UHGV virus genome: UHGV-0155266
Length of the DNA: 41,512 bases
From: a virus
Strand: one strand, 5' to 3'
In this document: positions 1-41,512 of the stretch, one piece after another
Numbering within the stretch: position 1 is the stretch's first letter
How the letters are laid out: each line of letters starts with the position of its first letter
Program-made: the position numbers and the translations under genes
The notes under the pieces: generated by a model
Database searches by the model: none
The model's input: only the letters and a program-made list of their open reading frames with translations
Told to the model about the DNA's origin: nothing

Positions 1-49
1 ACAGTCGTGACACGACGCTGAAAGTTCCCAAACACACAGGAAACAGAAA

Positions 50-229
50 ATGAACGTGAATACTGAGATTTTGAAACTCTGGCAATCTAGGGGCGAAAAT
101 GAGCGCACCGGATTCGATGCGGAGAGGGTTGCAGATATTGCCTGGGAGCAGGGATTACAACTTCACCGCAACCGGCAGGAACATTACCAGCGAGTGATGT
201 ACCTCATAGGCCATCGCAATATCGGTTAA
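50..229 (+). CDS. small hypothetical protein (59 aa)
   Basis: ATG at 50 with AGGAAA 8 nt upstream, in-frame stop at 227-229, followed by a hairpin and T-run. Below the ORF-track length cutoff; no recognisable motif. Confidence 0.3.
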   Translation: MNVNTEILKLWQSRGENERTGFDAERVADIAWEQGLQLHRNRQEHYQRVMYLIGHRNIG

Positions 230-237
230 CTCATACA

Positions 238-258
238 GGCCGCGCATGCGGCCTTTTT
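238..258 (+). terminator. rho-independent terminator-like hairpin
   Basis: GGCCGC/GCGGCC stem (238-243 and 248-253) followed by TTTTT at 254-258; lies between the small ORF and the convergent 445-aa gene. Confidence 0.5.
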
Positions 259-1594
259 AGTCTGGATATTGAACATCTACTTCATTTTTTCTAATCTCTG
301 ATGAGATTTTTGAGCACGCTTTTATTAATTCATCCAAGACAATAGCGAGTTTGGCAAAATCATAATTGCTAAAACCCTTACTTCCTGGTTTTAGTTTCAT
401 GAATTTTTTCGTGTAATAGTCTTTATTTTCCAGCGCTCCTTGATAAGCATCACTTTCCTTTTTGTAATTTGACCACCGGATTTTCGCTTCATCATAATCA
501 GAAAATCTTAGATCCAGATAGCATTCAATCGCTACAGCCCGGCCATTGATGTTTTCATAGGTAACGCCGTGAGGACCAATAGCTGGAAATTGATTGAAAT
601 GAGGAAGATCAGGAAGATGAATGCAGCTAATATTGTGAGGCAATGCGAGTTTGCGGATTTTTTCATATGCCTCAATCCCTTCGCAATCATTATCTAACAC
701 GAAAACAATCAAGTTTTGAATGTCGATTTTTACGAGCCCAGCAGCGAACTTAACCAGATTTCCTGAACCAGTGAACGGGTACCCTTCACTCATGTCGATA
801 AAGTGAAAAAAATCTTCTACATCAGGCCGTAAGAGGTGCAATGCGTATTTGATGACGTTGGAGTCGGTGCTTCCCTCGGTGGCAATCAGGAACTTGTCAC
901 GTCTGCGAGCATTTACCTGAATATCTTTTATATTCGCATAACCAGCAGAAACTAGATCTCCGTAATCCCAAGTGACGAATTCATTATGATTATTTGGATT
1001 TTCGGCCAAAAGTCGCATCACTGAGTATGGATGTAGTATGCTAACTAAAGTCCCAAAAGCAGACTTTTCAGACCAAGCATTATCAAAGGCATTGTCGTAT
1101 TGGGGTATCCTGCTTAATAATTCATCATTATTAAATCGGCCCTTGATAAGCTCGCGTTCTTTTATTCTATCTTTTAAGCTAATATAATCATCGTTTAGCT
1201 CGCTAATATTTACGCTCTTGATGAAGTTAACGAATTCATCAAAGCTCATCATGTTACTAATTGGCTTTGCATATTCCGGACAGGATTCGTTAAATTCCTC
1301 TTGGTATTCAATTGAATCTTTAGCCATGAGTTCATACTCATAGCGTATATTTTCAAGGGTGAAACCCAACAATTCCAATCGGTAGGCAACTTGCCCCAAA
1401 GGCTTACGCAACACAGTACGACAGAGGATGCCATCAGGAGTGTCGAAGTCCTCTCCTTCCTCTATTTGATCTTCATTTAGTGGTTTGACGTGATGATCGG
1501 CACTTTGAAACAGGCCTCCATGATCTATACCCAGCGAGTTCTTACTCCAATCTAGCCCCACTCCTGACACTTCAAGAGAAATTACAGTACCCAT
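257..1594 (-). CDS. Toprim-domain protein with uncharacterised N-terminal half (candidate nuclease/defence effector)
   Basis: 445-aa ORF with AAGG upstream. Translation has EGxxD (LIATEGSTD, near aa 238-244) and DxDxxG (LDNDCEG, near aa 300-306) about 60 aa apart, the Toprim signature. No Walker A motif anywhere. Confidence 0.8.
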   Translation of the reverse strand: MGTVISLEVSGVGLDWSKNSLGIDHGGLFQSADHHVKPLNEDQIEEGEDFDTPDGILCRTVLRKPLGQVAYRLELLGFTLENIRYEYELMAKDSIEYQEEFNESCPEYAKPISNMMSFDEFVNFIKSVNISELNDDYISLKDRIKERELIKGRFNNDELLSRIPQYDNAFDNAWSEKSAFGTLVSILHPYSVMRLLAENPNNHNEFVTWDYGDLVSAGYANIKDIQVNARRRDKFLIATEGSTDSNVIKYALHLLRPDVEDFFHFIDMSEGYPFTGSGNLVKFAAGLVKIDIQNLIVFVLDNDCEGIEAYEKIRKLALPHNISCIHLPDLPHFNQFPAIGPHGVTYENINGRAVAIECYLDLRFSDYDEAKIRWSNYKKESDAYQGALENKDYYTKKFMKLKPGSKGFSNYDFAKLAIVLDELIKACSKISSEIRKNEVDVQYPD

Positions 1595-1975
1595 AGTTCA
1601 ACCTTTGAATGGCATTTTCCGTTGTACCGCAATACTACCAATACGCCGATTGGGCATCCATGATTTGAACTGGCTTCTATGCTCTATTTTTAGCAAATTG
1701 GACTTACGCCACCCTGGTTGCGTCTACTTCTCGCTCACAAGGAGCCCTCAGCAACGCTAGCTCGTCCGCGCCGTGCCAGAAGCGGACGTTGACAGCAACT
1801 CATAATGCAAATTTTCAGGGAGTGGATCGTCATGTACTGAATTGAGCCTAAGTTACAGATGATACTTGCTGTAAAAGCAGGAGAGGAATTATTTACTCTA
1901 TTGTGATAAGAGCGTTTTTATATTAATATCTTACATACAAATAGATATCTGAATAAACATTCAATAAGGTTCCAT

Positions 1976-2905
1976 ATGTCTGAAATAACTTCAGCTCCTG
2001 CTGTTATGGCGGCACTAGTATCTGCATTAGTTACGGTTTTATTATTTTTTATAAAAGGTGTATGCACACCTTTATGGAATAAATATTTCATTGTTTACAA
2101 AATCAAAGTTGAACATAGCTACGAACAAAAGAAGAAAATCAAAGAGGCGATATCAAAATATAAAATGCCTTTACTCGATTCAGCTGAGTCATTGAATCAT
2201 AGGTTGTGGAATTTTTCAGGAAATTGCACTAAAGGATGGCATAATTTCAAAAATAATGAATCAATTGGTGATAAATATTACCTACAAACTTTTTGTTATC
2301 GATTTTTAGCATTTTATGCTTGGTGTATAAAGTTCGAAAGAGAGTTGATATATTTAGATGTAACACTTTCAGAAAAGAACGATCTTTATTTTGTGAAGTA
2401 TATTAAAACCATGCAAAATATATTTTGCGATGCTTCGATGTTGAGTGGGACTGGTTATGATAATGAGCATGCTGTAGACCATTTTTTCAAGGATGACCTT
2501 ATTAGTATTGTGGAAAAAATGATTACACCTACAGGAGTTATTACTTATTCAGAATTCAAATCTAAATCAGAGTCTGAATTAGACTATACACAGGTTTGCA
2601 AGTACATATCCACCATAATGAGTGACAAATCTTGCAATAAATGGCATTTAATTAACTGTTTCCATTTTATCCTGATGGCCTTTTTGTCAAAGTATGGATA
2701 TGACTATCAAAGAACTGGGTTGTTTAAACTATATAAGCTGCGCTGCTCAGAACCTCAAAATAAGCTGATAAATAATTTTGAAAGGTTAGTATTCAATGCA
2801 AGATTAAATAAATGCAGAGAAATAAAGAAAGCAATAACTATTCTCGAATGCAAATCTAAAATTGCCAATCTCTGTAATTCCCTGAAATTAATAAAAGAGA
2901 ATTAG
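1976..2905 (+). CDS. hypothetical membrane-anchored protein (AT-rich accessory gene)
   Basis: 309-aa ORF with one hydrophobic N-terminal helix (PAVMAALVSALVTVLLFFI), Lys/Asn/Tyr/Cys-rich remainder, AT-rich codon usage; divergent from the Toprim gene. No HExxH, so not Lit. Confidence 0.7.
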   Translation: MSEITSAPAVMAALVSALVTVLLFFIKGVCTPLWNKYFIVYKIKVEHSYEQKKKIKEAISKYKMPLLDSAESLNHRLWNFSGNCTKGWHNFKNNESIGDKYYLQTFCYRFLAFYAWCIKFERELIYLDVTLSEKNDLYFVKYIKTMQNIFCDASMLSGTGYDNEHAVDHFFKDDLISIVEKMITPTGVITYSEFKSKSESELDYTQVCKYISTIMSDKSCNKWHLINCFHFILMAFLSKYGYDYQRTGLFKLYKLRCSEPQNKLINNFERLVFNARLNKCREIKKAITILECKSKIANLCNSLKLIKEN

Positions 2906-3034
2906 CTTGTGAAGCATAAAACTAGTTGTTCTGTACGATAGAAAATGAGAGAACCCAAGTCCGCATTGTGAATAGTGTTTGAGCTGAAAATATCGCTAAG
3001 ACCCTGAAAATTTTTTGGAGAAGCAGATTTTAAT

Positions 3035-3058
3035 GTCCGCTTCTCGCTCTAAGCGGAC
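3035..3058. terminator. bidirectional terminator-like hairpin between accessory gene and int
   Basis: GTCCGCTT/AAGCGGAC 8-bp stem with 8-nt loop, T-rich on both sides; sits between convergent genes ending at 2905 and 3119. Confidence 0.5.
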
Positions 3059-3118
3059 TGTTTGAAGCTTTTTCATGAGTGTTAAGAAAATCAAGATGGC
3101 GTTGAATCGCTTGAATTT

Positions 3119-4249
3119 TCACAAAGCTACTTTGCTCCAGCCTTTCCCACGGTCATCATGATAACGATCGGTTTGTTGCTGTGTTTTGTGACCAAGTAGT
3201 TTTTGTGTATCTAATCCCTGTTCCTTGTAAAGGCGTTCAGATAAAGATCGTTGCTCATGGAATGTGGCAGGTGAACCTTCCCCCCAGTTAATTTCTGCTA
3301 AATCTCTTGCTTTACTAAAATTCATCGTCAATGTATTGGATTTTACCTGTGCTCCACGTTCTGCCTGCGAAGTTGAACGGAAAAAATGCACTAAGTATGG
3401 GCTGACTGCATAGTCACGGCAGCGAGCTACTACATCACGTAAACTCCAGTTAATCGCATTGAGGCGAAGAGAAAGCGGAATTGCGATTTTGCTCCCTGTC
3501 TTTTCTTGTACGACATGAAGATGATCATCCCAAATATCGCTAAATTTCATACGTGAAATATCACCTAACCGCTGACCAGTAACCAAGGCTAGCAGCATGG
3601 CATTTCCCATGTAACGATGGCTGGCATCTGCGATATCGAATATTTTTTTCCATTCTTCGAGGCTCAGCCGTTGTCGGGTAATTTTTCTTCTTGGCTGTTT
3701 AGTAGCTAATGCAGGGTTATAGCCAGGAGGTACTTCTCCGTAGTGCTGCGCCTCTTTGAAAACATCAATCAGGACGGATCGAACTACTTGTGCCATTCTC
3801 GGTTGCCCAGCGGCAATATACTCATCAAGTAATTGTGCAATATCCCGGACATCAACAGCTGAAATTAGCTTCAATCCTGCCCGTTCTCTAAGTAAGGAGA
3901 CAGGTTTGGCTTTCTGCTTGTAGGTGTTGAGCTTTATATCACCACTTTTCAGCCTGTCATTCTGGATCGCTTGATAGCGATCTAACCAAGTTGACGTTGT
4001 GATTGCTTTCCCTTTGCTGGTTGCGATCCTGTCACTGATGGCCAGAATCTGCCGGGTTCTTTGTTCAGCCAGGCGCGTATTGGCTTCAGTGGCAATAGCG
4101 ATAGCTTCAGCTTCGTTTGTTCCCAAAGCATGGAATTTCCCTGTTATTGGATGCTTATACCGCCAATAGACTTTATTTACCTTTCGGCTATAAAGCGGAT
4201 ATAAGTTAGGGACTGAAACATTATTCTTACGCGGTCTGGCTGCCATCAC
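3119..4249 (-). CDS. int: tyrosine integrase (lambda Int family)
   Basis: 376-aa ORF with the lambda-integrase-like layout (N-terminal arm-binding region, C-terminal catalytic region ending with conserved His/Tyr context); overlaps xis 3' end. Start is GTG at 4249 or ATG at 4246. Confidence 0.9.
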   Translation of the reverse strand: MMAARPRKNNVSVPNLYPLYSRKVNKVYWRYKHPITGKFHALGTNEAEAIAIATEANTRLAEQRTRQILAISDRIATSKGKAITTSTWLDRYQAIQNDRLKSGDIKLNTYKQKAKPVSLLRERAGLKLISAVDVRDIAQLLDEYIAAGQPRMAQVVRSVLIDVFKEAQHYGEVPPGYNPALATKQPRRKITRQRLSLEEWKKIFDIADASHRYMGNAMLLALVTGQRLGDISRMKFSDIWDDHLHVVQEKTGSKIAIPLSLRLNAINWSLRDVVARCRDYAVSPYLVHFFRSTSQAERGAQVKSNTLTMNFSKARDLAEINWGEGSPATFHEQRSLSERLYKEQGLDTQKLLGHKTQQQTDRYHDDRGKGWSKVAL

Positions 4250-4472
4250 TCAAAATCCGTTGCAAAAGTAATGAGTCATTTTTCTTAATTACTGGTGTTA
4301 CCAGCTCTCCAACTAACTCGGCGTCCTCACGCACTCGCCATAACCGACCTTGTTTCATTGCCGGTGGACAAAACAAATTCTGCTTAGCATAACGACGCAA
4401 CGTGGAAACGCTTGGAGGATTACTTCTGTATTTTTCAGAAGCCCATTCTTCAAGAGTTAACATTTGAAGCAT
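4227..4472 (-). CDS. xis: excisionase (lambda Xis-like)
   Basis: 81-aa ORF immediately upstream of and overlapping int; TLEEW...RRYAKQNLFCPPAMKQGRLW resembles the lambda Xis winged-helix core; AAGGTG 7-8 nt before the ATG. Confidence 0.8.
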   Translation of the reverse strand: MLQMLTLEEWASEKYRSNPPSVSTLRRYAKQNLFCPPAMKQGRLWRVREDAELVGELVTPVIKKNDSLLLQRILSDGSQTA

Positions 4473-4965
4473 ATGCGATCACCTTATTACTTCAATAACT
4501 GTTCAGTCTCTGCGTATCGACCCTGCAAGGTCGGTTAGTTTCTCCACAAAACAGAGAAGAACACCTGCGATGACTGCCGCCTGGATGGATTGGGTTATGA
4601 GCCCGTCGTCCGGTGATGCTCTTCTCTGTTTTGTAAAAAGGATGGTACCAGCCGGAAGCAAGGGTACAAACTGGTACCGTCAAGACTACACACAGCATAA
4701 AGTTGTGGTTCCGGGTGCCTCCCGGTGCCTGGCGAAGGTTGCACACCAGACGGGTGGGTATCCACAGAAGGTCGACTGTCAGCCTCAACCTTAACCCGCG
4801 TGCGCTGAGCCGCATTCACCACAACGCTAAGGATTCTCTCTGGTTGAAAATACTTAGCTGTTATGTGCCTGCTTTTAGCCACATCAGGCGAGGTGGACCT
4901 GGTTATTCCCCAACAACAAGGATTCGGTTAATCTGGTTATCCCCAACAACGCAAAAGGAAAAGAA
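4473..4965. other. GC-rich structured non-coding segment (candidate ncRNA or cis-element)
   Basis: Four overlapping stop-free frames on both strands and no RBS-led protein-like ORF. Perfect 15-bp inverted repeat 4546-4560/4620-4634 with 59-nt loop; 8-bp inverted repeat 4644-4651/4671-4678; further short GC stems. Confidence 0.35.
4898..4950 (+). repeat. direct repeat pair CTGGTTAT(T)CCCCAACAAC upstream of ORF 4966
   Basis: cctggttattccccaacaac at 4898-4917 and tctggttatccccaacaac at 4932-4950, about 34 bp apart, just 5' of the ATG at 4966. Confidence 0.6.
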
Positions 4966-5400
4966 ATGTCCGGTAATATCTATACGCTGTACAAATCCCA
5001 CTGTGAAAATGTTGGAAAGTATCGGGGCATTGAAATCAGTGGGGTAGTGTCATCAGTCGAAATAAGCAAAGTTGAATCAAGGGCAACATTACTTACTCTT
5101 CTGGACCTTGTCTTACATGAGCACCGGAAGAAATTCGGCACTCCCTATAATCAGTTGAATGGGAAAAAAGCTCTGGTTCACCTTATTCTGATGAAGCATC
5201 ACTGGATGCCAAAACAGATTAATGAGATGAAATTTGATGAACTTCTTCTTTCAATTCAGGATGAACTCACGCTTGATAAAATAAGCGTAACCGCCCAGAA
5301 ATTTTTAGATTATCGAGACTGGAGATCACAAATTCATCACTTTGATGATTTTGACGAAAATGAATGGGATCCTAATTTGTCTGCACAATATCTAAAGTAA
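4966..5400 (+). CDS. hypothetical protein (144 aa)
   Basis: ORF with AAGGAAAAG before the ATG; protein-like composition; no recognisable motif. Confidence 0.6.
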   Translation: MSGNIYTLYKSHCENVGKYRGIEISGVVSSVEISKVESRATLLTLLDLVLHEHRKKFGTPYNQLNGKKALVHLILMKHHWMPKQINEMKFDELLLSIQDELTLDKISVTAQKFLDYRDWRSQIHHFDDFDENEWDPNLSAQYLK

Positions 5401-5578
5401 CATCCTGTGATAAAACCGTGATTTCCTGATCCAGTTTTTTTAAGGAGTCTATTGTTTCCTGTCGATAAGACAGCACTTCACGAAGCTGGTTTATAGCTGC
5501 CAGCTTCTTTGCCATCCACTCGTAAATTTCCTCATTTGTGTATCCGGGTGCGACGATTTTTGGTTCTGTTTTGTGCAT
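5372..5578 (-). CDS. small hypothetical protein (68 aa, predicted helical)
   Basis: ATG at 5578 preceded by GGAGG with a 6-nt spacer; convergent with ORF 4966-5400 and overlapping its 3' end by 29 bp. The track ORF starts at an upstream TTG (5593). Confidence 0.5.
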   Translation of the reverse strand: MHKTEPKIVAPGYTNEEIYEWMAKKLAAINQLREVLSYRQETIDSLKKLDQEITVLSQDVTLDIVQTN

Positions 5579-5637
5579 TTCACACCTCCTCAAGTTATCA
5601 GTTACTTGTTGATGGGGACCAGATTGTTAAAGAGCTA

Positions 5638-5660
5638 AGCGTCCTGTAGGGCGCTTTTTT
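5638..5660 (+). terminator. terminator-like hairpin
   Basis: AGCGTCC...GGGCGCT imperfect stem followed by TTTTTT at 5655-5660. Confidence 0.45.
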
Positions 5661-5843
5661 GTTGCTAACGAATCATCCTGGACTTCATATGCCCCAGGCG
5701 GCTACTTCGTGGGCGTCCTGCCTGTTCGTTGTTTTAACACCTTTAAGTTGTAATTTAGTTGTGGTTTTGAATGTTGTCAACAACTTTATGTGGTTTGAAC
5801 GAGTAGCCAAGGAGTGCAAGGATTATCAAAAAAAGGAGGTTGT

Positions 5844-6734
5844 ATGGAAGACGCGCTTTACGCTTTTAATTACACACAGAACCGGGACAAGTTATTTGCT
5901 AACTTGATTAGCATCATTGATGGAATCATTGCAGATGGAGTTGTCCGTGAAGAGGAGGTTCTTTACTTAGATACATGGTTACTTGAAGCAAAGCAGATTA
6001 TCAATAATGGAGTTATAAAAAGTCTATCAGCACGGGTGTCGGATATTCTTGCGGATGGAATAATCACATCAGAAGAACGTGATGACCTTAAAAATAGCCT
6101 TCTCCAAATACAGAGGGAAATTCTTGATATCCCTGAAATTGATTTTTACTCCAAGGATGTAGATGTCCATTTACTTAATGGACTATGTAAAGGATTAATT
6201 GCTGATCGGAACTTAACTCAAGAAGAAATAAGATATCTTAATTGGTGGCTTGAGCAAAATGGAGCTTTGAAGAACAACTACCCAGGAAAAAAACTTTATG
6301 CACTTGTAAAGGAAATTCTTAAAGATGGGGTTATTACTGAAGATGAGAGTTTAACTCTACATAAGGCATTAGTAGACTTCACAGGATGTGACTTGGAAAG
6401 TGGGGTGGTGGATGGTTTGGCGACCAGGCTGCCTATTGATGTAGGGGCTTCGATAGAGTTAGAGGGTAAAACCTATTGTCTTACAGGCACTTTTGTTGCA
6501 GGAAAGAGAGCCGTAGTTGAAAATTTGATTAAAAATGCTGGTGGGAACATCAGTAGTGGAATTACTCAAAAGTTGGATTTTTTAGTAATTGGGACGCTTT
6601 CCTCCCGTGATTGGAAATTCTCAAGTCACGGAAGGAAGATCGAAAAAGCTATATCTTATAGGGATGATAATGGTGCAAAACTTAAAATTATTTCTGAAGA
6701 AATGCTTTTCGATGCATTACCAAGTTCGCGATGA
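5844..6734 (+). CDS. BRCT-domain protein with four N-terminal tandem repeats
   Basis: ATG at 5844 after AGGAGG. C-terminus (GKTYCLTGTF...LDFLVIG...) follows the NAD-ligase-type BRCT pattern. N-terminus has four roughly 45-aa repeats sharing a D-G-[VI]-[VI]-T-x-[ED]-E motif. Confidence 0.75.
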   Translation: MEDALYAFNYTQNRDKLFANLISIIDGIIADGVVREEEVLYLDTWLLEAKQIINNGVIKSLSARVSDILADGIITSEERDDLKNSLLQIQREILDIPEIDFYSKDVDVHLLNGLCKGLIADRNLTQEEIRYLNWWLEQNGALKNNYPGKKLYALVKEILKDGVITEDESLTLHKALVDFTGCDLESGVVDGLATRLPIDVGASIELEGKTYCLTGTFVAGKRAVVENLIKNAGGNISSGITQKLDFLVIGTLSSRDWKFSSHGRKIEKAISYRDDNGAKLKIISEEMLFDALPSSR

Positions 6735-7403
6735 CCAGAATACCCTACCTATAACATGAATTCTGGCTCGTCTATCTTCAAAGGTGAGTATTTCATCTGG
6801 GTACTCATCTTTGTTGAAGCTTCTAAGAATCAAGCCACCGTCAGGTAAGTTGATAAGTATTTTAACCCTTAGCAATACACCATCTCGTACGGCATAAAGA
6901 TCGCCATCACGAATAGGAACGGTTTGAGAAATATCAACGGCAACAAGATCTCCATTATTGAGAACCGGTAATAAACTGTTCCCCCATATTTTTACGATCT
7001 TGGCATTAGATGCACATACGCCAGATTTTCTCAAATCTGCTCTTCTTAACGGAAACCAGTCAATAGCTGATTCAACTATTTCAGCCAGACATCCGTTACC
7101 TGCCGATAACTCGACATCTAAAACAGGAATGTTTACGAAAATATCGGGGTCTAATGCGGTGCTTTCTGCTTCTTTTACAACAAGATCAGGTATGGATGCG
7201 TTATCTTCAATACCAAGTTGTAACCACTTTTGTGATACACCTAAAACTTTTGCAATTTCTTTAATTTTGCGCGGTTGTAGAGTTTCGCCATTCTCTATTT
7301 TGGCTACAGATTGTTGTGAAAGTCCAATTTTTTCAGCTAGTTGAGCTTGGCTCATGCCAGCTTTCTCTCTACCTATCTTTAATCGTTCTGCCAGTGTTTT
7401 CAC
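6717..7403 (-). CDS. CI-like repressor (HTH_XRE plus S24 LexA-type peptidase)
   Basis: N-terminal HTH (MSQAQLAEKIGLSQQSVAKIENG) and C-terminal S24 autopeptidase region; GTG start at 7403 with GAGAGGG RBS; divergent from cro. Confidence 0.9.
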   Translation of the reverse strand: MKTLAERLKIGREKAGMSQAQLAEKIGLSQQSVAKIENGETLQPRKIKEIAKVLGVSQKWLQLGIEDNASIPDLVVKEAESTALDPDIFVNIPVLDVELSAGNGCLAEIVESAIDWFPLRRADLRKSGVCASNAKIVKIWGNSLLPVLNNGDLVAVDISQTVPIRDGDLYAVRDGVLLRVKILINLPDGGLILRSFNKDEYPDEILTFEDRRARIHVIGRVFWSSRTW

Positions 7404-7538
7404 AACATATCCCTCTCTTTTTTGATGAGGTTACAACTTTATGTTTTAGCTTTCCAACATCTAAAAGTTGTGATAAAAGTTGTTAATGTTGTATTCTTGC
7501 AACTCGTAACAACTTAACTACCAAAAAAGGAGAAAGCT
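7404..7538. promoter_or_regulatory. immunity-region operator/promoter block between cI and cro
   Basis: Five copies of the half-site ACAACTT/AAGTTGT in both orientations (near 7433, 7465, 7477, 7499, 7509) within a 135-bp divergent intergenic region; AAGGAG precedes cro. Confidence 0.6.
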
Positions 7539-7787
7539 ATGACACCTGAGCAATTAGCCTTATCGGAGGCAATCGCTCTGGCTGGTGGTCAATCAGAATT
7601 GGCTCGGAAGCTCACAGCCAGCAGCGGTCATTTAGTAAAGCAACAACATGTCTGGAACTGGTTGAACAGAGAAAAGCGTCCCCCTGCAAAGCTCTCGATA
7701 TTCATTGAAAAGACCACTGGCATATCAAAAGAAAAATTACGTCCAGATATTTTTCAAAAGATTAAAGATTCATCAGATGAAAAGTAA
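7539..7787 (+). CDS. Cro/YdaS-like HTH regulator
   Basis: 82-aa ORF divergent from cI, strong RBS, HTH segment GQSELARKL; position and size fit a Cro-type protein. Confidence 0.75.
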   Translation: MTPEQLALSEAIALAGGQSELARKLTASSGHLVKQQHVWNWLNREKRPPAKLSIFIEKTTGISKEKLRPDIFQKIKDSSDEK

Positions 7788-7809
7788 CCACAGTTTTAAG
7801 GAGATAGCC

Positions 7810-8367
7810 GTGGGTAAGCATCACTGGAAAATAGAAAAACAGCCTGAGTGGTACGTGAAAGCTGTCAGAAAAACTATCGCGGCGTTGCCGGGTGGTTACG
7901 CTGAAGCCGCTGACTGGCTGGATGTAACAGAGAACGCTTTATTCAACCGCCTTCGTGCAGATGGCGATCAGATTTTTCCGCTGGGATGGGCAATGGTTTT
8001 ACAGCGTGCTGGTGGCACTCACTTCATTGCTGATGCTGTGGCGCAGTCTGCAAATGGCGTATTTGTGTCTCTTCCTGACGTCGAGGATGTGGACAACGCC
8101 GATATTAACCAGCGTCTGCTGGAAGTCATTGAACAGATCGGCAGTTATTCAAAACAGATTCGTTCAGCAATCGAAGACGGTGTAGTGGAACCGCATGAGA
8201 AGACAGCAATTAACGACGAGCTGTATCTCTCAATTTCGAAGCTGCAGGAGCATGCAGCACTGGTCTACAAAATCTTTTGCATTTCAGAAAGTAATGACGC
8301 CCGCGAGTGTGCAGCTCCGGGCGTCGTGGCGTCGATTGCTTCTGGTTGTGGAGAAACTAACGCATGA
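7810..8367 (+). CDS. CII/YmfL-like early regulatory protein
   Basis: ORF directly after cro. GTG at 7810 has AAGGAG 7 nt upstream; an in-frame ATG at 7777 is the alternative start. Assignment by position and recalled similarity to e14 ymfL. Confidence 0.5.
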
Positions 8368-8702
8368 ACAGTTTAACAACACACTACCGTCGCTCGCAAC
8401 TGATTGCGCTTCCTGTACCGGGTGGAAAAGCGAAGGTGGAATATTGCTATGCAGTGAATGTACCAGGTGACAGGGAAATTGTAACCCACAGCTTTGCAGA
8501 GTGGGCTGTGGGTGATTTCAACCGGCAGAAGGAGACAGTCCTTTGCGACAAGTTAACCGCTGGTTCAAAGATCACTACGGAGTGCCCGTCAGAGTCATTC
8601 GTTGGGAGCCGGAAACACAACGGGTTATCTACCTCCGCGAAGGTTATGAGCATGAATGCTTCAGTCCGCTCGAACAGTTTCGTCGTAAATTCAGGGAAAT
8701 AG
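8364..8702 (+). CDS. hypothetical early protein (YmfM-like, 112 aa)
   Basis: Start overlaps the upstream stop. The C-terminal third looks non-protein-like while an alternative frame (8516-8719) looks protein-like; see findings. Confidence 0.45.
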
Positions 8703-8711
8703 AGGTCGGTC

Positions 8712-9653
8712 ATGAGCACTAAATTAACCGGCTATGTATGGGATGGTTGCGCTGCATCAGGCATGAAGTTATCCAGTGTGGCAATTATGGCCCGCCTGGC
8801 TGATTTCAGTAATGACGAAGGTGTGTGCTGGCCATCAATTGAAACCATTGCCCGTCAGATTGGCGCGGGGATGAGTACCGTCAGAACGGCTATCGCACGG
8901 CTGGAAGCAGAAGGCTGGTTAACGCGTAAGGCGCGTCGCCAGGGTAACCGCAATGCGTCGAATGTTTATCAGCTTAACGTTGCGAAGCTTCAGGCAGCGG
9001 CATTTTCTCAACTGTCAGATTCTGACCCGTCAAAATCTGACGCATCAAAATCTGACCCGTCAAAATTTGATGCGTCGAAATCTGGCAAAAAAGCGGGTTT
9101 TCACCCGTCAGAATCTGGCGGGGATCCGTCAGTAAAATCAAAACATGATCCGTCAGATAAAAAAACTTCTCGTCCGGACGCTTCGCAACCGGACACGCAG
9201 ACGGCTGAACAGGAGTTTTTAACTCGCCATCCTGATGCGGTTGTATTCAGCCCTAAAAAGCGCCAGTGGGGAACGCAGGATGATTTGACCTGTGCACAGT
9301 GGCTCTGGAAAAAAATCATCGCCCTGTACGAGCAGGCCGCCGAATGTGACGGCGAGGTGGTTCGTCCCAAAGAACCGAACTGGACAGCCTGGGCAAACGA
9401 AATTCGCCTGATGTGTGTGCAGGATAGTCGTACTCACAAACAAATCTGCGAGATGTACAGCCGCGTCAGCCGCGATCCGTTCTGGTGCCGTAACGTGCTC
9501 AGCCCGTCGAAGCTGCGGGAAAAATGGGATGAGCTTTCCCTGCGCTTATCGCCGTCCGTCAGCACGTACACCGAAAAACGCGAAGACCCGTACTTCAAAT
9601 CCAGTTACGACAACGTGGACTACAGCCAGATCCCGGCAGGATTCAGGGGGTGA
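8712..9653 (+). CDS. replication initiation protein (phage O-like replisome organiser)
   Basis: N-terminal HTH typical of phage replication initiators; internal five-residue peptide repeats (SDPSK/SDASK) are encoded by 15-bp DNA iterons, as in lambda O containing ori. Confidence 0.7.
   Translation: MSTKLTGYVWDGCAASGMKLSSVAIMARLADFSNDEGVCWPSIETIARQIGAGMSTVRTAIARLEAEGWLTRKARRQGNRNASNVYQLNVAKLQAAAFSQLSDSDPSKSDASKSDPSKFDASKSGKKAGFHPSESGGDPSVKSKHDPSDKKTSRPDASQPDTQTAEQEFLTRHPDAVVFSPKKRQWGTQDDLTCAQWLWKKIIALYEQAAECDGEVVRPKEPNWTAWANEIRLMCVQDSRTHKQICEMYSRVSRDPFWCRNVLSPSKLREKWDELSLRLSPSVSTYTEKREDPYFKSSYDNVDYSQIPAGFRG
9021..9085 (+). repeat. iteron array (putative phage origin) inside the replication gene
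   Basis: Tandem 15-bp units TCTGACCCGTCAAAA, TCTGACGCATCAAAA, TCTGACCCGTCAAAA, TTTGATGCGTCGAAA; further CCGTCAG copies and an A-rich tract follow to about 9170. Confidence 0.6.
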
Positions 9654-10144
9654 TCATGAGTCTGTTAAATGACGTTCAGAAATTCATTGAAGCTCATCCG
9701 GGGTGTACTTCCGGAGACATTGCAGATGCTTTTGCTGGTTACTCACGGCAGCGCGTTCTGCAGTCAGCAAGCAAGTTACGTCAGAGTGGGCGTGTGGCTC
9801 ACCGTTGTGAAGGGGATACACGCAGACATTTCCCGCGCCTGACTGAGAGAGCGCAGGAGCCGGAACCACAACCAGTTCGTGAAACCAGACCTGTGCGCAA
9901 TTTCTATGTCGGCACTAACGACCCCCGGGTGATTTTGTGCCTGACCCGCCAGGCTGAAGAACTGGAGTCCAGGGGCTTATACCGTCGTGCTGCAACGGTG
10001 TGGATGGCGGCATTCCGTGAAAGCCACTCCCAGCCAGAACGAAATAATTTTCTGGCGCGTCGTGAACGGTGTTTACGGAAAAGCAACAAGCGGGCTGCAT
10101 CAGGTGAAGAGTGGTATCTGTCAGGGAATTACGTGGGGGCTTAA
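9650..10144 (+). CDS. early protein, possible PerC/ANR-type regulator
   Basis: 164-aa ORF translationally coupled to the replication gene; the AEELESRGLYRRAATVWMAAF segment resembles the PerC-family motif as recalled. Inference only. Confidence 0.5.
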   Translation: MIMSLLNDVQKFIEAHPGCTSGDIADAFAGYSRQRVLQSASKLRQSGRVAHRCEGDTRRHFPRLTERAQEPEPQPVRETRPVRNFYVGTNDPRVILCLTRQAEELESRGLYRRAATVWMAAFRESHSQPERNNFLARRERCLRKSNKRAASGEEWYLSGNYVGA

Positions 10145-10797
10145 TGAGTAATAAATATTGCCGGGCGCTGGTGGAGCTGCGGAACAAACCAGCCCATGAA
10201 CTGAAGGAAGTGGGCGATCAGTGGCGCACGCCGGATAACATTTTCTGGGGAATTAACACCCTGTTTGGTCCGTTTGTTCTGGATCTGTTCACTGACGGTG
10301 ATAACGCCAAATGTGCCGCGTATTACACGGCGGAAGACAACGCGCTGGCACATGACTGGTCAGAACGTCTTGCGGAGCTTAAAGGTGCTGCCTTTGGTAA
10401 TCCCCCATACAGCCGCGCCAGTCAGCATGAGGGGCAATACATCACCGGCATGCGTTACATCATGAAGCATGCCAGTGCCATGCGTGATAAAGGCGGTCGC
10501 TATGTTTTCCTGATCAAAGCTGCCACCAGCGAAGTGTGGTGGCCGGAAGATGCAGATCATATTGCTTTTATTCGCGGGCGTATTGGTTTTGAACTGCCTG
10601 CCTGGTTTATCCCGAAGGATGAGAAGCAGGTGCCGACAGGCGCTTTCTTCGCTGGTGCTATTGCTGTTTTCGACAAGACCTGGAAGGGACCGGCAATCAG
10701 CTACATCGGGCGCGATGAACTTGAGGCATGTGGTGAGGCCTTTCTGGCGCAGGTTCGCCAGCAGGCGGAAAAACTGGTCAGGGAGATGGCTGCATGA
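10144..10797 (+). CDS. phage N6-adenine DNA methyltransferase (Dam-like)
   Basis: ATG at 10144 overlaps the upstream stop (TAATG). Contains GNPPY, matching the (D/N)PPY catalytic motif of N6-adenine methyltransferases. Confidence 0.8.
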   Translation: MSNKYCRALVELRNKPAHELKEVGDQWRTPDNIFWGINTLFGPFVLDLFTDGDNAKCAAYYTAEDNALAHDWSERLAELKGAAFGNPPYSRASQHEGQYITGMRYIMKHASAMRDKGGRYVFLIKAATSEVWWPEDADHIAFIRGRIGFELPAWFIPKDEKQVPTGAFFAGAIAVFDKTWKGPAISYIGRDELEACGEAFLAQVRQQAEKLVREMAA

Positions 10798-11120
10798 CGA
10801 CGTTAACTCAATGCCAGCAGCAGGTGCTGGATATGCTGATTTCTTACCAGAAAGAACGTGGCTTCCCGCCAACCAATCAGGAGGTGGCAACCATGCTGGG
10901 ATACCGTTCAGTGAATGCAGCGGTGGAGCATCTTCGAGCACTGGAGAAAAAAGGCGTCATCACGATAAAGCGTGGAGTGGCCCGGGGGATAACGCTTCAT
11001 ACCGCGATGAAGGACGACGACAGCGAGGCGGTCGGGATTATCCGCGCACTGCTTGCCGGTGAGGCAAACGCCAGGCTGCGTGCAGCCCACTGGTTACATG
11101 AGAGGGGCCTGAAAGTATGA
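10794..11120 (+). CDS. LexA-N-terminal-like DNA-binding protein
   Basis: 108-aa ORF; TQCQQQVLDMLISYQKERGFPPTNQEVATMLGYRSVNAAVEHLRALEKKGVI resembles the LexA DNA-binding domain; start overlaps the Dam stop. Confidence 0.55.
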   Translation: MTTLTQCQQQVLDMLISYQKERGFPPTNQEVATMLGYRSVNAAVEHLRALEKKGVITIKRGVARGITLHTAMKDDDSEAVGIIRALLAGEANARLRAAHWLHERGLKV

Positions 11121-11506
11121 AGCTAATACTGCCTTTTCCGCCCAGCGTGAACACGTACTGGCGACACCCCAACAAAGGGGCGTTTGCAGGTAAGAGCCTG
11201 ATAAGCGCGGCGGGGCGCAAATTCCAGAGCGCGGCGTGTGCAGCAATAGTTGAGCAGTTACGTCGTCTGCCAAAACCAACGTCGGCACCTGCTTCAGTGG
11301 AGATCGTGTTGTTTCCTCCGGATAACCGGATCCGCGATCTGGACAACTATAACAAGGCGCTGTTTGACGCCCTGACCCACGCGGGTGTGTGGGAAGACGA
11401 CAGTCAGGTGAAAAGAATGCTGGTGGAGTGGGGACCGGTTATCCCGGAAGGGAAGGTCGAGATCACTATAAGTAAGTACGAGAAAACGGCGGGTGCAGCC
11501 GCCTGA
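11117..11506 (+). CDS. rusA: RusA-type Holliday junction resolvase
   Basis: 129-aa ORF; size and conserved acidic pattern (DLDNYNKALFDALTHAGVWEDDSQV) match the RusA family. Confidence 0.85.
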   Translation: MKLILPFPPSVNTYWRHPNKGAFAGKSLISAAGRKFQSAACAAIVEQLRRLPKPTSAPASVEIVLFPPDNRIRDLDNYNKALFDALTHAGVWEDDSQVKRMLVEWGPVIPEGKVEITISKYEKTAGAAA

Positions 11507-11525
11507 TTAAGAGGAGAAACGAAGT

Positions 11526-12335
11526 ATGAATAATCTGATGGTCATTGATGGTATTGAAGTTCGTCGTGATGCTTATGGGCGTTACAGTCTGAACGATCTG
11601 CATCGCGCAGCAGTAGCATCTGGTGCAAATGCCAGAACCAAGGAGCCAGGAAAGTTTCTTTCCAGCCAACAAACTGTTGAGCTTGTTCATGAATTGACCA
11701 ACACCCAGAATTTGGGTGTTGACCCGGTGAGTGTGATTCATGGGGGAAATGAACGGGGAACGTATGTCTGCAAGGAACTGGTGTATGCCTATGCAATGTG
11801 GATCAGCCCGTCATTCCATCTGAAGGTGATCCGTACTTTCGACATGGTAACCAGCGCACCGGAAAAATTATCCGGACAGGCTGCTGACAAGATGCAGGCT
11901 GGTGTGATTCTGCTGGACTTTATGCGCCGGGAATTAAACCTGTCTAACTCTTCAGTGCTTGGTGCCTGTCAGAAACTCCAGGAGGCTGTTGGCTTACCGA
12001 ATCTGGCACCGCGCTATGCCATTGATGCTCCTGCTGACGCGCCTGATGGCTCAAGCCGCCCCACGCTGTCACTGAGTGCACTGCTGAAGCAGTATGGTAT
12101 CCGCCTGACAGCTAATCAGGCATATCACCAGATGGTGAAGCTGGGGATCGTCGAGCAGCGCGAACGATACAGCCGTACCGCGATTAACAACATCAAAAAA
12201 TTCTGGTCGCTGACAGCGAAAGGCTGCATGTTCGGCAAGAACATCACCAGTCCCGCAAATCCGCGCGAGACGCAGCCGCATTTCTTCGAATCCCGATTCC
12301 CCGAGCTGTTAAAGTTGCTCGATACCGTTCATTGA
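11526..12335 (+). CDS. KilA-N domain protein
   Basis: The N-terminal 100 aa match the KilA-N DNA-binding domain pattern; AAGAGGAG RBS. Confidence 0.7.
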   Translation: MNNLMVIDGIEVRRDAYGRYSLNDLHRAAVASGANARTKEPGKFLSSQQTVELVHELTNTQNLGVDPVSVIHGGNERGTYVCKELVYAYAMWISPSFHLKVIRTFDMVTSAPEKLSGQAADKMQAGVILLDFMRRELNLSNSSVLGACQKLQEAVGLPNLAPRYAIDAPADAPDGSSRPTLSLSALLKQYGIRLTANQAYHQMVKLGIVEQRERYSRTAINNIKKFWSLTAKGCMFGKNITSPANPRETQPHFFESRFPELLKLLDTVH

Positions 12336-12336
12336 G

Positions 12337-13332
12337 GTGACTGTGAGAGCACTACTGACCCCTGAAATTGCCCCGCGTATGGGGATCGTATTGTTCAGGC
12401 CCGGTTCAGAGCTGATGCCCCTGTTTATGCAGGGGCGTGTCCTGCTGGAGCCTGAGCCGGAACGTTATTCATCTTTCGCCAGTGGTGCCGTTCCCGCGGC
12501 ATCACAACCGCTGGCGGATGATCCTGCCGTTCGGGCCGTGTTCCGCAATGAGGCAGTGATCCGTCGTGCTGGTGGGGTGGAATGTCTTGAAAGCTGGTTA
12601 CTTCGTGAAAAAGGCTGCCAGTGGCCTCATTCCGACTGGCACAGCGAGAACATGACCACAATGCGGCACGCTCCGGGCGCAATCCGTCTCTGCTGGCACT
12701 GCGATAACCAGCTGCGCGATCAGTTCACGGAACGGCTGGAATCAATGGCAACGGATAACTGTGCCCGTTGGGTGTTGTCTGTTGTGCGTCGGGATCTCGG
12801 TTTTGATGACAGTCACGTTGTGACAATGCCGGAACTGTGCTGGTGGCTGATTCGTAATGACCTGGCGGATGCCTTACCGGAAAGTGCAGCCCGTAAGGCA
12901 CTGAGATTACCGAAGCCTGTTGTGCCGTCTGTCACCCGGGAAAGTGACCTTGTGCCTTCGGTTCCTGCCACCAGCATTATCCAGGATAAAGCGAAAAAGG
13001 TGCTGGCGCTGAAAGTGGATCCGGAGTCGCCGGAGTCTTTTATGTTACGCCCAAAACGTCGCCGCTGGGTTAATGAAAAGTACACGCGCTGGGTTAAGAC
13101 ACAGCCGTGTGCATGTTGTGGAAAGCTTGCTGATGATCCCCACCACCTGATAGGCCACGGTCAGGGGGGAATGGGTACAAAAGCGCATGACCTCTTTGTG
13201 TTGCCTTTGTGCAGAAAGCATCACGACGAGCTGCATGCGGATACCGTGGCATTTGAAGAGATGTATGGCTCCCAGTTGGAGCTGATATTTCGTTTTATCG
13301 ATCGTGCGCTGGCAATAGGCGTACTGGCGTAA
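12337..13332 (+). CDS. DUF968-like phage protein (Cys/His-rich C-terminus)
   Basis: 331-aa ORF with GTG start; C-terminal CxxC...HH...H cluster (QPCACCGK...HHLIGHGQGG...CRKHHDELH) typical of lambdoid early-region DUF968/HNH-like proteins. Confidence 0.55.
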   Translation: MTVRALLTPEIAPRMGIVLFRPGSELMPLFMQGRVLLEPEPERYSSFASGAVPAASQPLADDPAVRAVFRNEAVIRRAGGVECLESWLLREKGCQWPHSDWHSENMTTMRHAPGAIRLCWHCDNQLRDQFTERLESMATDNCARWVLSVVRRDLGFDDSHVVTMPELCWWLIRNDLADALPESAARKALRLPKPVVPSVTRESDLVPSVPATSIIQDKAKKVLALKVDPESPESFMLRPKRRRWVNEKYTRWVKTQPCACCGKLADDPHHLIGHGQGGMGTKAHDLFVLPLCRKHHDELHADTVAFEEMYGSQLELIFRFIDRALAIGVLA

Positions 13333-13345
13333 GTGGAGAACGAGC

Positions 13346-14098
13346 ATGAACCTTGAAGCCTTACCAAAATATTACTCCCCAAAATCTCCAAAATTGAGTG
13401 ATGACGCACCGGCGACAGGCTCGGGTGGTTTAACAATTACAGATGTGATGGCTGCGCAGGGGATGGTGCAGTCGAAAGCACCACTGGGTTTTGCCTTATT
13501 CCTGGCAAAAGTTGGTGTTCAGGATCCTCAGTTTGCGATTGAAGGTCTGCTCAATTACGCGATGGCACTGGATAACCCGACATTGAACAAATTGAGTGAA
13601 GAAACCCGGCTACAGATCATTCCTTACCTTGTGAATTTTGCCTTTGCTGATTATTCCAGATCTGCGGCAAGTAAGGCTCGCTGTGAGCATTGTGCTGGTA
13701 CTGGATTTCATAATGTATTGCGCGAAGTGGTGAAACACTCCAGAAACGGGGAATCTGTTATCAAGGAAGAGTGGGTGAAGGAACTATGTCAGCATTGTCA
13801 TGGTAAGGGAGAAGTCAGCACAGCGTGCAGAGGATGTAAGGGTAAAGGTATTGTCCTGGATGAAAAAAGAACCCGGCTTCATGGCACGCCTGTTTATAAG
13901 ATTTGTGGGCGTTGCAATGGAAACCGATTTAGCCGTTTACCAACCACACTGGCACGACGTCATGTCCAGAATCTGGTAACAGACCTGACGGATTATCAGT
14001 GGTACAAAGGATATGCAGACGTCATTGATAAACTGGTTACAAAGTGCTGGCAGGAAGAAGCATATGCTGAAGCGCAATTGAGAAAAGTGACAAGATAA
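13346..14098 (+). CDS. late-gene antitermination protein Q-like
   Basis: 250-aa ORF at the end of the early region with paired-Cys zinc-binding clusters (CEHCAGTG, CQHCHGKG, CRGCKGKG, CGRCNG); lysis and late genes follow. Confidence 0.65.
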   Translation: MNLEALPKYYSPKSPKLSDDAPATGSGGLTITDVMAAQGMVQSKAPLGFALFLAKVGVQDPQFAIEGLLNYAMALDNPTLNKLSEETRLQIIPYLVNFAFADYSRSAASKARCEHCAGTGFHNVLREVVKHSRNGESVIKEEWVKELCQHCHGKGEVSTACRGCKGKGIVLDEKRTRLHGTPVYKICGRCNGNRFSRLPTTLARRHVQNLVTDLTDYQWYKGYADVIDKLVTKCWQEEAYAEAQLRKVTR

Positions 14099-14252
14099 AT
14101 GATTTTCAACAAAGATAGCGACATGATGCTTGCATTTTTCAAAAAACATGGATAAGATTTTCTCAACGATGGGCTTTGTGTGTCTACCGTTGATAAGTCC
14201 AAAAAACCGCAGCCGAGCGGGTTAAATTATTTTTTCTTACACGGGGATATGG

Positions 14253-14783
14253 ATGTTATACCGAGATCTTCTGCCTATTTTCTCAGAAAGAACCATATTT
14301 GAAGCTCCTGAGGCTGAAAGAATACTTCGTGAGCAATATTCTATCATTGCCCCCTCTCCTGTAATTCAGGAGATTTATTATGGATTGGTAGGTGATGACA
14401 GATTTCAGAAGCTTTATGGGGATCTTGATATTGACCAAATTGAATGGAAATTGATTGAACTTCCCACTAAAAACTTTTTAACTATCGGGGATAATGCTAC
14501 TTGCCCTGATTTTTTGCATGAGGTCGTTGAAGATTACATGACCCGTAAAGGTGATGTATTTATGGATGATGAAATAAAAGCGCATTGGTGTAATTTTGGC
14601 ACATGGTGCGAACCACCATTTTTTATAGATCGAGCTTTGCTGAAAAGTAATACAACAGGGCTCCATTTAATGGAAGGGCATACAAGAGTTGGAACCCTGT
14701 TAGGGGCAGTTAAGTATAACTTCGTTAAGCTTGCTAATACTCATAAAATTTATTATGCGCAAGCAAAAGAATGTATTAAATAA
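14253..14783 (+). CDS. hypothetical protein (post-Q moron, AT-rich)
   Basis: 176-aa ORF in the slot directly downstream of Q, followed by its own terminator; AT-rich relative to neighbours; no recognisable motif. Confidence 0.6.
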   Translation: MLYRDLLPIFSERTIFEAPEAERILREQYSIIAPSPVIQEIYYGLVGDDRFQKLYGDLDIDQIEWKLIELPTKNFLTIGDNATCPDFLHEVVEDYMTRKGDVFMDDEIKAHWCNFGTWCEPPFFIDRALLKSNTTGLHLMEGHTRVGTLLGAVKYNFVKLANTHKIYYAQAKECIK

Positions 14784-14820
14784 GTTGAGTGAAATTACTG
14801 TTGGTTTTTTAACAATACTT

Positions 14821-14843
14821 ACCGCGTTCTCGCGGTTTTTTTA
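14821..14843 (+). terminator. rho-independent terminator
   Basis: ACCGCG-TTCT-CGCGGT hairpin followed by TTTTTTT. Confidence 0.6.
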
Positions 14844-14940
14844 TAAATTAAACATTGGTGCAGTACGGTAAACACGCTGGTGGTCGTGAATACTGACTGT
14901 TTATCTTGCTGGCTTTTTAGACAAGAGTTATTGGTATGTC

Positions 14941-15159
14941 ATGTTAACCAGAAGGGAAAAAGACATGCTAAAACAGCAAGATATGACAGAAACGGCGAAA
15001 GTTGTTTTTAATGAATTAAGCATCGAACCGGCAACAGTCGGGGAGATTGCACAAAACACATACCTTTCACGCGAACGCTGTCAGTTAATACTGACCCAGC
15101 TGGTTATGGCGGGGCTGGCAGATTACCAGTTCGGCTGTTACAGACGCCTTCAGCAATGA
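14941..15159 (+). CDS. small hypothetical protein, possible winged-HTH
   Basis: 72-aa ORF with weak RBS (alternative ATG at 14965 has AAGGGA); segment ATVGEIAQNTYLSRERCQLILTQLVMAGLADY is HTH-like. Confidence 0.4.
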   Translation: MLTRREKDMLKQQDMTETAKVVFNELSIEPATVGEIAQNTYLSRERCQLILTQLVMAGLADYQFGCYRRLQQ

Positions 15160-15308
15160 AGGGCTTTTAATTTGTGAAAATGGGCGGCTGGTGGGTGTTG
15201 GTAGCACCTGCCAGCCATTCGCTCATGCTTACTGGTCACAAGCGAACCATGGCCCACTGCTTTAGCGCAAAAGCAGAGTGAGCCTACCAGAGTTACGCTT
15301 ACTGATCC

Positions 15309-16361
15309 ATGAAAAATACTGTAAAAACAAACAGTGTTGATTTAATCAACGCTGATTGCCTGCATTTTATTCAGTCCCTGCCTGATGATTCCATTGACCT
15401 GATTGTTACCGATCCGCCGTACTTCAAGGTGAAACCCAACGGTTGGGACAATCAGTGGAAAGGGGACGAAGATTACCTTAAGTGGCTGGACCACTGTCTG
15501 GCCCAGTTCTGGCGGGTGTTGAAACCTGCCGGAAGCCTTTACCTGTTCTGTGGGCATCGCCTGGCATCTGATATTGAGATCATGATGCGTGAACGTTTCA
15601 ACGTGCTTAACCATATCATCTGGGCGAAGCCGTCCGGACGTTGGAATGGGTGTAATAAAGAAAGTCTGCGCGCATATTTTCCTGCCACAGAGCGCGTTCT
15701 GTTTGCTGAACATTACCAGGGGCCATATCGCGGCAAAAGTGACGGCTATGCGGCAAAAGAAAGGGAACTCAAACAGCACATAATGGCACCGCTGATATCG
15801 TATTTCAGGGATGCTCGTGCCGAACTGGGTATAACGGCAAAACAAATTGCCGAAGCCACAGGTAAGAAAAATATGGTTTCCCACTGGTTTGGTGCCAGTC
15901 AGTGGCAGTTGCCGAATGAGGCTGACTACCGGAAGTTACAGGCACTGTTTTCCCGTATAGCGGCAGAGAAGTTTCAGGAACAACAACTGGAACAACCACA
16001 CCACCAGTTGGTGGCATCTTATGATTCACTGAATCGCAAATATTCTGAATTGCTGGATGAGTTTAAATCTCTCCGGCGCTATTTCTCCGTATCAGTCTCC
16101 GTGCCTTATACCGATGTCTGGATGCATAAACCCGTTCAGTTCTACCCGGGTAAACATCCGTGTGAGAAACCGGCGGATATGCTCAGGCAAATAATCAATG
16201 CCAGTAGTCGACCCGGCGATCTGGTTGCTGATTTCTTTATGGGATCCGGTTCCACAATAAAAGCAGCAATGGCGCTGGGGCGTCGGGCGTTAGGTGTTGA
16301 GCTTGAGACAGAGCGGTTTAATCAGACGGTGAAAGAGGTAAGTGAACTGGTGGGGAAATAA
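15309..16361 (+). CDS. DNA methyltransferase (amino-methyltransferase, motif IV before motif I)
   Basis: DPPY near the N-terminus (IVTDPPYF) and an FxGxG-like SAM motif near the C-terminus (DFFMGSGST); no adjacent endonuclease gene. Confidence 0.85.
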   Translation: MKNTVKTNSVDLINADCLHFIQSLPDDSIDLIVTDPPYFKVKPNGWDNQWKGDEDYLKWLDHCLAQFWRVLKPAGSLYLFCGHRLASDIEIMMRERFNVLNHIIWAKPSGRWNGCNKESLRAYFPATERVLFAEHYQGPYRGKSDGYAAKERELKQHIMAPLISYFRDARAELGITAKQIAEATGKKNMVSHWFGASQWQLPNEADYRKLQALFSRIAAEKFQEQQLEQPHHQLVASYDSLNRKYSELLDEFKSLRRYFSVSVSVPYTDVWMHKPVQFYPGKHPCEKPADMLRQIINASSRPGDLVADFFMGSGSTIKAAMALGRRALGVELETERFNQTVKEVSELVGK

Positions 16362-16368
16362 TTCTGGT

Positions 16369-16390
16369 GGCCACGTTGCGTGGCCTTTTT
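16369..16390 (+). terminator. rho-independent terminator
   Basis: GGCCACG-TTG-CGTGGCC hairpin followed by TTTTT; it lies inside track ORF 16342-16773, so the holin start must be downstream. Confidence 0.6.
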
Positions 16391-16437
16391 ATTTCCAACA
16401 CAGCACCCGCAAATATCGCGAGGTGAGAGATGACGAA

Positions 16438-16773
16438 ATGCCTCATAACCCAAATACCTGGCCGGACTGGCTGGAGTTGTTTCAGAGCTGGTGGCGTGGA
16501 GACACACCGCTGGGTGCAGTGATTATGTCGATCGTTATGGCTGGTTTGCGCATCGCCTATTTTGGCGGTGGTGGTGGCTGGAAGCGAAAAACGCTCGAGA
16601 TTTTGCTCTGTGGCGCTCTGACGCTGACCTTTGCATCCGCTCTTGAGTATGTCGGATGGCCTAAATCGCTTTCTGTTGCCATTGGTGGTGGCGTGGGGCT
16701 GATCGGTGTCGATGCTATTCGTGGGGCTGCAATGCGAGTAATCGGTAACAAGTTTGGTGGCTCTAAGGAGTAA
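16438..16773 (+). CDS. holin (putative)
   Basis: 111-aa ORF immediately upstream of the endolysin with hydrophobic and Gly-rich segments; start chosen at the first ATG after the terminator. Confidence 0.6.
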   Translation: MPHNPNTWPDWLELFQSWWRGDTPLGAVIMSIVMAGLRIAYFGGGGGWKRKTLEILLCGALTLTFASALEYVGWPKSLSVAIGGGVGLIGVDAIRGAAMRVIGNKFGGSKE

Positions 16774-16776
16774 TTT

Positions 16777-17253
16777 ATGCAGGTACTAAATTCCCAGCGT
16801 AAAGCTTTCCTTGATATGGTGGCATGGTCAGAAGGAACGGATAACGGGCGACAACCGACACGTAACCACGGTTATGATGTTATTGTTGGTGGCGAACTGT
16901 TCACTGATTACTCCGATCACCCTCGCAAACTTGTCAAGCTAAACTCCAAACTCAAATCAACAGCCGCCGGACGTTACCAGCTTCTTTCCCGTTGGTGGGA
17001 TGCTTACCGTAAACAGCTTGGTTTGAAAGACTTCTCCCCCAAAAGCCAGGACGCAGTGGCATTGCAGCAGATTAAAGAGCGTGGCGCTTTACCTATGATT
17101 GATAGCGGCGATATTCGTCAGGCAATCGACCGTTGCAGCAATATATGGGCTTCATTACCCGGTGCAGGTTACGGTCAGTATGAACATAAAATCGGTGACC
17201 TGATTGCCCGATTTAAAGAGGCTGGTGGGGTGGTAAATGAAGTTGAGTTATAA
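16777..17253 (+). CDS. endolysin, lambda R-like lytic transglycosylase
   Basis: 158-aa protein nearly colinear with lambda R as recalled (QRKAFLDM(V/L)AWSEGTDNGRQ...SNIWASLPGAGYGQ). Confidence 0.9.
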   Translation: MQVLNSQRKAFLDMVAWSEGTDNGRQPTRNHGYDVIVGGELFTDYSDHPRKLVKLNSKLKSTAAGRYQLLSRWWDAYRKQLGLKDFSPKSQDAVALQQIKERGALPMIDSGDIRQAIDRCSNIWASLPGAGYGQYEHKIGDLIARFKEAGGVVNEVEL

Positions 17254-17629
17254 GCTGACTATCTCTGCTTTCTTCTTTACTGTTATTGGCTCTTTCATCT
17301 GGTCAGCGAATCACTACTACAGCAAATATCAGCACGAAAAGAAACGTGCTGATGAGGCTGTACAAAATGCCAAATCGGCAACTGCCATTACCAATAACGT
17401 CCTGCAATCACTGCAAATCGTCAATACAGTACTGGAGGCTAACCAGCATGCAAAACAGCAGATCGCACTGGAGTCACAGAGAACCCAGGAAGATATCAAA
17501 ATGGCTGTTGCGGATGATGATTGTGCTTCACGTGCTGTGCCTGCTGCCGCTGCTGACCGGTTGCGGAAGTACGCGGACAGTTTACGTGAGCGTTCCGGTG
17601 GCACCACTGCCACCCAGCCTGACTTCTGA
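17237..17629 (+). CDS. Rz-like i-spanin
   Basis: 130-aa ORF overlapping the endolysin 3' end, with N-terminal TM helix and a charged helical periplasmic region. Confidence 0.65.
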   Translation: MKLSYKLTISAFFFTVIGSFIWSANHYYSKYQHEKKRADEAVQNAKSATAITNNVLQSLQIVNTVLEANQHAKQQIALESQRTQEDIKMAVADDDCASRAVPAAAADRLRKYADSLRERSGGTTATQPDF

Positions 17630-17771
17630 TACTCCTGTACCGTTTATACCTAATCCGCTGACGTATGGTGCCAGTCTGGAGCTGAATGTGAGTCTGTTGT
17701 CTGCGCTGGCTAACTGCAATCGGGATAAAGCTGATATTCGTAAAATAGATGCAGAGAGAACTAACCATTAA
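17514..17771 (+). CDS. Rz1-like o-spanin (lipoprotein)
   Basis: ORF in an alternative frame starting inside Rz; signal peptide with lipobox LLTGC and a Pro-rich mature region. Confidence 0.6.
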   Translation: MMIVLHVLCLLPLLTGCGSTRTVYVSVPVAPLPPSLTSDTPVPFIPNPLTYGASLELNVSLLSALANCNRDKADIRKIDAERTNH

Positions 17772-17792
17772 GCAATAAAATTGTCAAATTAA

Positions 17793-18419
17793 TCAGTTGT
17801 CAAATGAATATACGTTAAAGGTATATGTCGACATAATTTCACCAAGTACCTCAATACATACACTTTTTTTATGAAAATTACTGGGAAATGAACTTAGCTC
17901 CTCAAGACATTGCACATAAGTGCTGATATCACTTGCATCACGTTCAAGGAATTTCACTTGACCAAAAGAAGGAGTTTTAATCTTGGTTCTTTGCTGGATT
18001 ATATGGATAAAGTGTGTAGTTGGTGAAACTATTACTCTTGAAATATCGGAAATGATGTCTTCTTGAACTTGCCGATAAAGTAAATCCTTTGGATAATGGT
18101 GTTTTATCTCGATGGTTGCAACATTGCCATTATGTTCAGACGTTAATATCGACTGGTTATAAAGTGATATGTCAACAGCGCCGATACCGAGTTTTGGATG
18201 CTCACTTAAAGCAGTTAGTGTGCTGATTTGATTGAGTATAACAACTAACTCATCACGTATTTGTGTTTCATGTTTGCGATTGTAGAAGTAGCCATTCAGT
18301 TCATTTAACTTTTTATGCATCCTATCGTGACTAATTGCTTCGATCAGTAAATCCTGAATCATACTTTTCTCTAGGTAATCCGAACGGTTGTAAGTGACAG
18401 TATTGTGCTGGCATGTCAT
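17793..18419 (-). CDS. hypothetical protein (208 aa), downstream gene of a minus-strand cassette
   Basis: AT-rich ORF opposite to the flanking lysis and packaging genes; no recognisable motif; weak RBS, so the start is uncertain. Confidence 0.6.
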   Translation of the reverse strand: MTCQHNTVTYNRSDYLEKSMIQDLLIEAISHDRMHKKLNELNGYFYNRKHETQIRDELVVILNQISTLTALSEHPKLGIGAVDISLYNQSILTSEHNGNVATIEIKHHYPKDLLYRQVQEDIISDISRVIVSPTTHFIHIIQQRTKIKTPSFGQVKFLERDASDISTYVQCLEELSSFPSNFHKKSVCIEVLGEIMSTYTFNVYSFDN

Positions 18420-18462
18420 TAATATGTAAAGGTATTGTGAATGCCAGAAAGATAACGAAGTA

Positions 18463-18798
18463 TCATCGATAGAAAAACTTTACAGCCCACTCGTAAACAG
18501 CTTTGTAAATCGGTTCATGGTAAATACTATCGATACTATTCAGATATGCGATCATCGCCTCCACAGTTGTAGTGGTTGTTTCTAATATTTCGATTATTGC
18601 AGGGCGGTCATCATCTTCATCGAAGTATTCGAACAGCAGTACAGGTTTACCATGCAATTCAGCATCTGAGACTCTAAGGTTACAACTACCGCTCAACTCA
18701 AAGTGAATTTTGTAATTACCTTCTACAGAATGGCCTACGGGGAAAAAGTATAGGGTGTCATCTTTGTTCAAAAGCCATGCCCATTCATAACTATTCAT
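18463..18798 (-). CDS. hypothetical acidic protein (111 aa), upstream gene of the minus-strand cassette
   Basis: ATG at 18798 preceded by AGGAG with a 7-nt spacer; the track ORF begins 6 codons earlier; contains an acidic patch (EYFDEDDDRPAIIEILE). Confidence 0.6.
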   Translation of the reverse strand: MNSYEWAWLLNKDDTLYFFPVGHSVEGNYKIHFELSGSCNLRVSDAELHGKPVLLFEYFDEDDDRPAIIEILETTTTTVEAMIAYLNSIDSIYHEPIYKAVYEWAVKFFYR

Positions 18799-18948
18799 TT
18801 GTGAACTCCTGTTCATTGAGTTTCAACAACTATCAACTACATCCAGCGAAGCATAAAAGATCGTTTATGGCAAAACCGGAATGGAGTGCGATTCGATTCT
18901 GAGAAGGGTGCCACGTATCGTACGCGAACCATCCAAGAGGATTATGCA

Positions 18949-19299
18949 ATGCCCCCACGAACCCCAAAAGCCTGCCGCGTTCGCGGCTGCCGCCATACCA
19001 CCACTGACTCGTCAGGCTATTGCGAAAGCCACAAAAGCGAAGGCTGGAAGCAATACAAGCCAGGCCAGTCCCGACACCAGCGCGGTTATGGTTCGAAATG
19101 GGATGTTATCCGTGAACGTGTGCTCAAGCGTGACAAAGGCCTGTGCCAGTTGTGCCTGCGTGCTGGTGTGGTGCGCGAGGCGAAAACCGTTGACCACATC
19201 ATCCCTAAAGCGCATGGCGGCACTGATGCCGACTGTAATCTGCAGAGTCTGTGCTGGCCGTGTCATAAGGCGAAGACGGCCCGTGAACGGTTGAAGTGA
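18949..19299 (+). CDS. HNH endonuclease (packaging-associated)
   Basis: CxxC...HH...CxxCH pattern (CQLCL...VDHIIPKAHGG...CWPCHKAK); lies immediately upstream of the terminase genes, as in HK97-like cos phages. Confidence 0.8.
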   Translation: MPPRTPKACRVRGCRHTTTDSSGYCESHKSEGWKQYKPGQSRHQRGYGSKWDVIRERVLKRDKGLCQLCLRAGVVREAKTVDHIIPKAHGGTDADCNLQSLCWPCHKAKTARERLK

Positions 19300-19325
19300 T
19301 AATAATTCTCAACTGCCTGAGGGGA

Positions 19326-19386
19326 GGGGCGGGTCAAATCCCTGCGGCCTGACGTCTTCCGGACTGCCCGCCCCATCGTTTTTTTA
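19326..19386 (+). terminator. GC-rich hairpin plus T-run (terminator and/or cos region)
   Basis: GGGGCGGG (19326-19333) pairs with CCCGCCCC (19367-19374), followed by TTTTTTT; located between HNH and terS, where HK97-like phages carry cos. Confidence 0.4.
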
Positions 19387-19424
19387 TACCCGCGAAAAAT
19401 GAAATTTAACCAGGAGTGCCGCAT

Positions 19425-19919
19425 ATGGCTGGAACGGCGGGGCGTTCCGGGCGTCGCCCCAAGCCAACGGCGCGCAAGGCGCTGGCCGGAAACCCCGGCA
19501 AGCGAGCCCTGAATAAAGATGAACCTGTTTTTACGCCCATCAAAGGTGTTGAGCCACCGGAGTGGTTCGCTGAAGAAGATCTCCCTCTCGCCACGATCAT
19601 GTGGCAACTGACAACCAAAGAACTCTGCGGTCAGGGCCTGCTGTGCGTGACTGACCTGGCGGTACTTGAGCGGTGGTGCGTGGCCTATGAGTTCTGGCGA
19701 CGTGCCGTGAAAAATATTGCCAGACAGGGCAACACCATCACCGGTGCAATGGGTGGCATGGTCAAAAATCCGGAGCTGACCGCCAAGAAAGAACAGGAGT
19801 CCGAGATGAGCAGCACGGGGGCAATGCTCGGACTCGACCCCAGCAGCCGCCAGCGTCTGATTGGCCTGGCGGGGCAGAAGAAAGCCACTAACCCGTTTCT
19901 GAAAATCATCGAATCATGA
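19425..19919 (+). CDS. terminase small subunit
   Basis: 165-aa ORF directly upstream of and overlapping TerL; basic N-terminus; AGGAG 8 nt before the ATG. Confidence 0.75.
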
Positions 19920-21649
19920 GCCGGAAATCTTACCCCAACGTAAATGCTGCCAATCAGTATGCCCGTGATGTCGTGCGCGGAAAGATTGTGGCCTGCCAGT
20001 TTGTGATTCAGGCCTGCCAGCGCCATCTTGATGACCTGATGGCGGAAAAAAGTAAGTCGTTTCGTTACCGCTTCGACAAGGACCAGGCTGAACGGGCCGC
20101 GAAATTTATTCAGCTGTTGCCGCACACCAAGGGTGAGTGGGCATTCAAACGGATGCCCATCACGCTGGAGCCGTGGCAGCTCTTTGTGATCTGCTGCGCG
20201 TTTGGCTGGGTCAATAAAGGCTCCCGGCTGCGCCGCTTCCGGGAGGTGTATACCGAAATTCCCCGTAAGAACGGCAAATCGGCAATCTCTGCCGGTGTTG
20301 CCCTGTATTGTTTTGCCTGTGATAACGAGTTCGGCGCGGAAGTGTATTCCGGTGCCACGACGGAGAAACAGGCATGGGAAGTCTTTCGTCCGGCACGACT
20401 GATGTGTAAACGCACACCCATGCTGACGGAAGCGTTCGGGATTGAGGTTAACGCCTCAAACATGAACCGTCCGGAGGATGGCGCGCGGTTTGAACCGCTG
20501 ATCGGTAACCCCGGTGATGGATCATCACCCCACTGTGCGGTGGTGGATGAATATCACGAGCACGCCACCGATGCGCTTTACACCACGATGCTTACCGGGA
20601 TGGGGGCGCGACGTCAGCCACTGATGTGGGCCATTACTACTGCCGGGTACAACATTGAGGGGCCGTGCTACGACAAACGGCGGGAAGTTATCGAGATGCT
20701 CAACGGTTCGGTACCCAACGATGAACTGTTCGGGATCATCTATACCGTTGACGAAGGTGACGACTGGACCAACCCACAGGTGCTGGAAAAAGCCAACCCG
20801 AATATCGGGGTGTCGGTTTACCGTGAGTTTTTGTTAAGTCAGCAACAGCGTGCGAAAAATAACGCCCGTCTGGCAAACGTCTTTAAAACAAAACACCTCA
20901 ATATCTGGGTGTCGGCGCGTTCGGCGTATTTCAACCTGGTGAGCTGGCAGAGCTGCGAGGATAAATCACTGACTCTTGAGCAATTCGAGGGGCAGCCGTG
21001 CATTCTGGCCTTTGACCTGGCGCGTAAACTGGATATGAACAGCATGGCGCGACTTTATACCCGCGAGATTGACGGTAAAACGCATTACTACAGTGTGGCC
21101 CCGCGTTTCTGGGTACCGTATGACACGGTGTACAGCGTCGAGAAAAATGAAGATCGCCGGACAGCCGAACGCTTTCAGAAATGGGTGGAAATGGGCGTCC
21201 TGACCGTTACCGATGGTGCAGAGGTGGATTATCGCTACATCCTCGAAGAGGCCAAAGCGGCGAACAAAATCAGCCCGGTCAGCGAGTCACCCATCGACCC
21301 CTTCGGGGCGACCGGGCTGTCACATGACCTTGCTGATGAAGACCTGAATCCCGTCACTATCGTCCAGAACTTCACCAATATGTCCGATCCGATGAAAGAG
21401 CTGGAAGCAGCGATTGAATCGGGACGTTTTCATCATGACGGCAATCCCATCATGACCTGGTGTATCGGCAACGTGGTCGGCAAAAACATGCCGGGTAACG
21501 ATGATGTGGTGAAGCCCGTCAAAGAGCAGGCGGAAAACAAAATTGACGGTGCAGTTGCGCTGATTATGGCGGTTGGCAGAGCCATGCTGTACGAGAAAGA
21601 AGACACGCTGTCTGACCACATTGAGTCCTATGGGATCCGCTCGCTTTAA
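19916..21649 (+). CDS. terminase large subunit
   Basis: 577-aa protein with an N-terminal ATPase region (Walker A-like IPRKNGKS) and C-terminal nuclease region; typical position. Confidence 0.9.
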
Positions 21650-21660
21650 CTGAGGTAATT

Positions 21661-21843
21661 ATGATCATGCTGATTTTAGCGCCTCTGGTGGGCGTGCTGG
21701 GTGCGCTTTTGCTGGCGTATGGTGCCTGGCTGATTTATCCCCCGGCGGGTTTTGTTGTTGCCGGGGCGCTGTGCCTGTTCTGGTCGTGGCTGGTGGCGCG
21801 ATATCTCGACCGTACACAGTCGTCTGTCGGCGGAGGTAAATAG
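21661..21843 (+). CDS. small hydrophobic protein (60 aa)
   Basis: Two predicted TM segments; RBS-like GAGGT; lies between TerL and portal. Confidence 0.4.
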
Positions 21844-23084
21844 TGTTCTTTTCGGGATTATTTCAACGGAAAAGTGACGCACCGGTGACCACGCCAGCAG
21901 AGCTGGCGGATGCTATCGGGTTGTCCTACGACACCTATACCGGAAAGCAGATCAGCAGCCAGCGGGCCATGCGACTGACGGCGGTTTTTTCCTGTGTCAG
22001 GGTGCTGGCGGAGTCGGTCGGGATGTTGCCCTGCAACCTGTATCACCTGAACGGCAGCCTGAAGCAGAGAGCCACTGGCGAACGTCTGCATAAGCTGATC
22101 TCCACGCATCCCAATGGCTATATGACGCCGCAGGAGTTCTGGGAGCTGGTGGTCACCTGTCTGTGCCTGCGGGGAAACTTTTACGCCTACAAAGTGAAAG
22201 CATTTGGCGAAGTGGCTGAACTGCTGCCCGTCGATCCCGGCTGTGTGGTACCGAAGCTTAACAGTAGCTGGGAGCCGGTCTATCAGGTCACATTCCCGGA
22301 TGGCTCCACGGATGTACTGAGCCAGGAGGATATCTGGCATGTGCGCACGCTGACGCTGGACGGACTGGTGGGGCTGAATCCCATCGCCTATGCCCGCGAG
22401 GCAATATCGCTGGCGGCAGCGACCGAAGAGCACGGGGCCAGACTGTTCAGCAATGGCGCGGTGACGTCGGGTGTGTTGCGTACAGAGCAGACGCTGTCAG
22501 ATCAGGCTTACGAGCGCCTGAAGAAAGATTTTGAGGAGCGTCACACCGGGCTTGGTAATGCTCACCGCCCGATGATCCTTGAGATGGGGCTGGACTGGAA
22601 GTCGATGGCGCTGAACGCCGAGGACAGCCAGTTCCTGGAAACCCGCAAGTTTCAGCTTGAAGAAATCTGTCGTCTGTTCCGGGTGCCGTTGCACATGGTG
22701 CAGAACACCGATCGCGCCACCTTCAACAATATTGAAGAGCTGGGGCTGGGATTTATCAACTATTCACTGGTGCCGTATCTGACCCGCATCGAACAGCGGA
22801 TCAACACCGGACTGGTACGAAAAAGTAAGCAGGGCGTTTATTACGCCAAATTTAACGCCGGGGCGTTACTGCGCGGGGATATGAAGTCCCGTTTTGAAGC
22901 CTACGCCACCGGGATTAACTGGGGAATTTACTCTCCCAATGACTGCCGCGACCTGGAAGATATGAATCCGCGTCCCGGTGGTGATGTCTATCTCACACCG
23001 ATGAACATGACCACGAAACCCTCCGATGGCAGTAAAGCCGGTAAGCAGAAGGATAACGCCAATGCAGACGAAACAACGTCTTGA
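21843..23084 (+). CDS. portal protein (HK97 family)
   Basis: 413-aa ORF after the terminase; GTG start with GGAGG 6 nt upstream; size and position fit an HK97-type portal. Confidence 0.85.
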   Translation: MFFSGLFQRKSDAPVTTPAELADAIGLSYDTYTGKQISSQRAMRLTAVFSCVRVLAESVGMLPCNLYHLNGSLKQRATGERLHKLISTHPNGYMTPQEFWELVVTCLCLRGNFYAYKVKAFGEVAELLPVDPGCVVPKLNSSWEPVYQVTFPDGSTDVLSQEDIWHVRTLTLDGLVGLNPIAYAREAISLAAATEEHGARLFSNGAVTSGVLRTEQTLSDQAYERLKKDFEERHTGLGNAHRPMILEMGLDWKSMALNAEDSQFLETRKFQLEEICRLFRVPLHMVQNTDRATFNNIEELGLGFINYSLVPYLTRIEQRINTGLVRKSKQGVYYAKFNAGALLRGDMKSRFEAYATGINWGIYSPNDCRDLEDMNPRPGGDVYLTPMNMTTKPSDGSKAGKQKDNANADETTS

Positions 23085-23712
23085 TGTACCGCTGAGTCTG
23101 AAATCTGTCAGTGACTCCGGTGAGTTTGAAGGGTATGGCTCCGTCTTTGGTGTAAAGGACAGCCACGATGATGTGGTGATGTCCGGGGCATTTGCTGCTT
23201 CCCTGCGGGCGTGGAGTGACAGAAAAGCGTTACCTGCGCTGCTCTGGCAGCACCGCATGGATGAGCCCATCGGAGTTTACACCGAAATGAAGGAAGACGA
23301 TGTCGGGCTTTACGTCAGGGGGCGGTTGCTCATTGATGATGATCCCCTGGCAAAACGCGCACATGCACACATGAAGGCCGGTTCGTTAACCGGCCTTTCT
23401 ATTGGGTACGTCCTGAAGGACTGGGAATACGACCGGAGCAAAGAAGCCTTTCTGCTGAAAGAAATCGACCTCTGGGAAGTCAGTCTGGTGACGTTTCCGT
23501 CTAACGACGAGGCGCGGATCAGCGACGTCAAGAACGCGCTGGCCCGCGGGGAAATCCCCGAACAGAAAAAAATCGAAAGAGTCCTGCGTGATGTCGGACT
23601 CTCCCGTACCCAGGCCAAAGCATTCATGGCCGGGGGCTATGGCGCACTGTCCCTGCGCGACGCTGAGGATGTGGGCTCTGCACTGAATGCACTGAAAAAT
23701 CTGAACTTCTAA
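23062..23712 (+). CDS. prohead protease (HK97 family)
   Basis: Located between portal and major capsid; ATG at 23062 within the track ORF. Confidence 0.8.
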   Translation: MQTKQRLDVPLSLKSVSDSGEFEGYGSVFGVKDSHDDVVMSGAFAASLRAWSDRKALPALLWQHRMDEPIGVYTEMKEDDVGLYVRGRLLIDDDPLAKRAHAHMKAGSLTGLSIGYVLKDWEYDRSKEAFLLKEIDLWEVSLVTFPSNDEARISDVKNALARGEIPEQKKIERVLRDVGLSRTQAKAFMAGGYGALSLRDAEDVGSALNALKNLNF

Positions 23713-23726
23713 TCAGGAGAAATACG

Positions 23727-24932
23727 ATGTCGGTTGATATTAAAGATGTGGAACAGGTCGCGCAGGAGCTGCAGCAGAAGTTTGACGACTTCAAAGCAAA
23801 GAACGACAAGCGCGTGGATGCGATTGAGCAGGAAAAAGGCAAACTTGCCGGGCAGGTGGAAACCCTGAACGGGAAACTCAGCGAGCTGGAAAATCTCAAA
23901 AGCGACCTTGAAAAAGAGCTGCTTGAGCTGAAACGTCCGGCAGGGGGTGCGCAAAATAAACTGGCCACCGAGCATAAAGAAGCGTTTGTGGGCTTCCTGC
24001 GTAAAGGCCGTGAAGATGGTCTGCGCGATCTGGAGCGCAAGGCATTACAGGTGGGCACCGATGAAGACGGTGGCTATGCCGTGCCGGAAGCGCTGGATCG
24101 CAACATTCTGACCTTGCTGAAAGATGAAGTGGTGATGCGCCAGGAAGCCGCGGTGATCACCGTTGGCGGTTCCGACTACAAAAAACTGGTGAATCTGGGC
24201 GGCACGGCTTCCGGATGGGTTGGCGAGACTGACGCGCGCTCCCAGACTGCCACCTCCAGACTGGGGCTGATTGAACCTTTCATGGGGGAAATCTACGGTA
24301 ACCCGCAGGCCACCCAGAAAATGCTGGATGATGCCTTTTTCAACGTGGAGGCCTGGATCAACAGCGAGCTGGCAACCGAATTTGCCGAACAGGAAGAAAT
24401 TGCCTTTACCACCGGCGATGGTACCAAGAAGCCGAAAGGGTTCCTGGCGTATGAATCCACTGATGAAACCGATAAGGTCCGGGCGTTCGGCAAACTTCAG
24501 CATATTGTATCCGGCGACGCGACTGCGGTGACCGCAGACGCCATTATCAAACTGATTTACACGCTGCGAAAGGCACACCGCACCGGCGCGAAGTTCATGA
24601 TGAACAACAACAGCCTGTTTGCCATCCGTTTGCTGAAAGACAGCGAGGGTAACTATCTGTGGCGTCCGGGGCTGGAACTGGGGCAGCCGTCCTCTCTGGC
24701 GGGTTACGGTATCGCTGAAAACGAACAGATGCCGGATATCGCCGCTGATGCGAAAGCCATTGCATTTGGTAACTTCAAACGGGGTTACACCATCGTTGAC
24801 CGTATCGGCACCCGCATTCTGCGTGACCCGTACACCAATAAACCGTTTGTCGGTTTTTATACCACCAAGCGCACCGGCGGGATGCTGGTCGATTCGCAGG
24901 CCATCAAACTGCTGAAGATTGCAGCGGCGTAA
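23727..24932 (+). CDS. major capsid protein (HK97 fold)
   Basis: 401-aa protein with an N-terminal coiled-coil delta-like region followed by the capsid core; AGGAG RBS; directly after the protease. Confidence 0.9.
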   Translation: MSVDIKDVEQVAQELQQKFDDFKAKNDKRVDAIEQEKGKLAGQVETLNGKLSELENLKSDLEKELLELKRPAGGAQNKLATEHKEAFVGFLRKGREDGLRDLERKALQVGTDEDGGYAVPEALDRNILTLLKDEVVMRQEAAVITVGGSDYKKLVNLGGTASGWVGETDARSQTATSRLGLIEPFMGEIYGNPQATQKMLDDAFFNVEAWINSELATEFAEQEEIAFTTGDGTKKPKGFLAYESTDETDKVRAFGKLQHIVSGDATAVTADAIIKLIYTLRKAHRTGAKFMMNNNSLFAIRLLKDSEGNYLWRPGLELGQPSSLAGYGIAENEQMPDIAADAKAIAFGNFKRGYTIVDRIGTRILRDPYTNKPFVGFYTTKRTGGMLVDSQAIKLLKIAAA

Positions 24933-24939
24933 TCACTCA

Positions 24940-24959
24940 GGGGCGCGGAACCGCGCCCC
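24940..24959 (+). terminator. GC-rich hairpin after the capsid gene (attenuator/terminator-like)
   Basis: GGGGCGCGG-AA-CCGCGCCCC palindrome 8 bp after the capsid stop; weak T-run. Confidence 0.4.
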
Positions 24960-24981
24960 CTGTTCTGACGGGTGAAGAATC

Positions 24982-25182
24982 ATGATCCTGAAACAAGATC
25001 TGAAATGGTCACCGGACGGTATGCGTGTTGAGGTCATTCGGGCCGGTGAGTATGACGACGGGGCGCTTCCTGCCCGGGTGCAGGAGATTGCACTTCAGGC
25101 CGGGTTAGCAGAGCGCGGAACCCGTGCAAAAAGCAGTAAAGCGGCAAAAGAGAAAAAAGCCACGACCAGTAAAGAGGGCTGA
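24982..25182 (+). CDS. small hypothetical protein (66 aa)
   Basis: ORF between capsid and connector genes with a Lys-rich C-terminus. Confidence 0.4.
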   Translation: MILKQDLKWSPDGMRVEVIRAGEYDDGALPARVQEIALQAGLAERGTRAKSSKAAKEKKATTSKEG

Positions 25183-25184
25183 GT

Positions 25185-25508
25185 ATGCTTCTGACAATGG
25201 AAGAGATTAAAGCTCAACTCCGGCTGGATGAGGATTTCGATGCTGATGACTGCCATCTGCAACTGCTGGCCTGTGCGGCGCAAAAGCGGACGGAAACGTA
25301 TCTGAACCGGAAGCTCTATGCACCGGATGAAACCATTCCGGACAGCGATCCGGACGGGCTGCACCTGCCGGATGATATTCGTCTGGGGATGCTGATGCTT
25401 ATCAGCCATTTTTACGAAAACCGCTCGTCGGTTACGGAAGTGGAGAAACTCGACATGCCGCAGAGTTTTGGCTGGCTTGTCGGCCCGTACAGGTACTTTC
25501 CGCAATGA
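25185..25508 (+). CDS. head-tail connector protein (gp6-like)
   Basis: 107-aa ORF in the expected position with a strong RBS. Confidence 0.6.
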   Translation: MLLTMEEIKAQLRLDEDFDADDCHLQLLACAAQKRTETYLNRKLYAPDETIPDSDPDGLHLPDDIRLGMLMLISHFYENRSSVTEVEKLDMPQSFGWLVGPYRYFPQ

Positions 25509-25915
25509 AAATTCGTCAGGCGCAGACCAGCGCAACCTACATTCTGCCGGACCCCGGTGAACTGAATAAACGCATCCTGATCCGCCAGCGGGTGGATATG
25601 CCCGCGGATAACTTTGGCGTGGAGCCTCAATACCCGGTTACGTTCCGGACATGGGCGAAGGTTATCCAGACCAGTGCCACCACCTGGCAGGAAACCGCGC
25701 AGACCGGAGACGCCATCACCCATTACATCACCATTCGCTACCGCCGGGGGATCACCGCTGATTATGAGGTGGTCTGCGGTGACAGTGTGTACCGGGTAAA
25801 ACGTCAGCGCGATCTGAACGGGGCGCGGCGCTTTCTGCTGCTGGAGTGTACGGAGCTGGGCGAATTTACGCAGAGTCACGGAGGCAACAATGGCGACTTC
25901 CTTTTTTCACGTTGA
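25505..25915 (+). CDS. head closure / head-tail adaptor protein
   Basis: 136-aa ORF, translationally coupled; assigned by position and size. Confidence 0.6.
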   Translation: MKIRQAQTSATYILPDPGELNKRILIRQRVDMPADNFGVEPQYPVTFRTWAKVIQTSATTWQETAQTGDAITHYITIRYRRGITADYEVVCGDSVYRVKRQRDLNGARRFLLLECTELGEFTQSHGGNNGDFLFSR

Positions 25916-26396
25916 TGTTCAGCAGCCCGCAGAGATGCGCTTTAACCGCGCCCGTGTCCGGCGGGCGTTTGTCACGATTGGGCAGCGTCATATGCGTGAT
26001 GCCCGTCGGCTGGTGATGCGCCGTGCGCGGTCGGCACCGGGTGAAAACCCCGGTTATCAGACCGGACGCCTGGCTCGTTCGATTGGTTATATGGTACCCA
26101 GAGCCAGTAAACATCGCCCTGGTTTTATGGCACGTATAGCCCCTAACCAGCGCAACGGGAAGGGGAACCGGATGATCTCTGGTGACTTCTATCCGGCGTT
26201 TCTGTTTTTTGGTGTCCGGGGAGGAGCAAAACGTCGTCGCAGTCATCATCGTGGTGCATCCGGTGGCAGCGGCTGGCGACTGGCTCCACGTAATAACTTC
26301 ATGGTGGAAACTCTTGAAAAGAACCGCAGCTGGACACGCTATTTTCTGGCGCGGGAATTGCGTAAATCACTGAAGCCGGAGCGACGACACAGATGA
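25890..26396 (+). CDS. HK97 gp10-like neck protein
   Basis: 168-aa basic protein with GGAGG RBS; assigned by position. Confidence 0.55.
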   Translation: MATSFFHVDVQQPAEMRFNRARVRRAFVTIGQRHMRDARRLVMRRARSAPGENPGYQTGRLARSIGYMVPRASKHRPGFMARIAPNQRNGKGNRMISGDFYPAFLFFGVRGGAKRRRSHHRGASGGSGWRLAPRNNFMVETLEKNRSWTRYFLARELRKSLKPERRHR

Positions 26397-26953
26397 AACT
26401 GACGCCTGTTATTGCTGCACTGCGTGCCCGCTGTCCGTATTTTGAAAACCGGGTTGCAGGCGCGGCCCAGTTCAAAAATCTGCCGGAGGTCGGAAAGCTG
26501 AAACTCCCGGCGGCATATGTGGTACCGGGTGATGATTCTCCAGGAGAAAACAAAAGCCAGACCGACTACTGGCAGGAGCTGAAAGAGGGCTTCTCCGTGG
26601 TTGTCATACTGAGTAACGGGCGTGATGAGCGCGGTCAGTTTGCCTCGTATGATGTGGTGGACGATGTCCGGCAGATGCTCTTTAAGGCTCTGCTGGGCTG
26701 GAACCCGGAGGCGTGCGGTAACCCGATTACCTATGACGGCGGCACGCTGCTGGATCTGAATCGTCATGAGCTGATTTATCAGTTCGATTTTTCGGTCATC
26801 AGCGAGCTGACTGAAGACGATACCCGCCAGCAGGATGACCTGAACAGTCTGGATGAACTGCGAACGCTGGCGATTGATGTTGATTATCTCGATCCCGGTA
26901 ACGGGCCTGACGGCGATATCGAACATCACACCGAAATACCCCTTCCTTCCTGA
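26393..26953 (+). CDS. tail terminator / tail completion protein
   Basis: 186-aa ORF immediately before the sheath operon; assigned by position. Confidence 0.5.
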   Translation: MKLTPVIAALRARCPYFENRVAGAAQFKNLPEVGKLKLPAAYVVPGDDSPGENKSQTDYWQELKEGFSVVVILSNGRDERGQFASYDVVDDVRQMLFKALLGWNPEACGNPITYDGGTLLDLNRHELIYQFDFSVISELTEDDTRQQDDLNSLDELRTLAIDVDYLDPGNGPDGDIEHHTEIPLPS

Positions 26954-26961
26954 GGATCATC

Positions 26962-27132
26962 ATGTTTGTGAAACCTGTTAAAGGGCGGTCAGTGCCTGAC
27001 CCTGCCCGCGGCGACCTTTTGCCCGCCGAAGGGCGAAATGTTGATGAGAACAACTACTGGCTGCGCCGTGAAGCAGCGGGTGATATCCGGCGCGTGAATA
27101 AAAAGGTGAACACCGATGACGATAAGCTTTAA
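26962..27132 (+). CDS. small protein preceding tail sheath (DUF2635-like, 56 aa)
   Basis: ATG at 26962 after GAGGA; absent from the ORF track (below cutoff); overlaps the sheath start; Mu-like tail modules carry a small gene here. Confidence 0.4.
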   Translation: MFVKPVKGRSVPDPARGDLLPAEGRNVDENNYWLRREAAGDIRRVNKKVNTDDDKL

Positions 27133-28612
27133 CACCATTCCGTCGAATACGCTGGTTCCGCTGTTTTATGCGGAAATGGATAACCAGGCTGCGAATACTG
27201 CACAGGACAGCGGAGCATCGCTGCTGATTGGTCATGCCAATAACGGTGCAGAGATTGTTGCCAACAGTCTGGTGCTGATGCCGTCGGCAGACTATGCACG
27301 CCAGATTTGTGGTGCGGGAAGTCAGCTGGCGCGTATGGTCGAGGCTTATCGCCAGACCGACCCGTTTGGTGAGCTGTATGTGATTGCCGTTCCGGAAGCC
27401 ACAGGCGCGGCGGCAACGGTTACGCTGACGGTGACCGGGGAAGCAACCGAAAGCGGCACGGTGAATGTCTATGTGGGACGTACCCGCGTGCAGGCTCCGG
27501 TGACCAACGGCGATAACGTCACGACGATTGCCAGCAGTATCAAAGATGCCATCAATGCCGTTCCGACTCTGCCGTTTACAGCTTCATCTTCGGCTGGTGT
27601 TGTCACGCTGACCGCGCGTCATAAGGGGCTTTGCGGGAATGAAATTCCTGTCAGCCTCAATTACTACGGCTTCGGTGGGGGCGAAGTGCTGCCAGCGGGC
27701 GTACAGATTGCCGTGGCGACGGGGACCGCCGGAACGGGCGCTCCGGTTCTCACCGGCGCGGTGGCTGCAATGGCGGATGAGCCGTTTGATTATATCGGTC
27801 TGCCGTTCAACGACACGGCCTCCGTTAACACGCTGGTGACCGAGATGAACGATACCAGCGGTCGCTGGAGCTATGCGCGTCAGCTGTATGGTCATGTGTA
27901 TACGGCAAAGACCGGCACACTGTCAGAACTGGTGAACGCAGGTGACCAGTTTAACCGGCAGCACATCACCCTGGCGGGGTACGAAAAAGAGACCCAGACG
28001 CCTGCCGACGAGCTGGCGGCAAGCCGTACCGCCCGCGCAGCGGTGTTTATCCGCAACGATCCGGCACGTCCCACGCAGACCGGTGAGCTGGTGGGTATGC
28101 TGCCTGCGCCGAAGGGGAAACGGTTCACGATGACCGAGCAGCAGACCCTGCTGTCTCATGGCGTGGCAACGGCGTATGTCGAAAGCGGGGTGCTGCGCAT
28201 TCAGCGTGATGTCACCACGTACAGGAAAAATGCTTACGGGGTTGCGGATAACAGCTACCTCGACAGCGAGACGCTGCATACCAGTGCGTATGTACTGCGC
28301 AAACTGAAATCCGTCATTACCAGTAAGTACGGGCGTCACAAGCTTGCCAGCGACGGTACCCGCTTTGGTCCCGGTCAGGCGATTGTCACCCCGGCGGTAA
28401 TCAAAGGGGAACTGCTGGCAACCTACCGTCAGCTTGAGCGTGCGGGGATCGTGGAAAACTACGAACTGTTTAAGCAGTACCTGGTTGTGGAGCGTGATGC
28501 CAGCGATCCGAACCGCCTGAACACGCTGTTCCCGCCTGACTATGTTAACCAGTTGCGTGTTTTTGCCGTGGTTAACCAGTTCCGTCTTCAGTATTCAGAG
28601 GAGTCTGCATAA
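27116..28612 (+). CDS. contractile tail sheath protein
   Basis: 498-aa protein; size, position and composition match Mu/P2-type sheath proteins. Confidence 0.85.
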   Translation: MTISFNTIPSNTLVPLFYAEMDNQAANTAQDSGASLLIGHANNGAEIVANSLVLMPSADYARQICGAGSQLARMVEAYRQTDPFGELYVIAVPEATGAAATVTLTVTGEATESGTVNVYVGRTRVQAPVTNGDNVTTIASSIKDAINAVPTLPFTASSSAGVVTLTARHKGLCGNEIPVSLNYYGFGGGEVLPAGVQIAVATGTAGTGAPVLTGAVAAMADEPFDYIGLPFNDTASVNTLVTEMNDTSGRWSYARQLYGHVYTAKTGTLSELVNAGDQFNRQHITLAGYEKETQTPADELAASRTARAAVFIRNDPARPTQTGELVGMLPAPKGKRFTMTEQQTLLSHGVATAYVESGVLRIQRDVTTYRKNAYGVADNSYLDSETLHTSAYVLRKLKSVITSKYGRHKLASDGTRFGPGQAIVTPAVIKGELLATYRQLERAGIVENYELFKQYLVVERDASDPNRLNTLFPPDYVNQLRVFAVVNQFRLQYSEESA

Positions 28613-28968
28613 TGGCCCGTATCGGGGGAACCTGTTATTTCAAAATTGACGGTCAGCAGCTATCGCTGACCGGCGGCATTGAGGTGCCCATGAACAGGAC
28701 GGTCAATGATGACATCATCGGCCTGGACGGTTCAGTGGACCGCAAGGAAACTCACCGTGCGCCTTATGTCAAAGGGACCTTCAAGGTGCCGAAGAATTTT
28801 CCGGTGAGCAAAATCACCTCGTCTGATGAGATGACCATCACTGCCGAGCTGGCGAACGGTCAGGTCTATGTATTGTCGTCCGCCTGGCTGCACGGAGAAG
28901 CGAACCATAATGCCGAAGAAGGCACGGTTGATCTTGAGTTCCACGGTGAAGAAGGGGATTACCAGTAA
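28612..28968 (+). CDS. tail tube protein
   Basis: 118-aa ORF translationally coupled to the sheath (ATG overlaps the sheath stop). Confidence 0.7.
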   Translation: MARIGGTCYFKIDGQQLSLTGGIEVPMNRTVNDDIIGLDGSVDRKETHRAPYVKGTFKVPKNFPVSKITSSDEMTITAELANGQVYVLSSAWLHGEANHNAEEGTVDLEFHGEEGDYQ

Positions 28969-29237
28969 TGAAAGAGCTTGAGTTAAAGAAACCGATTATC
29001 GCTCATGGTGAGACACTCTCCGTACTGGAGTTTGATGAACCCACCGGGAAGGATGTCCGCGAGCTGGGGTATCCCTACCAGATGAATCAGGATGAGTCCG
29101 TCAGACTTCTGGCGCATGTGGTGTCGAAATACATTGTGCGGCTGGCGAAAGTGCCGCAAAGCTCTGTCGACCAGATGTCTCCGGCAGACCTGAATGCAGC
29201 GGCGTGGCTTGTGGCTGGTTTTTTCCTCCAGGCCTGA
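28968..29237 (+). CDS. tail assembly chaperone (short form)
   Basis: 89-aa ORF between tube and tape measure; contains the slippery heptamer T_TTT_TTC near its 3' end. Confidence 0.65.
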   Translation: MKELELKKPIIAHGETLSVLEFDEPTGKDVRELGYPYQMNQDESVRLLAHVVSKYIVRLAKVPQSSVDQMSPADLNAAAWLVAGFFLQA

Positions 29238-29386
29238 CGGCTGAATACCTCACTGATCGCTTCTTTGACTGCGCCAGCTACTGGCGCATTAATCCCTTCG
29301 AATTGCTGAATATGCCGATCAGTGAAATTCCCTTGCTGGTCAGTCAGGCAAACAGGATAGAGCAGGAGAAACGCACACATGGCTGA
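29219..29386 (+). CDS. -1 frameshift extension of the tail assembly chaperone
   Basis: Slippery T_TTT_TTC at 29219-29225; the -1 frame stays open to 29386, overlapping the tape-measure start. Confidence 0.5.
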   Translation, partial: FFPPGLTAEYLTDRFFDCASYWRINPFELLNMPISEIPLLVSQANRIEQEKRTHG

Positions 29387-31211
29387 ATTTGAGCTTAAGG
29401 CGTTGATCACCGGTGTCGACAGGCTTTCTCCCGCGCTGTCGAAAATGCAAAAGAAAATCCGGGGATTTAAACGCCAGGCGGAAGAAGCGTCACAGGGTGG
29501 GCTGGCGCTTGGTGGCGGACTGGCAGCGGGTCTGACGCTTTCCCTGAAATCTTATGCCGATCAGGAAAACGCCGCCACCGGGCTGAAAGTCGCCATGATG
29601 GATGCGAACGGCGAGGTTGGAAAGAGCTTTCAGGACATCAATAAACTGGCTATTGGCCTGGGTAATCAGCTACCCGGTACAACGGCTGATTTCCAGAACA
29701 TGATGCAGATGCTGGTGCGTCGGGGGATCCCGGCAGAAAACATTCTTGGCGGTGTGGGTAAAGCGACAGCTTATCTTGCGGTACAACTGAAAAAAACACC
29801 GGAAGCGGCTGCCGAGTTTGCCGCAAAGATGCAGGATGCTACCGGAACGGCGTCAGAAGACATGATGGGGCTGTTCGACACTATCCAGAAGGCGTTTTAT
29901 CTGGGCGTTGACGATACCAACATGTTGTCCTTCTTCACTAAAACCAGTTCTGTTCTGAAGATGGTGAACAAGGACGGTCTTCAGGCTGCACAGAGCCTTG
30001 CCCCCATCAGCGTCATGATGGATCAGATGGGGATGAACGGGGAGTCGGCAGGTAACGCCCTGCGAAAAGTTATCCAGTCCGGATTAAGCGTTAAGAAAAT
30101 CAGGGACGTCAATAAAATCATGGCCCGCCAGAAACTCGGGGTACAGCTCGATTTTACTGACGGCAAAGGGAGTTTTGGCGGTCTTGATAACATGTTCAGG
30201 CAACTGGCAAAGCTGCGAAAACTGACCGACGTTAAGCGAACAGGCGTACTTAAGGCAATATTTGGTGATGATGCTGAAACCCTTCAGGTGGTCAATGCAC
30301 TAATCGATAAAGGAAAGGATGGCTACGATCAGATCCAGCAGAAGATGAATAAACAGGCCAGCCTGAATAAACGTGTTCAGGCTCAGCTTGGTACGCTGTC
30401 CAACCTGTGGGAGGCAATGACGGGGACCGCAACTAACGGTCTTGCAGCTATTGGCGGCGCATTTTCTGGTGACGCCAAAAATATCACGCAGTGGCTGGGG
30501 GAGTTGGGGGAGAAATTCACGAAGTTTGCGGATGAAAATCCCCGGGTTATTCGCGGCGTCGTCGGGCTTGCTGCCGGTCTTGCGATTCTGAAACTGGGAT
30601 TGATGGGCGTGGGCAGTGCCATCAGTATTGTCAGCAGGATTATGTCGATGACGCCGATTGGCATGATTGCGACGGCGATTGCTCTGGCTGCGGGATTAAT
30701 TATCACTAACTGGGATGTTGTCGGACCTTATTTTAAGAAGCTCTGGGAAACCATTGGTCCTTATTTTGAGGCTGGCTGGGAACTTCTGAAGAAGGTTTTT
30801 GCCTGGTCGCCGCTGGGGATGGTGATCAATAACTGGGGACCGGTTGTTAAGTGGTTTCAGGATATGTGGGATAAGCTGAAGCCAATTATTGAGTGGTTTA
30901 CCGACAGTTCCGGTGACACGGTCGATGCCATTAACTCTGCGCAGTGGGGCGCGGGTGCTTATGATGCTTATGGGACGGGAATACCGGCGCGGGGATACAC
31001 ACCTTATCCGGCGGTAGATCTGGCTCAGTCAAACAACGCCTCCGATGCCACAGGCCCGAATCCCTTCATGATTAACAAAGCTTCTGCGCCAAAAGTTGAT
31101 GGTGAGATCAAGGTATCATTTATAAATATGCCACCAGGTATGCGGGTTACGGAAACACGCTCCAGTGGCATTGATATAAATCACGATGTTGGCTATACCC
31201 GATTTTGGTAG
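29379..31211 (+). CDS. tail tape measure protein
   Basis: 610-aa protein, Ala/Gly-rich with helical and TM segments; directly downstream of the frameshifted chaperone. Confidence 0.85.
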   Translation: MAEFELKALITGVDRLSPALSKMQKKIRGFKRQAEEASQGGLALGGGLAAGLTLSLKSYADQENAATGLKVAMMDANGEVGKSFQDINKLAIGLGNQLPGTTADFQNMMQMLVRRGIPAENILGGVGKATAYLAVQLKKTPEAAAEFAAKMQDATGTASEDMMGLFDTIQKAFYLGVDDTNMLSFFTKTSSVLKMVNKDGLQAAQSLAPISVMMDQMGMNGESAGNALRKVIQSGLSVKKIRDVNKIMARQKLGVQLDFTDGKGSFGGLDNMFRQLAKLRKLTDVKRTGVLKAIFGDDAETLQVVNALIDKGKDGYDQIQQKMNKQASLNKRVQAQLGTLSNLWEAMTGTATNGLAAIGGAFSGDAKNITQWLGELGEKFTKFADENPRVIRGVVGLAAGLAILKLGLMGVGSAISIVSRIMSMTPIGMIATAIALAAGLIITNWDVVGPYFKKLWETIGPYFEAGWELLKKVFAWSPLGMVINNWGPVVKWFQDMWDKLKPIIEWFTDSSGDTVDAINSAQWGAGAYDAYGTGIPARGYTPYPAVDLAQSNNASDATGPNPFMINKASAPKVDGEIKVSFINMPPGMRVTETRSSGIDINHDVGYTRFW

Positions 31212-31302
31212 CCAGGATTCCCCTCACAGGTATTGCTGGTTGTAAGTCATAAATAGAGTGATAGAATTAATGCACATTTAGAAAAATGTTAATAGGCGAA
31301 AA

Positions 31303-31833
31303 ATGAAAGGCTATATCACAGCAAGTGTAATTCTTGGAGCAGCGGCTGTTTTTTCATCTCTCATAATCTCTGGCAACATCTCCTTTAAAGATGAACATAT
31401 TATTCAGTTATCTGGAGGAGCCATAAAACTTGGTGATGTTTATAAAGAAAATAAATTGATAAGTGCAAAGATTATTTTTCCAGATAATCAGGGTGAACAG
31501 ATTCTTGTTGTCGACGGCAATCCTGAAAACTTTAAGGAGGATTTTCAGGAGAAATTAAATAAAGTAATAAAAACTTTAAATGCGTCAAAGAAAAAAGATG
31601 AAGAGAAAGTTAGCCTGGATAATTTAAGTGTTATTGAAGAGTCTAAACTAGAGCTCGTTTCTGCGGTGCGTTACTCTGCTCAGTATGTTCCTATGTTTAC
31701 TCTGACGCTGGACAAAAAAGAAATTACCATGCCTAAAAATACGGTAATATTTCCATTTGCCAGCGATGAAACAGCTAAGTATTTAAATGAACAACAGCAA
31801 AAGTATAAAGATTCGTTGTTTCTGACTCGCTAA
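31303..31833 (+). CDS. hypothetical secreted/membrane-anchored protein (tail-region moron)
   Basis: 176-aa AT-rich ORF with a signal-peptide-like N-terminus (ITASVILGAAAVFSSLIISG) and its own terminator, inserted between tape measure and baseplate genes. Confidence 0.55.
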   Translation: MKGYITASVILGAAAVFSSLIISGNISFKDEHIIQLSGGAIKLGDVYKENKLISAKIIFPDNQGEQILVVDGNPENFKEDFQEKLNKVIKTLNASKKKDEEKVSLDNLSVIEESKLELVSAVRYSAQYVPMFTLTLDKKEITMPKNTVIFPFASDETAKYLNEQQQKYKDSLFLTR

Positions 31834-31853
31834 TTAATAAAATTCATTACAAG

Positions 31854-31878
31854 GCCACCTTCTAATAGGTGGCTTTTT
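31854..31878 (+). terminator. rho-independent terminator
   Basis: GCCACCT-TCTAAT-AGGTGGC hairpin followed by TTTTT. Confidence 0.6.
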
Positions 31879-31894
31879 AATTTTCGGAGTATAT

Positions 31895-33223
31895 ATGACG
31901 TGGAAAGACAGGCTTCAGGATGCGTCATTTCGAGGTGTGCCGTTTAAGGTTGAAGAAGAAAGTGCGGGAACTGGCCGTCGTGTGGAAACGCACGAATACC
32001 CGAACCGCGACAAACCCTATACCGAAGACCTGGGGAAAATCACTTTCCGCCCGTCCATCACGGCTTATGTGGTGGGAGATGACTGCTTTGACCAGCGCGA
32101 TCGCCTGATTGACGCGCTGAATAAACCCGGTCCCGGCACGCTTGTCCATCCGACTTACGGTGAGCTGAAAGTCTGTGTTGACGGAGAAGTTCGGGTCAGT
32201 ACATCGAAGAGTGAAGGGCGTATTGTCCGCTTTGACCTGAAGTTTGTCGAAGCAGGAGAACTCTCTTACCCCACATCAGGTGCGGCGACGGCGCAGGCGC
32301 TGATGTCATCCTGTTCTGCACTGGATGACTGCATCAGTAACAGCTTCAGCGGTTTCAGTATCGATGGCGTGGCGGATTTTGTGCAGAACGACGTTGTCGG
32401 TAATGCCAGCACAATGCTTGGGTATGTTTCTGATGCGATGAAAGTGGTGGATTCTGCCGTATCGGATGCCGCCAGGCTGTTGCAGGGGGATATCTCGGTA
32501 CTTCTGCCGCCGCCATCGTCAGGCAAAAATTTCGTTGAGCAGGTGCAGAAAATGTGGCGTACCGGGAAACGCCTTTATGGTAACGCCAGCGACCTGGTCA
32601 CCATGATCAAAACGCTTTCCGGGGTCAGTCTCGGCAGCAATCTGCAACCCCGCGGCATCTGGAAAACGGACAGTAAAACCACCGCCACGGCTACGCAGCA
32701 GCGTAACGTGGTTGCCAGCACCCTTCGTACGACCGCAATCAGCGAAGCGGCGTATGCCGTCACACGATTGCCTGCGCCCACAACTTCCGCGGTGATGCAG
32801 AATGCCACAGTGGGGCAGTCAACAACACCCGCGCAGAGCACTGGCTGGCCTTCCGTCACGCATCCGGCACTGAACAATGCACCTGCGGTGAAAAACACGG
32901 TTGACCTGCCAACGTGGGAAGAACTGACCGACATTCGCGACACACTGAATACGGCAATTGATAAGGAGTTGTCCCGTACAACCAGTGATGCGCTGTTTCT
33001 GGCGCTGCGCCGGGTGAAAGCAGATCTGAATGCGGATATCAACACGCGCCTTGAACAGTCTGCACGGATCATTCAGCGCACGCCGGATGAGGTTTTACCC
33101 GCGCTGGTGCTGGCGGCGACCTGGTTTGATAACGCGGCGCGTGACGCGGACATTATCCGGCGTAATGCCATTACACATCCCGGCTTTGTGCCGGTGATCC
33201 CTCTGAAGGTGCCAGTGCAATGA
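31895..33223 (+). CDS. Mu gpN-like DNA circularisation / tail protein
   Basis: 442-aa protein; the N-terminus resembles the Mu N family as recalled; follows the tape measure as in Mu. Confidence 0.7.
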   Translation: MTWKDRLQDASFRGVPFKVEEESAGTGRRVETHEYPNRDKPYTEDLGKITFRPSITAYVVGDDCFDQRDRLIDALNKPGPGTLVHPTYGELKVCVDGEVRVSTSKSEGRIVRFDLKFVEAGELSYPTSGAATAQALMSSCSALDDCISNSFSGFSIDGVADFVQNDVVGNASTMLGYVSDAMKVVDSAVSDAARLLQGDISVLLPPPSSGKNFVEQVQKMWRTGKRLYGNASDLVTMIKTLSGVSLGSNLQPRGIWKTDSKTTATATQQRNVVASTLRTTAISEAAYAVTRLPAPTTSAVMQNATVGQSTTPAQSTGWPSVTHPALNNAPAVKNTVDLPTWEELTDIRDTLNTAIDKELSRTTSDALFLALRRVKADLNADINTRLEQSARIIQRTPDEVLPALVLAATWFDNAARDADIIRRNAITHPGFVPVIPLKVPVQ

Positions 33224-34299
33224 ACGATAACGTCACGCTACGGGTAAATGGCCGGGAGTGGAATGGCTGGACATCGGTGCGCATCGGTGCCGGTATTGAA
33301 CGGCTGGCGCGGGATTTCAGCGTGGAGATCACCCGCCAGTGGCCGGGAGATGAGGGTATCACCACGCTTCAGCCGCGCATTAAAAATGGTTCAAAAGTGG
33401 AAGTGCTGATTGGTGATGAGCTGGTGATCACCGGCTGGGTGGAGGCGACCCCCGTTCGTTACGATGCCCGTTCGGTCAGCACCGGTATTGCCGGACGTAG
33501 TCTGACTGCTGACCTGATTGACTGTGCAGCCGAACCGACACAGTTTAACGGACGATCGCTGGTACAGATTGCGCAGGCGCTTGCTGCGCCTTTCGGCATT
33601 GAGGTGGTGAACAGCGATGCGCCGTCGGGTGTTATTCCGGATGTCCAGCCTGATCACGGTGAAACGGTGATCGAGGTGATCAACAAAATACTCGGTCAGC
33701 AGCAGGCGCTGGCTTACGACGACCCGCACGGCAGGCTGGTGATTGGCGGTATTGGCTCAACGCGGGCACATACCGCGCTGGTACTCGGGGAAAACATCCT
33801 TTCCTGCGATACGGAGAAGAGTATCCGGGAGCGGTTTTCTGTTTACCAGGTGGCGGGGCAGCGTGCCGGAAACGACGATGATTTCGGTGAGGCCACCACC
33901 ACCGCGCTGCGGGCCCGCACAGAGGACGCATTTATTGCCCGTTACCGTCCGATGTATATCAGGCAGACAGGGCAGGCTACGGGGGCAGGCTGTATTGCGC
34001 GTGCTGACTTTGAAGCCCGGCAACGGGCGGCGCGGACGGATGAAACCACCTATGTGGTGCAGGGCTGGCGACAGGGTAACGGTACGCTGTGGCAGCCCAA
34101 CCAGCGGGTGATTGTCTTTGATCCGGTCTGTGGTTTTGACAATACCGAACTGCTTGTTTCGGAAGTCACGTTTACTCAGGACCAGAACGGCACCCTGACG
34201 GAAATCCGTGTCGGCCCGCCTGATGCTTATCTGCCTGAACCTGAAGACCCCGGCGCGCGGAAAAAGAAAAAAGCCAGAGTACAGGAGGACCCGTTCTGA
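33220..34299 (+). CDS. baseplate hub protein (Mu gp44/P-like)
   Basis: 359-aa ORF, translationally coupled, at the Mu P position. Confidence 0.7.
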   Translation: MNDNVTLRVNGREWNGWTSVRIGAGIERLARDFSVEITRQWPGDEGITTLQPRIKNGSKVEVLIGDELVITGWVEATPVRYDARSVSTGIAGRSLTADLIDCAAEPTQFNGRSLVQIAQALAAPFGIEVVNSDAPSGVIPDVQPDHGETVIEVINKILGQQQALAYDDPHGRLVIGGIGSTRAHTALVLGENILSCDTEKSIRERFSVYQVAGQRAGNDDDFGEATTTALRARTEDAFIARYRPMYIRQTGQATGAGCIARADFEARQRAARTDETTYVVQGWRQGNGTLWQPNQRVIVFDPVCGFDNTELLVSEVTFTQDQNGTLTEIRVGPPDAYLPEPEDPGARKKKKARVQEDPF

Positions 34300-34847
34300 T
34301 GAAGGCGATTGAAACCATACAGCGACAACTCCTCGGCCTGATTGGGCGGGCGGTGGTGAAAAGCATCAGTGCCGCCACGAAATGTCAGACCGTGGATGTG
34401 TCCCTGATTGCCGGTGAACCCAAAGCCGGGGTTGAACATCTTGAACCCTACGGTTTTACCGCAAGGGCAAACAGCGGTGCGGAAGCGGTGGTGTTGTTTC
34501 CGGATGGTGACCGTTCTCATGCGGTGGTTGTTACGGTGTCGGACCGGCGCTACCGCCTGAAAGGGCTGCAGACGGGTGAGGTGGCTGTCTATGACGATCA
34601 GGGGCAGTCCGTGACGCTGACCCGGGCGGGGATCGTGGTGGACGGTGCAGGTAAAACGATCACGTTTCGCAATGCGCCTAAGGCTCGTTTTGAAATGGAC
34701 CTGGAAGTGACCGGACAGGTGAAAGACCTGTGCGACTCCAGCGGCACCACCATGTCAGCGATGCGGCTTGCCTATAACGGGCATCGTCACAGAGAGAACG
34801 GTCAGGGCAGTAACACCGACAAACCTGATAAAGCGATGGAGGCATGA
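34299..34847 (+). CDS. baseplate spike/assembly protein (Mu gp45, gpV-like)
   Basis: 182-aa ORF by position and size. Confidence 0.7.
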   Translation: MKAIETIQRQLLGLIGRAVVKSISAATKCQTVDVSLIAGEPKAGVEHLEPYGFTARANSGAEAVVLFPDGDRSHAVVVTVSDRRYRLKGLQTGEVAVYDDQGQSVTLTRAGIVVDGAGKTITFRNAPKARFEMDLEVTGQVKDLCDSSGTTMSAMRLAYNGHRHRENGQGSNTDKPDKAMEA

Positions 34848-35272
34848 TGGAACTGTGGCTGACGGTGAACGGTAAACGCACCTGCGCCAGCGCACCGCTG
34901 GATCCGCTGACCCGTGCCGTGGTGATTTCCCTGTTCACCTGGCGGCGGGCTGAACCTGATGACAATGCCGACGTCCCGATGGGATGGTGGGGGGATACCT
35001 GGCCTGCGGTACAGAATGACCGTTACGGCTCCCGACTGTGGCTGCTTCAGCGCAGCAAACTGACCAATCAGCTGGTGCAGACGGTAAGGGGGTATATCCG
35101 CGAATGCCTGCAATGGATGATTGATGACGGCGTGGTGTCCCGTATTGATCTGGATATCCGCCGCACCGGGATTAATGAACTGGGTAACAGTATCACTCTC
35201 TGGCGTCGTGACGGACCGGTAATGATTTCTTTTGATGATCTGTGGAGTGCGATAACGCATGGCGGACAGTGA
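34844..35272 (+). CDS. baseplate protein (Mu gp46, gpW/gp25-like)
   Basis: 142-aa ORF by position and size. Confidence 0.7.
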   Translation: MMELWLTVNGKRTCASAPLDPLTRAVVISLFTWRRAEPDDNADVPMGWWGDTWPAVQNDRYGSRLWLLQRSKLTNQLVQTVRGYIRECLQWMIDDGVVSRIDLDIRRTGINELGNSITLWRRDGPVMISFDDLWSAITHGGQ

Positions 35273-36317
35273 ATTTCAGCGCCCGACGCTGGCAGAAAAT
35301 ATCAGTATGCTCCGTAACGATTTATTCGCCAGGCTGGACGTCAGCGACACGCTCCGGCGCATGGATGAAGACGTGCGGGCAAAGGTGTATGCGGCGGCGC
35401 TGCATACGGTTTACGGTTACATCGATTATCTGGCAATGAACATGCTGCCTGACCTGTGCGATGAGTCCTGGCTGGCGCGACATGCTGCGATGAAACGGTG
35501 TCCGCGCAAGGGAGCCACGGCTGCCAGTGGGTATATGCGCTGGGAAGGTGTCAGCGATGGCCTGAAGGTGACCGCCGGGAGTGTTATTCAGCGCGATGAC
35601 CTGGTGCAGTACACGACAACTGACGATGCAACCAGCTCCGGTGGTGTCCTGCGCGTGCCGATCGCCTGCTCAAGTGCAGGTGCGGTCGGTAACGCTGACG
35701 ACGGTACGGCATTAATCCTGGTCACGCCGGTGAATGGTCTGCCGTCTTCCGGTGTGGCTGACACCCTGACAGGCGGATTTGATACTGAAGAGCTGGAAAC
35801 GTGGCGCGCCCGCGTCATTGAGCGGTATTACTGGACGCCGCAGGGCGGGGCTGACGGGGACTATGTTGTCTGGGCTAAAGAAGTGCCCGGCATTACCCGC
35901 GCATGGACATACCGTCACTGGATGGGAACGGGAACTGTCGGTGTGATGATTGCCAGCAGTGACCTGATTAATCCCATTCCGGAAGAATCAACGGAAACGG
36001 CGGCAAGACAACATATCGAGCCACTGGCCCCGGTGGCAGGCTCTGATTTGTATGTGTTCAGGCCGGTGGCACATACGGTGGATTTTCATATCCGTGTGAC
36101 GCCGGACACACCGGAAATACGGGCTGCCATCACCGCGGAGTTGCGTTCGTTCCTGCTGCGTGATGGTTATCCGCAGGGAGAACTGAAGGTATCGCGTATC
36201 AGTGAGGCGATTTCCGGTGCGAACGGGGAATACAGCCATCAGTTGCTTGCACCGGCAGACAATATCTCCATTGCAAAAAATGAACTGGCGGTACTGGGGA
36301 CGATTTCATGGACGTGA
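35259..36317 (+). CDS. baseplate J-like protein (Mu gp47)
   Basis: 352-aa ORF by position and size; equivalent to e14 jayE as recalled. Confidence 0.8.
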
Positions 36318-36892
36318 CAAACGATGATTACATCCGTCTGTTGTCGGCACTGTTGCCCCCCGGTCCGGCGTGGTCAGCCAGCGATCCGGCGATTGCCGGT
36401 GCGGCACCGTCATTAACCCGCGTTCATCAGCGTGCGGATGCCCTGATGCGGGAGCTGGATCCGCGCACCACCACTGAACTGATAAACCGCTGGGAGCGTC
36501 TGTGCGGTCTGCCGGATGAATGTATTCCCGCAGGGACACAGACCCTTCGCCAGCGTCAGCAACGGCTGGATGCGAAGGTTAACCTGGCGGGCGGAATCAA
36601 CGAGGATTTTTATCTTGCACAGCTTGCTGCCCTGGGCAGACCAGATGCCACCATCACGCGATACGACAAAAGCACGTTCACCTGCTCATCGGCCTGTACT
36701 GACGCTGTGAACGCGCCTGAATGGCGGTATTACTGGCAGGTCAACATGCCAGCCGCCACCAACACCACCTGGATGACATGTGGCGATCCCTGTGATTCCG
36801 CACTGCGTATCTGGGGCGACACAGTTGTCGAATGTGTGCTTAACAAACTCTGCCCGTCGCATACCTACGTAATTTTTAAATATCCGGAGTAA
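36308..36892 (+). CDS. tail protein (Mu gp48-like, YmfQ/DUF2313-like)
   Basis: 194-aa ORF between the J-like gene and the tail fibre gene. Confidence 0.65.
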
Positions 36893-36895
36893 TCC

Positions 36896-37558
36896 ATGCA
36901 TCGTATAGACACGAAAACCGCGCAGAAGGATAAGTTCGGCGCGGGTAAGAACGGTTTTACCCGTGGTAACCCCCAGACCGGCACGCCTGCCACCGATCTG
37001 GATGATGACTACTTTGACATGTTGCAGGAGGAGCTTTGCAGCGTTGTGGAGGCGTCCGGTGCCAGCCTGGAGAAGGGGCGGCACGACCAGCTACTTACCG
37101 CGCTTCGCGCGCTGCTGTTAAGCCGCAAGAATCCGTTTGGCGATATCAAATCGGATGGCACGGTGAAAACGGCTCTCGAAAACCTTGGTTTGGGAGAAGC
37201 GGCAAAACGGAATGTGGGGACAGGGGAAAATCAGATACCGGACATGGCCTCTTTTGCCAGTGGTGATGGATGGATGAAATTACCCAACGGTAAAATTCTG
37301 CAATATGGTCGAGGCGAGGCTATGCCGAAATTATCGACGCAAACAATGAGGATTACATTTCCTATCCCTTTCCCTAAAAAAGCGGACTGCGCCATTCTTA
37401 CCCATTCTGGTGATGGCGGTGCGCCTTTAGGCGCTGGGCGAGGGTTCGTGATGACTGCAGAAGGCCCTACGTTAACCGGCTTTAATTCTGCTTACAGAAC
37501 GTCATCAACCAGTGACACGGTATCTATGCATTACAGTTGGTGGGCTGTTGGTGAGTAA
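36896..37558 (+). CDS. tail fibre protein (constant N-terminus plus currently expressed variable C-terminus)
   Basis: 220-aa ORF; the constant part ends at GLGE, encoded across the left inversion site near 37185; the C-terminal 124 aa lie inside the invertible segment. Confidence 0.75.
37173..37198. repeat. left Pin recombination site (gix/pix-like)
   Basis: ctctcgaaaaccttggtttgggagaa; its 3' 14 nt are identical to the reverse complement of 39064-39077. Confidence 0.6.
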
Positions 37559-37569
37559 TTTTATTCAGG

Positions 37570-38022
37570 GTGATTTATATGAACGAATATGTTTATAGTG
37601 CCAGGCATAATGCTTTTTTCCCTGTGGATATGATTGATAAATATAAATCAGTAGGATGGGATTTATCAGATGCTAAGGAGGTGAATCAAAATATTGTCAG
37701 TGAGTTTATGGCTGAACCGCCACAAGGAAAAGTCCGTATTGCCGGAGAGGATGGACTACCTGCGTGGGCAGATATTCCTCCACCTACTCATGAAGAGCTT
37801 ATTGAAATTACTGAATCAGAAAGACAGCTACTAATTAACCAGGCTAACGAATACATGAACGGTAAGCAATGGCCTGGTAAAGCCGCTATTGGTCGTCTGA
37901 AAGGTGAGGAACTGGCGCAATATAATTTGTGGCTGGATTATCTGGACGCACTGGAGCTGATCGATACTTCCGGTGCGCCAGATATTGAATGGCCTACGCC
38001 TCCGGCAATTCAGGCCAGATGA
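37570..38022 (+). CDS. tail fibre assembly protein (active orientation)
   Basis: 150-aa ORF directly after the tail fibre gene; its C-terminal motif (DTSGAPDIEWPTPP) parallels that of the opposing copy (DTSTAPDVIWPELP). Confidence 0.7.
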   Translation: MIYMNEYVYSARHNAFFPVDMIDKYKSVGWDLSDAKEVNQNIVSEFMAEPPQGKVRIAGEDGLPAWADIPPPTHEELIEITESERQLLINQANEYMNGKQWPGKAAIGRLKGEELAQYNLWLDYLDALELIDTSGAPDIEWPTPPAIQAR

Positions 38023-38596
38023 CATCCGGCGCTGTGCTGGTATCTGTTGCCGTCACCGCGTCAATGTAATCCAGCACAGCGTTAAGGCGGGTTGTTTCTG
38101 CCTGCGTCAGCTTCCGTCCGGCCTGTAATTTCAGTTGAATCAGACTGATGGAGGCCATTGCAGTATCAATCAGCGACTGGCGCTGTGCTTCTGCTGCATC
38201 TACTGCTGCGCCGTGCTGTGCCTCGGTATCTGTCACCCATTTCTCACCATTCCATTCATCGTATGGCGTTAACGGGGCGATAGTGGTTGTATTTTCAGGA
38301 TAATCACCCGGAGCTGTGATTTCTTTCGATTCTCCTGTTTCGGTGCTATAGACAATTTCACCGCGATGATCTGGCACATATTCCCATGAGTTTAAATCCA
38401 TCGAACGGCAGATAGCATAACCCGCCTTATGTGTGCCAGGGGCATCTAAACAGGAATATGCAGGGATACCGACACCAATGGCAAGATATTCATTTGAAGT
38501 GGAAATATATTCCCGAGTTTTACCATCATAGTTATAGACGGTAATATTCCCCGCCTTCGTGGCAATAAGCTCGCTATTTAATACGGCGTTATCCAT
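37994..38596 (-). CDS. tail fibre assembly protein (alternative, inverted orientation)
   Basis: 200-aa ORF on the minus strand inside the invertible segment, convergent with and overlapping the plus-strand tfa. Confidence 0.7.
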   Translation of the reverse strand: MDNAVLNSELIATKAGNITVYNYDGKTREYISTSNEYLAIGVGIPAYSCLDAPGTHKAGYAICRSMDLNSWEYVPDHRGEIVYSTETGESKEITAPGDYPENTTTIAPLTPYDEWNGEKWVTDTEAQHGAAVDAAEAQRQSLIDTAMASISLIQLKLQAGRKLTQAETTRLNAVLDYIDAVTATDTSTAPDVIWPELPEA

Positions 38597-39076
38597 TATG
38601 CAGCCCTCACGATAAAATTAAATGCAATATTTCGTGGACGGGTTTCATTCCCGCCAGTATTACCGATACTCCCTCGTGAATGAAGTGTCGGTGATGGGAT
38701 CAGACTCCCTCCTGTATTTGTGGCATCAAGTCCCCGTCCTTGTGTGTATGTCTTTTTGAAAATCGTAGCCAGTTCCCATTCATCTTTTGTGTCGTAACCA
38801 TCATTTGCAACAACAATATGGCGGTGTTTTTCCAGCATCCCTGTCTGAATGCTCAATAAAACACGTCCTGCATCAATACCGCGCCCGTCATCCCAGCCAC
38901 GAATAAACTCACCGCGTAAATCAGGTAATTTATTTGTTGGATAAGCCTTTGCCAGTTCCGGGTATTCTTCAGCAGAAAATGCCGCACCGTTGCATTTCAG
39001 CCAGCCTGTTGGCGGTGTGGCTGAAGGCCATGGAACAGGCACACCAACAGGTAATGCAGAGCCTTCTCCCAAACCA
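38596..39076 (-). CDS. alternative tail fibre variable C-terminus (silent until inversion)
   Basis: Minus-strand frame encoding ...NVGLGEGSALP... and a Gly-rich fibre tip; it shares the GLGE junction with the expressed fibre at the inversion site and has no start codon of its own. Confidence 0.65.
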
Positions 39077-39089
39077 ACGTTTATGAAAA
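39064..39089. repeat. right Pin recombination site (gix/pix-like)
   Basis: ttctcccaaaccaacgtttatgaaaa, inverted relative to 37173-37198. Confidence 0.6.
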
Positions 39090-39143
39090 TGCAGAAATAA
39101 CGAGCAAATGGCATCATTCCTGCTTTTGTCAGGGGGATCTACC

Positions 39144-39698
39144 ATGCTTATTGGCTATGTACGCGTATCAACAAATGACCAGAACACAGATCTACAACGT
39201 AATGCGCTGAACTGTGCAGGATGTGAGCTGATTTTTGAAGACAAGATAAGCGGTACAAAGTCCGAAAGGCCGGGACTGAAAAAACTGCTCAGGACATTAT
39301 CGGCAGGTGACACGCTGGTGGTCTGGAAACTGGACCGGCTGGGGCGCAGTATGCGGCATCTTGTCGTGCTGGTGGAGGAGTTGCGCGAACGAGGCATCAA
39401 CTTTCGTAGTCTGACGGATTCAATTGATACCAGTACCCCAATGGGGCGCTTTTTCTTTCATGTGATGGGTGCCCTGGCTGAAATGGAGCGTGAACTGATT
39501 GTTGAAAGAACAAAAGCTGGACTGGAAGCTGCTCGCGCACAGGGACGAATTGGTGGACGTCGTCCCAAACTTACACCAGAACAATGGGAACAGGCCGGAC
39601 GATTAATTGCATCAGGAGTTCCTCGCCAGAAGGTGGCGATTATCTATGATGTTGGTGTGTCAACTTTGTATAAGAGGTTTCCTGCAGGGGATAAATAA
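39144..39698 (+). CDS. pin: DNA invertase Pin (serine recombinase, Gin/Hin/Pin family)
   Basis: MLIGYVRVSTNDQ N-terminus with the catalytic Ser, resolvase domain and C-terminal HTH; closely matches e14 PinE as recalled; adjacent to the invertible segment. Confidence 0.9.
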   Translation: MLIGYVRVSTNDQNTDLQRNALNCAGCELIFEDKISGTKSERPGLKKLLRTLSAGDTLVVWKLDRLGRSMRHLVVLVEELRERGINFRSLTDSIDTSTPMGRFFFHVMGALAEMERELIVERTKAGLEAARAQGRIGGRRPKLTPEQWEQAGRLIASGVPRQKVAIIYDVGVSTLYKRFPAGDK

Positions 39699-39804
39699 AG
39701 TTAAAGACACTTTTTGTACAAAAGAGAATAAAACAACAGCAACTTGTTGCAATTTTATCAATAAAAGTAGTATTGTCGTGAAAAATTGATTAAAGATTAA
39801 TATT

Positions 39805-40638
39805 ATGCATGTTTTTGATAATAATGGAATTGAACTGAAAGCTGAGTGTTCGATAGGTGAAGAGGATGGTGTTTATGGTCTAATCCTTGAGTCGTGGGGG
39901 CCGGGTGACAGAAACAAAGATTACAATATCGCTCTTGATTATATCATTGAACGGTTGGTTGATTCTGGTGTATCCCAAGTCGTAGTATATCTGGCGTCAT
40001 CATCAGTCAGAAAACATATGCATTCTTTGGATGAAAGAAAAATCCATCCTGGTGAATATTTTACTTTGATTGGTAATAGCCCCCGCGATATACGCTTGAA
40101 GATGTGTGGTTATCAGGCTTATTTTAGTCGTACGGGGAGAAAGGAAATTCCTTCCGGCAATAGAACGAAACGAATATTGATAAATGTCCCAGGTATTTAT
40201 AGTGACAGTTTTTGGGCGTCTATAATACGTGGAGAACTATCAGAGCTTTCACAGCCTACAGATGATGAATCGCTTCTGAATATGAGGGTTAGTAAATTAA
40301 TTAAGAAAACGTTGAGTCAACCCGAGGGCTCCAGGAAACCAGTTGAGGTAGAAAGACTACAAAAAGTTTATGTCCGAGACCCGATGGTAAAAGCTTGGAT
40401 TTTACAGCAAAGTAAAGGTATATGTGAAAACTGTGGTAAAAATGCTCCGTTTTATTTAAATGATGGAAACCCATATTTGGAAGTGCATCATGTAATTCCC
40501 CTGTCTTCAGGTGGTGCTGATACAACAGATAACTGTGTTGCCCTTTGTCCGAATTGCCATAGAGAATTGCACTATAGTAAAAATGCAAAAGAACTAATCG
40601 AGATGCTTTACGTTAATATAAACCGATTACAGAAATAA
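39805..40638 (+). CDS. mcrA: McrA-like modified-cytosine restriction endonuclease (HNH)
   Basis: 277-aa protein with a C-terminal HNH motif (HHVIPLSSGGADTTDNCVALCPNCH); sequence and position (after pin at the e14 right end) match E. coli McrA as recalled. Confidence 0.85.
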   Translation: MHVFDNNGIELKAECSIGEEDGVYGLILESWGPGDRNKDYNIALDYIIERLVDSGVSQVVVYLASSSVRKHMHSLDERKIHPGEYFTLIGNSPRDIRLKMCGYQAYFSRTGRKEIPSGNRTKRILINVPGIYSDSFWASIIRGELSELSQPTDDESLLNMRVSKLIKKTLSQPEGSRKPVEVERLQKVYVRDPMVKAWILQQSKGICENCGKNAPFYLNDGNPYLEVHHVIPLSSGGADTTDNCVALCPNCHRELHYSKNAKELIEMLYVNINRLQK

Positions 40639-40869
40639 AATTATTTATTAAAGTCACATTTAAGACGTAATACCCTACAGGGTAAAAATTTTCTCTGATC
40701 TTAACTTCTGCAAATGTTAACTGCTATTTTTATGCTAAAAATGGTTATCAAAACTCAAAAACACATGTTTATAATCAATGAGTTATAGAAATGCTAAGGG
40801 CTAATGAGTTATATGCAAATTAGTAAAATTATGTTGCTATGTCAAATAGTTACGATTTAGTCATCTAAC

Positions 40870-41035
40870 TAATGTTACGCCATATGGGCTGGACTGAAGC
40901 CGCAGACTTGATTGTTAAAGGTATGGAAGGCGCAATCAATGCGAAGACCGTAACCTATGATTTCGAACGTCTGATGGAAGGTGCTAAACTGCTGAAATGC
41001 AGCGAGTTTGGTGATGCGATCATCAAGAACATGTA
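40870..41035 (+). pseudogene. icdC: displaced 3' fragment of icd (attR)
   Basis: In-frame translation ...[55 protein letters not shown] matches the Icd C-terminus with no upstream gene body; homology begins near 40870. Confidence 0.8.
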
Positions 41036-41058
41036 ATTACTACATGTGTTAAATATTG

Positions 41059-41090
41059 TAACGGGCGTATAACACGCCCGTTGTTTTATT
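41059..41090 (+). terminator. rho-independent terminator (icd terminator)
   Basis: 9-bp stem AACGGGCGT/ACGCCCGTT with loop ATAAC, followed by a T-rich run. Confidence 0.6.
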
Positions 41091-41138
41091 TATGTGGATA
41101 TTATTAATATCATGTCGAGAATATTTATATGAAGGCCA

Positions 41139-41462
41139 TTACTTGAGTCCATATGGGCATATTTTTATAATACAACTATTATGTAAACATTTATTTGTTA
41201 TTTCGCTTTCTCCTGGAGGACACTCTTGACTGCTTTTGAGTAAACTCCATAAATTCTTGTTGAATGGTGCAATGTTATAAATAGTAATAGGATATTCTTT
41301 ATCCTCAAGGATAATACCAGGCTTAACCGGTGTAAATATACTTCCAGGAGGAAGAAATATAGTAGATTGATACCAGATGATCATTTTCATATCACCCCAT
41401 ATGGCTGAAAAAGATATGCCGCATGTAGGTTGAATTACCGTGTCAATTACTACCCACTTCAT
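41139..41462 (-). CDS. iraM: anti-adaptor protein IraM-like (host flank)
   Basis: 107-aa ORF with an AT-rich gene body; closely resembles E. coli IraM as recalled (MKW(V/I)VIDTVIQP...ICPYGLK); lies outside the prophage. Confidence 0.7.
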
Positions 41463-41512
41463 TTGTTATGTCTTATCCCACGGTATTTAATATAGTTCAT
41501 TTGGATGTTCAT

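What the first reader, a model, noticed from the sequence alone, without database searches (positions are those of the whole stretch)
1..40882. Apparently complete mosaic e14-like prophage: lambdoid early region, HK97-like head and Mu-like contractile tail
K-12 e14, as I recall it, is a deleted remnant lacking most replication-to-tail genes, with a fused ymfN/oweE region. This window carries an uninterrupted replication gene, full lysis, packaging and head modules, and a full Mu-type sheath, tube and baseplate set, so it may represent an intact, inducible relative that documents the ancestral architecture and its variable cargo slots.
Basis: partly seen in the sequence, partly recalled or inferred. 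Interest (0 to 1): 0.45.

Follow-up and report, generated by a model that had tools for sequence, protein, structure and literature searches.

The report
Intact e14-family (SfV-like) prophage at icd
The window holds a full-length, apparently undamaged relative of the K-12 e14 remnant, a lambda-organised phage with an HK97-type head and a Mu-type contractile tail inserted in the icd gene; this phage type is already well known (Shigella phages SfV, SfII, SfI) and common in E. coli, so the finding is correct but ordinary.

Summary
The window carries about 41 kb of an icd-integrated prophage. It runs from a point about 0.5 kb inside the element (attL lies left of the window) to attR at 40872-40888. 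All packaging, head, tail, lysis, replication and regulatory ORFs are full length. They have the same stop positions as their counterparts in the inducible Shigella phage SfII and are 83-100% identical in protein sequence. The cos site, tail-chaperone frameshift site, Pin-invertible fibre module and an SOS-cleavable repressor are all intact.

K-12 e14 equals this architecture minus two deletions with short microhomology at the junctions: window 8946-20512 and about 22251-35526. These deletions created ymfN (oweE/aaaE) and beeE/jayE.

The kind is known. "SfV-like" lambdoid myoviruses were defined years ago, and a full-length "e14" of E. coli S88 was used in 2013. At least 293 of 5426 complete E. 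coli genomes carry 80% or more of the right half at this locus. Strain 20AR0354 even has a full-length copy with K-12-type immunity genes.

Only the cargo set is unusual. A rare gene pair (a PF18871-Toprim nuclease-like protein plus a 59-aa ORF) sits where K-12 has lit. Inducibility is predicted from sequence, not shown.

The parts
1..3118 (.). Cargo slot between attL (outside the window) and int. It holds a 59-aa ORF at 50-229(+), a PF18871+Toprim protein at 257-1594(-), and a 309-aa membrane-anchored all-helical orphan at 1976-2905(+).
3119..4246 (-). Integrase IntE (lambda-type tyrosine recombinase).
   Evidence: 97% aa identity to K-12 IntE over the full length. Pfam Arm-DNA-bind_1 plus Phage_integrase.
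4227..4472 (-). Excisionase XisE.
   Evidence: 98% aa identity to K-12 XisE. Pfam Exc.
4473..6716 (.). Accessory region between xis and the repressor. It holds ymfH-like small ORFs at 4492-4882(-), an ECs1072-family ORF at 4966-5400(+), and a BRCT-domain protein at 5844-6734(+).
   Evidence: RefSeq flags the ymfH-like ORF as frameshifted in the 99.9%-identical relative. It is a small non-essential ORF that also varies between SfII and K-12.
6717..7403 (-). CI-like repressor (HTH plus S24 peptidase), predicted to be SOS-cleavable.
   Evidence: Pfam HTH_3 plus Peptidase_S24. An Ala-Gly site (LSAGNG), a Ser (GNSLLP) and a Lys (RVK) are visible in the translation. There is no nucleotide homology to the K-12 ymfK (cohE) repressor gene.
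7404..7538 (.). Divergent promoter/operator region with repeated GTTACAAC / AAGTTGT motifs.
   Evidence: Direct and inverted repeats. The operator role is inferred.
7539..8702 (+). Cro-like protein (7539-7787), YmfL, a CII-like regulator (7810-8367), and YmfM (8364-8702).
   Evidence: Pfam YdaS_toxin and Phage_CP76. YmfL and YmfM are 99% identical to K-12. K-12 annotates YmfM as a cell division inhibitor.
8712..9653 (+). Uninterrupted replication-initiator-like gene (313 aa). K-12 keeps only codons 1-78.
   Evidence: 98-99% aa identity over the full length to SfII and vB_EcoM-689R6. K-12 matches only residues 1-79. Junction shown.
9650..14098 (+). Nin-like region and late activator: PerC/YfdN, Dam-type methylase, LexA-DNA-binding-domain protein, RusA, KilA-N, DUF968/HNH, and antiterminator Q (13346-14098).
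14099..16437 (+). Cargo slot between Q and the holin: ORFs at 14253-14783 and 14941-15159, and an orphan N6/N4 DNA methyltransferase at 15309-16361.
   Evidence: Pfam N6_N4_Mtase, E 3.5e-42. PADLOC MTase_II, E 5.9e-152. GC 0.38 at 14001-15000.
16438..17771 (+). Lysis cassette: lambda-family holin (16438-16773), endolysin (16777-17253), Rz (17237-17629), and embedded Rz1 (17514-17771).
   Evidence: RefSeq names in the 100%-identical relative. 83-96% aa identity over the full length to SfII S, R and Rz.
17793..18816 (-). Two opposite-strand cargo ORFs (208 aa and 117 aa) between the lysis genes and cos.
   Evidence: Only PHROG families of unknown function match. An IS3 copy sits here in the sibling prophage.
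18949..19299 (+). HNH endonuclease next to cos (HK97-style packaging accessory).
   Evidence: 94-97% aa identity to SfII and 689R6. RefSeq name.
19365..19374 (+). cos: exact copy of the 10-nt cohesive end TGCCCGCCCC determined experimentally for phage SfI.
   Evidence: Sequence read. SfI cos from PMC3636060. The flanks match the left end of the SfII record almost exactly.
19425..21649 (+). Terminase small subunit (19425-19919) and large subunit (19916-21649). K-12 keeps only large-subunit residues 200-577.
   Evidence: Pfam Terminase_4, TerL_ATPase and TerL_nuclease. 99% identical to SfII.
21661..26953 (+). Head and connector genes: ymfR, portal (21843-23084), S78 prohead protease (23062-23712), HK97-family major capsid protein (23727-24932), gp6-like connector, head closure, neck, and tail terminator.
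   Evidence: Pfam PF04860, PF04586, PF05065, PF05135, PF05521 and PF23840. 93-100% identical to SfII with the same stops.
26962..31211 (+). Mu-type tail genes: DUF2635 (Mup38-like), sheath (27116-28612), tube (28612-28968), chaperone (28968-29237) with a -1 slippery site T_TTT_TTC at 29219-29225 leading into the ORF that ends at 29386, and tape measure (29379-31211).
   Evidence: Pfam sheath domains, Tail_tube, Phage_TAC_7 and PhageMin_Tail. Slippery site read. 98-100% identical to SfII.
31303..31833 (+). Moron inside the tail operon: a 176-aa protein with an N-terminal hydrophobic segment, low GC, and its own terminator-like hairpin.
   Evidence: Absent from SfII, 689R6 and 20AR0354. Present in about 175 of 5426 genomes; in the 12 listed hits it lies between the tape measure and DNA-circularisation genes. 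Sequence. GC 0.39.
31895..36892 (+). Mu-type baseplate genes: N/gp43-like (DNA_circ_N), P/gp44-like, gp45, gp46, gp47/Baseplate_J (35259-36317), and gp48/YmfQ.
   Evidence: Pfam PF07157, GpP/Gp44 domains, PF06890, PF07409, PF04865 and PF10076. 96-100% identical to SfII.
36896..39117 (.). Tail fibre module with an invertible segment. The expressed set is the fibre (36896-37558) and its assembly protein (37570-38022). The silent set is tfaE (37994-38596, -) and an alternative fibre C-terminus (38596-39117, -). The 20-nt inverted repeats lie at 37180-37199 and 39063-39082.
   Evidence: Inverted repeat found. In-silico inversion gives an in-frame 256-aa fibre followed by TfaE.
39144..39698 (+). 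PinE serine invertase.
   Evidence: 98% aa identity to K-12 PinE.
39805..40638 (+). McrA, a methylcytosine-dependent restriction endonuclease (cargo next to attR).
   Evidence: 100% aa identity to K-12 McrA.
40872..41036 (+). attR core (40872-40888) and the displaced icd 3' fragment (icdC).
   Evidence: The 17-nt core is identical to the one in the icd of NZ_CP180607. This stretch is 84% identical to the K-12 icd 3' end. Annotated as partial icd in relatives.
8946..20512 (.). Interval missing from K-12 e14 (deletion 1, 11.6 kb).
   Evidence: blastn breakpoints. GGT microhomology and the in-frame RQG|DGSSPH junction.
22251..35526 (.). Interval missing from K-12 e14 (deletion 2, about 13.3 kb; ends uncertain by the 4-8 nt overlap).
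   Evidence: blastn breakpoints. GGTA microhomology.

Best explanation
The window is an E. coli chromosomal segment carrying a full-length temperate prophage of the SfV-like group (lambdoid gene order, HK97-type head, Mu-type contractile tail). It belongs to the e14 lineage, which integrates into the 3' end of icd through IntE/XisE.

Shown from sequence:
- every gene needed for excision, immunity, replication, late activation, lysis, cos packaging, head, tail and fibre assembly is an open, full-length ORF matching a functional phage;
- cos, the chaperone frameshift site and the Pin inversion sites are intact;
- K-12 e14 is the same backbone after two short-microhomology deletions totalling 24.8 kb.

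Inferred life cycle:
- DNA damage triggers RecA-assisted self-cleavage of the S24 repressor;
- Cro, YmfL and the replication genes are then expressed, and Int/Xis excise the element and restore icd;
- Q switches on the late operon;
- the HNH endonuclease and terminase cut at TGCCCGCCCC and fill an HK97-type head;
- a Mu-type tail is attached, and Pin switches between two fibre C-termini to change host range;
- holin, endolysin and Rz/Rz1 release the particles.

Six low-GC slots carry exchangeable cargo: attL-int, xis-cI, Q-holin, Rz-cos, tape measure-gp43, and pin-attR. In the lysogen these supply mostly defence-type functions: McrA, orphan methylases and a Toprim nuclease-like protein.
For: - Locus and boundaries.
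- Collinearity with SfII, SfI, SfIV and SfV: about 97% nucleotide identity over the structural half and about 95% over much of the early half. 61% of the prophage aligns to SfII at 96.5% identity.
- ORF integrity: 40 or more proteins with the same stops as SfII or 689R6.
- Pfam families for all modules.
- cos identical to the experimentally mapped SfI end.
- Slippery site.
- Inversion keeps the reading frame.
- Repressor catalytic motifs.
- K-12 deletion junctions.
- The K-12 junctions occur in 283-284 of 5426 genomes, whereas the unfused genes occur in well over a thousand more.
- Full-length relatives at icd exist in other complete genomes, for example 20AR0354 and TUM1880.
- The inferred length of about 41.4 kb lies within the 37.1-41.5 kb range of SfV, SfI, SfIV and SfII.
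Against: - No experiment exists on this element. Missense or regulatory defects cannot be seen by ORF comparison.
- attL is not in the window, so the intactness of the left junction is inferred from a relative.
- One small early ORF (ymfH-like, 4492-4882) is irregular.
- The immunity region differs from both K-12 and SfII, so its operators and SOS response are untested.
- The closest relative (99.9% identity over the left half) is itself decayed by IS3 copies and a deletion that removes the tail genes from the tail terminator to the fibre module. This shows the lineage does decay quickly.
- The GenBank 'phage' record vB_EcoM-689R6 carries host flanks and so looks like an in-silico prophage extract. 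It is not evidence of particles.
Confidence: 0.9

Rival explanations
1. The prophage has a complete set of ORFs but is cryptic. Some regulatory, missense or attL defect would stop it from excising or forming infectious particles, as was long argued for the related Salmonella ST64B (that background is from memory).
For: Nothing in the sequence proves function. Sibling prophages decay quickly. The left junction is not in the window.
Against: There are no stops or frameshifts in any of the 40 or more conserved genes. Identity to plaque-forming SfII and SfI is 93-100% in the structural proteins, and cos, the slippery site and the inversion sites are intact. Int and Xis are 97-98% identical to those of K-12 e14. 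From memory (Brody, Greener and Hill 1985), K-12 e14 still excises on SOS induction.
Confidence: 0.25
2. The window is an assembly chimera, or two adjacent prophage fragments, rather than one element.
For: Nearest relatives differ along the window. The left 21 kb is 99.9% identical to one strain, while the right half is about 97% identical to others.
Against: The same collinear arrangement from icd to icdC occurs in independent complete genomes and in the free phage genomes SfII and SfV. There is one int, one cos, and one set of each structural gene. Identity to the sibling declines gradually from about 22 kb, as expected for recombination between related phages.
Confidence: 0.02
3. K-12 e14 is not a deletion derivative of this architecture. 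On this view it is an independently assembled mosaic that merely shares modules.
For: The immunity region, the attL-proximal cargo and the fibre tips differ between K-12 and the window.
Against: Both K-12 junctions fall inside genes that are whole here (replication gene joined to terminase; portal joined to baseplate J). They have 3-4 nt of microhomology, and the flanks are 96-99% identical. A full-length prophage with K-12-type ymfK/ymfT immunity exists at the same site.
Confidence: 0.02

Closest known systems
Shigella flexneri serotype-converting phages SfII, SfI, SfIV and SfV (the 'SfV-like' lambdoid myoviruses)
   Same: They have the same gene order from cos to the tail fibres and through the early right operon. 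The structural half is about 97% identical in nucleotide sequence, and SfII aligns to 61% of the prophage at 96.5% identity. The 10-nt cos is identical, and the HK97-type head, Mu-type tail and lambda-type lysis genes are shared.
   Different: The Shigella phages integrate at thrW with a different int/xis and carry gtr O-antigen modification genes after the fibres. In SfII no match was found to the Pin invertase, the silent fibre cassette or McrA. The repressor and Cro differ (30% aa identity or no match), and the cargo in every slot differs.
Cryptic prophage e14 of E. coli K-12
   Same: It uses the same icd attachment site and has an icdC fragment. Protein identities to K-12 are IntE 97%, XisE 98%, YmfL and YmfM 99%, YmfR 100%, YmfQ 98%, TfaE 90%, PinE 98% and McrA 100%.
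   Different: K-12 lacks window intervals 8946-20512 and about 22251-35526, which fuses genes into ymfN and beeE/jayE. K-12 has ymfD/ymfE/lit instead of the Toprim cassette, and ymfI/ymfJ/ymfK (cohE)/ymfT (croE) instead of the ECs1072/BRCT genes and this repressor pair. The fibre tips are only 51-62% identical.
Full-length 'e14' prophages of other E. coli strains (S88 as used in PMC3636060; 20AR0354, TUM1880)
   Same: For 20AR0354, the site and overall architecture from icd to icdC are the same, at 95-97% identity over shared parts. 20AR0354 also carries K-12-type immunity genes. S88 is cited from PMC3636060, and TUM1880 was seen only as blast matches.
   Different: The cargo differs in the attL-int, xis-cI and Q-holin slots, the immunity type differs, and 20AR0354 lacks the tail-operon moron.
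Salmonella phage ST64B and Stx2e phage phiP27
   Same: They share a related terminase-to-sheath module: 84% nucleotide identity for ST64B over 9.6 kb, and about 80% for phiP27 over the head genes.
   Different: They are more distant, infect other hosts, use other attachment sites, and have different early regions.
Phage 21 and lambda-like siphovirus prophages at icd (for example NC-SV of strain NC101)
   Same: They use the same chromosomal attachment site in icd (PMC12803456).
   Different: They carry lambda-type head and non-contractile tail genes and belong to a different structural lineage.

Membership tests
e14-lineage prophage (icd-integrating) | Inserted in the 3' end of icd, leaving a displaced icd fragment (icdC) at the right junction | tested here: met
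   The attR core lies at 40872-40888 and icdC runs to 41036, followed by iraM. The same 17-nt core is present inside the icd of the 99.9%-identical relative. attL itself lies outside the window.
e14-lineage prophage (icd-integrating) | IntE/XisE-type integrase and excisionase | tested here: met
   97% and 98% aa identity over the full length to K-12 IntE and XisE.
e14-lineage prophage (icd-integrating) | Collinear backbone shared with K-12 e14, including the Pin-invertible fibre segment and mcrA next to attR | tested here: met
   Seven collinear blocks of 88-99% nucleotide identity. Inverted repeats and in-frame inversion.
e14-lineage prophage (icd-integrating) | Same immunity specificity as K-12 e14 (ymfK/cohE and ymfT/croE) | tested here: not met
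   The repressor and Cro have no match in K-12. The element is predicted to be heteroimmune. This does not affect lineage membership, because immunity cassettes are exchangeable among lambdoid phages.
SfV-like lambdoid myoviruses | Lambda-like order of functional modules (int-xis, cI/cro, replication, nin, Q, lysis, cos, head, tail) | tested here: met
   The order is collinear with SfII.
SfV-like lambdoid myoviruses | HK97-type packaging and head genes with an HNH endonuclease at cos | tested here: met
   PF05119, TerL domains, PF04860, PF04586, PF05065 and PF05135. HNH at 18949-19299 and cos at 19365-19374.
SfV-like lambdoid myoviruses | Mu-type contractile tail and baseplate gene set, in Mu order | tested here: met
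   DUF2635, sheath, Tail_tube, TAC_7, tape measure, DNA_circ_N, GpP/Gp44, Mu_Gp45, GP46, Baseplate_J and Mu_Gp48.
SfV-like lambdoid myoviruses | Contractile-tailed virion seen by electron microscopy; plaque formation | not testable with these tools
   SfI was induced, formed plaques and has myovirus morphology (PMC3636060). SfV-like phages are described as lambdoid Myoviridae (PMC3603311). Nothing is known for this element.
Phage Mu (transposable phages) | Replicative transposition with MuA/MuB and random insertion | tested here: not met
   Insertion is site-specific at icd and uses a tyrosine integrase. No transposase is annotated in the window-equivalent genes of the relatives, apart from IS3 copies that the window lacks. 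Only the tail is Mu-like.
HK97-like siphoviruses | Long non-contractile tail | tested here: not met
   Sheath and baseplate genes are present. Only the head and packaging module is HK97-like.

The most novel reading that the evidence does not exclude
The rare two-gene cassette in the attL-int slot may be an uncharacterised phage-defence or abortive-infection module that has replaced Lit in this e14 relative. It consists of a 445-aa PF18871 plus OLD/retron-Ec67-type Toprim protein at 257-1594(-) and a conserved 59-aa ORF at 50-229(+). If so, the attL-int slot of icd prophages would be a defence-gene exchange point. The cassette has no PADLOC model. It recurs in a Citrobacter island with the same small partner, and the large protein belongs to a family of about 1000 proteins in diverse bacteria, mostly Proteobacteria among the named hits.
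Probability: 0.35. Interest if true: 0.4.

Novelty: new member of a known kind. Interest (0 to 1): 0.12.

Why it matters
Mainly as a clean reference. The window shows base by base how the textbook K-12 e14 remnant arose: two deletions with short microhomology at the junctions, one of them in frame. It also shows that e14 belongs to the SfV-like phages. This explains the odd K-12 genes ymfN, beeE and jayE.

That picture is already implicit in the K-12 annotation and in the Shigella phage literature, and hundreds of sequenced E. coli strains carry such prophages. It therefore opens no new question. The modest added value lies in the map of six cargo slots and in one rare, uncharacterised Toprim cassette sitting where K-12 has the Lit abortive-infection gene.

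Tried and rejected
- tRNA scan and Rfam scan of the whole window found nothing. No C0293-like sRNA is detectable, and the K-12 C0293 region has no homologue here.
- PADLOC found nothing for nine of the ten cargo proteins. The exceptions were the methylase and a weak PDC-S48 hit to the BRCT protein.
- PDB sequence searches for three cargo proteins gave nothing useful.
- The idea that the 309-aa gene and the Toprim gene form one system was rejected. Their family sizes differ about tenfold, and their homologues sit in unrelated contexts.
- vB_EcoM-689R6 was considered as proof that such a phage is released. This was rejected because the record includes icd, rluE and other host genes, and the only paper that mentions it analyses phages located in the genomes of clinical isolates.
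- The papers by Mehta et al. 2004 and Allison et al. 2002 could not be read in the held library. What I say about them is from memory or from papers that cite them.
- The 'frameshifted' ymfH-like ORF was checked as a possible hidden defect. It is a short, variable accessory ORF, not an essential gene.

Full report
**What is in the window.** The window is E. coli chromosome. Its right end carries a displaced 3' fragment of icd (40872-41036) followed by iraM (41139-41462, minus strand), exactly as in K-12. Its left end lies just downstream of icd. In strain PS1Thumoskin9 (NZ_CP180607), which is 99.9% identical to window 1-21000, the icd stop codon is about 350 bp left of window position 1. The 17-nt sequence ATGTTACGCCATATGGG, which recurs at window 40872-40888, sits about 510 bp to the left, inside icd. 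The prophage therefore runs from an attL just outside the window to attR at 40872-40888, roughly 41.4 kb.

**Modules.** From left to right the window holds the following.
- A cargo block at 1-3118.
- intE and xisE on the minus strand.
- A short accessory region.
- A CI-like repressor with helix-turn-helix and S24 peptidase domains (6717-7403, minus strand), facing a Cro-like gene across an intergenic region with repeated GTTACAAC-type motifs.
- ymfL (CII-like), ymfM, and an uninterrupted 313-codon replication gene.
- A nin-like block: PerC/YfdN, Dam-type methylase, a LexA DNA-binding-domain protein, RusA, KilA-N and DUF968.
- Antiterminator Q and a second cargo block with an orphan methyltransferase.
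- The lysis genes: lambda-family holin, endolysin, and Rz with embedded Rz1.
- Two opposite-strand cargo ORFs.
- An HNH endonuclease, cos, and the small and large terminase subunits.
- ymfR, portal, S78 protease, HK97-family capsid protein, connector and neck proteins.
- A Mu-ordered tail: DUF2635, sheath, tube, chaperone, tape measure, N/gp43-like, P/gp44-like, gp45, gp46, gp47/J and gp48.
- An invertible fibre module, pinE and mcrA.

Pfam confirms each assignment at scores far above the curated cut-offs.

**Integrity.** I translated 62 ORFs and compared them with stop-to-stop ORFs from five reference loci. Every packaging, head, tail, baseplate, lysis, replication and late-control protein aligns end to end with its counterpart in Shigella phage SfII and/or vB_EcoM-689R6. 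Stop positions are the same, and identity is 83-100% (93-100% for structural proteins). The tape measure differs only in its last residues, where a moron begins.

Non-coding functional sites are also intact.
- The 10-nt cohesive end TGCCCGCCCC, determined by sequencing virion DNA of phage SfI (PMC3636060), is present exactly at 19365-19374, between the HNH gene and the small terminase gene. The flanks are nearly identical to the left end of the SfII record.
- The tail chaperone gene carries a canonical -1 slippery heptamer, T_TTT_TTC, at 29219-29225. It leads into the overlapping -1 frame ORF that ends at 29386.
- Twenty-nucleotide inverted repeats at 37180-37199 and 39063-39082 lie in the same codon phase. 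In-silico inversion yields an in-frame 256-aa alternative fibre followed by TfaE.
- The repressor shows an Ala-Gly site and Ser and Lys motifs of the LexA/CI self-cleaving type.

The only irregular ORF is a short ymfH-like reading frame at 4492-4882. RefSeq flags it as frameshifted in the sibling strain. It is a variable accessory ORF, not an essential gene. I found no hidden inactivating mutation. Missense and regulatory defects cannot be excluded by this kind of comparison.

**Relation to K-12 e14.** blastn of the window against MG1655 1194500-1213500 gives collinear blocks:
- int/xis region: 90.7% identity;
- ymfL, ymfM and the start of the replication gene: 99.1%;
- the second half of the large terminase, ymfR and the start of portal: 96.5%;
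- the end of baseplate J, ymfQ and the fibre N-terminus: 97.6%;
- tfaE: about 90%;
- pinE, mcrA, icdC and iraM: 96.5%.

Two intervals of the window are absent from K-12.
- The first is 8946-20512. It joins codon 78 of the replication gene in frame to residue 200 of the large terminase across a GGT microhomology (RQG|DGSSPH). This produces the protein that K-12 annotates as 'chimeric replication protein/phage terminase YmfN', also listed as oweE plus aaaE.
- The second is about 22251-35526. It joins portal to baseplate J across GGTA and gives beeE and jayE.

Together the two intervals remove 24.8 kb. Adding that to the 15.2 kb of e14 gives about 40 kb. Both K-12 junctions occur in 283-284 of 5426 complete genomes, a set that includes K-12 laboratory strains. 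The separate halves of each junction occur in well over a thousand further genomes.

The window is not the literal ancestor, however. Its immunity region, its attL-proximal cargo and its fibre tips differ from those of K-12. A closer 'intact e14', with K-12-type ymfK and ymfT, exists at icd in strain 20AR0354.

**What it is called in the literature.** The structural half is about 97% identical in nucleotide sequence to Shigella phages SfII, SfI, SfIV and SfV. Much of the early right operon is about 95% identical. SfII aligns collinearly to 61% of the prophage at 96.5% identity. SfI is an inducible, plaque-forming myovirus. Its genome paper compares it gene by gene with a full-length 'e14' of E. 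coli S88 and finds 97% nucleotide identity over the first 22 ORFs (PMC3636060). Bobay and colleagues treat 'SfV-like' phages, defined as lambdoid Myoviridae, as a separate group of enterobacterial prophages, and they list icd among the most occupied integration hotspots (PMC3603311). In the present collection, 293 of 5426 complete genomes hold 80% or more of window 21001-41512 in one place. The kind of element, and the existence of intact e14-type copies, are therefore already known.

**Mosaicism and decay.** No complete genome in the collection contains this exact element.
- The left 21 kb is 99.9% identical to PS1Thumoskin9. That prophage carries three IS3-family copies and has lost everything from the tail terminator to the fibre module.
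- Identity to that strain declines gradually from about 22 kb onward.
- The right half is at best about 97% identical to other strains.

This is the usual picture of recombining lambdoid prophages. It also shows a second, independent route of decay in the same lineage.

**Cargo slots.** Six low-GC intervals differ between relatives.
- *attL-int (1-3118).* K-12 has ymfD, ymfE and lit here, 689R6 has a DUF262 protein, and 20AR0354 has two other genes.
  - In the window the slot first holds a 445-aa protein whose N-terminal half is PF18871 (HEPN/Toprim N-terminal domain). Its C-terminal half carries invariant TEGxSD and DNDxEG motifs.
  - This protein has no PADLOC model.
  - It is accompanied by a convergent 59-aa ORF. 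An 80%-identical copy of that ORF sits beside the 87%-identical homologue in a Citrobacter island.
  - The slot also holds a 309-aa membrane-anchored all-helical orphan with 99 homologues, no Pfam family and no fold match. Its Yersinia homologue sits in the Q-lysis slot of another prophage.
  - This 3.1-kb block occurs in only 4 of 5426 genomes.
- *xis-cI.* An ECs1072-family ORF and a BRCT-domain protein.
- *Q-holin.* Two small ORFs and an orphan N6/N4 methyltransferase.
- *Rz-cos.* Two opposite-strand ORFs.
- *Tape measure-gp43.* A 176-aa protein with an N-terminal hydrophobic segment and its own terminator-like hairpin. It is present in about 175 genomes, and in the 12 listed hits it lies between the tape measure and DNA-circularisation genes.
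- *pin-attR.* McrA, 100% identical to K-12.

That these genes serve the lysogen, several of them as defence functions, is an inference from their families and positions. It is not a result.

**Verdict.** Inducibility is plausible (I estimate about 0.7) but untested. The element is a new mosaic member of a well-known kind, and a specialist would not be surprised. The only lead with some novelty is the Toprim cassette in the Lit position.

Noticed in passing
window 50-1594: A 445-aa protein has a PF18871 N-terminal domain and a C-terminal Toprim domain of the OLD/retron-Ec67 type. A conserved convergent 59-aa ORF accompanies it. The pair has no PADLOC model, recurs in a Citrobacter genomic island, and sits in the slot where K-12 e14 carries lit. 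The 3.1-kb block at window 1-3100 that contains this pair occurs in only 4 of 5426 complete E. coli genomes.
   Followed up: partly
window 1976-2905: A 309-aa protein has an N-terminal transmembrane helix and an all-helical body. The model is confident (pLDDT 91), but there is no Pfam, PHROG, NCBIfam or PADLOC family and no meaningful fold match. It has 99 homologues in Yersinia, Proteus, Providencia, Aeromonas, Shewanella, Pseudomonas and other genera. The Yersinia copy lies in the Q-lysis moron slot of another prophage.
   Followed up: partly
window 31212-31894: A low-GC moron is inserted between the tape measure and gp43-like genes of the tail operon. It encodes a 176-aa protein with an N-terminal hydrophobic segment and is followed by its own terminator-like hairpin. 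It is present at 99% identity or more in about 175 complete genomes. In the 12 listed hits it lies between the tape measure and DNA-circularisation genes. Function unknown.
   Followed up: partly
L001 and L006 (NZ_CP180607, 873352-906576): The closest relative of the window's left half (99.9% identity) is a decaying copy. It has two IS3 insertions in cargo regions. A third IS3-family element marks a deletion from the tail terminator to the fibre module. This is a route of prophage decay independent of the two K-12 deletions.
   Followed up: yes
window 8364-8722: ymfM, which K-12 annotates as a cell division inhibitor, overlaps a 59-codon DUF4222 ORF (8543-8722) in another frame. RefSeq annotates one or the other depending on the genome. 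The DUF4222 ORF is 100% conserved in K-12, SfII and 689R6, while YmfM is 96-99% conserved.
   Followed up: no
window 10794-11120: A 108-aa protein consists only of a LexA DNA-binding domain and has no S24 peptidase domain. It is conserved at 97% in SfII and 689R6. It could interfere with LexA-controlled promoters or act in the lysis-lysogeny circuit.
   Followed up: no
window 10144-10797, 15309-16361 and 39805-40638: One prophage carries two orphan DNA methyltransferases (one Dam-type, one N6/N4-type) together with McrA, a methylcytosine-dependent restriction enzyme.
   Followed up: no
window 5844-6734: A 296-aa protein with a C-terminal BRCT domain lies next to the repressor gene on the opposite strand. 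It matches phrog_3989 (unknown function) and matches the PADLOC candidate PDC-S48 only weakly (E 2.4e-07).
   Followed up: no
window 19318-19375: The cos overhang sequence CCCGCCCC (within 19367-19374) has its reverse complement GGGGCGGG about 40 nt upstream (about 19326-19333). Together they form an inverted repeat around the predicted terminase cutting region.
   Followed up: no
L005 (ON470584, Escherichia phage vB_EcoM-689R6): This GenBank 'phage' record contains host genes (icd, rluE, nudJ, mnmA, hflD) and appears to be an in-silico prophage extraction with chromosomal flanks. It should not be read as evidence that such particles were isolated.
   Followed up: partly

What the first reader, a model, noticed from the sequence alone, without database searches (positions are those of the whole stretch)
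257..1594. Integrase-adjacent standalone Toprim protein with an unrecognised N-terminal half: candidate anti-phage nuclease
The translation carries EGxxD (ATEGSTD) and DxDxxG (DNDCEG) about 60 residues apart, the Toprim metal-binding signature of OLD/DUF4435 nucleases, primases and topoisomerases. The N-terminal 230 aa have no motif I recognise, and there is no Walker A and no adjacent ATPase, so this is not a classical OLD, Gabija GajA or two-gene PARIS arrangement. It sits in the variable cargo slot beside int where K-12 e14 carries the abortive-infection protease lit.
Basis: partly seen in the sequence, partly recalled or inferred. Interest (0 to 1): 0.8.

Follow-up and report, generated by a model that had tools for sequence, protein, structure and literature searches.

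The report
ATPase-less Toprim nuclease in prophage hotspot
This gene encodes a member of an already catalogued but never tested protein family: a sensor-like N-terminal domain fused to a metal-dependent Toprim nuclease, carried as cargo in a prophage hotspot that normally holds an anti-phage suicide gene, so it is a reasonable but not surprising candidate anti-phage defence gene.

Summary
The ORF is real: window 257-1594, minus strand, 445 aa. The Toprim motifs are ATEGSTD at residue 238 and DNDCEG at residue 301, and their acidic residues are invariant in 40 diverse homologs. There is no Walker A motif and no adjacent ATPase. The gene lies in the icd-intE slot, where K-12 e14 has ymfD-ymfE-lit.

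The N-terminal half is not unrecognised. It matches Pfam PF18871, "HEPN/Toprim N-terminal domain 1" (E=1.7e-48). Anantharaman et al. 2013 listed this NTD1+TOPRIM architecture as Abi-like, and RefSeq names the protein accordingly.

New results here:
- The AF2 model is confident (pLDDT 91).
- No neighbour gene recurs in more than 5 of 80 loci.
- The gene sits on prophages, ICEs, plasmids and islands, often beside Abi, TA, RM, TIR or Gabija-like genes.
- No experimental paper and no PADLOC model was found.

Most likely it is a self-contained abortive-infection-type nuclease in which the NTD gates the Toprim. The substrate (tRNA or other RNA, versus DNA) and the trigger are inferred only. It is a new member of a computationally known kind, of moderate interest.

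The parts
257..1594 (-). CDS of 445 aa: HEPN/Toprim-NTD1 + Toprim single-polypeptide candidate nuclease (RefSeq WP_052908306 in an identical genome)
   Evidence: ORF. 100% DNA match annotated 'HEPN/Toprim-associated domain-containing protein'. 986 full-length homologs.
902..1594 (-). N-terminal domain, residues 1-231 (HEPN/Toprim-NTD1, PF18871). Alpha+beta. Invariant polar residues K18, N19, H25, Q30, D33, R72. Hypervariable helices at about residues 81-160.
605..901 (-). Toprim core, residues about 232-330, with the metal-binding acidic residues
863..883 (-). ATEGSTD (residues 238-244): Toprim Glu E240 and D244 (E-x3-D)
   Evidence: Read directly. Invariant. Same E-x3-D pattern as the Eco2 catalytic residues E374/D378 (PMC12916289).
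677..694 (-). DNDCEG (residues 301-306): Toprim DxD (D301, D303) plus E305
   Evidence: Read directly. Invariant. Corresponds to Eco2 D460/D462.
257..604 (-). C-terminal extension, residues 331-445 (beta-strands then long helices), with invariant E357 and D361 (IECYLD)
   Evidence: Secondary structure. Invariants. 189 residues align with the Eco2 Toprim region, more than the core of about 100-115 aa that aligns with other Toprims.
237..254 (.). GC-rich hairpin AGGCCGCGCATGCGGCCT, flanked by a T-run on the plus strand. It lies between the convergent stops of p59 and the Toprim gene and is a likely bidirectional terminator.
   Evidence: Consensus scan. The scan found 2 terminator-like sites against 1.9 expected in shuffles, so the support is positional only.
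50..229 (+). 59-aa ORF, convergent and 27 bp from the Toprim stop: a clade-specific passenger, not a family-wide partner
   Evidence: Present with all copies of at least 87% identity (E. coli, Mixta, K. aerogenes plasmid, Citrobacter). Truncated to its last 25 codons in E. coli P393-F10, where the Toprim gene is intact. Absent from the 70% copy and beyond. No family hit.
1976..2905 (+). 309-aa ORF (hydrophobic N-terminal stretch by eye, GC about 0.31), divergent from the Toprim gene and in the position lit occupies in K-12: co-cargo of unknown function
   Evidence: No Pfam or PADLOC hit. Not related to Lit. Travels with the Toprim gene only in E. coli, in two different islands. Absent from all other loci.
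3119..4249 (-). intE integrase, the conserved boundary of the variable slot. Homology with other e14-like prophages resumes at about 3031-3114.
   Evidence: Pfam Arm-DNA-bind_1 plus Phage_integrase. Match start coordinates. Synteny.

Best explanation
The gene encodes a self-contained, ATPase-independent conflict or defence effector of the catalogued HEPN/Toprim-NTD1-Toprim family. It is carried as cargo in the attL-int hotspot of an e14-like prophage.

Proposed mechanism:
- The C-terminal Toprim domain is a two-metal nuclease of the nuclease branch that includes OLD and retron Eco2. Residues E240, D244, D301 and D303 bind the metals, probably helped by E305, E357 and D361.
- The N-terminal NTD1 domain of about 230 aa evolves faster and has a fold without solved relatives. 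It keeps the nuclease inactive and releases it on sensing an infection cue.
- Once active, the nuclease cuts an essential nucleic acid. By analogy with P2 OLD, AriB and Eco2 this is most likely the duplex stems of tRNA or another structured RNA; less likely it is DNA, as for GajA. The cut arrests the cell and aborts the infection.

Shown here: the domain composition, invariance of the catalytic residues, the Toprim fold, absence of an ATPase or any conserved partner, the mobile-element and hotspot location, and rarity with horizontal spread.

Inferred only: nuclease activity, gating by the NTD, the substrate, the trigger and the anti-phage phenotype.
For: Domain composition and fold:
- PF18871 covers residues 1-231 at E=1.7e-48.
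- The Toprim acidic residues are invariant in 40 homologs.
- The AF2 model has pLDDT 91 and pTM 0.88.

Known relatives:
- Eco2, AriB and P2 OLD Toprims are tRNases in defence (PMC12916289, PMC12409363, PMC12445682).
- Anantharaman et al. 2013 list NTD1 fused to HEPN, TOPRIM or Mrr nucleases and call the architecture Abi-like.

Autonomy:
- No neighbour ORF family occurs in more than 5 of 80 loci within 4 kb.
- 65 of 66 full-length NTD relatives carry the same Toprim half.

Context:
- The icd-intE slot varies between prophages that are otherwise syntenic, and its best-known cargo is Lit.
- Homologs lie at a prophage end beside Mrr and HATPase genes.
- One lies in an ICE beside AbiV, AbiE and a DEAD/MZB helicase.
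- One lies in a CP4-like island near an AAA_15 ATPase.
- Plasmid copies lie beside a restriction endonuclease and relBE, beside AbiEii, beside a CBASS phospholipase, and beside a Gabija-like pair plus AbiJ-NTD4.
- Nearest neighbours in 80 genomes include integrases, TIR, UvrD, DUF488, HipA, AbiH and RhuM, whereas genes 8-10 kb away are mostly housekeeping.

Distribution and divergence:
- Only 5 of 5,426 complete E. coli genomes carry the gene, in three different contexts and at low GC.
- Mean pairwise identity is 0.45 for the NTD and 0.68 for the Toprim core.
Against: - No experiment on any family member was found.
- No PADLOC model matches.
- The PADLOC near-versus-far neighbour comparison did not discriminate: 146 versus 164 model families. 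Defence-island enrichment is therefore qualitative, with no genome-wide background.
- The Toprim assignment never reaches a curated sequence threshold. The best Pfam E-value among 40 members is 0.0015, and the C-terminal profile finds no PDB sequence. It rests on motifs plus predicted structure.
- The HEPN and Mrr fusions of NTD1, which are the basis for calling it a swappable sensor, were not recovered here.
- I could not inspect model coordinates, so gating by the NTD is conjecture.
- A toxic nuclease with no antitoxin could instead be regulated at the level of expression.
- The consensus scan found no promoter for the gene.
Confidence: 0.6

Rival explanations
1. It is a mobile-element addiction or inter-element competition toxin, for example plasmid or ICE stabilisation or exclusion of rival plasmids, and not an anti-phage system. 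The same Toprim nuclease would kill or arrest cells that lose or gain particular elements.
For: 50 plasmid records carry relatives, 17 of them conjugative. The gene is frequently adjacent to TA modules such as relBE, HipA, AbiE and CbtA/CbeA and to T4SS genes. It is almost absent from sequenced phage genomes.
Against: No antitoxin-like partner is conserved. The gene also sits in prophages at classic moron or defence slots. TA and Abi neighbours are themselves typical of defence islands. The two roles are not mutually exclusive.
Confidence: 0.15
2. It is one half of a two-gene system with the divergent 309-aa protein (window 1976-2905) and/or the convergent 59-aa protein (window 50-229), which would act as sensor, membrane effector or antitoxin.
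For: The block at window 155-3058, holding the Toprim gene and p309, is 99.8% identical in two E. coli genomes in a different island with two integrases near hipA. p59 accompanies every copy of at least 87% identity in four genera, at a fixed 27-bp distance.
Against: p309 is absent from the 97.5%-identical copies in Mixta and on a K. aerogenes plasmid, and from all other loci. p59 is truncated where the Toprim gene is intact and is absent from the 70% copy onward. No neighbour family recurs in more than 5 of 80 loci. Convergent or divergent orientation is atypical for an operon partner.
Confidence: 0.1
3. It is a DNA-processing enzyme serving the mobile element itself, such as a primase-like, nickase or topoisomerase-like activity in replication, transfer or recombination.
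Against: Only the Toprim core of about 110-133 residues aligns with primases. There is no zinc-binding, primase RNA-polymerase or helicase-binding domain. The gene lies in the cargo slot, not the replication module, and that slot is replaced by unrelated genes in otherwise syntenic prophages. It is carried by very different element types with no conserved partner.
Confidence: 0.07
4. It is a decaying or inactive cargo gene with no current function.
For: It is rare in E. coli, with a truncated remnant in strain ECONIH5. No promoter was detected by the consensus scan.
Against: The reading frame is intact. All catalytic and many NTD residues are invariant over phylum-level distances. Copies are 97-100% identical across four genera, implying recent transfer of an intact gene.
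Confidence: 0.03

Closest known systems
HEPN/Toprim-NTD1 + TOPRIM proteins (Pfam PF18871 family; Anantharaman, Makarova, Burroughs, Koonin, Aravind 2013, Biol Direct 8:15)
   Same: Same two-domain architecture, length and collinear homology. The N-terminal domain scores 165.9 bits against the family model. RefSeq already uses the family name for this exact protein.
   Different: Nothing structural differs; this protein is a member. The family itself is known only from comparative genomics, with no tested function, substrate, trigger or structure. The HEPN- and Mrr-fused versions listed in 2013 were not recovered in my searches.
Retron Eco2 (Ec67) RT-Toprim fusion (PDB 9i2f/9lm3; PMC12916289)
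   Different: Eco2's gate is a reverse transcriptase plus an msDNA cage. Here there is no RT domain and no retron ncRNA (no Rfam hit). Sequence identity is only 18% over the aligned residues, and no sequence-level match was found.
OLD-family nucleases: P2 OLD and TsOLD (class 1), GajA of Gabija (class 2), retron Eco8 OLD (class 3), PARIS AriA/AriB (class 4)
   Different: All OLD classes couple the Toprim to an ABC ATPase, either fused or encoded next door. This protein has no Walker A, no ATPase domain and no ATPase neighbour. No OLD, DUF4435 or PADLOC GajA/AriB model matches.
Lit, the abortive-infection protease of K-12 e14
   Same: Lit is cargo of the same attL-intE slot of e14-like prophages and is a single-gene, self-contained suicide effector triggered by phage infection.
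   Different: It is an unrelated protein: a zinc metalloprotease that cleaves EF-Tu (established knowledge). The gene in Lit's exact position here is the unrelated 309-aa ORF.
RNase M5 and small Toprim proteins (PDB 6tg6/6z2b, 2i5r)
   Different: These are short housekeeping enzymes of Bacillota (5S rRNA maturation for RNase M5) without the NTD1 domain. They are not sporadic mobile cargo.

Membership tests
HEPN/Toprim-NTD1-Toprim family (PF18871 architecture) | N-terminal HEPN/Toprim-NTD1 domain above Pfam's gathering score | tested here: met
   165.9 bits against a cutoff of 25, residues 1-231 covering model positions 1-221 of 223. All 40 aligned homologs match.
HEPN/Toprim-NTD1-Toprim family (PF18871 architecture) | C-terminal Toprim domain with conserved Glu and DxD | tested here: met
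HEPN/Toprim-NTD1-Toprim family (PF18871 architecture) | Full-length collinear homology to other members (about 430-450 aa) | tested here: met
   986 hits. The top 120 cover 97-100% of the query at 45-89% identity. 65 of 66 full-length NTD relatives carry the same C-terminal half.
OLD-family nucleases (classes 1-4, including GajA and AriA/AriB) | ABC ATPase domain with Walker A, fused N-terminally or encoded by the adjacent gene | tested here: not met
   No [AG]xxxxGK[ST] motif. No ATPase Pfam, NCBIfam or PADLOC hit. The neighbours are 59-aa and 309-aa proteins without family.
OLD-family nucleases (classes 1-4, including GajA and AriA/AriB) | Toprim domain with acidic two-metal site | tested here: met
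OLD-family nucleases (classes 1-4, including GajA and AriA/AriB) | Match to OLD-type/DUF4435 Toprim or PADLOC GajA/AriB models | tested here: not met
   No such family at E<=1 in Pfam for any of 40 members. No PADLOC hit for the query. Only three weak single-member PADLOC hits across 40 members: PD-Lambda-5_A, SspC and BnzA.
Gabija (GajA + GajB) | Adjacent UvrD-like helicase GajB | tested here: not met
   No helicase in window 1-6000. UvrD-like neighbours occur in only 3 of 128 nearest-neighbour genes of homologs.
Retron type I-C (Eco2-like RT-Toprim) | N-terminal reverse transcriptase domain | tested here: not met
   No RVT family hit. The N-terminal half is PF18871.
Retron type I-C (Eco2-like RT-Toprim) | Adjacent msr/msd non-coding RNA | tested here: not met
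   No Rfam family reaches its gathering score anywhere in the window. No notable inverted repeats flank the gene.
Retron type I-C (Eco2-like RT-Toprim) | Toprim nuclease domain structurally like Eco2 | tested here: met
DnaG-type primase | Zinc-binding domain, primase RNA-polymerase subdomain (Toprim_N) and helicase-interaction domain | tested here: not met
   None detected at E<=1 in Pfam. Only 109-133 residues, the Toprim core, align with the T7, Aquifex and Bacillus primases.
Anti-phage defence system (functional class) | Protection against phage infection that depends on the catalytic residues | not testable with these tools
   Only contextual evidence exists. No experimental report was found.

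The most novel reading that the evidence does not exclude
NTD1 is a new-fold, direct infection sensor that gates a tRNA- or RNA-cleaving Toprim within one polypeptide. That would be a third control logic for immune Toprim nucleases, after ABC-ATPase switches (OLD, Gabija, PARIS) and RT-msDNA cages (retron Eco2). It would make this a minimal one-protein sensor-effector that could be retargeted through its hypervariable helices (residues about 81-160).
Probability: 0.3. Interest if true: 0.65.

Novelty: new member of a known kind. Interest (0 to 1): 0.42.

Why it matters
If the prediction holds, this would be the first functional data for a family that has sat in the databases since 2013. Only 238 cluster representatives (50% identity) match the N-terminal domain at E<=0.001, yet the loci fetched here span at least seven bacterial phyla. 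It would show that a Toprim immune nuclease can be controlled without an ATPase or a retron. It would add a compact single-gene system to the defence catalogue; PADLOC has no model for it, and a 2026 E. coli domain-centric screen excluded single-gene systems. It would also give a function to an N-terminal domain with no solved structural relative. Finally, it documents the icd-intE end of e14-like prophages as an exchangeable cargo hotspot comparable to the P2/P4 hotspots. If the prediction fails, the gene is simply another uncharacterised piece of mobile-element cargo.

Tried and rejected
- NCBIfam gave no hit. PHROGs gave only a weak hit to a family of unknown function (E 0.0035). PADLOC gave nothing for the query.
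- Sequence-profile searches of the PDB found nothing meaningful, either with the full-length alignment (chance hits only) or with the C-terminal-half alignment (zero hits at E<=10). The Toprim link to solved proteins is therefore structural only.
- I tried to measure defence-island enrichment by scanning nearest against distant neighbours with PADLOC. The output was swamped by redundant GajB models, and distant genes also hit defence models (146 versus 164 families). I judged it uninformative. The Pfam version of the same comparison is only qualitative.
- I tried to recover NTD1 fused to HEPN or Mrr effectors with an exhaustive phmmer search of 1.84 billion representatives. Among the 150 listed hits, 65 of the 66 proteins of at least 300 aa have the same Toprim half. 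The exception is a 1,520-aa protein with nine weak stretches. The 88 weaker hits were not listed.
- I considered p309 as a Lit analogue and rejected it: there is no similarity.
- I considered p59 and p309 as partners and rejected them as family-wide partners.
- The single phage-database hit (MT836369, an unverified metagenomic scaffold) has a fragmented frame and added nothing.
- The promoter scan found no convincing promoter upstream of the gene, and I did not assign one by eye.
- Rfam and tRNA scans of the window were empty.
- Literature searches for the Pfam accession, the domain names, the protein accessions and 'standalone Toprim' found only the 2013 paper.
Full report
**1. Observation**

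Window 257-1594 holds a 445-aa ATG-to-stop ORF on the minus strand. ATEGSTD begins at residue 238 (window 863-883) and DNDCEG at residue 301 (window 677-694). The Toprim Glu and the DxD are therefore about 61 residues apart, and there is no Walker A motif. In an alignment of 40 homologs that are 44-87% identical to the query, E240, D244, D301, D303 and E305 are invariant. So are D267, D291, E357 and D361. The motifs are conserved features, not chance.

The window is an e14-like prophage integrated at icd. Positions 1-5000 are 100% identical to E. coli PS1Thumoskin9, where the order is icd, a 59-aa ORF, this gene, a 309-aa ORF, intE and xisE. In K-12 the same interval holds ymfD, ymfE and lit.

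**2. What the N-terminal half is**

It is not unrecognised. Residues 1-231 match Pfam PF18871, 'HEPN/Toprim N-terminal domain 1', at E=1.7e-48 (165.9 bits against a cutoff of 25). Anantharaman et al. 2013 (PMC3710099) defined this alpha+beta domain of about 240 aa. They listed its fusions to two HEPN families, to a TOPRIM nuclease and to an Mrr-type endonuclease, and noted that the architectures resemble abortive-infection proteins. NCBI's pipeline already names this exact protein 'HEPN/Toprim-associated domain-containing protein'.

No other paper in the searchable library mentions the Pfam accession, the domain name or the protein accessions. I found no experimental study of an ATPase-less Toprim defence protein of this type. 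A 2026 E. coli domain-centric screen explicitly dropped single-gene candidates.

**3. The C-terminal half**

Curated sequence models do not reach threshold. However, Toprim_2, Toprim_4 and Toprim recur below threshold in 27, 19 and 7 of 40 family members. No OLD-type or DUF4435 model appears even at E<=1. Profiles of the whole protein or of the C-terminal half find no solved relative by sequence.

Many CheY-like receiver domains fill the rest of the list; they share the generic three-layer sandwich. Foldseek also ranks Eco2 first.

The Eco2 catalytic residues E374/D378/D460/D462 form the same E-x3-D and DxD pattern as E240/D244/D301/D303 here. Primases align only over the Toprim core, and no primase accessory domain is present, so this is not a DnaG-type primase.

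**4. The N-terminal domain as a structure**

Across the family the NTD diverges faster than the nuclease. Mean pairwise identity is 0.45 for the NTD and 0.68 for the Toprim core, and the least conserved blocks are the helices at about residues 81-160. One Rhizobium plasmid member keeps 38% identity in the Toprim half but only 22% in the NTD. Conserved effector with faster-evolving partner domain is what a recognition or regulatory domain would show. It is not proof.

**5. One gene or a system?**

The family is modest in size but widespread:
- 986 clusters at 90% identity in the word-indexed search.
- 238 representatives at 50% identity for the NTD among 1.84 billion proteins.
- Of the 66 listed representatives of at least 300 aa, 65 carry the same Toprim half.

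Loci from one genome per species span Alpha-, Beta- and Gammaproteobacteria, Acidobacteriota, Actinomycetota, Verrucomicrobiota, Desulfobacterota and Bdellovibrionota. Weaker relatives occur on Leptospira, Streptomyces, Micrococcus and Lactiplantibacillus plasmids, and they still keep an N-terminal region of about 200 aa with residual NTD similarity.

Within 4 kb of the gene in 80 loci, no neighbour ORF family recurs in more than 5 loci.

The 59-aa ORF follows every copy of at least 87% identity in four genera, at a fixed 27-bp distance. It is truncated in two E. coli genomes where the Toprim gene is intact, and it is absent at 70% identity and beyond. The 309-aa ORF accompanies the gene only in E. 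coli. It is missing next to the 97.5%-identical copies in Mixta and on a Klebsiella aerogenes IncP plasmid. The conserved unit is the single gene.

**6. Context**

The gene is rare and mobile. It is intact in 5 of 5,426 complete E. coli genomes, in three settings: two e14-like prophages, two copies in an island with two integrases near hipA, and an IncX7 plasmid. One further genome has a remnant. GC is 0.37-0.42 over the gene and 0.31 over the 309-aa ORF.

Relatives lie in these settings:
- At the end of a Klebsiella prophage, next to Mrr and HATPase genes.
- In a Bradyrhizobium ICE, next to AbiV, AbiEi/AbiEii and a DEAD/MZB helicase.
- In a Citrobacter CP4-like island, near an AAA_15 ATPase.
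- On plasmids, beside a restriction endonuclease and relBE, beside AbiEii, beside a CBASS phospholipase, and between a Gabija-like ATPase/UvrD pair and an AbiJ-NTD4 protein.

Among 128 nearest-neighbour genes in 80 genomes, the recurrent Pfam families are integrases, UvrD helicases, TIR, DUF488, HipA and T4SS coupling proteins. AbiH and RhuM occur once each. The outermost genes 8-10 kb away are mostly housekeeping. A PADLOC version of this comparison was not informative.

The icd-intE slot itself is a cargo hotspot. Five other e14-like prophages with the same intE-xisE backbone carry either ymfD-ymfE-lit, an 848-aa protein plus a DUF2357 protein, three hypotheticals with IS remnants, or a 366-aa protein plus an 858-aa AAA ATPase.

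**7. Mechanism**

Established knowledge of related enzymes:
- Toprim nucleases use acidic residues to bind two metal ions (PMC10568477, PMC12409363).
- In defence, P2 OLD severs tRNA anticodon stems (PMC12445682).
- AriB nicks the tRNA-Lys anticodon stem.
- Eco2 nicks tRNA acceptor stems after its msDNA cage is degraded.
- GajA cuts DNA in vitro.

In all of these the nuclease is held in check by an ABC ATPase or by an RT-msDNA scaffold. Here the only available regulator is the NTD.

My best-supported reading, at a confidence of about 0.6, is a one-protein abortive-infection-type effector. NTD1 keeps the Toprim off and releases it on an infection cue, and the Toprim then cuts an essential nucleic acid. 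I consider structured RNA or tRNA somewhat more likely than DNA, because the closest structure is Eco2.

The domain content, catalytic invariance, fold, autonomy and mobile context are shown. Activity, gating, substrate, trigger and phenotype are inferred.

Rival readings are:
- an addiction or inter-element competition toxin (0.15)
- a two-gene system with p309 or p59 (0.10)
- a DNA-processing enzyme serving the element (0.07)
- dead cargo (0.03)

**8. Comparison and novelty**

This protein is a member of the catalogued HEPN/Toprim-NTD1-Toprim family; all defining features tested here are met. It works like the OLD, PARIS and Eco2 Toprim effectors but is not a member of those families. The ATPase, the helicase partner, the RT, the ncRNA and the family-specific models were all tested and not met.

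Relative to experimentally characterised systems it would be an ATPase-less variant. Relative to the literature and databases it is a new member of a known, untested kind. What remains of interest is that the family is untested, its sensor-like domain has an orphan fold, and it sits in a hotspot whose classic cargo is Lit.

Interest is 0.42. The most novel reading not excluded is a new-fold direct sensor gating a tRNA-cutting Toprim without an ATPase or a retron. I give it a probability of about 0.3, and an interest of about 0.65 if true.

Noticed in passing
window 1976-2905 (+): A 309-aa ORF with a hydrophobic N-terminal stretch (by eye), very low GC (about 0.31) and no Pfam or PADLOC hit. 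It sits exactly where lit sits in K-12 e14 but is unrelated to Lit. It travels with the Toprim gene as a block (window 155-3058, 99.8% identity) in a different E. coli island near hipA, and is absent from every other locus examined. It may be an independent cargo or defence candidate.
   Followed up: partly
window 50-229 (+): A 59-aa ORF convergent with the Toprim gene, sharing the hairpin at 237-254. It is conserved (80-98% aa identity) next to all Toprim copies of at least 87% identity in E. coli, Mixta, Klebsiella aerogenes (plasmid) and Citrobacter. It is truncated in two E. coli genomes and absent from more distant loci. No family hit.
   Followed up: yes
window 5814-6734 (+): A BRCT-domain protein (Pfam BRCT, E 1.4e-6) that also matches the PADLOC phage-defence candidate model PDC-S48 (E 2.7e-7). 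It is another possible defence-related cargo gene in the early region of the prophage.
   Followed up: no
window ~5480; L001 13482-14644: The genome that matches window 1-5000 at 100% (PS1Thumoskin9) has an IS3 insertion of about 1.26 kb just after the ECs1072-family gene. The window lacks it: the BRCT gene is 1,261 bp closer. The window therefore comes from a different, IS-free copy of this prophage.
   Followed up: partly
window 1722-1736 and 3035-3049: A 15-nt direct repeat (GTCTACTTCTCGCTC / GTCCGCTTCTCGCTC, 87%). The second copy coincides with the point (about 3031-3058) where homology to other e14-like prophages resumes and where the shared Toprim+p309 block ends. It could be a chance match or a recombination scar at the cassette boundary.
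   Followed up: no
L107-L111 (icd-intE interval of other E. coli e14-like prophages): The same slot holds alternative cargo in otherwise syntenic prophages: ymfD-ymfE-lit; an 848-aa hypothetical plus a 623-aa DUF2357 protein; a 366-aa hypothetical plus an 858-aa AAA ATPase; three hypotheticals with IS remnants. Several look like untested defence candidates.
   Followed up: partly
L002 7682-9704 (Klebsiella prophage end): Directly downstream of the Klebsiella homolog lies a conserved trio: Mrr_cat nuclease (294 aa), HATPase_c protein (236 aa) and a small protein with a faint receiver-domain signal (139 aa). This looks like a separate candidate defence module.
   Followed up: no
L105 1-5085 (Lactiplantibacillus plantarum conjugative plasmid): A distant 407-aa relative (Toprim half E 3.7e-16, NTD signal marginal) lies between an AAA ATPase + UvrD helicase pair (Gabija-like) and an AbiJ-NTD4 protein. 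It extends the architecture to Bacillota in a clear defence cluster.
   Followed up: partly
P0245 (1,520 aa): The only long NTD-search hit without the Toprim half. It matches through nine short stretches to NTD residues about 171-216, so it is probably a repeat protein or a spurious match. It was not examined.
   Followed up: no

Follow-up and report, generated by a model that had tools for sequence, protein, structure and literature searches.

A conserved membrane-anchored protein encoded by a hairpin-bounded cassette in the lit position of an e14-like prophage: a putative phage-exclusion gene

The window, the entire 41,512 nucleotide stretch of virus genome UHGV-0155266, carries near its left end two divergent genes followed by an integrase gene. 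The first, on the minus strand at positions 257–1594, encodes a 445 aa HEPN/Toprim-associated protein with a PF18871 HEPN_Toprim_N domain (E-value = 1.7e-48) and Toprim-type motifs at E240-G-S-T-D and D301-N-D. A PADLOC search gave no match to this protein, and a literature search on 'HEPN-Toprim' and PF18871 found no paper containing these terms. Convergent with it is a 59 aa open reading frame (positions 50–229, plus strand) that travels with close HEPN/Toprim relatives; copies 80–93% identical are found by tblastn beside the HEPN/Toprim gene in loci L029–L033 and L039. The terminator scan shows a GC-rich terminator-like hairpin (positions 237–254) between the 59 aa open reading frame and the HEPN/Toprim stop codon. 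The second gene encodes the 309 aa protein that is the subject of this report (positions 1976–2905 including the TAG stop, plus strand, ATG start). The initial annotation described it as divergent from the Toprim gene and AT-rich relative to the phage backbone, and this is so: the intergenic gap at positions 1595–1975 is 381 bp, and the G+C content of the gene is 30.9%, compared with 39.7% for the HEPN/Toprim gene, 44.7% for intE and 49.3% for the entire window. The lambda-type integrase gene intE follows on the minus strand at positions 3119–4249.

Homologues of the 309 aa protein form 99 clusters at 90% identity and 594 at 50%, and their alignment starts at residue 1. The AF2 model is all-alpha with a pLDDT of 90.8 and a pTM of 0.84. 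Because of these homologue clusters and the confident structure model, the sequence is not a chance open reading frame. The family is found in several phyla and displays an invariant charged core. Pfam, NCBIfam, PADLOC and PHROGs hold no family for the protein or for 117 diverse relatives. It has no match among the 5027 models of PADLOC-DB 2.0, where the 117 family members give only single, inconsistent weak matches, and the sole significant domain from the Pfam, NCBIfam and PHROG searches is an alpha/beta-hydrolase domain fused to one family member. Sequence-profile searches of the PDB with the protein gave no match, and the best Foldseek match of its model to the PDB and viral structures has an E-value of only 0.08. 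No family member was found by tblastn in 50,697 sequenced phage records or in 72,556 plasmids, and a literature search on RefSeq protein accessions of the family found no paper containing them. Thus the family is without detectable sequence or fold relatives.

The protein shows one hydrophobic segment only, with a Kyte-Doolittle 19-residue maximum of 2.53 at residues 8–26. Hydrophobicity and the AF2 helix place a transmembrane anchor at residues 7–27 (positions 1994–2056, plus strand), and the same N-terminal segment is present in 95% of 155 family members. The charge flanking the membrane helix is −1 on the N-terminal side and +6 at residues 28–65, and an N-out/C-in orientation is therefore predicted. 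In the model residues 8–86 form a continuous helix. There is good support for a predicted single-pass inner-membrane protein with approximately 6 residues outside, one transmembrane helix, a basic helical stalk continuous with that helix, and a cytoplasmic domain of about 250 residues that is predicted to be all-alpha. The single N-terminal helix had been noted before, as had a Lys/Tyr/Cys-rich composition, which is also found (35 K, 19 Y and 12 C), and the Cys residues are not conserved among homologues. A further claim, that there is no recognisable motif, holds as well: HExxH, CxxC, Rx4-6H, Walker A, HD and Fic-like motifs are all absent from the 309 aa sequence, and the HEPN RNase hallmark, Rx4-6H in a four-helix bundle, is not displayed. 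What is conserved in the family is a charged core consisting of R76, R109, D128, D136 and G241, with D168-H169 in most members. Conservation of this core across phyla suggests an enzyme or a ligand binder. Its best-conserved positions (two Arg, two Asp, one Gly) may serve structure and not catalysis.

The 309 aa gene is best explained as a self-contained accessory cassette, or 'moron', of approximately 1.3 kb (window positions ~1764–3058). The prophage is e14-like and integrated at icd, and the gene is situated in its variable cargo slot between attL and int, the position held by lit in K-12 e14, and intE is the backbone gene that defines this slot. Segments of the backbone are common to the window and to SfII, SfIV and SfV. 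The same slot contains ymfD-ymfE-lit in K-12 and strain 1297KP, a DUF2357 protein and a large hypothetical protein in strain H22, an AAA ATPase and a hypothetical protein in strain PSS-08-2, and three hypothetical proteins in strain TUM1880. The e14 lit slot, a variable cargo hotspot, is present in roughly one in two complete E. coli genomes. A match, H9, was considered as an empty site and rejected; it is a deletion derivative without the 309 aa gene and without parts of HEPN/Toprim and intE.

Lit is the cell-death peptidase of e14, a phage-suicide or abortive-infection gene product triggered by the T4 Gol peptide and targeting EF-Tu. Both lit and the 309 aa gene are single-gene cargo of an e14-type prophage, lie directly downstream of and convergent with intE, and are then followed by the same type-A hairpin, and their products are of similar size (297 and 309 aa). 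However, the two proteins show no similarity (BLASTP E-value = 12), and the 309 aa protein lacks the HExxH zinc-protease motif, in agreement with the earlier statement that it is not Lit. It is further set apart from Lit by its N-terminal membrane anchor and by a distinct fold, all-alpha and without known relatives. No homology to YmfE, another occupant of the K-12 slot, was found either. Phage morons, in the concept of Hendrix and colleagues, are independently transcribed accessory genes between lambdoid backbone genes. The 309 aa gene resembles them in its G+C content (31% versus 45–49% for the backbone), in having its own leader and hairpins on both sides, and in occupying a variable slot where it is present or absent among otherwise related prophages. 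It differs in its bounding hairpins, which are copies of a conserved dispersed repeat, here called A/B, at breaks in homology and not terminators of the ordinary kind.

The hairpin pattern GTCCGC-N12-GCGGAC is found twice in the window, where 0.02 matches are expected. Hairpin B (GTCCGCGCCGTGCCAGAAGCGGAC, positions 1764–1787) forms the left boundary of the 309 aa cassette, and homology to a Yersinia homologue locus and to L168, another prophage, starts inside its loop. Hairpin A (GTCCGCTTCTCGCTCTAAGCGGAC, positions 3035–3058) forms the right boundary and the junction with the e14 backbone; as DNA it folds with −9.5 kcal/mol (z = −2.5). Homology to K-12 e14 starts at 3034, homology to an island context ends at 3058 and homology to L168 ends at 3049. 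The 3′ untranslated part of the cassette (positions 2906–3034, plus strand) lies within the 96.9% homology block shared with L168 (1762–3049). A degenerate hairpin, A' (GTCTACTTCTCGCTCACAAGGAGC, positions 1722–1745), precedes hairpin B; intact A-B tandems are found elsewhere. Hairpin A', the spacer and hairpin B make up an A-B palindromic repeat of about 66 nt (positions 1722–1787). Copies of the hairpin repeat mark cargo junctions well beyond the window: the exact pattern is present in at least 120 IMG/VR viral contigs and the ~70 nt A-B element in 124 plasmid records. A literature search on the hairpin sequence found no paper containing it. That the hairpin is specific to int-proximal regions was rejected, as IntE is rarely nearby in the viral contigs. 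The gene had been described as bracketed by terminators, and this is right in part. The flanking hairpins are there; however, hairpins B and A in the window have no proper T-tract and the terminator scan reported nothing between 255 and 3300. The K-12 counterpart of the downstream hairpin carries a T-run.

The intergenic region itself was also considered as the feature of interest, with its GC-rich core near positions 1700–1800 encoding a small RNA or holding divergent promoters for control of the two genes. The core is real, with 50.7% G+C at 1600–1800 between AT-rich genes; it contains a conserved hairpin, and in some hairpin copies elsewhere the flanking stems show, by eye, G-U-compatible changes. 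However, a search of Rfam gave no match at E-value ≤1, and a promoter scan of 1595–1975 gave no consensus sigma-70 site. Folding of 1716–1795 is no better than chance when compared with shuffled sequence (z = −0.4 and −0.1 on the two strands). Copies of the element are dispersed among the plasmid records and viral contigs, where they separate unrelated genes, and flanking homology breaks inside the element, as expected of a recombination junction. The suggestion of divergent promoters or a small RNA is thus unsupported, and this explanation appears very unlikely. The GC-rich core is accounted for by two parts, the 5′ region of the HEPN/Toprim module (positions 1595–1715, minus strand), which is conserved with a Citrobacter homologue locus for ~120 nt upstream of the ATG and then diverges, and the A-B repeat, which makes up most of the core. 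On the other side of hairpin B lies the leader and putative promoter region of the 309 aa cassette (positions 1788–1975, plus strand). It is ~97% identical in L168, and part of it, with the AT-rich block directly 5′ of the ATG, is conserved in Yersinia. The sequence TTGTGA-17-TAATAT at about 1901–1929, picked by eye, may represent a candidate promoter of the 309 aa gene.

The adjacency of the two divergent genes raises the explanation that they form a two-gene system in which the 309 aa membrane protein and the HEPN/Toprim nuclease cooperate, for example as sensor and nuclease effector. They do move jointly, as a 2.9 kb block (window positions 155–3058) that is found in two different mobile-element contexts among four of 5426 complete E. 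coli genomes. However, this 99.8% identical cassette is the only one in which they occur together, and all instances of the pair go back to one almost identical stretch of DNA and therefore count as a single event. Co-occurrence across genomes had been set beforehand as the test of whether the 309 aa protein is a partner of the Toprim protein, and profile (HMM) scans covered 37 loci and 6 viral loci. In approximately 16 other independent contexts no HEPN/Toprim gene is present within ~5 kb of the 309 family; these include the Yersinia homologue (81% identity) and L168, where the copy is 96% identical, only window positions 1762–3049 are common to both, and no Toprim gene is nearby. Conversely, HEPN/Toprim is found alone in 4 other contexts: a Citrobacter island with an 87% identical copy, a Klebsiella prophage and two plasmids. 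The absence of a 309-family neighbor thereby extends to HEPN/Toprim genes at 87%, 71% and 51% identity and to the one on the K. aerogenes plasmid. The HEPN/Toprim family is also about ten times larger, with 986 homologue clusters versus 99 at 90% identity. Finally, the repeat element stands between the two modules, and in the K. aerogenes plasmid the same element stands between HEPN/Toprim and a restriction endonuclease, which takes the other side. The two-gene system is therefore most improbable, and the proposed partnership is not borne out, each family being found alone outside the E. coli cassette. HEPN/Toprim-associated proteins and the 309 family share the cargo slot and are linked in the E. 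coli block but are distinct in family, distribution and cassette boundaries. There is good support for two separate cassettes that meet at a palindromic repeat, for the 309 aa protein not being an obligate partner of HEPN/Toprim, and for its cassette moving on its own.

The neighborhoods of 309-family homologues are diverse. One homologue lies in a P4-like satellite beside Psu/Delta with an HNH_2 gene, one is near an AAA_15/AAA_21 ATPase, and another is near RelA_SpoT and DUF4062 proteins. Others are found at prophage ends, with CcdAB, or with HipA and TniQ. One context is an island with tandem tyrosine recombinases; multi-integrase islands have been reported as carriers of defence cargo (PMC10121019). 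Nondescript neighborhoods are also found, with GNAT, sulfur-oxidoreductase and porin genes. No conserved adjacent small partner that might be an antitoxin is present across the homologue loci.

We tentatively favor the reading that the 309 aa protein acts alone, tethered to the membrane, in phage exclusion or abortive infection; this is quite possible and the function is putative. The option of an independent exclusion gene, which had been raised at the outset, is plausible and compatible with all findings. Counted in its favor are a conserved and real protein, a confident model and topology, orphan status, independence from HEPN/Toprim, the cargo-slot context, and the mobile-element and defence-type neighbors of homologues. 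Counted against it are the absence from PADLOC-DB 2.0 and from the phage and plasmid records searched, the nondescript neighborhoods, core residues that are possibly structural, and the fact that topology and promoter are predicted. On this reading the cytoplasmic domain would sense or act on something at the inner membrane face during infection, and the anchor and stalk would either fix that activity in place or bring about oligomerisation and damage to the membrane. Expression would probably be low, from the gene's own weak AT-rich promoter, with possible silencing by H-NS.

Several known exclusion proteins offer a comparison. AbiP and Sie2009 of lactococci, P22 SieB and HK97 gp15 are single-pass membrane-anchored abortive-infection or superinfection-exclusion proteins. 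They are likened here by description only: all are small single-gene products of prophages or plasmids with one N-terminal helix, as is the 309 aa protein. Superinfection-exclusion proteins tend to be narrow in range. By contrast, the 309 family is distributed over several phyla, its charged core is invariant and its large domain is predicted to be cytoplasmic; such breadth is unusual for proteins of this type and also counts against the exclusion reading.

The same breadth bears on a non-defence explanation, in which the membrane-tethered product of the accessory gene works for the host or the mobile element outside defence, for example as a toxin or part of an addiction module, as an inner-leaflet enzyme of the envelope or of lipids in lysogenic conversion, or as a regulator of a membrane process. 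A charged core conserved across phyla would fit such a role, as would the fusion of one member to an alpha/beta-hydrolase domain, the neighborhoods that are not defence-like and the toxin-antitoxin genes near some loci. In related Shigella phages, lysogenic-conversion genes occupy the attL-int slot, and the backbone in common with SfII, SfIV and SfV adds to this. However, the protein shows no similarity to known conversion, toxin or lipid enzyme families, the family lacks the adjacent small partner that could act as antitoxin, and the K-12 slot holds a bona fide abortive-infection gene. The non-defence explanation is on balance somewhat unlikely, and a putative exclusion protein remains our preferred reading.

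The A/B hairpin repeat, with its GTCCGC/GCGGAC stem, may suggest a mechanism of cassette exchange. Cargo bounded by these hairpins resembles integron cassettes and IS200/IS605 passengers in consisting of one- or two-gene units with imperfect palindromes in one orientation per array. The hairpin is where homology breaks, and half of the copies (64 of 128) have RTTR directly after the 3′ stem. Similar subterminal hairpins are present at both ends in the same orientation, as in IS200/IS605 passengers. However, the E. coli loci contain no Y1 transposase; a 309-family member directly downstream of a Y1 transposase (Y1_Tnp) gene is found only in L015, a distant metagenomic locus. An integron attC site was rejected: the R'' (RYYYAAC) and R' (GTTRRRY) core sites are absent, with GTTGACA after hairpin B and TGTTTGA after hairpin A, and no IntI is nearby, the sole recombinase being the lambda-type IntE. 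Furthermore, genes are found in either orientation relative to the hairpins, in contrast to both types of element. Exchange by homology between short repeats common to both partners accounts for the data just as well. A broader proposal joins a new orphan-fold family of single-gene membrane-tethered anti-phage effectors to hairpin-guided cassette swapping among enterobacterial prophages, plasmids and islands. Such swapping at the A/B repeat would be analogous to, and distinct from, integron attC recombination, and no description of it was found; taken together the two parts are distinctly unlikely.

The 309 aa protein is thus well conserved, completely uncharacterised and membrane-anchored, and is a plausible putative new anti-phage gene. 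Its neighbor illustrates how adjacency in cargo hotspots can mislead, since 'Toprim plus membrane protein' consists of two independent cassettes. The hairpin repeat at mosaic junctions of many enterobacterial mobile elements could serve as a marker for cargo and defence genes. If the 309 aa gene protects against phage, it would represent a new single-gene defence family with a new fold at the classical e14 lit slot.

The window comes from an E. coli chromosome with an e14-like lambdoid prophage and begins approximately 350 bp downstream of icd; a 5-kb stretch in strain PS1Thumoskin9 is identical to that of the window. The gene order is icd, a 59-aa open reading frame (positions 50–229, + strand), a HEPN/Toprim-associated gene (257–1594, − strand; PF18871, E-value = 1.7e-48), the 309-aa gene (1976–2905, + strand), intE (3119–4249, − strand) and xisE. 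The HEPN/Toprim protein displays Toprim-type EGxxD and DxD motifs. The open reading frame and coordinates given for the 309-aa gene in the initial annotation are correct, as are the intergenic spacer (381 bp) and the AT-rich character of the gene, the GC content of which is 30.9% vs. 49.3% for the window; intE has 44.7%.

The 59-aa open reading frame is convergent with HEPN/Toprim. It is found with 80–93% aa identity beside close HEPN/Toprim relatives (Citrobacter and a K. aerogenes plasmid), is not found beside more distant ones, and is truncated in the island context described below; this open reading frame could act as a HEPN/Toprim partner or merely be linked to it. Further into the window, in the early region adjoining repressor genes, positions 5814–6734 (+ strand) encode a protein of 306 aa bearing a BRCT domain at its C-terminus (Pfam E-value = 1.4e-6) and giving a PADLOC match to the candidate defence family PDC-S48 (E-value = 2.7e-7). 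A GC-rich stretch downstream of xisE (4632–4855, − strand), where RefSeq places a frameshifted hypothetical gene, gives a sub-threshold Rfam match to sRNA STnc100 (31.8 bits vs. a gathering score of 47, E-value = 3.7e-4).

The attL-intE (icd-intE) interval, window positions ~1–3118, was compared across loci L041–L045. In K-12 and strain 1297KP it carries ymfD-ymfE (− strand) and lit (+ strand), lit taking the place that the 309-aa gene has in the window. Cargo in other e14-like prophages consists of a DUF2357 protein and a large hypothetical protein, an 859-aa AAA ATPase and a hypothetical protein, or three hypothetical proteins. The slot is thus a variable cargo hotspot, and of its occupants only one, an abortive-infection gene, is characterised. 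About half of the complete E. coli genomes (2859 of 5426) carry the intE/xisE backbone.

The 309-aa gene had been suggested to be a partner of the Toprim gene. It is present in four of the 5426 genomes, each time beside HEPN/Toprim, as a two-gene system would have it. All four copies are one 2.9-kb block (window positions 155–3058, 99.8% identity), two of them within an e14-like prophage and two within an island that has tyrosine recombinases in tandem, so the four co-occurrences represent a single evolutionary event. When all retrieved loci were translated in six frames and scanned with profile HMMs of the two families, HEPN/Toprim was absent within ~5 kb in approximately 13 further independent contexts of the 309 family. 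Conversely, three copies of HEPN/Toprim have no 309 family member nearby: one in a CP4-type island of Citrobacter (87% identity), one at the end of a Klebsiella prophage (51%) and one on an E. coli plasmid (71% DNA identity); on the K. aerogenes plasmid, a restriction endonuclease rather than a 309 family member lies across the repeat. The most decisive case is the IMG/VR contig L168, which represents another lambdoid prophage, where the neighbours are SOS-peptidase, S24 and DinI. The copy there is 96% identical, neither HEPN/Toprim nor IntE lies within 5 kb, and DNA homology of the contig is limited to window positions 1762–3049 (96.9% over 1288 nt). With the two genes together only in the one E. 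coli block and apart elsewhere, a two-gene system is a weak explanation and a highly improbable one. Since the link is absent outside the block and L168 shares only 1762–3049, the 309-aa gene is its own mobile unit, and the E. coli pairing a juxtaposition.

One E. coli strain, ECONIH5 (NZ_CP026202.1), carries a deletion derivative of the window's prophage in which the 309-aa gene is lost and the 3′ third of HEPN/Toprim is fused to a truncated intE. The second E. coli context of the block is an island beside hipA in E. coli P393-F10 (locus L002, 12835–18566), where two tandem tyrosine-recombinase genes are found with unknown proteins of 788 and 144 aa. This island resembles multi-integrase (GInt-type) islands, which are reported carriers of defence cargo (PMC10121019).

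The spacer consists of several segments. Positions 1595–~1715 are conserved with the Citrobacter HEPN/Toprim locus and are part of that module. A palindromic repeat follows (1722–1787), made up of a degenerate hairpin A′ (1722–1745), a spacer and hairpin B (1764–1787; GTCCGC-GCCGTGCCAGAA-GCGGAC), and then an AT-rich leader of the 309-aa gene (1788–1975), conserved in L168 and partly in Yersinia. Hairpin A (3035–3058) is the second copy in the window; the pattern GTCCGC-N(6–20)-GCGGAC occurs exactly twice in the 41.5 kb vs. 0.02 expected. Each homology block terminates within hairpin A or B: Yersinia and L168 homology starts within B, L168 homology stops within A at 3049, homology with the island context extends to 3058, and that with the K-12 e14 backbone begins at 3034. 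In K-12, a type A hairpin with a T-run directly follows lit. The GC-rich core had been proposed to hold divergent promoters or a small RNA. The spacer repeat gives no Rfam match, no consensus promoter is found in the spacer, and the whole A-B element folds no better than random; an sRNA or promoter there is a weak, improbable reading.

The hairpins belong to a dispersed repeat family with the common stem GTCCGC(T)/(A)GCGGAC, a type A loop TTYTCGCTCAYA and a type B loop YYYGTGCCARVA, frequently in an A-B tandem of ~70 nt. Besides the window, copies are found in L019–L022, L038, L039, L044, L046–L165 and L168; a third copy, truncated at its 5′ end, lies ~110 nt outside the left edge of the window (L001, 5876–5894). 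The ~70-nt A-B form is present, unannotated, in 124 plasmid records (e.g. Pantoea 58, Klebsiella 23, Enterobacter 13) and the exact B hairpin in at least 120 IMG/VR contigs. A literature search for the hairpin sequence found no description, and identity with integron attC was rejected on the attC criteria.

Copies within a locus are co-oriented and lie between one- or two-gene units. The K. aerogenes plasmid shows the order B, 59-aa open reading frame plus HEPN/Toprim, A-B, restriction endonuclease, B; an E. coli plasmid, gene, B, gene, A-B, DUF6602, B; and Yersinia, B, 309 homologue, B, DUF3800 plus lipase, B. Among 128 copies there are 46 left-flank vs. 79 right-flank clusters, and one left flank is paired with 16 different right flanks. 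Flank similarity ends at GCGGAC, with RTTR next in half of the copies. Adjacent cargo includes HerA, a type I restriction R-like protein, a YobI-like NTPase and DUF7380/DUF4209, and 5 of 10 such open reading frames have no Pfam match. We read the repeat as a putative junction element where accessory cassettes are exchanged, through either site-specific recombination or homologous recombination between short shared repeats.

Homologues of the 309-aa protein form 99 clusters at 90% identity, and a profile built from 38 of these gives 594 clusters at 50% identity (184 with an E-value of 1e-30 or better), nearly all 280–330 aa with a common layout. Hosts include Entero-, Altero-, Pseudo- and Aeromonadales, Alcaligenes, delta-proteobacteria, Flavobacteriia, Lentisphaeria and Robiginitomaculum, and every source name is "hypothetical protein". 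Close homologues share 18 invariant positions; among 117 sequences of 19–37% identity, G241 never varies, and R76, R109, D128 and D136 show conservation of at least 90%. Some distant members have a longer coiled-coil-like stalk inserted between anchor and domain. The only domain fusion seen is P0244 (538 aa, metagenomic), with a C-terminal alpha/beta hydrolase after the conserved domain (Hydrolase_4/Peptidase_S9, E-value = 5.6e-10).

AlphaFold2 with the alignment gives an all-alpha model (pLDDT 90.8, pTM 0.84) with one unbroken helix, residues 8–86, and about 10 further helices. Hydropathy bears out the single N-terminal transmembrane helix of the initial annotation, at residues 8–26. The segment has an acidic N-terminal and a strongly basic C-terminal flank, a pattern common to 95% of 155 members, and the protein is therefore predicted to be N-out/C-in with a cytoplasmic globular domain. 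Pfam, NCBIfam, PADLOC and PHROGs give no match to the protein or to any consistent fraction of the family, PDB sequence-profile searches are empty, and the best Foldseek hit against PDB or viral models has an E-value of only 0.08. A motif scan shows no HExxH, as had been noted, and no HEPN, P-loop, HD or CxxC motif. The protein is unrelated to Lit and to YmfE in comparison with both, and kinship with either was rejected. The 309 family is truly an orphan one: its fold is confidently modelled, and no relative is recognisable.

Neighbourhoods of the family are heterogeneous: HNH_2 in a P4-like satellite beside Psu/Delta; an AAA_15/AAA_21 ATPase, RelA_SpoT, DUF4062 and a weak Macro match; DUF3800 plus a lipase at the lysis end of a prophage; and CcdAB, HipA, TniQ, Y1 transposase, GNAT and others. 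A distant member immediately follows, on its downstream side, a gene for a Y1 (IS200/IS605-type) transposase (L015, 4272–4724), and a frameshift-split Pseudomonas moorei copy lies near a TniQ gene (L005, 5986–6859).

The stand-alone cassette, the single-pass anchor and the predicted cytoplasmic all-alpha domain with its conserved Arg/Asp core are well supported, as are horizontal mobility of the gene and its residence in mobile-element cargo positions. We tentatively infer a membrane-tethered exclusion or abortive-infection protein. During infection, its cytoplasmic domain would act by binding or modifying a target at the inner face of the membrane; anchor and stalk would localise the protein or let it oligomerise. 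The main rival, somewhat unlikely, is a non-defence accessory role as a toxin/addiction module or as an envelope-related enzyme. That a new defence family is borne by a hairpin-guided cassette-exchange system is doubtful. What is new here is a protein without known sequence or fold relatives; its setting, AT-rich single-gene cargo in a prophage hotspot, is of a familiar kind.

Follow-up and report, generated by a model that had tools for sequence, protein, structure and literature searches.

The question raised by this locus is what occupies the roughly 490 nt upstream of the excisionase gene xis, up to a divergent ECs1072-family gene (positions 4473-4965), in a viral genome sequence of 41,512 nt (UHGV-0155266; the whole stretch is referred to as the window). 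The initial annotation described this segment as GC-rich, hairpin-dense DNA lacking a convincing coding frame. Composition and folding agree with this description, as the GC content is 0.53-0.54 in 4501-4950 compared to 0.42-0.45 in both flanks, and folding of both strands yielded z-scores of -3.3 for the minus and -1.45 for the plus strand. Two inverted repeats that had been pointed out are real and longer than described: the 15-bp repeat (4546-4560/4620-4634) extends to 18 nt with 94% complementarity and the 8-bp repeat to 11 nt (4641-4651/4671-4681). Four open reading frames cross the segment, two on the minus strand (4492-4815, 107 codons; 4595-4882, 95 codons) and two on the plus strand (4570-4794, 74 codons; 4703-5047, 114 codons). 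Conserved copies of the segment are present in 74 phage records and in 2781 of the 5426 complete E. coli genomes.

The element carrying the segment is an e14-like lambdoid prophage integrated at icd that otherwise looks complete, and the two genes downstream of the segment are labelled xisE and intE in RefSeq. We propose that the segment is probably the non-coding, minus-strand leader of the leftward xis-int operon. It is composed of several separate modules and is not one RNA (Table 1), and all evidence for its RNA content points to a minus-strand reading.

Table 1. Modules of the proposed leader in the order of leftward transcription, followed by the downstream genes.
Feature	Positions	Strand	Characteristics and basis
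Upstream repeat r1	4920-4956	-	Contains first GUUGUUGGGGA copy (4940-4950); weak hairpin; direct repeats
Hairpin Hb (repeat r2)	4898-4921	-	G-rich apical loop UGGGGA; directly 5' of conserved block
Conserved 5' block	4865-4896	-	CCACCUCGCCUGAUGUGGCUAAAAGCAGGCAC; exact pattern in at least 120 IMG/VR contigs
P0 hairpin	4826-4858	-	Variable domain between 5' block and core; -10.4 kcal/mol, z = -4.8
STnc100/PasD-type core	4702-4825	-	About 124 nt, four-way junction and pseudoknot; Rfam, covariation, fold
Core P1	4825-4817 with 4710-4702	-	9-bp closing helix, then AAU junction
Core P2	4813-4798	-	5 bp, bulged A, pentaloop UCAGC
Core pseudoknot	4792-4786 with 4741-4735	-	AAGGUUG pairs with CAACCUU in the P4 loop
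Core P4	4751-4727	-	Hairpin
Core P5	4725-4711	-	CCGGG-AGGCA-CCCGG
Linker	4679-4701	-	UUUAUGCUGUGUGUAGUCUUGAC; conserved in the subfamily
Intrinsic terminator	4633-4681	-	Stem GGUACCAG.../...CUGGUACC plus 2 bp, then CUUUUUAC; fold
Long hairpin	4546-4634	-	89 nt, 20-bp basal stem, conserved apical region GACGGGCUCAUAACCCAAUCCAUCC; just before xis ribosome site
Small hairpin in xis 5' UTR	4518-4533	-	CGACC-UUGCAG-GGUCG; RNA folds
Remainder of xis 5' UTR	4473-4517	-	Shine-Dalgarno AAGGUGA at 4485-4479; sequence reading
xis (excisionase)	4227-4472	-	First gene 3' of leader; PHROG 629 (E = 4e-31), Pfam Exc
int	3119-4249	-	After xis

The core and its relationship to STnc100

The initial annotation could not match the segment to tRNA, tmRNA, RNase P, 6S or a retron msr/msd. 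At the Rfam gathering threshold the full 41,512-nt window gave no match, but below the threshold one to STnc100 (RF02076) emerged, which covers the full model on the minus strand with 31.8 bits and E = 6e-5 in a 1-kb scan, compared to a gathering score of 47 bits. For tRNA and tmRNA the negative was borne out: ARAGORN predicted 0 such genes, both in the window and in six related loci, and no tRNA was listed when 4200-5200 was scanned with Rfam by E-value. The core possesses the P1 helix with the GGUGAAU 5' junction and the CACC 3' strand directly after P5 (GUUGUGGUGAAU...CCCGGAACCACAAC). The 17-nt P5 motif (4711-4727, minus strand) occurs exactly once in the window, with 0 occurrences expected from shuffles, and loci sharing it reach 53-175 bits with the STnc100 model, the range given by CCCCC-type relatives. 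Our custom covariance model R1 gave 70.2 bits for the core, which was part of the seed, and 58.4 and 75.8 bits for the non-seed copies of K-12 and phiES15, respectively. P1, P2, P4 and P5 were all recovered in the minimum free energy (MFE) fold of the isolated core. Judged by these comparisons of sequence and fold, the core is a homologue of the prophage small RNAs of the STnc100/PasD family. At position 4710, in the innermost pair of P1, 47 of 48 relatives carry C and this copy carries A, resulting in a G.A mismatch; the C-to-A change is private to this copy, which may be slightly weakened by it.

The core shares with STnc100 the strand logic, the closing helix with GGUGAAU/CACC, the P2 and P4 hairpins and an identical P5 (CCGGGAGGCACCCGG), followed by a linker and a Rho-independent terminator, and both are carried by lambdoid prophages. 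In contrast, P2 is GCGGC/GC-CGC here and CCCCC/GG-GGG in STnc100, which amounts to three flipped pairs, and the element described here differs by a larger P3 region, the additional 5' module, P0 and a long terminator loop. The pseudoknot is absent from the Rfam consensus structure of RF02076. The locations differ as well, with STnc100 residing between Q or tRNA genes and lysis genes and the present element in the leader of leftward early and excision genes. PasD1 and PasD2 were identified in EPEC by RIL-seq as Hfq-dependent, Northern-verified, prophage-encoded RNAs and described as resembling STnc100 in structure and sharing an ancestor with it (2026 preprint, bioRxiv 10.64898/2026.05.13.724894). 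They are located near Q and LpxR or esterase genes, and any likeness to the core would run via STnc100, by the description in the preprint.

Covariation of the core helices

In an alignment of 48 diverse relatives, 99.3% of the stem cells were paired and both sides of a pair had changed in 96 cells compared to 27 in shuffles (0/500), with P1 covarying at 6 of 8 pairs. These pair counts comprise P1, P2 and P5, while P4 and the pseudoknot were counted by a separate script because MAFFT could not align them. A P4 of at least 6 bp was present in 71% of the sequences and 8% of the shuffles, and the pseudoknot in 76% and 21%, respectively, formed by 24 distinct pseudoknot strands; the counterpart of AAGGUUG/CAACCUU in phiES15 is AAGGCUG/CAGCCUU. 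Pairing of non-cognate pseudoknot strands was a weak control (6.4 vs 4.7), since CUGG-rich strands are common to many relatives, and shuffles were used in its place. P5 carries no weight in the pair counts because the loci were retrieved by the P5 motif, and the sole test of its covariation is Kp4866-6, in which the loop is kept and the stem has covaried (GGUGG-AGGCA-CCACC). The comparison of homologues that had been proposed as a check of the structured-RNA reading thus showed stems that are kept and compensatory changes in P1/P2, P4, the pseudoknot and, outside the core, the long hairpin and the terminator stem.

Modules surrounding the core

Upstream of the core, GUUGUUGGGGA is present in two copies (4940-4950 and 4907-4917), and this two-repeat layout was found again in many viral contigs; a third site, GTTGNTGGGGA at 5608-5618 on the plus strand, is at chance level. 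The divergent ECs1072-family gene has its start codon (4966) and ribosome site directly next to repeat r1. Hairpin Hb is represented by 30 distinct stems among 65 distinct homologous upstream sequences, and stems of at least 5 bp are formed by 85% of the homologues compared to 42% of the shuffles. The exact pattern of the 5' block occurs once in the window and its putative stems are invariant; it may adopt an H-type pseudoknot (CCAC:GUGG and GCCUG:CAGGC). The widely conserved 5' module (4956-4865) matched no Rfam family, and the 5' block may represent an undescribed RNA motif. At the place of P0, ST64B and phiES15 have kept a hairpin with different sequences and sal3, F1055 and Kp4866-6 contain a large insert.

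Downstream of the core, the linker is conserved even between subfamily members with differing terminators (this window, SfV, ST64B, phiES15 and Kp4866-6 were compared) and could be a seed region or a strand of a long-range helix with CACAUA at 4867-4862. The terminator hairpin (-15.3 kcal/mol, z = -3.4), which a simple scanner missed because its loop exceeds 8 nt, is predicted to produce an RNA 3' end at about 4635. Its stem covaries with intact pairing, being GUCGGCGUC/GACGCCGAC in ST64B and GCCCGC/GCGGGC in phiES15, and of 115 units in the wider family, 69 are followed by a canonical terminator, at a median distance of 26 nt after P1. Candidate antiterminator pairings of P4 with the terminator arms were dropped, as this window and ST64B were inconsistent. 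The long hairpin has folding z-scores of -6.0 (minus strand) and -5.2 (plus strand), shows compensatory change at two stem positions, and contains U.G and G.U wobbles, one of them invariant, that pair in the minus sense only. This module is 93-95% conserved in Stx2, mEp460 and cdtI phages, and phage LLS has part of it. The small hairpin in the xis 5' UTR is intact except for one loop change in K-12, and ST64B has another hairpin in the same place. A scan of 4200-5200 for sigma-70 promoters found none on either strand. By eye, a candidate promoter was seen at about 5007-4979 on the minus strand (TTCACA-17-TATAGA), in which the final T is missing.

RNA 3' ends in the K-12 orthologue

The orthologous region of e14 in E. 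coli K-12 is 89% identical and has the same neighbours, xisE and intE, and the R1 core match lies inside the annotated coding sequence of ymfH. Term-seq analysis of K-12 identified a minus-strand 3' end at MG1655 position 1201423 in all three conditions, a second one at 1201257, 4 nt after P1 and equivalent to 4698 here, and a third one at 1201195, the last U of the terminator U-run, and none of them was Rho-dependent (PMC7815308). The strong 3' end at 1201423 coincides with the last base of the 5' block. The initial annotation had proposed to look for a discrete transcript, and such minus-strand 3' ends exist in this orthologous region, in which, unlike in the window, P5 has a deleted loop base and a broken pair. 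The data also show that the terminator works in the K-12 orthologue. Because the dominant 3' end in K-12 is that of the 5' block and not of the terminator, most transcripts of an uninduced prophage may never reach the core. The genes ymfH, xisE and intE are jointly induced by DNA damage and have been treated as a single operon.

Genomic setting and proposed mode of action

In SfV, ST64B, Stx2a_1447, mEp460, phiES15, sal3 and F1055, the element is flanked by the repressor on one side and by the first early-left genes, which have its orientation, on the other. In a family-wide count of 40 cases for each side, the closest ORF runs in the same direction as the RNA 30 times downstream and 28 times upstream; the upstream neighbours are Q-like or repressor genes and the downstream neighbours lysis or kil genes.

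StxS and the lambda 6S (PR'-tR') RNA are produced when leader transcription stops at a promoter-proximal terminator, and read-through expresses the operon. StxS reportedly arises from early termination of a phage operon leader, as Sy et al. are said to have described in 2020. The mode that we propose for the present leader is the same, although StxS and lambda 6S originate from a late promoter, have neither a four-way-junction nor a pseudoknot domain and are unrelated in sequence. Leftward transcription would usually halt at about 4635, or the transcript would be trimmed to the core, leaving a stable, structured small RNA of roughly 230-330 nt. Relatives have been verified by Northern blotting as discrete, Hfq-dependent small RNAs (PMC8550237, PMC5331693, bioRxiv 10.64898/2026.05.13.724894), and by extrapolation from them the released RNA probably binds Hfq and acts on targets in trans. 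A fold this complex and this strongly conserved is not usual among simple base-pairing small RNAs and suggests a partner. Since only read-through transcripts would carry xis and int, the leader would act as an attenuator or insulator that keeps the excision genes low until induction, and the long hairpin would probably set the stability or translation of the read-through mRNA.

Alternative interpretations

A broader reading, which we regard as rather unlikely, takes the whole leader of about 490 nt as one RNA control device for the leftward early and excision operons of N-less lambdoid phages, made up of the G-loop hairpins, 5' block, P0, core, terminator and long hairpin. The core would then bind RNA polymerase or another factor or ligand and choose between release of the small RNA and read-through into xis and int, and the 5' block would be a separate RNA motif making a protected or terminated 3' end.

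Unlikely as well is that the core, instead of regulating by base pairing, serves as a platform or decoy to which a specific protein or small ligand binds, for example as a cloverleaf-like mimic of tRNA titrating a host or defence factor. The invariant GGUGAAU, pentaloop UNNGC and loop AGGCA combined with covarying stems and a pseudoknot follow the pattern of riboswitches and protein-binding RNAs, P5 joins P1 without a linker in the four-way junction, units adjoin phage tRNA clusters and also occur in tandem arrays, and P0 of some relatives contains T-arm-like hairpins. However, the tRNA searches described above were negative and no gene consistently accompanies the units as a partner. The retron-Sen2 toxin was triggered by a ymfH over-expression clone, which would fit the titration of a defence factor, but this result came from a protein-expression library.

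It appears quite improbable that the core is a cis-acting processive antiterminator or attenuation switch comparable to HK022 put or Bacillus EAR, in which the folded leader modifies the polymerase or swaps pairings and thereby enables polymerase to pass the terminator in phages without N. The put element comprises about 73 nt with two stem-loops and a triplex; one copy begins where the PL transcript starts and another lies in the PR operon (PMC9378689). Like put, the core is a structured RNA that precedes terminators in the leader of the leftward early genes of a lambdoid phage, and the element is consistently placed where leftward operons begin, immediately in front of a terminator. The four called ORFs scanned between xis and the repressor included none that resembled N, and Casjens and colleagues propose put-like RNAs for N-less lambdoid phages such as LLS. 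In addition, the upstream sequence CACAUAAC can replace P1 by pairing with its 5' strand and does so in the full-length MFE fold, but this alternative pairing is not backed by covariation. Unlike put, the core is a four-way junction with a pseudoknot, it is present as a single copy in the window with none in the rightward operon, and comparison with HK022 20000-33500, which includes put, revealed no sequence similarity beyond chance matches of 10-14 nt. Furthermore, members of the family are found as discrete RNAs that end at terminators of their own, and many copies reside by tRNA genes in Q-controlled late regions, where an RNA antiterminator is not needed.

We attach a similarly low probability to the view that the family is functional elsewhere and this copy is an inactive remnant, the e14-type element being decaying filler between divergent genes. 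The A at the innermost P1 pair, the finding of the exact 73-nt version in only 2 of 1798 matching E. coli records and the P5 lesions of the K-12 copy are consistent with decay. Against it, a single G.A terminating a 9-bp helix is a slight defect, no further damage is seen in the helices, pseudoknot, terminator or long hairpin of this seemingly complete prophage, and even the damaged K-12 copy yields defined RNA ends.

It is very unlikely that the conservation reflects DNA-level signals and not RNA, such as operators, promoters or sites of recombination proteins serving the ECs1072-family gene and xis. The two direct repeats adjoin the start of the divergent gene, G.U counts do not assign hairpin Hb to a strand, and in relatives with a single hairpin the 5' arm of Hb is complementary to the Shine-Dalgarno sequence of the divergent gene. 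However, the loops are constant and the stems vary, which is the reverse of the pattern of protein-DNA half-sites, the wobbles of the long hairpin are valid in minus-sense RNA only, RNA 3' ends have been mapped in K-12, and the scan for promoter-like sites was negative.

The possibility that the segment is a protein gene or a decayed copy of one, namely YmfH on the minus strand or the plus-strand ORF 4570-4794, can practically be dismissed. In RefSeq, K-12 has the gene ymfH here and an identical E. coli locus has a 'frameshifted hypothetical protein', PGAP places a frameshifted pseudogene at 4503-4822, the plus-strand ORF matches phrog_3651 (PHROG 3651) with E = 2.6e-47, and insertions of 20 nt and 1 nt between this window and ST64B jointly preserve its frame. 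But the judgement that no frame is convincingly coding was upheld by eight homologues (60-96% identity), in which substitutions are spread flat over the codon positions of both plus- and minus-strand ORFs without an excess at third positions (16/20/17 and 24/27/26 vs ST64B). Many indels, with runs of 1, 2, 5, 7, 8 and 20 nt, are not multiples of three, stops arise when homologues are read straight through, and no Pfam family matched. The same bases are accounted for by helices covarying across relatives that share no common ORF, and PHROG families are built from ORF calls, so that conserved non-coding DNA can give rise to a spurious family. The segment is not a decayed gene.

Implications

The core of the leader is an STnc100/PasD-type RNA, situated in a stretch that is annotated as ymfH in K-12. 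Evidence presented here indicates that ymfH (b1142), listed as a protein of 103 aa, is an RNA element, which leaves one entry fewer on the list of uncharacterised K-12 proteins, and a stretch that was unannotated or mis-annotated as a hypothetical protein, frameshifted pseudogene or ymfH becomes a defined RNA element. The fold model of the STnc100/PasD family is made more complete by the bulged A and pentaloop of P2 and by the covarying pseudoknot between J2/3 and the P4 loop. As the whole subfamily scores below the Rfam threshold, these prophage small RNAs are undercounted in current censuses. Their repeated placement directly after a repressor or Q gene and directly before a terminator suggests that small-RNA output is linked to the control of read-through into excision, early-left or lysis genes.

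Genomic setting

The window represents a lambdoid prophage of the e14 type, inserted beside icd, and the segment (4473-4965) is 100% identical to an E. coli chromosome, whose annotation supplied the genes in the table; the excisionase was confirmed by PHROG and Pfam scans. Such scans also placed a cI-like repressor, a CII-like regulator, an O-like replication protein and a Q-like antiterminator rightward of the segment, and none of the four called ORFs scanned from xis up to the repressor (xis, ECs1072-family gene, 73-aa ORF, BRCT protein) resembles N. From the icd attachment site to int extends an AT-rich cargo island (257-2905; about 30-37% GC), likely an anti-phage defence or moron region; it encodes a HEPN/Toprim-associated protein of 445 aa and a hypothetical protein of 309 aa. 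In the otherwise identical chromosome (comparison locus L001, 7010-8172), an IS3 element separates the ECs1072-family gene from the 73-aa minus-strand gene; the corresponding stretch of the window (5400-5600) lacks it.

The initial annotation had described the segment as GC-rich, with four open frames and two inverted repeats, and all of this was borne out: GC is 0.53-0.54 over 4501-4950 vs 0.42-0.45 in both flanks, four ORFs of 74-114 codons overlap the segment, and the 15-bp and 8-bp repeats are extendable to 18 and 11 nt, respectively. Folding of both strands, which it had proposed, favoured the minus strand (z = -3.3 vs -1.45 for the plus strand, whole segment). Matches to the segment occur in 74 phage records (SfV, SfII, SfIV, ST64B, mEp460, cdtI, Stx2 phages, Klebsiella and Cronobacter phages) and in 2781 of 5426 complete E. 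coli genomes.

Features of the segment and adjacent genes, in window coordinates
Feature	Position	Strand	Remarks
intE	3119-4249	minus	annotation of identical E. coli chromosome
xisE (excisionase)	4227-4472	minus	annotation of identical E. coli chromosome
xis Shine-Dalgarno	4485-4479	minus	end of leader
'frameshifted hypothetical protein' pseudogene	4503-4822	minus	annotation of identical E. coli chromosome
small hairpin	4533-4518	minus	leader
terminator hairpin with CUUUUUAC	4681-4633	minus	-15.3 kcal/mol, z = -3.4
linker UGCUGUGUGUAGUCUUG			first after core; conserved
P1			closing helix, then junction AAU
P2			5 bp, bulged A, pentaloop UNNGC
pseudoknot			short strand after P2, paired to P4 loop
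P3			variable
P4			hairpin, then single A
P5			CCGGG-AGGCA-CCCGG; continues directly into P1 3' strand
P0 hairpin	4858-4826	minus	variable
block CCACCUCGCCUGAUGUGGCUAAAAGCAGGCAC	4896-4865	minus	32 nt
hairpins with G-rich apical loops, one or two	4921-4898 and 4956-4920	minus
ECs1072-family gene	4966-5400	plus	annotation of identical E. coli chromosome

A structured RNA of the STnc100 family

The segment contains a structured minus-strand RNA of the STnc100 family. A search of Rfam, also proposed initially, returned in an E-value scan a full-length match to STnc100 (RF02076) at 4855-4632 on the minus strand (E = 6e-5), with a score of 31.8 bits that lies below the gathering score of 47. The most conserved piece of the core, CACCGGGAGGCACCCGG, is exact at 4711-4727; in IMG/VR, at least 120 viral contigs contain it, and its flanks differ greatly among them. 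Rfam calls STnc100 (53-175 bits) where these flanks are of the common type and leaves window-type sequences uncalled.

The architecture in the table was derived from 127 distinct copies compared side by side. Pairing in P1, P2 and P5 amounted to 99.3% in a 48-sequence alignment, the outer end of P1 having been trimmed by complementarity, and fell to 37-50% with shifted partners; changes on both sides of pairs in these helices filled 96 cells vs 27 in shuffles (0/500). P2 reads CCCCC/GG-GGG in the common type and GCGGC/GC-CGC in the window type, with three pairs flipped. The invariance of P5 in the main set is a consequence of fetching loci by P5, and in the window's subfamily Kp4866-6 has GGUGG-AGGCA-CCACC. 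P4, for which 21 different stems were seen, had at least 6 bp in 71% of sequences vs 8% of shuffles, and the pseudoknot, with 24 different strands, had at least 6 bp in 76% vs 21%; within the window's subfamily, AAGGCUG/CAGCCUU of phiES15 corresponds to AAGGUUG/CAACCUU of the window. The model built from this alignment, which had the window in its seed, found a single window copy (4703-4824, 70.2 bits as a seed member), matched the unseeded K-12 e14 and phiES15 with 58.4 and 75.8 bits, and gave weaker matches to Kp4866-6, mEp460 and Stx2a_1447. At the innermost P1 pair the window has an A where relatives have a near-invariant C; of 1798 matching E. coli records, only 2 contain the 73-nt version exactly.

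Flanking modules

The core is followed by a terminator, whose stem in ST64B and phiES15 differs in sequence with pairing kept; among wider-family units, 69 of 115 have a canonical terminator, at a median of 26 nt past P1. The long inverted repeat of the initial annotation proved to be a hairpin with a 20-bp stem (4634-4546, z = -6.0); compensatory change is seen at two of its positions, and it has several wobble pairs, one of them invariant, that are valid in the minus sense only.

Upstream, the G-loop hairpins are direct repeats that the initial annotation had passed over. A third copy of the repeat motif (GTTGATGGGGA, one mismatch) lies at 5608-5618 (+), in the intergenic region flanked by the 73-aa and BRCT-domain genes; its count does not exceed chance (7/100 shuffles). 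The 5' module (4865-4956, minus sense; loci L133-L236) consists of the G-loop hairpin(s) and then the block, CCACCNNGCCUGANGUGGNNAAAAG(N)CAGGCAC, and matched no Rfam family in the E-value scan. The block alone was found in at least 120 viral contigs and, among the matches listed, always adjoins a divergently transcribed gene at its start; depending on the contig, it is followed by an STnc100-type core, directly by a terminator, by an ORF or by other inserts, and in some contigs the whole 5' module plus an immediate terminator forms a stand-alone unit of about 130 nt. The block-adjacent hairpin has 30 different stems, and its G.U counts leave its strand ambiguous.

At the P0 position, Salmonella phages 118970_sal3 and F1055 and Klebsiella phage Kp4866-6 carry a large insert (L128 about 2815-2930; L129 and L127 equivalent; minus sense) with two hairpins resembling tRNA T-arms, CUGGUUCGAUUCCAG and GUCCGUUCAAUUCGGAC; ARAGORN detected no tRNA in these inserts. 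In F1055 (L129 about 2650-2800), P1 strands, linker, terminator and long hairpin are the same but surround an unrelated core without the CCGGGAGGCACCCGG hairpin, and the core seems to have been exchanged inside a fixed scaffold.

Coding potential and the K-12 orthologue ymfH

The segment is non-coding, as first supposed. When the window was aligned to eight homologues (60-96% identity), substitutions were flat over codon positions, with counts of 16/20/17 and 30/25/24 against ST64B and Kp4866-6 for the plus ORF (4570-4794) and of 24/27/26 and 39/34/41 for the minus ORF (4492-4815), and indel runs of 1, 2, 5, 7, 8 and 20 nt were frequent. The plus ORF matches PHROG 3651 (E = 2.6e-47) and had no Pfam match; we rejected it as a genuine protein and read PHROG 3651 as an ORF-call family on conserved non-coding DNA.

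In K-12, the e14 orthologue, 89% identical, bears the annotation of a protein gene, ymfH. Compared with this orthologue, the minus ORF gave codon-position counts of 14/10/11 and the window carries two 1-nt insertions, which are the reason for the PGAP 'frameshifted' call. ymfH (L130 3995-4306) overlaps the STnc100-type core, terminator and long hairpin, and one loop base is deleted and one pair broken in its P5. ymfH appears to be an STnc100-type RNA, a recognition apparently absent from the literature searched.

Supplementary files 1 and 3 of a Term-seq study list three minus-strand 3' ends here in MG1655 (Adams et al., PMC7815308): 1201423 directly past the block (window 4865), top-scoring and present in all three growth conditions; 1201257, 4 nt past P1 (window 4698); and 1201195 at the terminator's last U, 163 nt upstream of xisE (window 4635). 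The files give Rho dependence as 'No' for 1201423 and 1201257, the two ends carrying a Rho call. By Term-seq, most RNA in K-12 ends at the block, upstream of the core. DNA damage induces ymfH, xisE and intE jointly with the rest of e14, and Reg-Seq assigns these three genes to one operon. The retron-Sen2 toxin RcaT is reported to be triggered by a ymfH over-expression clone (bioRxiv 10.1101/2020.06.22.160242), an effect that could in principle come from the RNA.

Relatives and proposed function

Relatives known from EDL933 (11 STnc100 copies) and EPEC (PasD1/2) are expressed in lysogens, Northern-verified and Hfq-dependent (PMC8550237, PMC5331693, bioRxiv 10.64898/2026.05.13.724894). In SfV, ST64B, Stx2a_1447, mEp460, phiES15, sal3 and F1055, the repressor is on one side of the element and the first early-left genes, with the same orientation as the element, are on the other. 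Across 40 diverse STnc100-type units, the nearest downstream ORF pointed the same way as the RNA in 30 cases and the nearest upstream ORF in 28; among the neighbours were Q-like antiterminators, repressors and methyltransferases on the upstream side and endolysins, holins and Kil on the downstream side. Many units of the family lie beside phage tRNA clusters or in tandem arrays. Orientation, neighbours and these settings therefore identify leaders directly past repressor or Q, directly before a terminator, as the recurrent sites of the family.

Metagenomic viral contigs contain tandem arrays of 3-5 units (L026 342-1038, L042 1811-2333, L079 4464-5451 and 8491, L016 2265-3380) with a period of about 253 bp and a terminator per unit, often adjoining phage tRNA genes and AgvB or isrI small RNAs. 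A plus-strand ORF of SfV with the start MTFDEKELDNAINK directly adjoins the element (L004 about 3420 onward, +; also L199) and has a counterpart with a conserved protein sequence in a divergent contig (MTFDEKDLNYALSK); the gene annotated for SfV is instead orf33, on the opposite strand and further along. ST64B has IsrK (64 bits) and C4 antisense RNA (80 bits) adjacent to each other right of cro (L002 5732-5920), and the pair indicates an antisense immunity module of P1/P7 type in a phage that also carries the early-left element.

The best-supported reading of the segment is a leader of the xis-int operon. According to a minority view it is a put-like antiterminator, but the window holds one copy only, similarity to HK022 is lacking, relatives end at their own terminators and many of them lie in Q-controlled regions. 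For the xis-int leader, a promoter scan of 4200-5200 on both strands found no promoter. The STnc100 family is already known, and the window copy is a divergent subfamily below the Rfam threshold that differs from STnc100 in its operon position and its extra conserved modules. Conservation of so complex a fold suggests that the core has a specific partner, and by analogy with its relatives the small RNA may act in trans with Hfq. The long hairpin probably affects the stability or translation of the read-through mRNA. We infer that the leader serves as an attenuator: early termination would free the structured STnc100-family small RNA, and excision functions would be expressed from read-through transcripts only.

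Follow-up and report, generated by a model that had tools for sequence, protein, structure and literature searches.

Two kinds of described element come closest to the locus analyzed here: the moron, and the functional interval between the late promoter pR' and its terminator tR' in lambdoid phages. The classical lambdoid morons are bor and lom of lambda and stx, which lies downstream of the antiterminator gene Q; the moron itself is said to have been defined by Juhala et al. in 2000 with HK97 and HK022. In lambda, the pR'-tR' interval is 194 nt long, and CTCAACGATGGG in that phage includes both the 6S RNA start and the AACGAT pause element for Q loading. In lysogens, pR' fires constitutively and its transcripts end at tR'; the interval between the two, which in Stx phages measures 258 nt and yields the small RNA StxS, is transcribed in lysogens and can carry function (PMC7547250). 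At the level of the protein, the relevant systems are minimal ParB/Srx-fold proteins, such as sulfiredoxin, PadC, Osa (the fertility inhibitor of plasmid pSa), the ToxB CDI toxin domain, and single-domain phage ParB-CTPases (PMC12704722). These proteins bind CTP, ATP, or GTP (PMC12704722; ToxB preprint, bioRxiv 10.64898/2026.05.05.722872).

The locus described here lies in a 41,512-nt stretch of the viral genome UHGV-0155266 (the window, numbered from its first letter). It resembles the pR'-6S-tR' unit of lambda and the StxS unit of Stx phages in its presumably constitutive late promoter, its putative Q-loading pause element, and a terminator that Q is predicted to override. However, the interval between pR' and the terminator is about 680 nt long and encodes a 176-aa protein, whereas the lambda and Stx intervals yield short RNA. 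Also unlike those units, the insert divides the ancestral tR', and termination is predicted to pass to a new terminator.

Late-control region of the window

Two marks of a lambda-type Q/pR'/tR' unit, a lambda-family Q gene and a pR' with a putative pause element, are present in the window. The features are as follows.

13346-14098, + strand: Q antiterminator gene, lambda-Q family, 250 aa (PF03589, 1.6e-53; phrog_127, 4e-108)
14130-14158, + strand: late promoter pR', assigned by lambda homology (-35 TTGCAT at 14130-14135, 17-nt spacer, -10 TAAGAT at 14153-14158)
14162-14173, + strand: CTCAACGATGGG, predicted by identity with lambda to hold the start site (A at about 14165) and a -10-like AACGAT pause element
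14205-14223, + strand: remnant of the ancestral tR' hairpin, AACCGCAGCCGAGCGGGTT, stem broken and T-run cut off; aligns to AACCCGCCACTGAGCGGGTT plus TTTT of the empty site
14224-14252, + strand: leftmost part of the insert with the 5' leader (AAATTATTTTTTCTTACACGGGGATATGG); junction from the empty-site alignment
14253-14783, + strand: cargo gene, 176 aa, phrog_8867 family, ATG start
14821-14842, + strand: intrinsic terminator that closes the insert on its right side, predicted to replace tR' functionally
14855-14940, + strand: conserved backbone resumes (TTGGTGCAGTAC...), by alignment to the empty site and phage Ayreon
14941-15159: 72-aa winged-helix ORF, phrog_331, weak TrmB/MarR-like matches (Pfam/PHROG)
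15309-16361: N6/N4 DNA methylase (Pfam/PHROG), with the lysis genes next

The window Q is 35% identical to lambda Q (E value of 2e-41), which also matches PF03589. Compared to lambda Q, it has a 48-aa insertion at about residues 122 to 169 that contains extra CxxC pairs and gives a subthreshold match to DnaJ_CXXCXGXG.

The layout of the putative pR' follows that of lambda. Positions 14130 to 14173 read TTGCAT, 17 nt, TAAGAT, TTTCTC, and AACGATGGG; the lambda record reads TTGACT, 17 nt, TAAATT, TGACTC, and AACGATGGG. The 12-mer CTCAACGATGGG is identical in the window and at the 6S RNA start of lambda (record position 44587), and by analogy it may serve in the window as transcription start and Q-loading pause. 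The predicted start, at about 14165, is 88 nt upstream of the cargo ATG. In alignments, pR' is unchanged across four related phages and prophages. It matches the consensus at 8 of 12 positions and was missed by a generic promoter scan; the proposed assignment comes from lambda homology combined with established lambda knowledge.

The preliminary description had placed an AT-rich 176-aa ORF right after the antiterminator gene, and this holds: the ORF occupies 14253 to 14783, begins 154 nt after the Q stop codon, and is preceded by a ribosome-binding site, GGGGA, at 14243 to 14247, 5 nt before the ATG. Its GC content is 0.369, compared to 0.360 for the insert, 0.461 for the Q gene, and 0.493 for the window. 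Among E. coli alleles, dN/dS is 0.14 to 0.37, and between genera pN is 0.28 to 0.38 against a pS of about 0.75 to 0.8, with synonymous sites saturated. Because of these ratios, the 297 cluster representatives of its family, and a structural model with a pLDDT of 93 (both described below), the ORF is a genuine coding gene under purifying selection.

The 29 nt between the insertion junction and the ATG are too short for a sigma-70 promoter, and a promoter scan of the + strand in 14224 to 14252 found no promoter-like site. Judged from its sequence, the insert is therefore without a promoter of its own, and a cassette of this kind would have to be transcribed from pR' or by readthrough from further upstream. 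A late promoter had been proposed somewhere in 14099 to 14252; one is present, but it is the pR' of the phage rather than a promoter belonging to the cargo.

Insertion site and alternative cargo

The flanks of the insert match 32 phage records, while its middle is unmatched. Phage vB_EcoM-720R4 represents the empty site, with both flanks contiguous in the order Q, promoter region, hairpin AACCCGCCACTGAGCGGGTT plus T-run, TTGGTGCAGTAC, 72-aa winged-helix ORF, DNA methylase, and lysis genes. Homology of the window to this site ends after GCGGGTT (14223) and resumes at about 14850 to 14855. The winged-helix ORF is kept in empty-site and occupied phages alike. In a set of 5426 complete E. coli genomes, 90 carry the cargo gene, always at the same junction, and 1762 match part of the empty-site sequence.

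Other phages hold a different gene in this slot. In Ayreon (L001, 2596-3313), it is a 141-aa lipoprotein-like ORF (phrog_4748, MTVMKKVLIAAIGFCLVGCAG...). An annotated Stx2k phage has an ORF of equal size at an equal offset, and identical flank matches were obtained for mEp460 and the Stx2c phages. The Ayreon, mEp460, Stx2c, and Stx2k cargoes share with the window insert an insertion point at tR', conserved flanks, AT richness, and the lack of a known function. The Ayreon type differs in that its gene follows a complete tR' and has a second tR' copy behind it (both copies forming the hairpin AACCCGCCACTGAGCGGGTTTTTT), in having 140 nt upstream that could hold a promoter, and in encoding an unrelated protein.

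Since the site is empty in vB_EcoM-720R4 and occupied by a different gene in other phages, the insert is dispensable cargo, and its composition is foreign. The earlier designation of this region as a moron in the Q-downstream slot thus stands in part. Like morons, the insert is dispensable, deviates in base composition (0.36 versus 0.46 to 0.49), has a mosaic junction, is present in some and absent from other collinear phages, including close relatives, and ends in a terminator. In contrast to the classical morons, it has no promoter of its own and borrows pR'. It also differs from stx in lying upstream of the predicted functional late terminator, whereas stx lies downstream.

Phages whose Q genes belong to the unrelated families PF03589 and PF06323 share a nearly identical tR' hairpin, AACCCGCC-loop-GCGGGTT(T)n. 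The sites compared were 14205 to 14223 in the window, about 3104 to 3130 in L005, 4949 to 4970 in L013, and about 6425 to 6450 in L007, together with L044 and L054. The position of the hairpin also coincides with the mosaic break points of the partial matches in the 1762 E. coli genomes. Because of this near-identity across Q families and the coincidence with break points, the hairpin is a likely recombination site for moving cargo into the slot, and, as a short conserved sequence at the boundary, it may mediate mosaic exchange.

A second AT-rich block (GC of 0.35 to 0.36), at 17793 to 18816 on the - strand of the window, separates the Rz gene from the packaging region. Two ORFs are encoded there in reverse orientation, one of 208 aa (phrog_12494) and one of 117 aa (phrog_14397); neither has a Pfam match or an assigned function.

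A split tR' and its predicted replacement

At the empty site, the tR' hairpin has 10 pairs and a folding energy of −13.5 kcal/mol, with U6 immediately after it. In 83 of the 90 E. coli copies of the cargo gene (for example, in IHE3034), a 7-bp tR' stem is intact and is followed by UUAAAUUAUUUUUU. The window allele, shared by the remaining 7 copies, has an additional stem-breaking substitution that leaves 4 bp (−6.8 kcal/mol, not better than shuffled sequences), and its T-run is interrupted as in the majority allele. In all 90 copies, the T-run no longer abuts the hairpin. From the sequences, we conclude that every E. coli copy has a weakened ancestral tR', which is probably inactive in the window allele.

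Behind the cargo gene, the strong terminator reported in the preliminary description was recovered. It consists of ACCGCG-TTCT-CGCGGT at 14821 to 14836 and a run of seven T's at 14836 to 14842, with a folding energy of −11.4 kcal/mol (z score of −3.06; none of 200 shuffled sequences was as stable). This is the first canonical terminator downstream of the putative pR' in the window, and it is most likely the replacement for the late terminator tR'. A generic terminator scan missed the tR' remnant of the window and also the intact tR' of the empty site, and it labeled the remnant of the IHE3034 allele "terminator-like." The promoter and terminator scanner is unreliable here and was not used to rank terminators.

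A broad protein family with a probable ParB/Srx fold

The cargo protein has no match in Pfam or NCBIfam and matches only phrog_8867, a PHROG annotated as function unknown. Searches of Pfam, NCBIfam, and PHROG gave no homology to holin, endolysin, spanin, or virion families, so the homology to a structural or lysis gene that would have counted against the preliminary description was not found. No defense model in PADLOC-DB 2.0 matched at an E value of 1, and PDB sequence searches with two profiles gave no matches. No papers turned up in literature searches for the RefSeq accession, for the PHROG number, or for ParB/Srx proteins in phages, and among the titles and abstracts that a search on prophage defense hotspots returned, none was specific to the slot or the family.

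Clustered at 50%, the family members recovered by an exhaustive profile search comprise 297 representatives; a further search produced 313 matches. Most members are about 170 aa long, with a subfamily of about 260 aa; they are mostly metagenomic and carry no informative name. Distant members occur in the accessory regions of mobile elements, with marine and environmental bacteria among the hosts. Their neighbors include integrases, resolvases, a relaxase, ParDE and YoeB toxin-antitoxin pairs, a KAP NTPase with DUF4365, and Abi_C. Across the family loci, none of the neighbors recurred as a conserved partner. A Pfam scan of 90 relatives at E values of 0.01 and 10 gave scattered chance matches (CUE and DUF1281) and no ParB (PF02195), and the C-terminal extension of ten of the approximately 260-aa relatives yielded nothing in Pfam.

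Within 90 diverse members, P34, W65, W112, W118, G142, and R145 are invariant, and E141, H143, and T144, among other residues, are at least 90% conserved. An AlphaFold model built from the 90-sequence alignment reached a pLDDT of 93.3 and a pTM of 0.88. The protein has two regions.

Residues 1 to about 58: helical N terminus
Residues about 60 to 172: probable ParB/Srx-like domain

In this model, the sequence EGHTR (E141-G142-H143-T144-R145) lies at the junction between a strand (137 to 141) and a helix (143 to 155), so that a GxxR phosphate-binding motif at a strand-helix junction is present (G142 and R145). Foldseek against the PDB ranked sulfiredoxin first, without significance (E value of 0.27). 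HHalign gave a probability of 0.9% against one ParB_N protein and 2% against an alignment of 20 ParB_N sequences; the short match at 2% set PPFFID...LHLMEGHTRVG on NPVLIDE...IIAGHGRVL in the expected register. On balance, the C-terminal two-thirds of the protein probably adopts the ParB/Srx fold.

Membership in the ParB N-terminal family PF02195 was rejected, given the lack of a Pfam match even at an E value of 10 and the HHalign probability of 2%. The protein is neither a partition ParB nor a sulfiredoxin because it lacks the helix-turn-helix, box III, and the sulfiredoxin cysteine: at 176 aa, it ends one strand after the GxxR helix, has no helix-turn-helix match and no parA neighbor, and carries EGHTR rather than GCHR, with no invariant Cys in the family. 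Compared to the described minimal ParB/Srx proteins, it thus stands apart in having no detectable sequence homology to PF02195, no Srx catalytic Cys, and no box III, and the family has its own helical N terminus of about 58 residues and three invariant tryptophans. By analogy with those proteins, the product is expected to be a small NTP-binding or NTP-hydrolyzing protein. The "unknown function" of the preliminary description can be narrowed to a probable ParB/Srx-fold nucleotide-binding protein.

Homologous loci in other lineages

Homologs with 47 to 58% identity come from prophages of Hafnia, Citrobacter, and Enterobacter and, in a viral-contig search with the close alignment as the query, from 26 IMG/VR contigs. 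In every locus with upstream phage genes preserved, the homolog adjoins the Q gene. The Q genes of the Hafnia, Citrobacter, and Enterobacter loci belong to PF06323, a different family from the PF03589 gene of the window. The Citrobacter locus, like L044/L045 and L054, has an 82-type pR' followed by an intact tR' (AACCCGCC...GCGGGTTTTTT), the ATG about 28 nt behind it, and a conserved junction; Enterobacter and L053 are arranged as in Citrobacter. In the IMG/VR contigs L046 to L052, a degenerate tR' hairpin, AAGCCTGCTGAGGAACGGGATTTTT, lies about 40 to 65 nt upstream of the homolog and a hairpin with a T-run lies behind it, parallel to the E. coli arrangement. A hairpin-preceded T-run is found within about 0.4 kb behind the gene in most lineages.

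In Hafnia (L007), the gene begins 36 nt after Q, and pR' and tR' lie about 0.8 to 0.9 kb further downstream. A 197-aa ORF without a Pfam or PHROG match (5622-6215, - strand) is convergent with the ParB/Srx-like gene and lies between Q and pR'; both genes are therefore upstream of the late promoter in this locus.

Taken across lineages, the older and commoner regime is tight linkage to Q and to late transcription. The E. coli arrangement and, independently, that of L046 to L052 seem to have been derived later, and in both basal expression would be higher.

Proposed mechanism and alternative explanations

The reading that we modestly favor is that a promoterless cassette was placed within tR' and is expressed from pR', and that its ParB/Srx-like product has an accessory role in conflict. 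This reading builds on the observed junctions, the empty site, the alternative cargo, the homology of pR', and the weakened upstream hairpin. It supposes that pR' is constitutive in this phage and that the first canonical terminator now functions from behind the gene. The cassette, consisting of leader, one gene, and terminator, extends from 14224 to about 14850, wedged exactly between the tR' hairpin and its T-run. Given the position of the gene between a constitutive pR' and the first canonical terminator, transcription in the lysogen is predicted: in an uninduced lysogen, pR' would produce an mRNA of about 680 nt that carries the cargo gene and ends at 14821 to 14842, a protein-coding counterpart of lambda 6S RNA and of StxS. 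Upon induction, Q-modified polymerase would pass this terminator into the methylase and lysis genes, making the cargo gene the first cistron of the Q-antiterminated late transcript, with expression boosted by Q. The preliminary description had anticipated strong expression upon induction, to which this reading adds transcription in the lysogen. The 176-aa product would be cytoplasmic, with the invariant G-x-x-R placed where the ParB/Srx fold binds NTP phosphates. Its role may be accessory conflict, either exclusion or defense in the lysogen or counterdefense during lytic growth, rather than lysis, morphogenesis, or secreted virulence. A function that benefits the lysogen and one in the lytic phase (counterdefense, or a DNA or nucleotide transaction) carry roughly equal weight, and secreted virulence carries little.

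The strongest competing explanation, to which we assign a real but minority chance, is a strictly Q-dependent first late gene. Control by the hairpin with its displaced U-run, or by readthrough in general, would keep it silent in the lysogen, and the product would be a lytic-only factor, for instance in counterdefense or DNA transactions, made shortly before lysis and packaging. This fits four other lineages in which an intact tR' lies 24 to 30 nt before the gene, or Q immediately precedes it, so that a promoter would not fit. It also fits the conservation of the junction GCGGGTTTTTTGTATGTTTCnACAAAGGAATTGGTGATG between proteins that are no more than 47 to 54% identical to that of the window. 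The 7-bp hairpin retained by the majority E. coli allele points the same way. What argues against strict dependence is the displacement of the T-run from the hairpin in every E. coli copy, the 4-bp stem of the window, and the similar hairpin decay in the separate lineage L046 to L052. Phage ParB-fold domains are often tied to DNA methylases, with a proposed antidefense role (PMC12704722), and a methylase gene lies two genes downstream of the cargo gene, but methylase phages without the cargo gene exist. A methylase link as a requirement was rejected on this ground and because no methylase is among the downstream genes listed for the Citrobacter and Enterobacter copies.

Also possible, though doubtful, is a benefit to the lysogen: the prophage would express a single-protein antiphage defense or superinfection-exclusion factor in which the ParB/Srx domain acts as an NTP-dependent sensor or effector. 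PADLOC gave no match, the 176 aa contain no recognizable effector domain, there is no conserved partner gene, and most lineages place the gene where expression depends on Q.

A further explanation concerns the protein itself. The ParB/Srx resemblance could be convergent or spurious, and the gene could encode a protein with a different, new fold and function, perhaps a small adaptor that binds other proteins or an immunity-type protein. We consider this unlikely.

A virulence or lysogenic-conversion cargo like stx, bor, or lom, acting as a secreted or surface factor on an animal host, would suit the post-Q position of stx and the ExPEC, APEC, and ETEC strains among the carriers, but this analogy, drawn in the preliminary description, is highly improbable for a protein that has no signal peptide, lipobox, hydrophobic segment, or toxin homology, whose homologs occur in marine and environmental bacteria and their mobile elements, and whose slot in same-backbone Stx phages holds a different gene, with stx further downstream.

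Implications

The cargo protein is the founding member of a broad family that lacks annotation and resides on mobile elements. With this family, the ParB/Srx nucleotide-binding fold seems to reach further than surveys by profile have captured. Being small and having a high-confidence model, the protein is an easy and inexpensive target for biochemistry.

A more far-reaching proposal, which we regard as speculative and rather improbable as a whole, is that several enterobacterial genera harbor lambdoid phages whose first Q/pR' cistron encodes a minimal ParB/Srx-fold NTPase not described before. In E. coli, the terminator would have been rebuilt around the gene, so that the lysogen makes a protein in place of an RNA of the 6S or StxS type, and the product would be a new nucleotide-dependent factor in conflicts between phages or between phage and host, or possibly a modulator of late transcription.

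The pR' promoter is one of the few that are active in a repressed lambdoid prophage, and the known products of its short transcript have so far been RNA (6S and StxS). If the favored reading is correct, a protein gene located ahead of the effective late terminator would offer prophages an uncomplicated, promoter-free route to lysogenic conversion, and one that could be searched for in other prophages.

Follow-up and report, generated by a model that had tools for sequence, protein, structure and literature searches.

Organization of the late region

The analyzed window is a 41,512-nt stretch of a viral genome (UHGV-0155266). In its late region the genes are arranged in the order Q (13346-14098), a 176-aa moron (14253-14783), a small ORF, a methyltransferase gene, holin, endolysin and Rz (Table 1). 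An earlier sequence-only reading had placed the methyltransferase between the Q moron and the lysis genes, with a 72-aa HTH-like ORF about 150 bp upstream and no endonuclease, and had noted a second methyltransferase in the same phage; our analysis agrees with this layout. In particular, the distance between the end of the small ORF and the methyltransferase ATG is 149 bp, the second methyltransferase is recognized by both Pfam and NCBIfam profiles, and no endonuclease family was detected in the neighboring ORFs by Pfam, PHROGs or PADLOC. Nor did PADLOC assign the small ORF, the 176-aa ORF or any of the minus-strand ORFs located after Rz to a defense system. No tRNA or tmRNA of the kind found in Stx phages was detected in the gap between the small ORF and the methyltransferase gene. 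In SfV, the methyltransferase is present without the 176-aa neighbor.

Table 1. Coordinates of the features of the locus and of the early-region methyltransferase gene.
Feature	Coordinates	Strand	Evidence
Early-region Dam-type N6-adenine methyltransferase	10111..10797	+	Pfam Dam PF05869 (1.2e-45); NCBIfam TIGR01712 phage_N6A_met (255 bits, cutoff 97)
Intrinsic terminator 5' of the small ORF (6-bp GC-rich stem, T7)	14821..14843	+	Terminator scan
Small winged-helix protein gene, 64 aa (72 aa from ATG 14941)	14965..15159	+	Homologues, dN/dS, AlphaFold2
Conserved structured RNA	15174..15276	-	Covariance model R2, covariation, folding
Predicted extended -10-like element TGgTAGGCT	15281..15289	-	Sequence inference
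Weak -35-like hexamer TGGATC	15304..15309	-	3/6 matches, 17-nt spacer
M.EcoGII-family methyltransferase	15309..16361	+	Pfam, identity to characterized relatives
Intrinsic terminator between methyltransferase and holin S (7-bp stem with 6 GC pairs, T-run)	16369..16395	+	Terminator scan

The first of the two late-region terminators lies upstream of the small ORF, and the late transcript has to read through it. Related loci with the small ORF have equivalent terminators 300-345 nt 5' of the RNA element, and a terminator at the position matching 16369-16395 is annotated in SfV and N15. The promoter scan found no sigma-70-like plus-strand promoter in the gap, nor anywhere between the two terminators. 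The locus is best explained as a three-part late-region module (small ORF, RNA and methyltransferase) of a lambdoid, SfV/mEp460-like phage.

The late methyltransferase

The 350-aa product of the methyltransferase gene matches the Pfam domain N6_N4_Mtase (PF01555) over residues 29-341 (E=3.5e-42). The motif order given by the sequence-only reading, DPPY first and FxGxG last, was verified: catalytic motif IV (DPPY, residues 35-38) is N-terminal and SAM-binding motif I (FFMGSGS, residues 309-315) is C-terminal, which is the beta-class order. The PDB relatives of the protein are M.RsrI, M.MboIIA and CcrM, and PADLOC assigns it to MTase_II (5.9e-152). [quoted passage not shown] Table S1 of PMC11551740, may be wrong. 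Like other members of the M.EcoGII family, it is prophage-borne, with no cognate endonuclease; its gene is situated between Q and the lysis genes. By sequence, the late enzyme is a beta-class N6-adenine DNA methyltransferase of the M.EcoGII family, and as such it is not new. The same methyltransferase DNA is present in 2373 of 5426 complete E. coli genomes (~44%).

M.EcoGII and M.EcoGI are enzymes from prophages of E. coli O104:H4 (Murray et al. 2018, PMC5778455). M.EcoGII, a characterized non-specific adenine methyltransferase from lambdoid prophages, is silent in the lysogen and deleterious once expressed (PMC5778455). An anti-restriction role of an orphan late-region methyltransferase, as the sequence-only reading had proposed, is the accepted view for this family (PMC5778455). 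Anc291 and SUPREM, both assayed on DNA and RNA (PMC11551740), were reported, like M.EcoGII, to be largely sequence-independent adenine methyltransferases (PMC5778455; PMC11551740). By extrapolation from these 70-89% identical relatives, the enzyme studied here is probably non-specific as well. It differs from M.EcoGII in 19% of residues, and in 23% of those of the target-recognition domain, so that a sequence-specific or inactive enzyme might be imagined; but the relatives bracketing it are all largely sequence-independent, the ORF is full-length and both DPPY and FxGxG are intact, and we regard this alternative as improbable.

The two proteins are similar in length (349 aa in M.EcoGII), in the beta-class order, in the central helical target-recognition domain and in their occurrence in lambdoid prophages. 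They differ in that the allele studied here belongs to the 95-99% identity band among E. coli genomes, while the Stx-phage type belongs to the 80-90% band. The methyltransferase itself is a routine finding, being a relative of a commercial enzyme. The published work on M.EcoGII (PMC5778455) mentions neither the upstream small ORF nor the RNA element described below; in phage 1720a-02, which encodes a very similar enzyme according to the same paper, this RNA element is located immediately upstream of the methyltransferase gene.

The small winged-helix protein

The small ORF as proposed earlier (14941-15159) encodes 72 aa, while most homologues begin at the internal ATG at 14965, giving 64 aa. 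Its median dN/dS of 0.08 indicates strong purifying selection, and its counterparts are orf47 of SfV, gp52 of mEp460 and PHROG 331. The AlphaFold2 model (pLDDT 86.9, pTM 0.71) is a canonical winged helix-turn-helix (H1-S1-H2-H3-wing), with the H1-S1-H2-H3-S2-W-S3 order of elements that characterizes the fold. Foldseek aligns the model with the IclR N-terminal domain (TM 0.84), the mRNA-binding winged helix of SelB (TM 0.77) and generic winged-helix domains, with all E-values above 1e-3, so that these matches support the fold class only. Pfam matches are all below threshold (DprA_WH, 17.2 bits with cutoff 22.9; TrmB, 16.4 bits with cutoff 25.6). The small ORF is a real gene, and its product is a winged helix-turn-helix protein.

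The small ORF was previously seen as one half of a pair with the methyltransferase. This linkage is confirmed, and tight, in enterobacterial lambdoid prophages, where 23 of 25 loci have both genes at a constant distance of 142-154 nt, but it fails more widely, as no homologue of the small protein is detectable in 23 of the 39 non-redundant related loci with both RNA and methyltransferase. Given its absence from most related loci, the small protein is, as far as homology detection can tell, dispensable for the module, and it may be a clade-specific accessory.

The same reading likened the pair to a controller protein and its methyltransferase; in such a model, the small HTH factor would regulate a methyltransferase promoter in the 150-bp gap. 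Controller (C) proteins have an Xre-type HTH_3 domain and a length of ~80-100 aa, with C-boxes upstream of the C gene and a co-regulated endonuclease. The likeness to such systems as C.PvuII and C.AhdI is that the gene of a small protein with a DNA-binding fold is located just 5' of the methyltransferase gene. The conservation of this protein, its linkage to the methyltransferase at a constant distance in enterobacterial prophages and the presence of weakly similar 75-aa proteins of the N15 gp51 type upstream of the same module in N15-like phages speak for a controller, but the differences are more numerous. The protein is a winged helix, with sub-threshold Pfam matches only and none to the Xre-type HTH_3. 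The only inverted repeat upstream of its ORF consists of two 14-nt arms, 79% complementary and separated by 23 nt, which is not a convincing C-box-like operator, and the remaining repeats found in the search are helices of the RNA. Moreover, there is neither an endonuclease nor a detectable plus-strand promoter to be controlled, the gap is filled by a putative structured RNA gene, and most related modules lack the protein. The small protein does not belong to the C-protein family, and a C-protein-like control of the methyltransferase is very unlikely here.

A conserved structured RNA in the intergenic region

The 150-bp gap is 78-87% identical to the corresponding sequences from other genera, compared to 37-52% at four-fold degenerate sites of the adjacent methyltransferase gene; its conservation is far above that at synonymous sites of the flanking genes. 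A 35-aa ORF at 15174-15281, considered as a leader peptide, does not explain this conservation: the conserved ATG is missing in 11 of 43 sequences, in 10 of 43 the frame is interrupted by a stop within 12 codons, and the residues are not conserved.

Comparative analysis shows a conserved structure on the minus strand, supported by covariation, which had escaped the sequence-only reading. The minus-strand covariance model (R2) matches positions 15169-15280 with 120 bits. The RNA starts with a 5' hairpin, P4' (15257-15276), followed by a three-way junction formed by P1' (15181-15185/15252-15256), P2' (15186-15197/15205-15216) and P3' (15218-15227/15237-15246). P1' is followed by a U-tract (the complement of 15177-15180), conserved across loci. 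In the alignment of 51 matches (50 distinct rows), which was fitted by the covariance model and is therefore biased towards the modelled structure, as are all pair counts given here, 96.6% of cells are paired, compared to 40-47% in slid controls, and compensatory changes occur in 24 of 28 pairs; none of 500 shuffles reached the observed values. The single-sequence minimum free energy fold coincides with the consensus fold (-44.3 kcal/mol, z=-3.98). Alignment of distant leaders by MAFFT only yielded no consensus fold, and a structure-aware alignment was required.

No Rfam 15 family matched the element at E<=1 on either strand, be it the version from the window or those from N15, ST2-1pr, PhAER-1 and VHML. 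The literature searched, mostly from non-subscription journals, contained no description of an RNA at this position. The gap is likely to be an RNA gene of ~100 nt transcribed from the opposite strand (approximately from 15276 to 15177), whose complement would comprise positions -33 to -132 of the methyltransferase mRNA leader.

Strand of the functional RNA

Covariation alone cannot select the strand, since every helix is mirrored on the complementary one. As an alternative to the minus-strand RNA, the plus strand could be functional as a cis-regulatory mRNA leader, that is, a riboswitch, a protein-binding operator or a translation-inhibition structure similar to that of Mu com-mom. The late mRNA necessarily includes this sequence, the element always ends at a start codon, and in Vibrio and Aeromonas loci it is followed by a Com-family ORF (PF10122, 26-34 bits, cutoff 22.9). 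The plus-strand model also shows covariation (85% paired cells, compensatory changes in 32 of 35 pairs). Moreover, two pairs in the upper part of P2 in the studied sequence are G-U on the plus strand and become A-C mismatches on the minus strand, contrary to the minus-strand reading.

The overall distribution of wobble pairs is the opposite. Several pairs are G-U on the minus strand in most sequences (e.g. 38/50, 29/50, 22/50), and these favor the minus strand, as they correspond to A-C mismatches on the plus strand; in the plus-strand alignment, there are 72 A-C cells versus 27 G-U cells. Of 43 sequences, 37 give a better fold when reverse-complemented (p=2e-7). The sole helix specific to the plus strand, P5, is paired in 69% of cells and is missed by RNAalifold, and its conserved half is better explained as the -10 element considered below. 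Accordingly, the five-helix plus-strand leader (model R1) was dropped as the primary reading. Sequestration of the methyltransferase start by the leader was also rejected, the effect on its accessibility being marginal (unpaired probability 0.42 versus 0.48). The promoter-like element at its fixed distance and the U-tract, both considered below, likewise place the RNA on the minus strand. We consider a functional plus-strand leader unlikely, and the minus-strand RNA is retained in what follows.

Predicted promoter and 3' end

The comparison of loci reveals a conserved promoter-like extended -10 element (TGnTAGGCT) at a fixed distance from the RNA. A TAnnnT hexamer is observed 5-7 nt before P4' in all 43 non-redundant loci, and TG in positions -15/-14 in 28 of 43; these positions are the most invariant in the whole region. 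In the window, the hexamer is read from the complement of 15281-15286 and the TG from that of 15288-15289, and the predicted start of the RNA is at about 15274-15276. The hexamer itself, TAGGCT, agrees with the -10 consensus in 3 of 6 positions, and the generic promoter scan made no call there. The -35-like hexamer, weak in enterobacteria, contains a GATC site and adjoins the methyltransferase start codon; its counterpart in Vibrio-type loci, TTGTCA or ATGTCA, overlaps the start codon of the Com-like ORF. At the other end, the stem that precedes the U-tract closes a multi-branch structure and is not the hairpin of a canonical terminator, which makes intrinsic termination here uncertain. Both the promoter and the 3' end of the minus-strand RNA are predictions from these patterns.

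Distribution and downstream genes

Phages with the element include those of enterobacteria, N15-like phages and phages of Vibrio and Aeromonas. Of 80 N15-type methyltransferase loci, 73 have it upstream of the gene, as do 53 of 80 VHML-type loci. A scan based on the RNA pattern, and not on genes, identified directly downstream of it 46 M.EcoGII-like methyltransferases, 3 C5-cytosine methyltransferases, 6 Mom-family genes (PF25680) and about 5 holins. In all cases the element ends at a start codon, its position being fixed whatever the first late ORF encodes, and 45 of 47 loci have a terminator in the 450 nt preceding the element. The Vibrio and Aeromonas loci contain, between the element and the methyltransferase gene, an ORF for a zinc ribbon of the Com family; in ST2-1pr and PhAER-1 it encodes a Cys4 zinc ribbon (PF10122, 26.2 and 34.5 bits, respectively, cutoff 22.9). 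In the examined phage records the element is either unannotated or covered by a "hypothetical protein" call. Among the non-coding elements of these prophages, it ranks with the most conserved.

In Stx2a phages, the module of the small ORF, the RNA and the methyltransferase is located between Q and the tRNA-stx2AB genes, so that the late transcript that produces the toxin has to traverse this DNA.

Proposed function

Enzymes of the M.EcoGII family methylate adenine in practically any context, stay silent in lysogens and do harm if made constitutively. The methyltransferase gene is located downstream of Q, bracketed by intrinsic terminators, and has no promoter of its own, which suggests that synthesis of the enzyme is confined to late infection, when Q-modified RNA polymerase reads through; the progeny DNA would then be hypermethylated against restriction. 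In lysogens, the minus-strand RNA may guard this first, toxic late gene, both by convergent transcription across its translation start and by pairing with the leader of late transcripts that leak past the upstream terminators, and strong Q-dependent late transcription would override the guard. The target of the small winged-helix protein might, speculatively, be the antisense promoter or the RNA itself. As the RNA overlaps neither the ribosome-binding site nor the AUG of the methyltransferase gene, pairing could not simply occlude the start of translation. There are precedents for both aspects of this scheme: STnc6030 is a prophage antisense RNA against late genes (PMC7067206), and Mu com-mom is a toxic DNA-modification gene under RNA-level control (PMC6483171). 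This scheme as a whole, with its antisense guard, is our best explanation of the locus, and we give it an even chance of being correct.

The three-way junction and the conservation of unpaired nucleotides exceed what plain antisense pairing needs and may point to a protein partner or to action in trans. Indeed, the minus-strand RNA could be real and yet act mainly in trans, on host or phage targets in lysogens, rather than guard its own methyltransferase; one option is that it excludes superinfecting related phages by pairing with the leader of their late mRNA, another that it serves as a protein-binding or decoy RNA. This would also agree with the translation start being outside the RNA, and prophage RNAs of this kind exist: STnc6030 of BTP1, antisense to late genes, excludes a superinfecting phage (PMC7067206), and the prophage sRNAs AgvB and AsxR, encoded in the same general region, act in trans (PMC4104026). 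However, the RNA keeps a constant position with respect to the start codon of the first late ORF, regardless of the product of that ORF, and its predicted promoter overlaps this start codon, so that action in cis is the simplest assumption. We find a mainly trans-acting RNA rather doubtful.

A broader reading is that of an undescribed, widespread class of structured antisense RNAs that act as gatekeepers of the first late gene in gamma-proteobacterial temperate phages, this gene encoding a non-specific adenine methyltransferase, a C5-cytosine methyltransferase, a Mom enzyme or a holin, with the winged-helix and Com proteins maybe being partners. We propose it tentatively, with less than even confidence. 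In this reading, the same module would, in some Stx2 phages, be part of the transcript with stx2.

The main value of the locus is the unannotated RNA in front of the methyltransferase, an RNA that precedes three unrelated families of toxic DNA-modification enzymes, or a holin. If it gates the expression of late genes or of the methyltransferase, this would account for the silence of a lethal non-specific methyltransferase in lysogens and would add a layer of control to lysis and toxin expression. It would also yield a directly testable model, comprising one promoter, one RNA and one small protein.

Comparison with known RNA systems

In Mu, the zinc-finger protein Com activates translation of the toxic DNA-modification gene mom (PMC6483171). 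As proposed for our locus, a late, toxic, anti-restriction DNA-modification gene is placed under additional RNA-level control, and genes of the Mom (PF25680) and Com (PF10122) families are found directly behind the same element in related phages. The differences are that the window contains no Com ORF and that the RNA described here is an opposite-strand three-way junction, while that of Mu is a translation-inhibition hairpin. Homology of the element to the Mu leader was rejected, as the covariance model finds no match in the com-mom region of Mu.

Like the RNA proposed here, the anti-sRNAs AgvB and AsxR of EHEC prophages (Tree et al. 2014, PMC4104026) are encoded in the moron region that follows Q, in a direction convergent to PR' transcription. 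However, they are 51-60 nt long, have simple terminators and are located 5' of the small ORF rather than between it and the methyltransferase gene; size and position thus rule out that the RNA is one of them.

The other relevant group includes lambda OOP/aQ, P22 sar, BTP1 STnc6030 and the antisense RNAs of type I toxin-antitoxin systems. As in these cases, a small RNA would be convergent to a gene that does harm when expressed at the wrong time, with its own promoter of the constitutive type (a predicted one in our case) in the late or regulatory region of a temperate phage. Unlike them, the RNA described here overlaps neither the coding region nor the ribosome-binding site, and it has no sequence or Rfam relationship to any of them. 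Its architecture is also far more conserved, and it is common to lambdoid, N15-like, Vibrio and Aeromonas phages and to four unrelated types of downstream genes.

Gene order and the methyltransferase

The phage is lambdoid, its close relatives being SfV, mEp460 and phage cdtI. The gene order proposed from the sequence alone, with a DPPY-first, FxGxG-last methyltransferase between a moron and the lysis genes and a small HTH-like ORF about 150 bp upstream, was borne out by the annotation (see the table), the motifs being DPPY in residues 35-38 and FFMGSGS in residues 309-315, that is, the beta-class order. Equally, the phage encodes two different methyltransferases, and the ORFs neighbouring the one studied here gave no match to a nuclease or defence family.

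Features of the methyltransferase locus and of the minus-strand RNA
Feature	Position	Strand	Remark
Second methyltransferase	10111-10797		phage Dam type
Q antiterminator	13346-14098		Pfam Antiterm
176-aa ORF	14253-14783		PHROG 8867
Strong intrinsic terminator	14821-14843		before small ORF
Small ORF	14941/14965-15159	plus	149-bp gap to methyltransferase
U-tract	complement of 15177-15180	minus	
Three-way junction, P2'	15205-15216 with 15186-15197	minus	
Three-way junction, P3'	15237-15246 with 15218-15227	minus	
Three-way junction, P1'	15252-15256 with 15181-15185	minus	
Hairpin P4'	15257-15276	minus	
Predicted RNA start	about 15274-15276	minus	
Extended -10, TGgTAGGCT	complement of 15281-15289	minus	
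-35-like TGGATC	complement of 15304-15309	minus	abuts methyltransferase ATG 15309-15311
Methyltransferase, 350 aa	15309-16361	plus	Pfam N6_N4_Mtase, 3.5e-42
Second strong terminator	16369-16395		after methyltransferase
Holin S, endolysin, Rz			downstream of terminator 16369-16395

The methyltransferase is 98-99% identical to SfV orf48 and mEp460 gp53, and 81% identical (90% positives over 349 residues) to M.EcoGII, whose sequence was taken from Supplementary Table S1 of PMC11551740; its identity to the reconstructed ancestor Anc291 and to SUPREM, both assayed on DNA and RNA (PMC11551740), is 89% and 70%, respectively. M.EcoGII is a prophage enzyme whose adenine methylation is independent of sequence context; the lysogen does not express it, and constitutive expression is deleterious (Murray et al., PMC5778455). 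Because of this relationship and the lack of a neighbouring nuclease or defence family, the enzyme is classified as orphan and probably anti-restriction, in agreement with both the sequence-only reading and the accepted reading for the M.EcoGII family. As a protein, it is an ordinary new member of a known enzyme type. Of 5426 complete E. coli genomes, 2373 contain the DNA of 14850-16400, and the matches form two identity bands, 95-99% and 80-90%.

Several features of the surrounding region were also recorded. After Q come a promoter-like site at about 14130-14165 (TTGCAT and TAAGAT with a 17-nt spacer) and, at about 14208-14240, a short hairpin with a T-run that looks like a terminator; judging by sequence, the two resemble a pR'-tR' unit. 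The 176-aa ORF has no match in Pfam, PADLOC or NCBIfam and behaves as a moron, since it occurs in mEp460 and Ayreon and is missing from SfV. In the intergenic stretch 14784-14940, at a position equivalent to that of the convergent anti-sRNA genes (AgvB/AsxR type) of EHEC prophages (Tree et al. 2014, PMC4104026), the scan called a terminator on both strands (14821-14836), and Rfam yielded no match. The holin ORF (16342-16773) is open from GTG 16342, overlapping the methyltransferase gene end and the terminator; the likely start is ATG 16438 (MPHNPNTW...), past the terminator. Directly after Rz, the minus strand carries two ORFs, of 208 and 117 aa (17793-18816; PHROGs 12494 and 14397), which have no Pfam or PADLOC match and are probably morons.

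The small winged-helix protein

The small ORF encodes a PHROG 331 protein, some NCBI copies of which are labelled 'TrmB family transcriptional regulator'; in most homologues the internal Met is the start, so that the protein has 63-64 aa. Between genera, replacements are few although synonymous sites are close to saturation (median dN/dS 0.08), a substitution pattern that marks it as a real gene. The AlphaFold2 model is a confident canonical winged helix (pLDDT 86.9), for which the Foldseek matches, none with E <1e-3, are all to winged-helix domains of a generic kind (the IclR N-terminal domain, methyltransferase dimerisation domains, the SelB RNA-binding WH).

Among 25 loci from species-representative genomes, retrieved with the small protein as the query, an M.EcoGII-like gene follows the ORF after 142-154 nt in 23; with this near-constant spacing, the linkage is real in enterobacterial lambdoid prophages. 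Contigs labelled Bacillus MAG and Chryseobacterium sp. (among loci L003, L012 and L027) carry the enterobacterial module with a small ORF 79-92% identical to that of the window, probably due to contamination or mis-binning, and the Micrarchaeota match (L027) amounts to no more than weak wHTH similarity in part of a larger ORF.

The presence of the small protein was also counted in 39 non-redundant loci having the downstream module. It is directly adjacent in 11; five loci of the N15/PY54 type have a weakly similar 75-aa gp51-type protein (E 0.002-0.3) about 135 nt upstream, beyond a promoter and a terminator; and 23 have no detectable homologue, which makes the protein an accessory and not an obligatory controller. 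Thus, while the methyltransferase part of the sequence-only reading was correct, though ordinary, its likening of the locus to a controller/methyltransferase pair holds only in part: a real wHTH gene is linked to the methyltransferase, but it does not belong to the C-protein family, as there is no Xre-type HTH, no C-box-like repeat and no endonuclease.

A conserved structured RNA in the gap

Since the spacing is constant across loci, the gap between the two genes was aligned; it turned out to vary less than the small ORF, its invariant blocks being separated by variable patches that show no 3-nt period. Its identity to other genera is 78-87%, compared with 37-52% for 4-fold degenerate third positions in the neighbouring methyltransferase gene. 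Moreover, the RNA element precedes methyltransferase homologues of only 48-64% identity (N15, PY54, Serratia OS31, Hafnia yong2, Vibrio ST2-1pr, VHML, Aeromonas PhAER-1), where the helix sequences are entirely different and pairing is kept. In IMG/VR, the covariance model places it before 73/80 N15-type and 53/80 VHML-type methyltransferase loci. The phage records examined either leave it without annotation or place a 'hypothetical protein' over it; Rfam, searched on both strands with all element versions, gave no match, and no account of it turned up in the searchable literature, a 2025 review of phage sRNAs among it. This is apparently a widely distributed, undescribed structured RNA gene, and it is the element, not the methyltransferase, that deserves follow-up.

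The element could be read from either strand. A plus-strand, five-helix leader (P1-P5) has 85% of cells paired and compensatory changes in 32/35 pairs. However, the core helices on this strand contain 72 A-C cells versus 27 G-U cells, the reverse complement folds better in 37/43 sequences (mean -45.1 vs -37.3 kcal/mol, p = 2e-7), and the plus-strand-only helix P5 is weak (69% paired) and not recovered by RNAalifold. The invariant half of P5, RAGCYTAYCA, reads TGRTARGCT on the minus strand, which makes it an extended -10 element; in all 43 non-redundant loci, P4' is preceded at a distance of 5-7 nt by a TAnnnT hexamer, with TG at -15/-14 in 28 of them, and a U-tract follows the last helix of the minus-strand RNA.

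The minus-strand model R2 (helices P1'-P4') detects all architectures, with 96.6% of cells paired (40-47% with partners slid) and compensatory changes in 24/28 pairs, values reached in 0/500 shuffles, the pair-count alignments being model-fitted. P3' becomes a continuous 10-bp helix with every pair covarying, and several positions are G-U in 38/50, 29/50 and 22/50 sequences, which favours the minus strand, as these are mismatches on the plus strand. The minus-strand sequence of the window, taken alone, folds into the R2 structure, which makes up 24% of the ensemble (-44.3 kcal/mol, z = -3.98), although the upper part of P2 here favours the plus strand. Given the wobble and energy asymmetry, the failing P5 and the better minus-strand fit, the leader assignment was dropped.

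In the window, the predicted minus-strand RNA ends about 18 nt from the small-ORF stop codon and is complementary to positions -33 to -132 in the leader of the methyltransferase mRNA. A GATC (Dam) site, 15304-15307, lies inside the -35-like hexamer, just before the methyltransferase ATG; CTGATCYATG is kept in most enterobacterial copies, and GATC also occurs nearby in VHML and PhAER-1. As far as these sites indicate, adenine methylation could feed back on the putative antisense promoter.

Genes behind the element

The promoter-proximal end of the element always adjoins a plus-strand start codon, either that of the methyltransferase or, in Vibrio and Aeromonas phages, that of a Com-family zinc-ribbon ORF (PF10122, 36-62 aa; loci L112, L113, L121-L135) followed by the methyltransferase. 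When IMG/VR was scanned for an RNA sequence pattern instead of a gene, the model confirmed the element in 64 of the 80 loci listed; the genes behind it include 46 M.EcoGII-like methyltransferases, three C5-cytosine methyltransferases (PF00145, 1.5e-41), six Mom-family genes (PF25680, 7e-71) and about five holins directly downstream (contigs L279, L347, L358, L282, L349 and L295 exemplify the last three types). The C5-methyltransferase and Mom genes start with ATGACC, a sequence that overlaps TGGTCA, the -35-like hexamer of the putative minus-strand promoter. Of 47 non-redundant loci, 45 have an intrinsic terminator no more than 450 nt upstream of the element, either right next to it or on the far side of the small ORF. 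The element is therefore a marker for the beginning of the late/lysis transcription unit and precedes whichever toxic gene is first in it.

In Stx2a phage 1447 (AP012536; 2653-5683), the small ORF, RNA element and methyltransferase lie between Q on one side and the ileZ-argN-argO tRNA genes and stx2AB on the other, hence on the path of the toxin-producing late transcript. In the P2-like Aeromonas phage phiO18P, a homologous methyltransferase is found between holin and muramidase, 22 nt after the holin; this locus has no RNA element, so the methyltransferase keeps to the lysis cluster even without it. N15 gene 52 (AF064539; 2501-3589) is annotated from an internal start at locus position 2735; as homology begins at 2501, directly after the element, the annotation is about 78 codons short.

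Proposed mechanism

These comparisons establish to which family the enzyme belongs, that the RNA structure is conserved and on which strand it lies, that a promoter-like element overlaps the start codon, and that terminators bracket the module. The most likely scheme is the following. Only Q-modified polymerase would transcribe the methyltransferase, and only late in infection; the enzyme would then hypermethylate progeny DNA. In lysogens, the minus-strand promoter would fire convergently across the translation start, and its RNA would pair with the leader of transcripts leaking past the terminators, keeping the lethal enzyme (or Mom, or holin) silent until massive late transcription overrides the antisense block. 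The weak points of this scheme are that the -10 and -35 are weak and the 3' end is non-canonical, that the RNA does not reach the ribosome-binding site, and that predicted start-site accessibility is hardly altered. So well conserved a structure points to a protein partner or to a function of the RNA in trans; a candidate for the partner is the wHTH protein, which could act on either the antisense promoter or the RNA.

Prophage antisense RNA directed against late genes has a precedent in STnc6030 (PMC7067206), and RNA-level control of a toxic modification gene in Mu com-mom (PMC6483171); by analogy with the latter, the Com-family ORF of Vibrio and Aeromonas phages suggests Mu-like translational activation.
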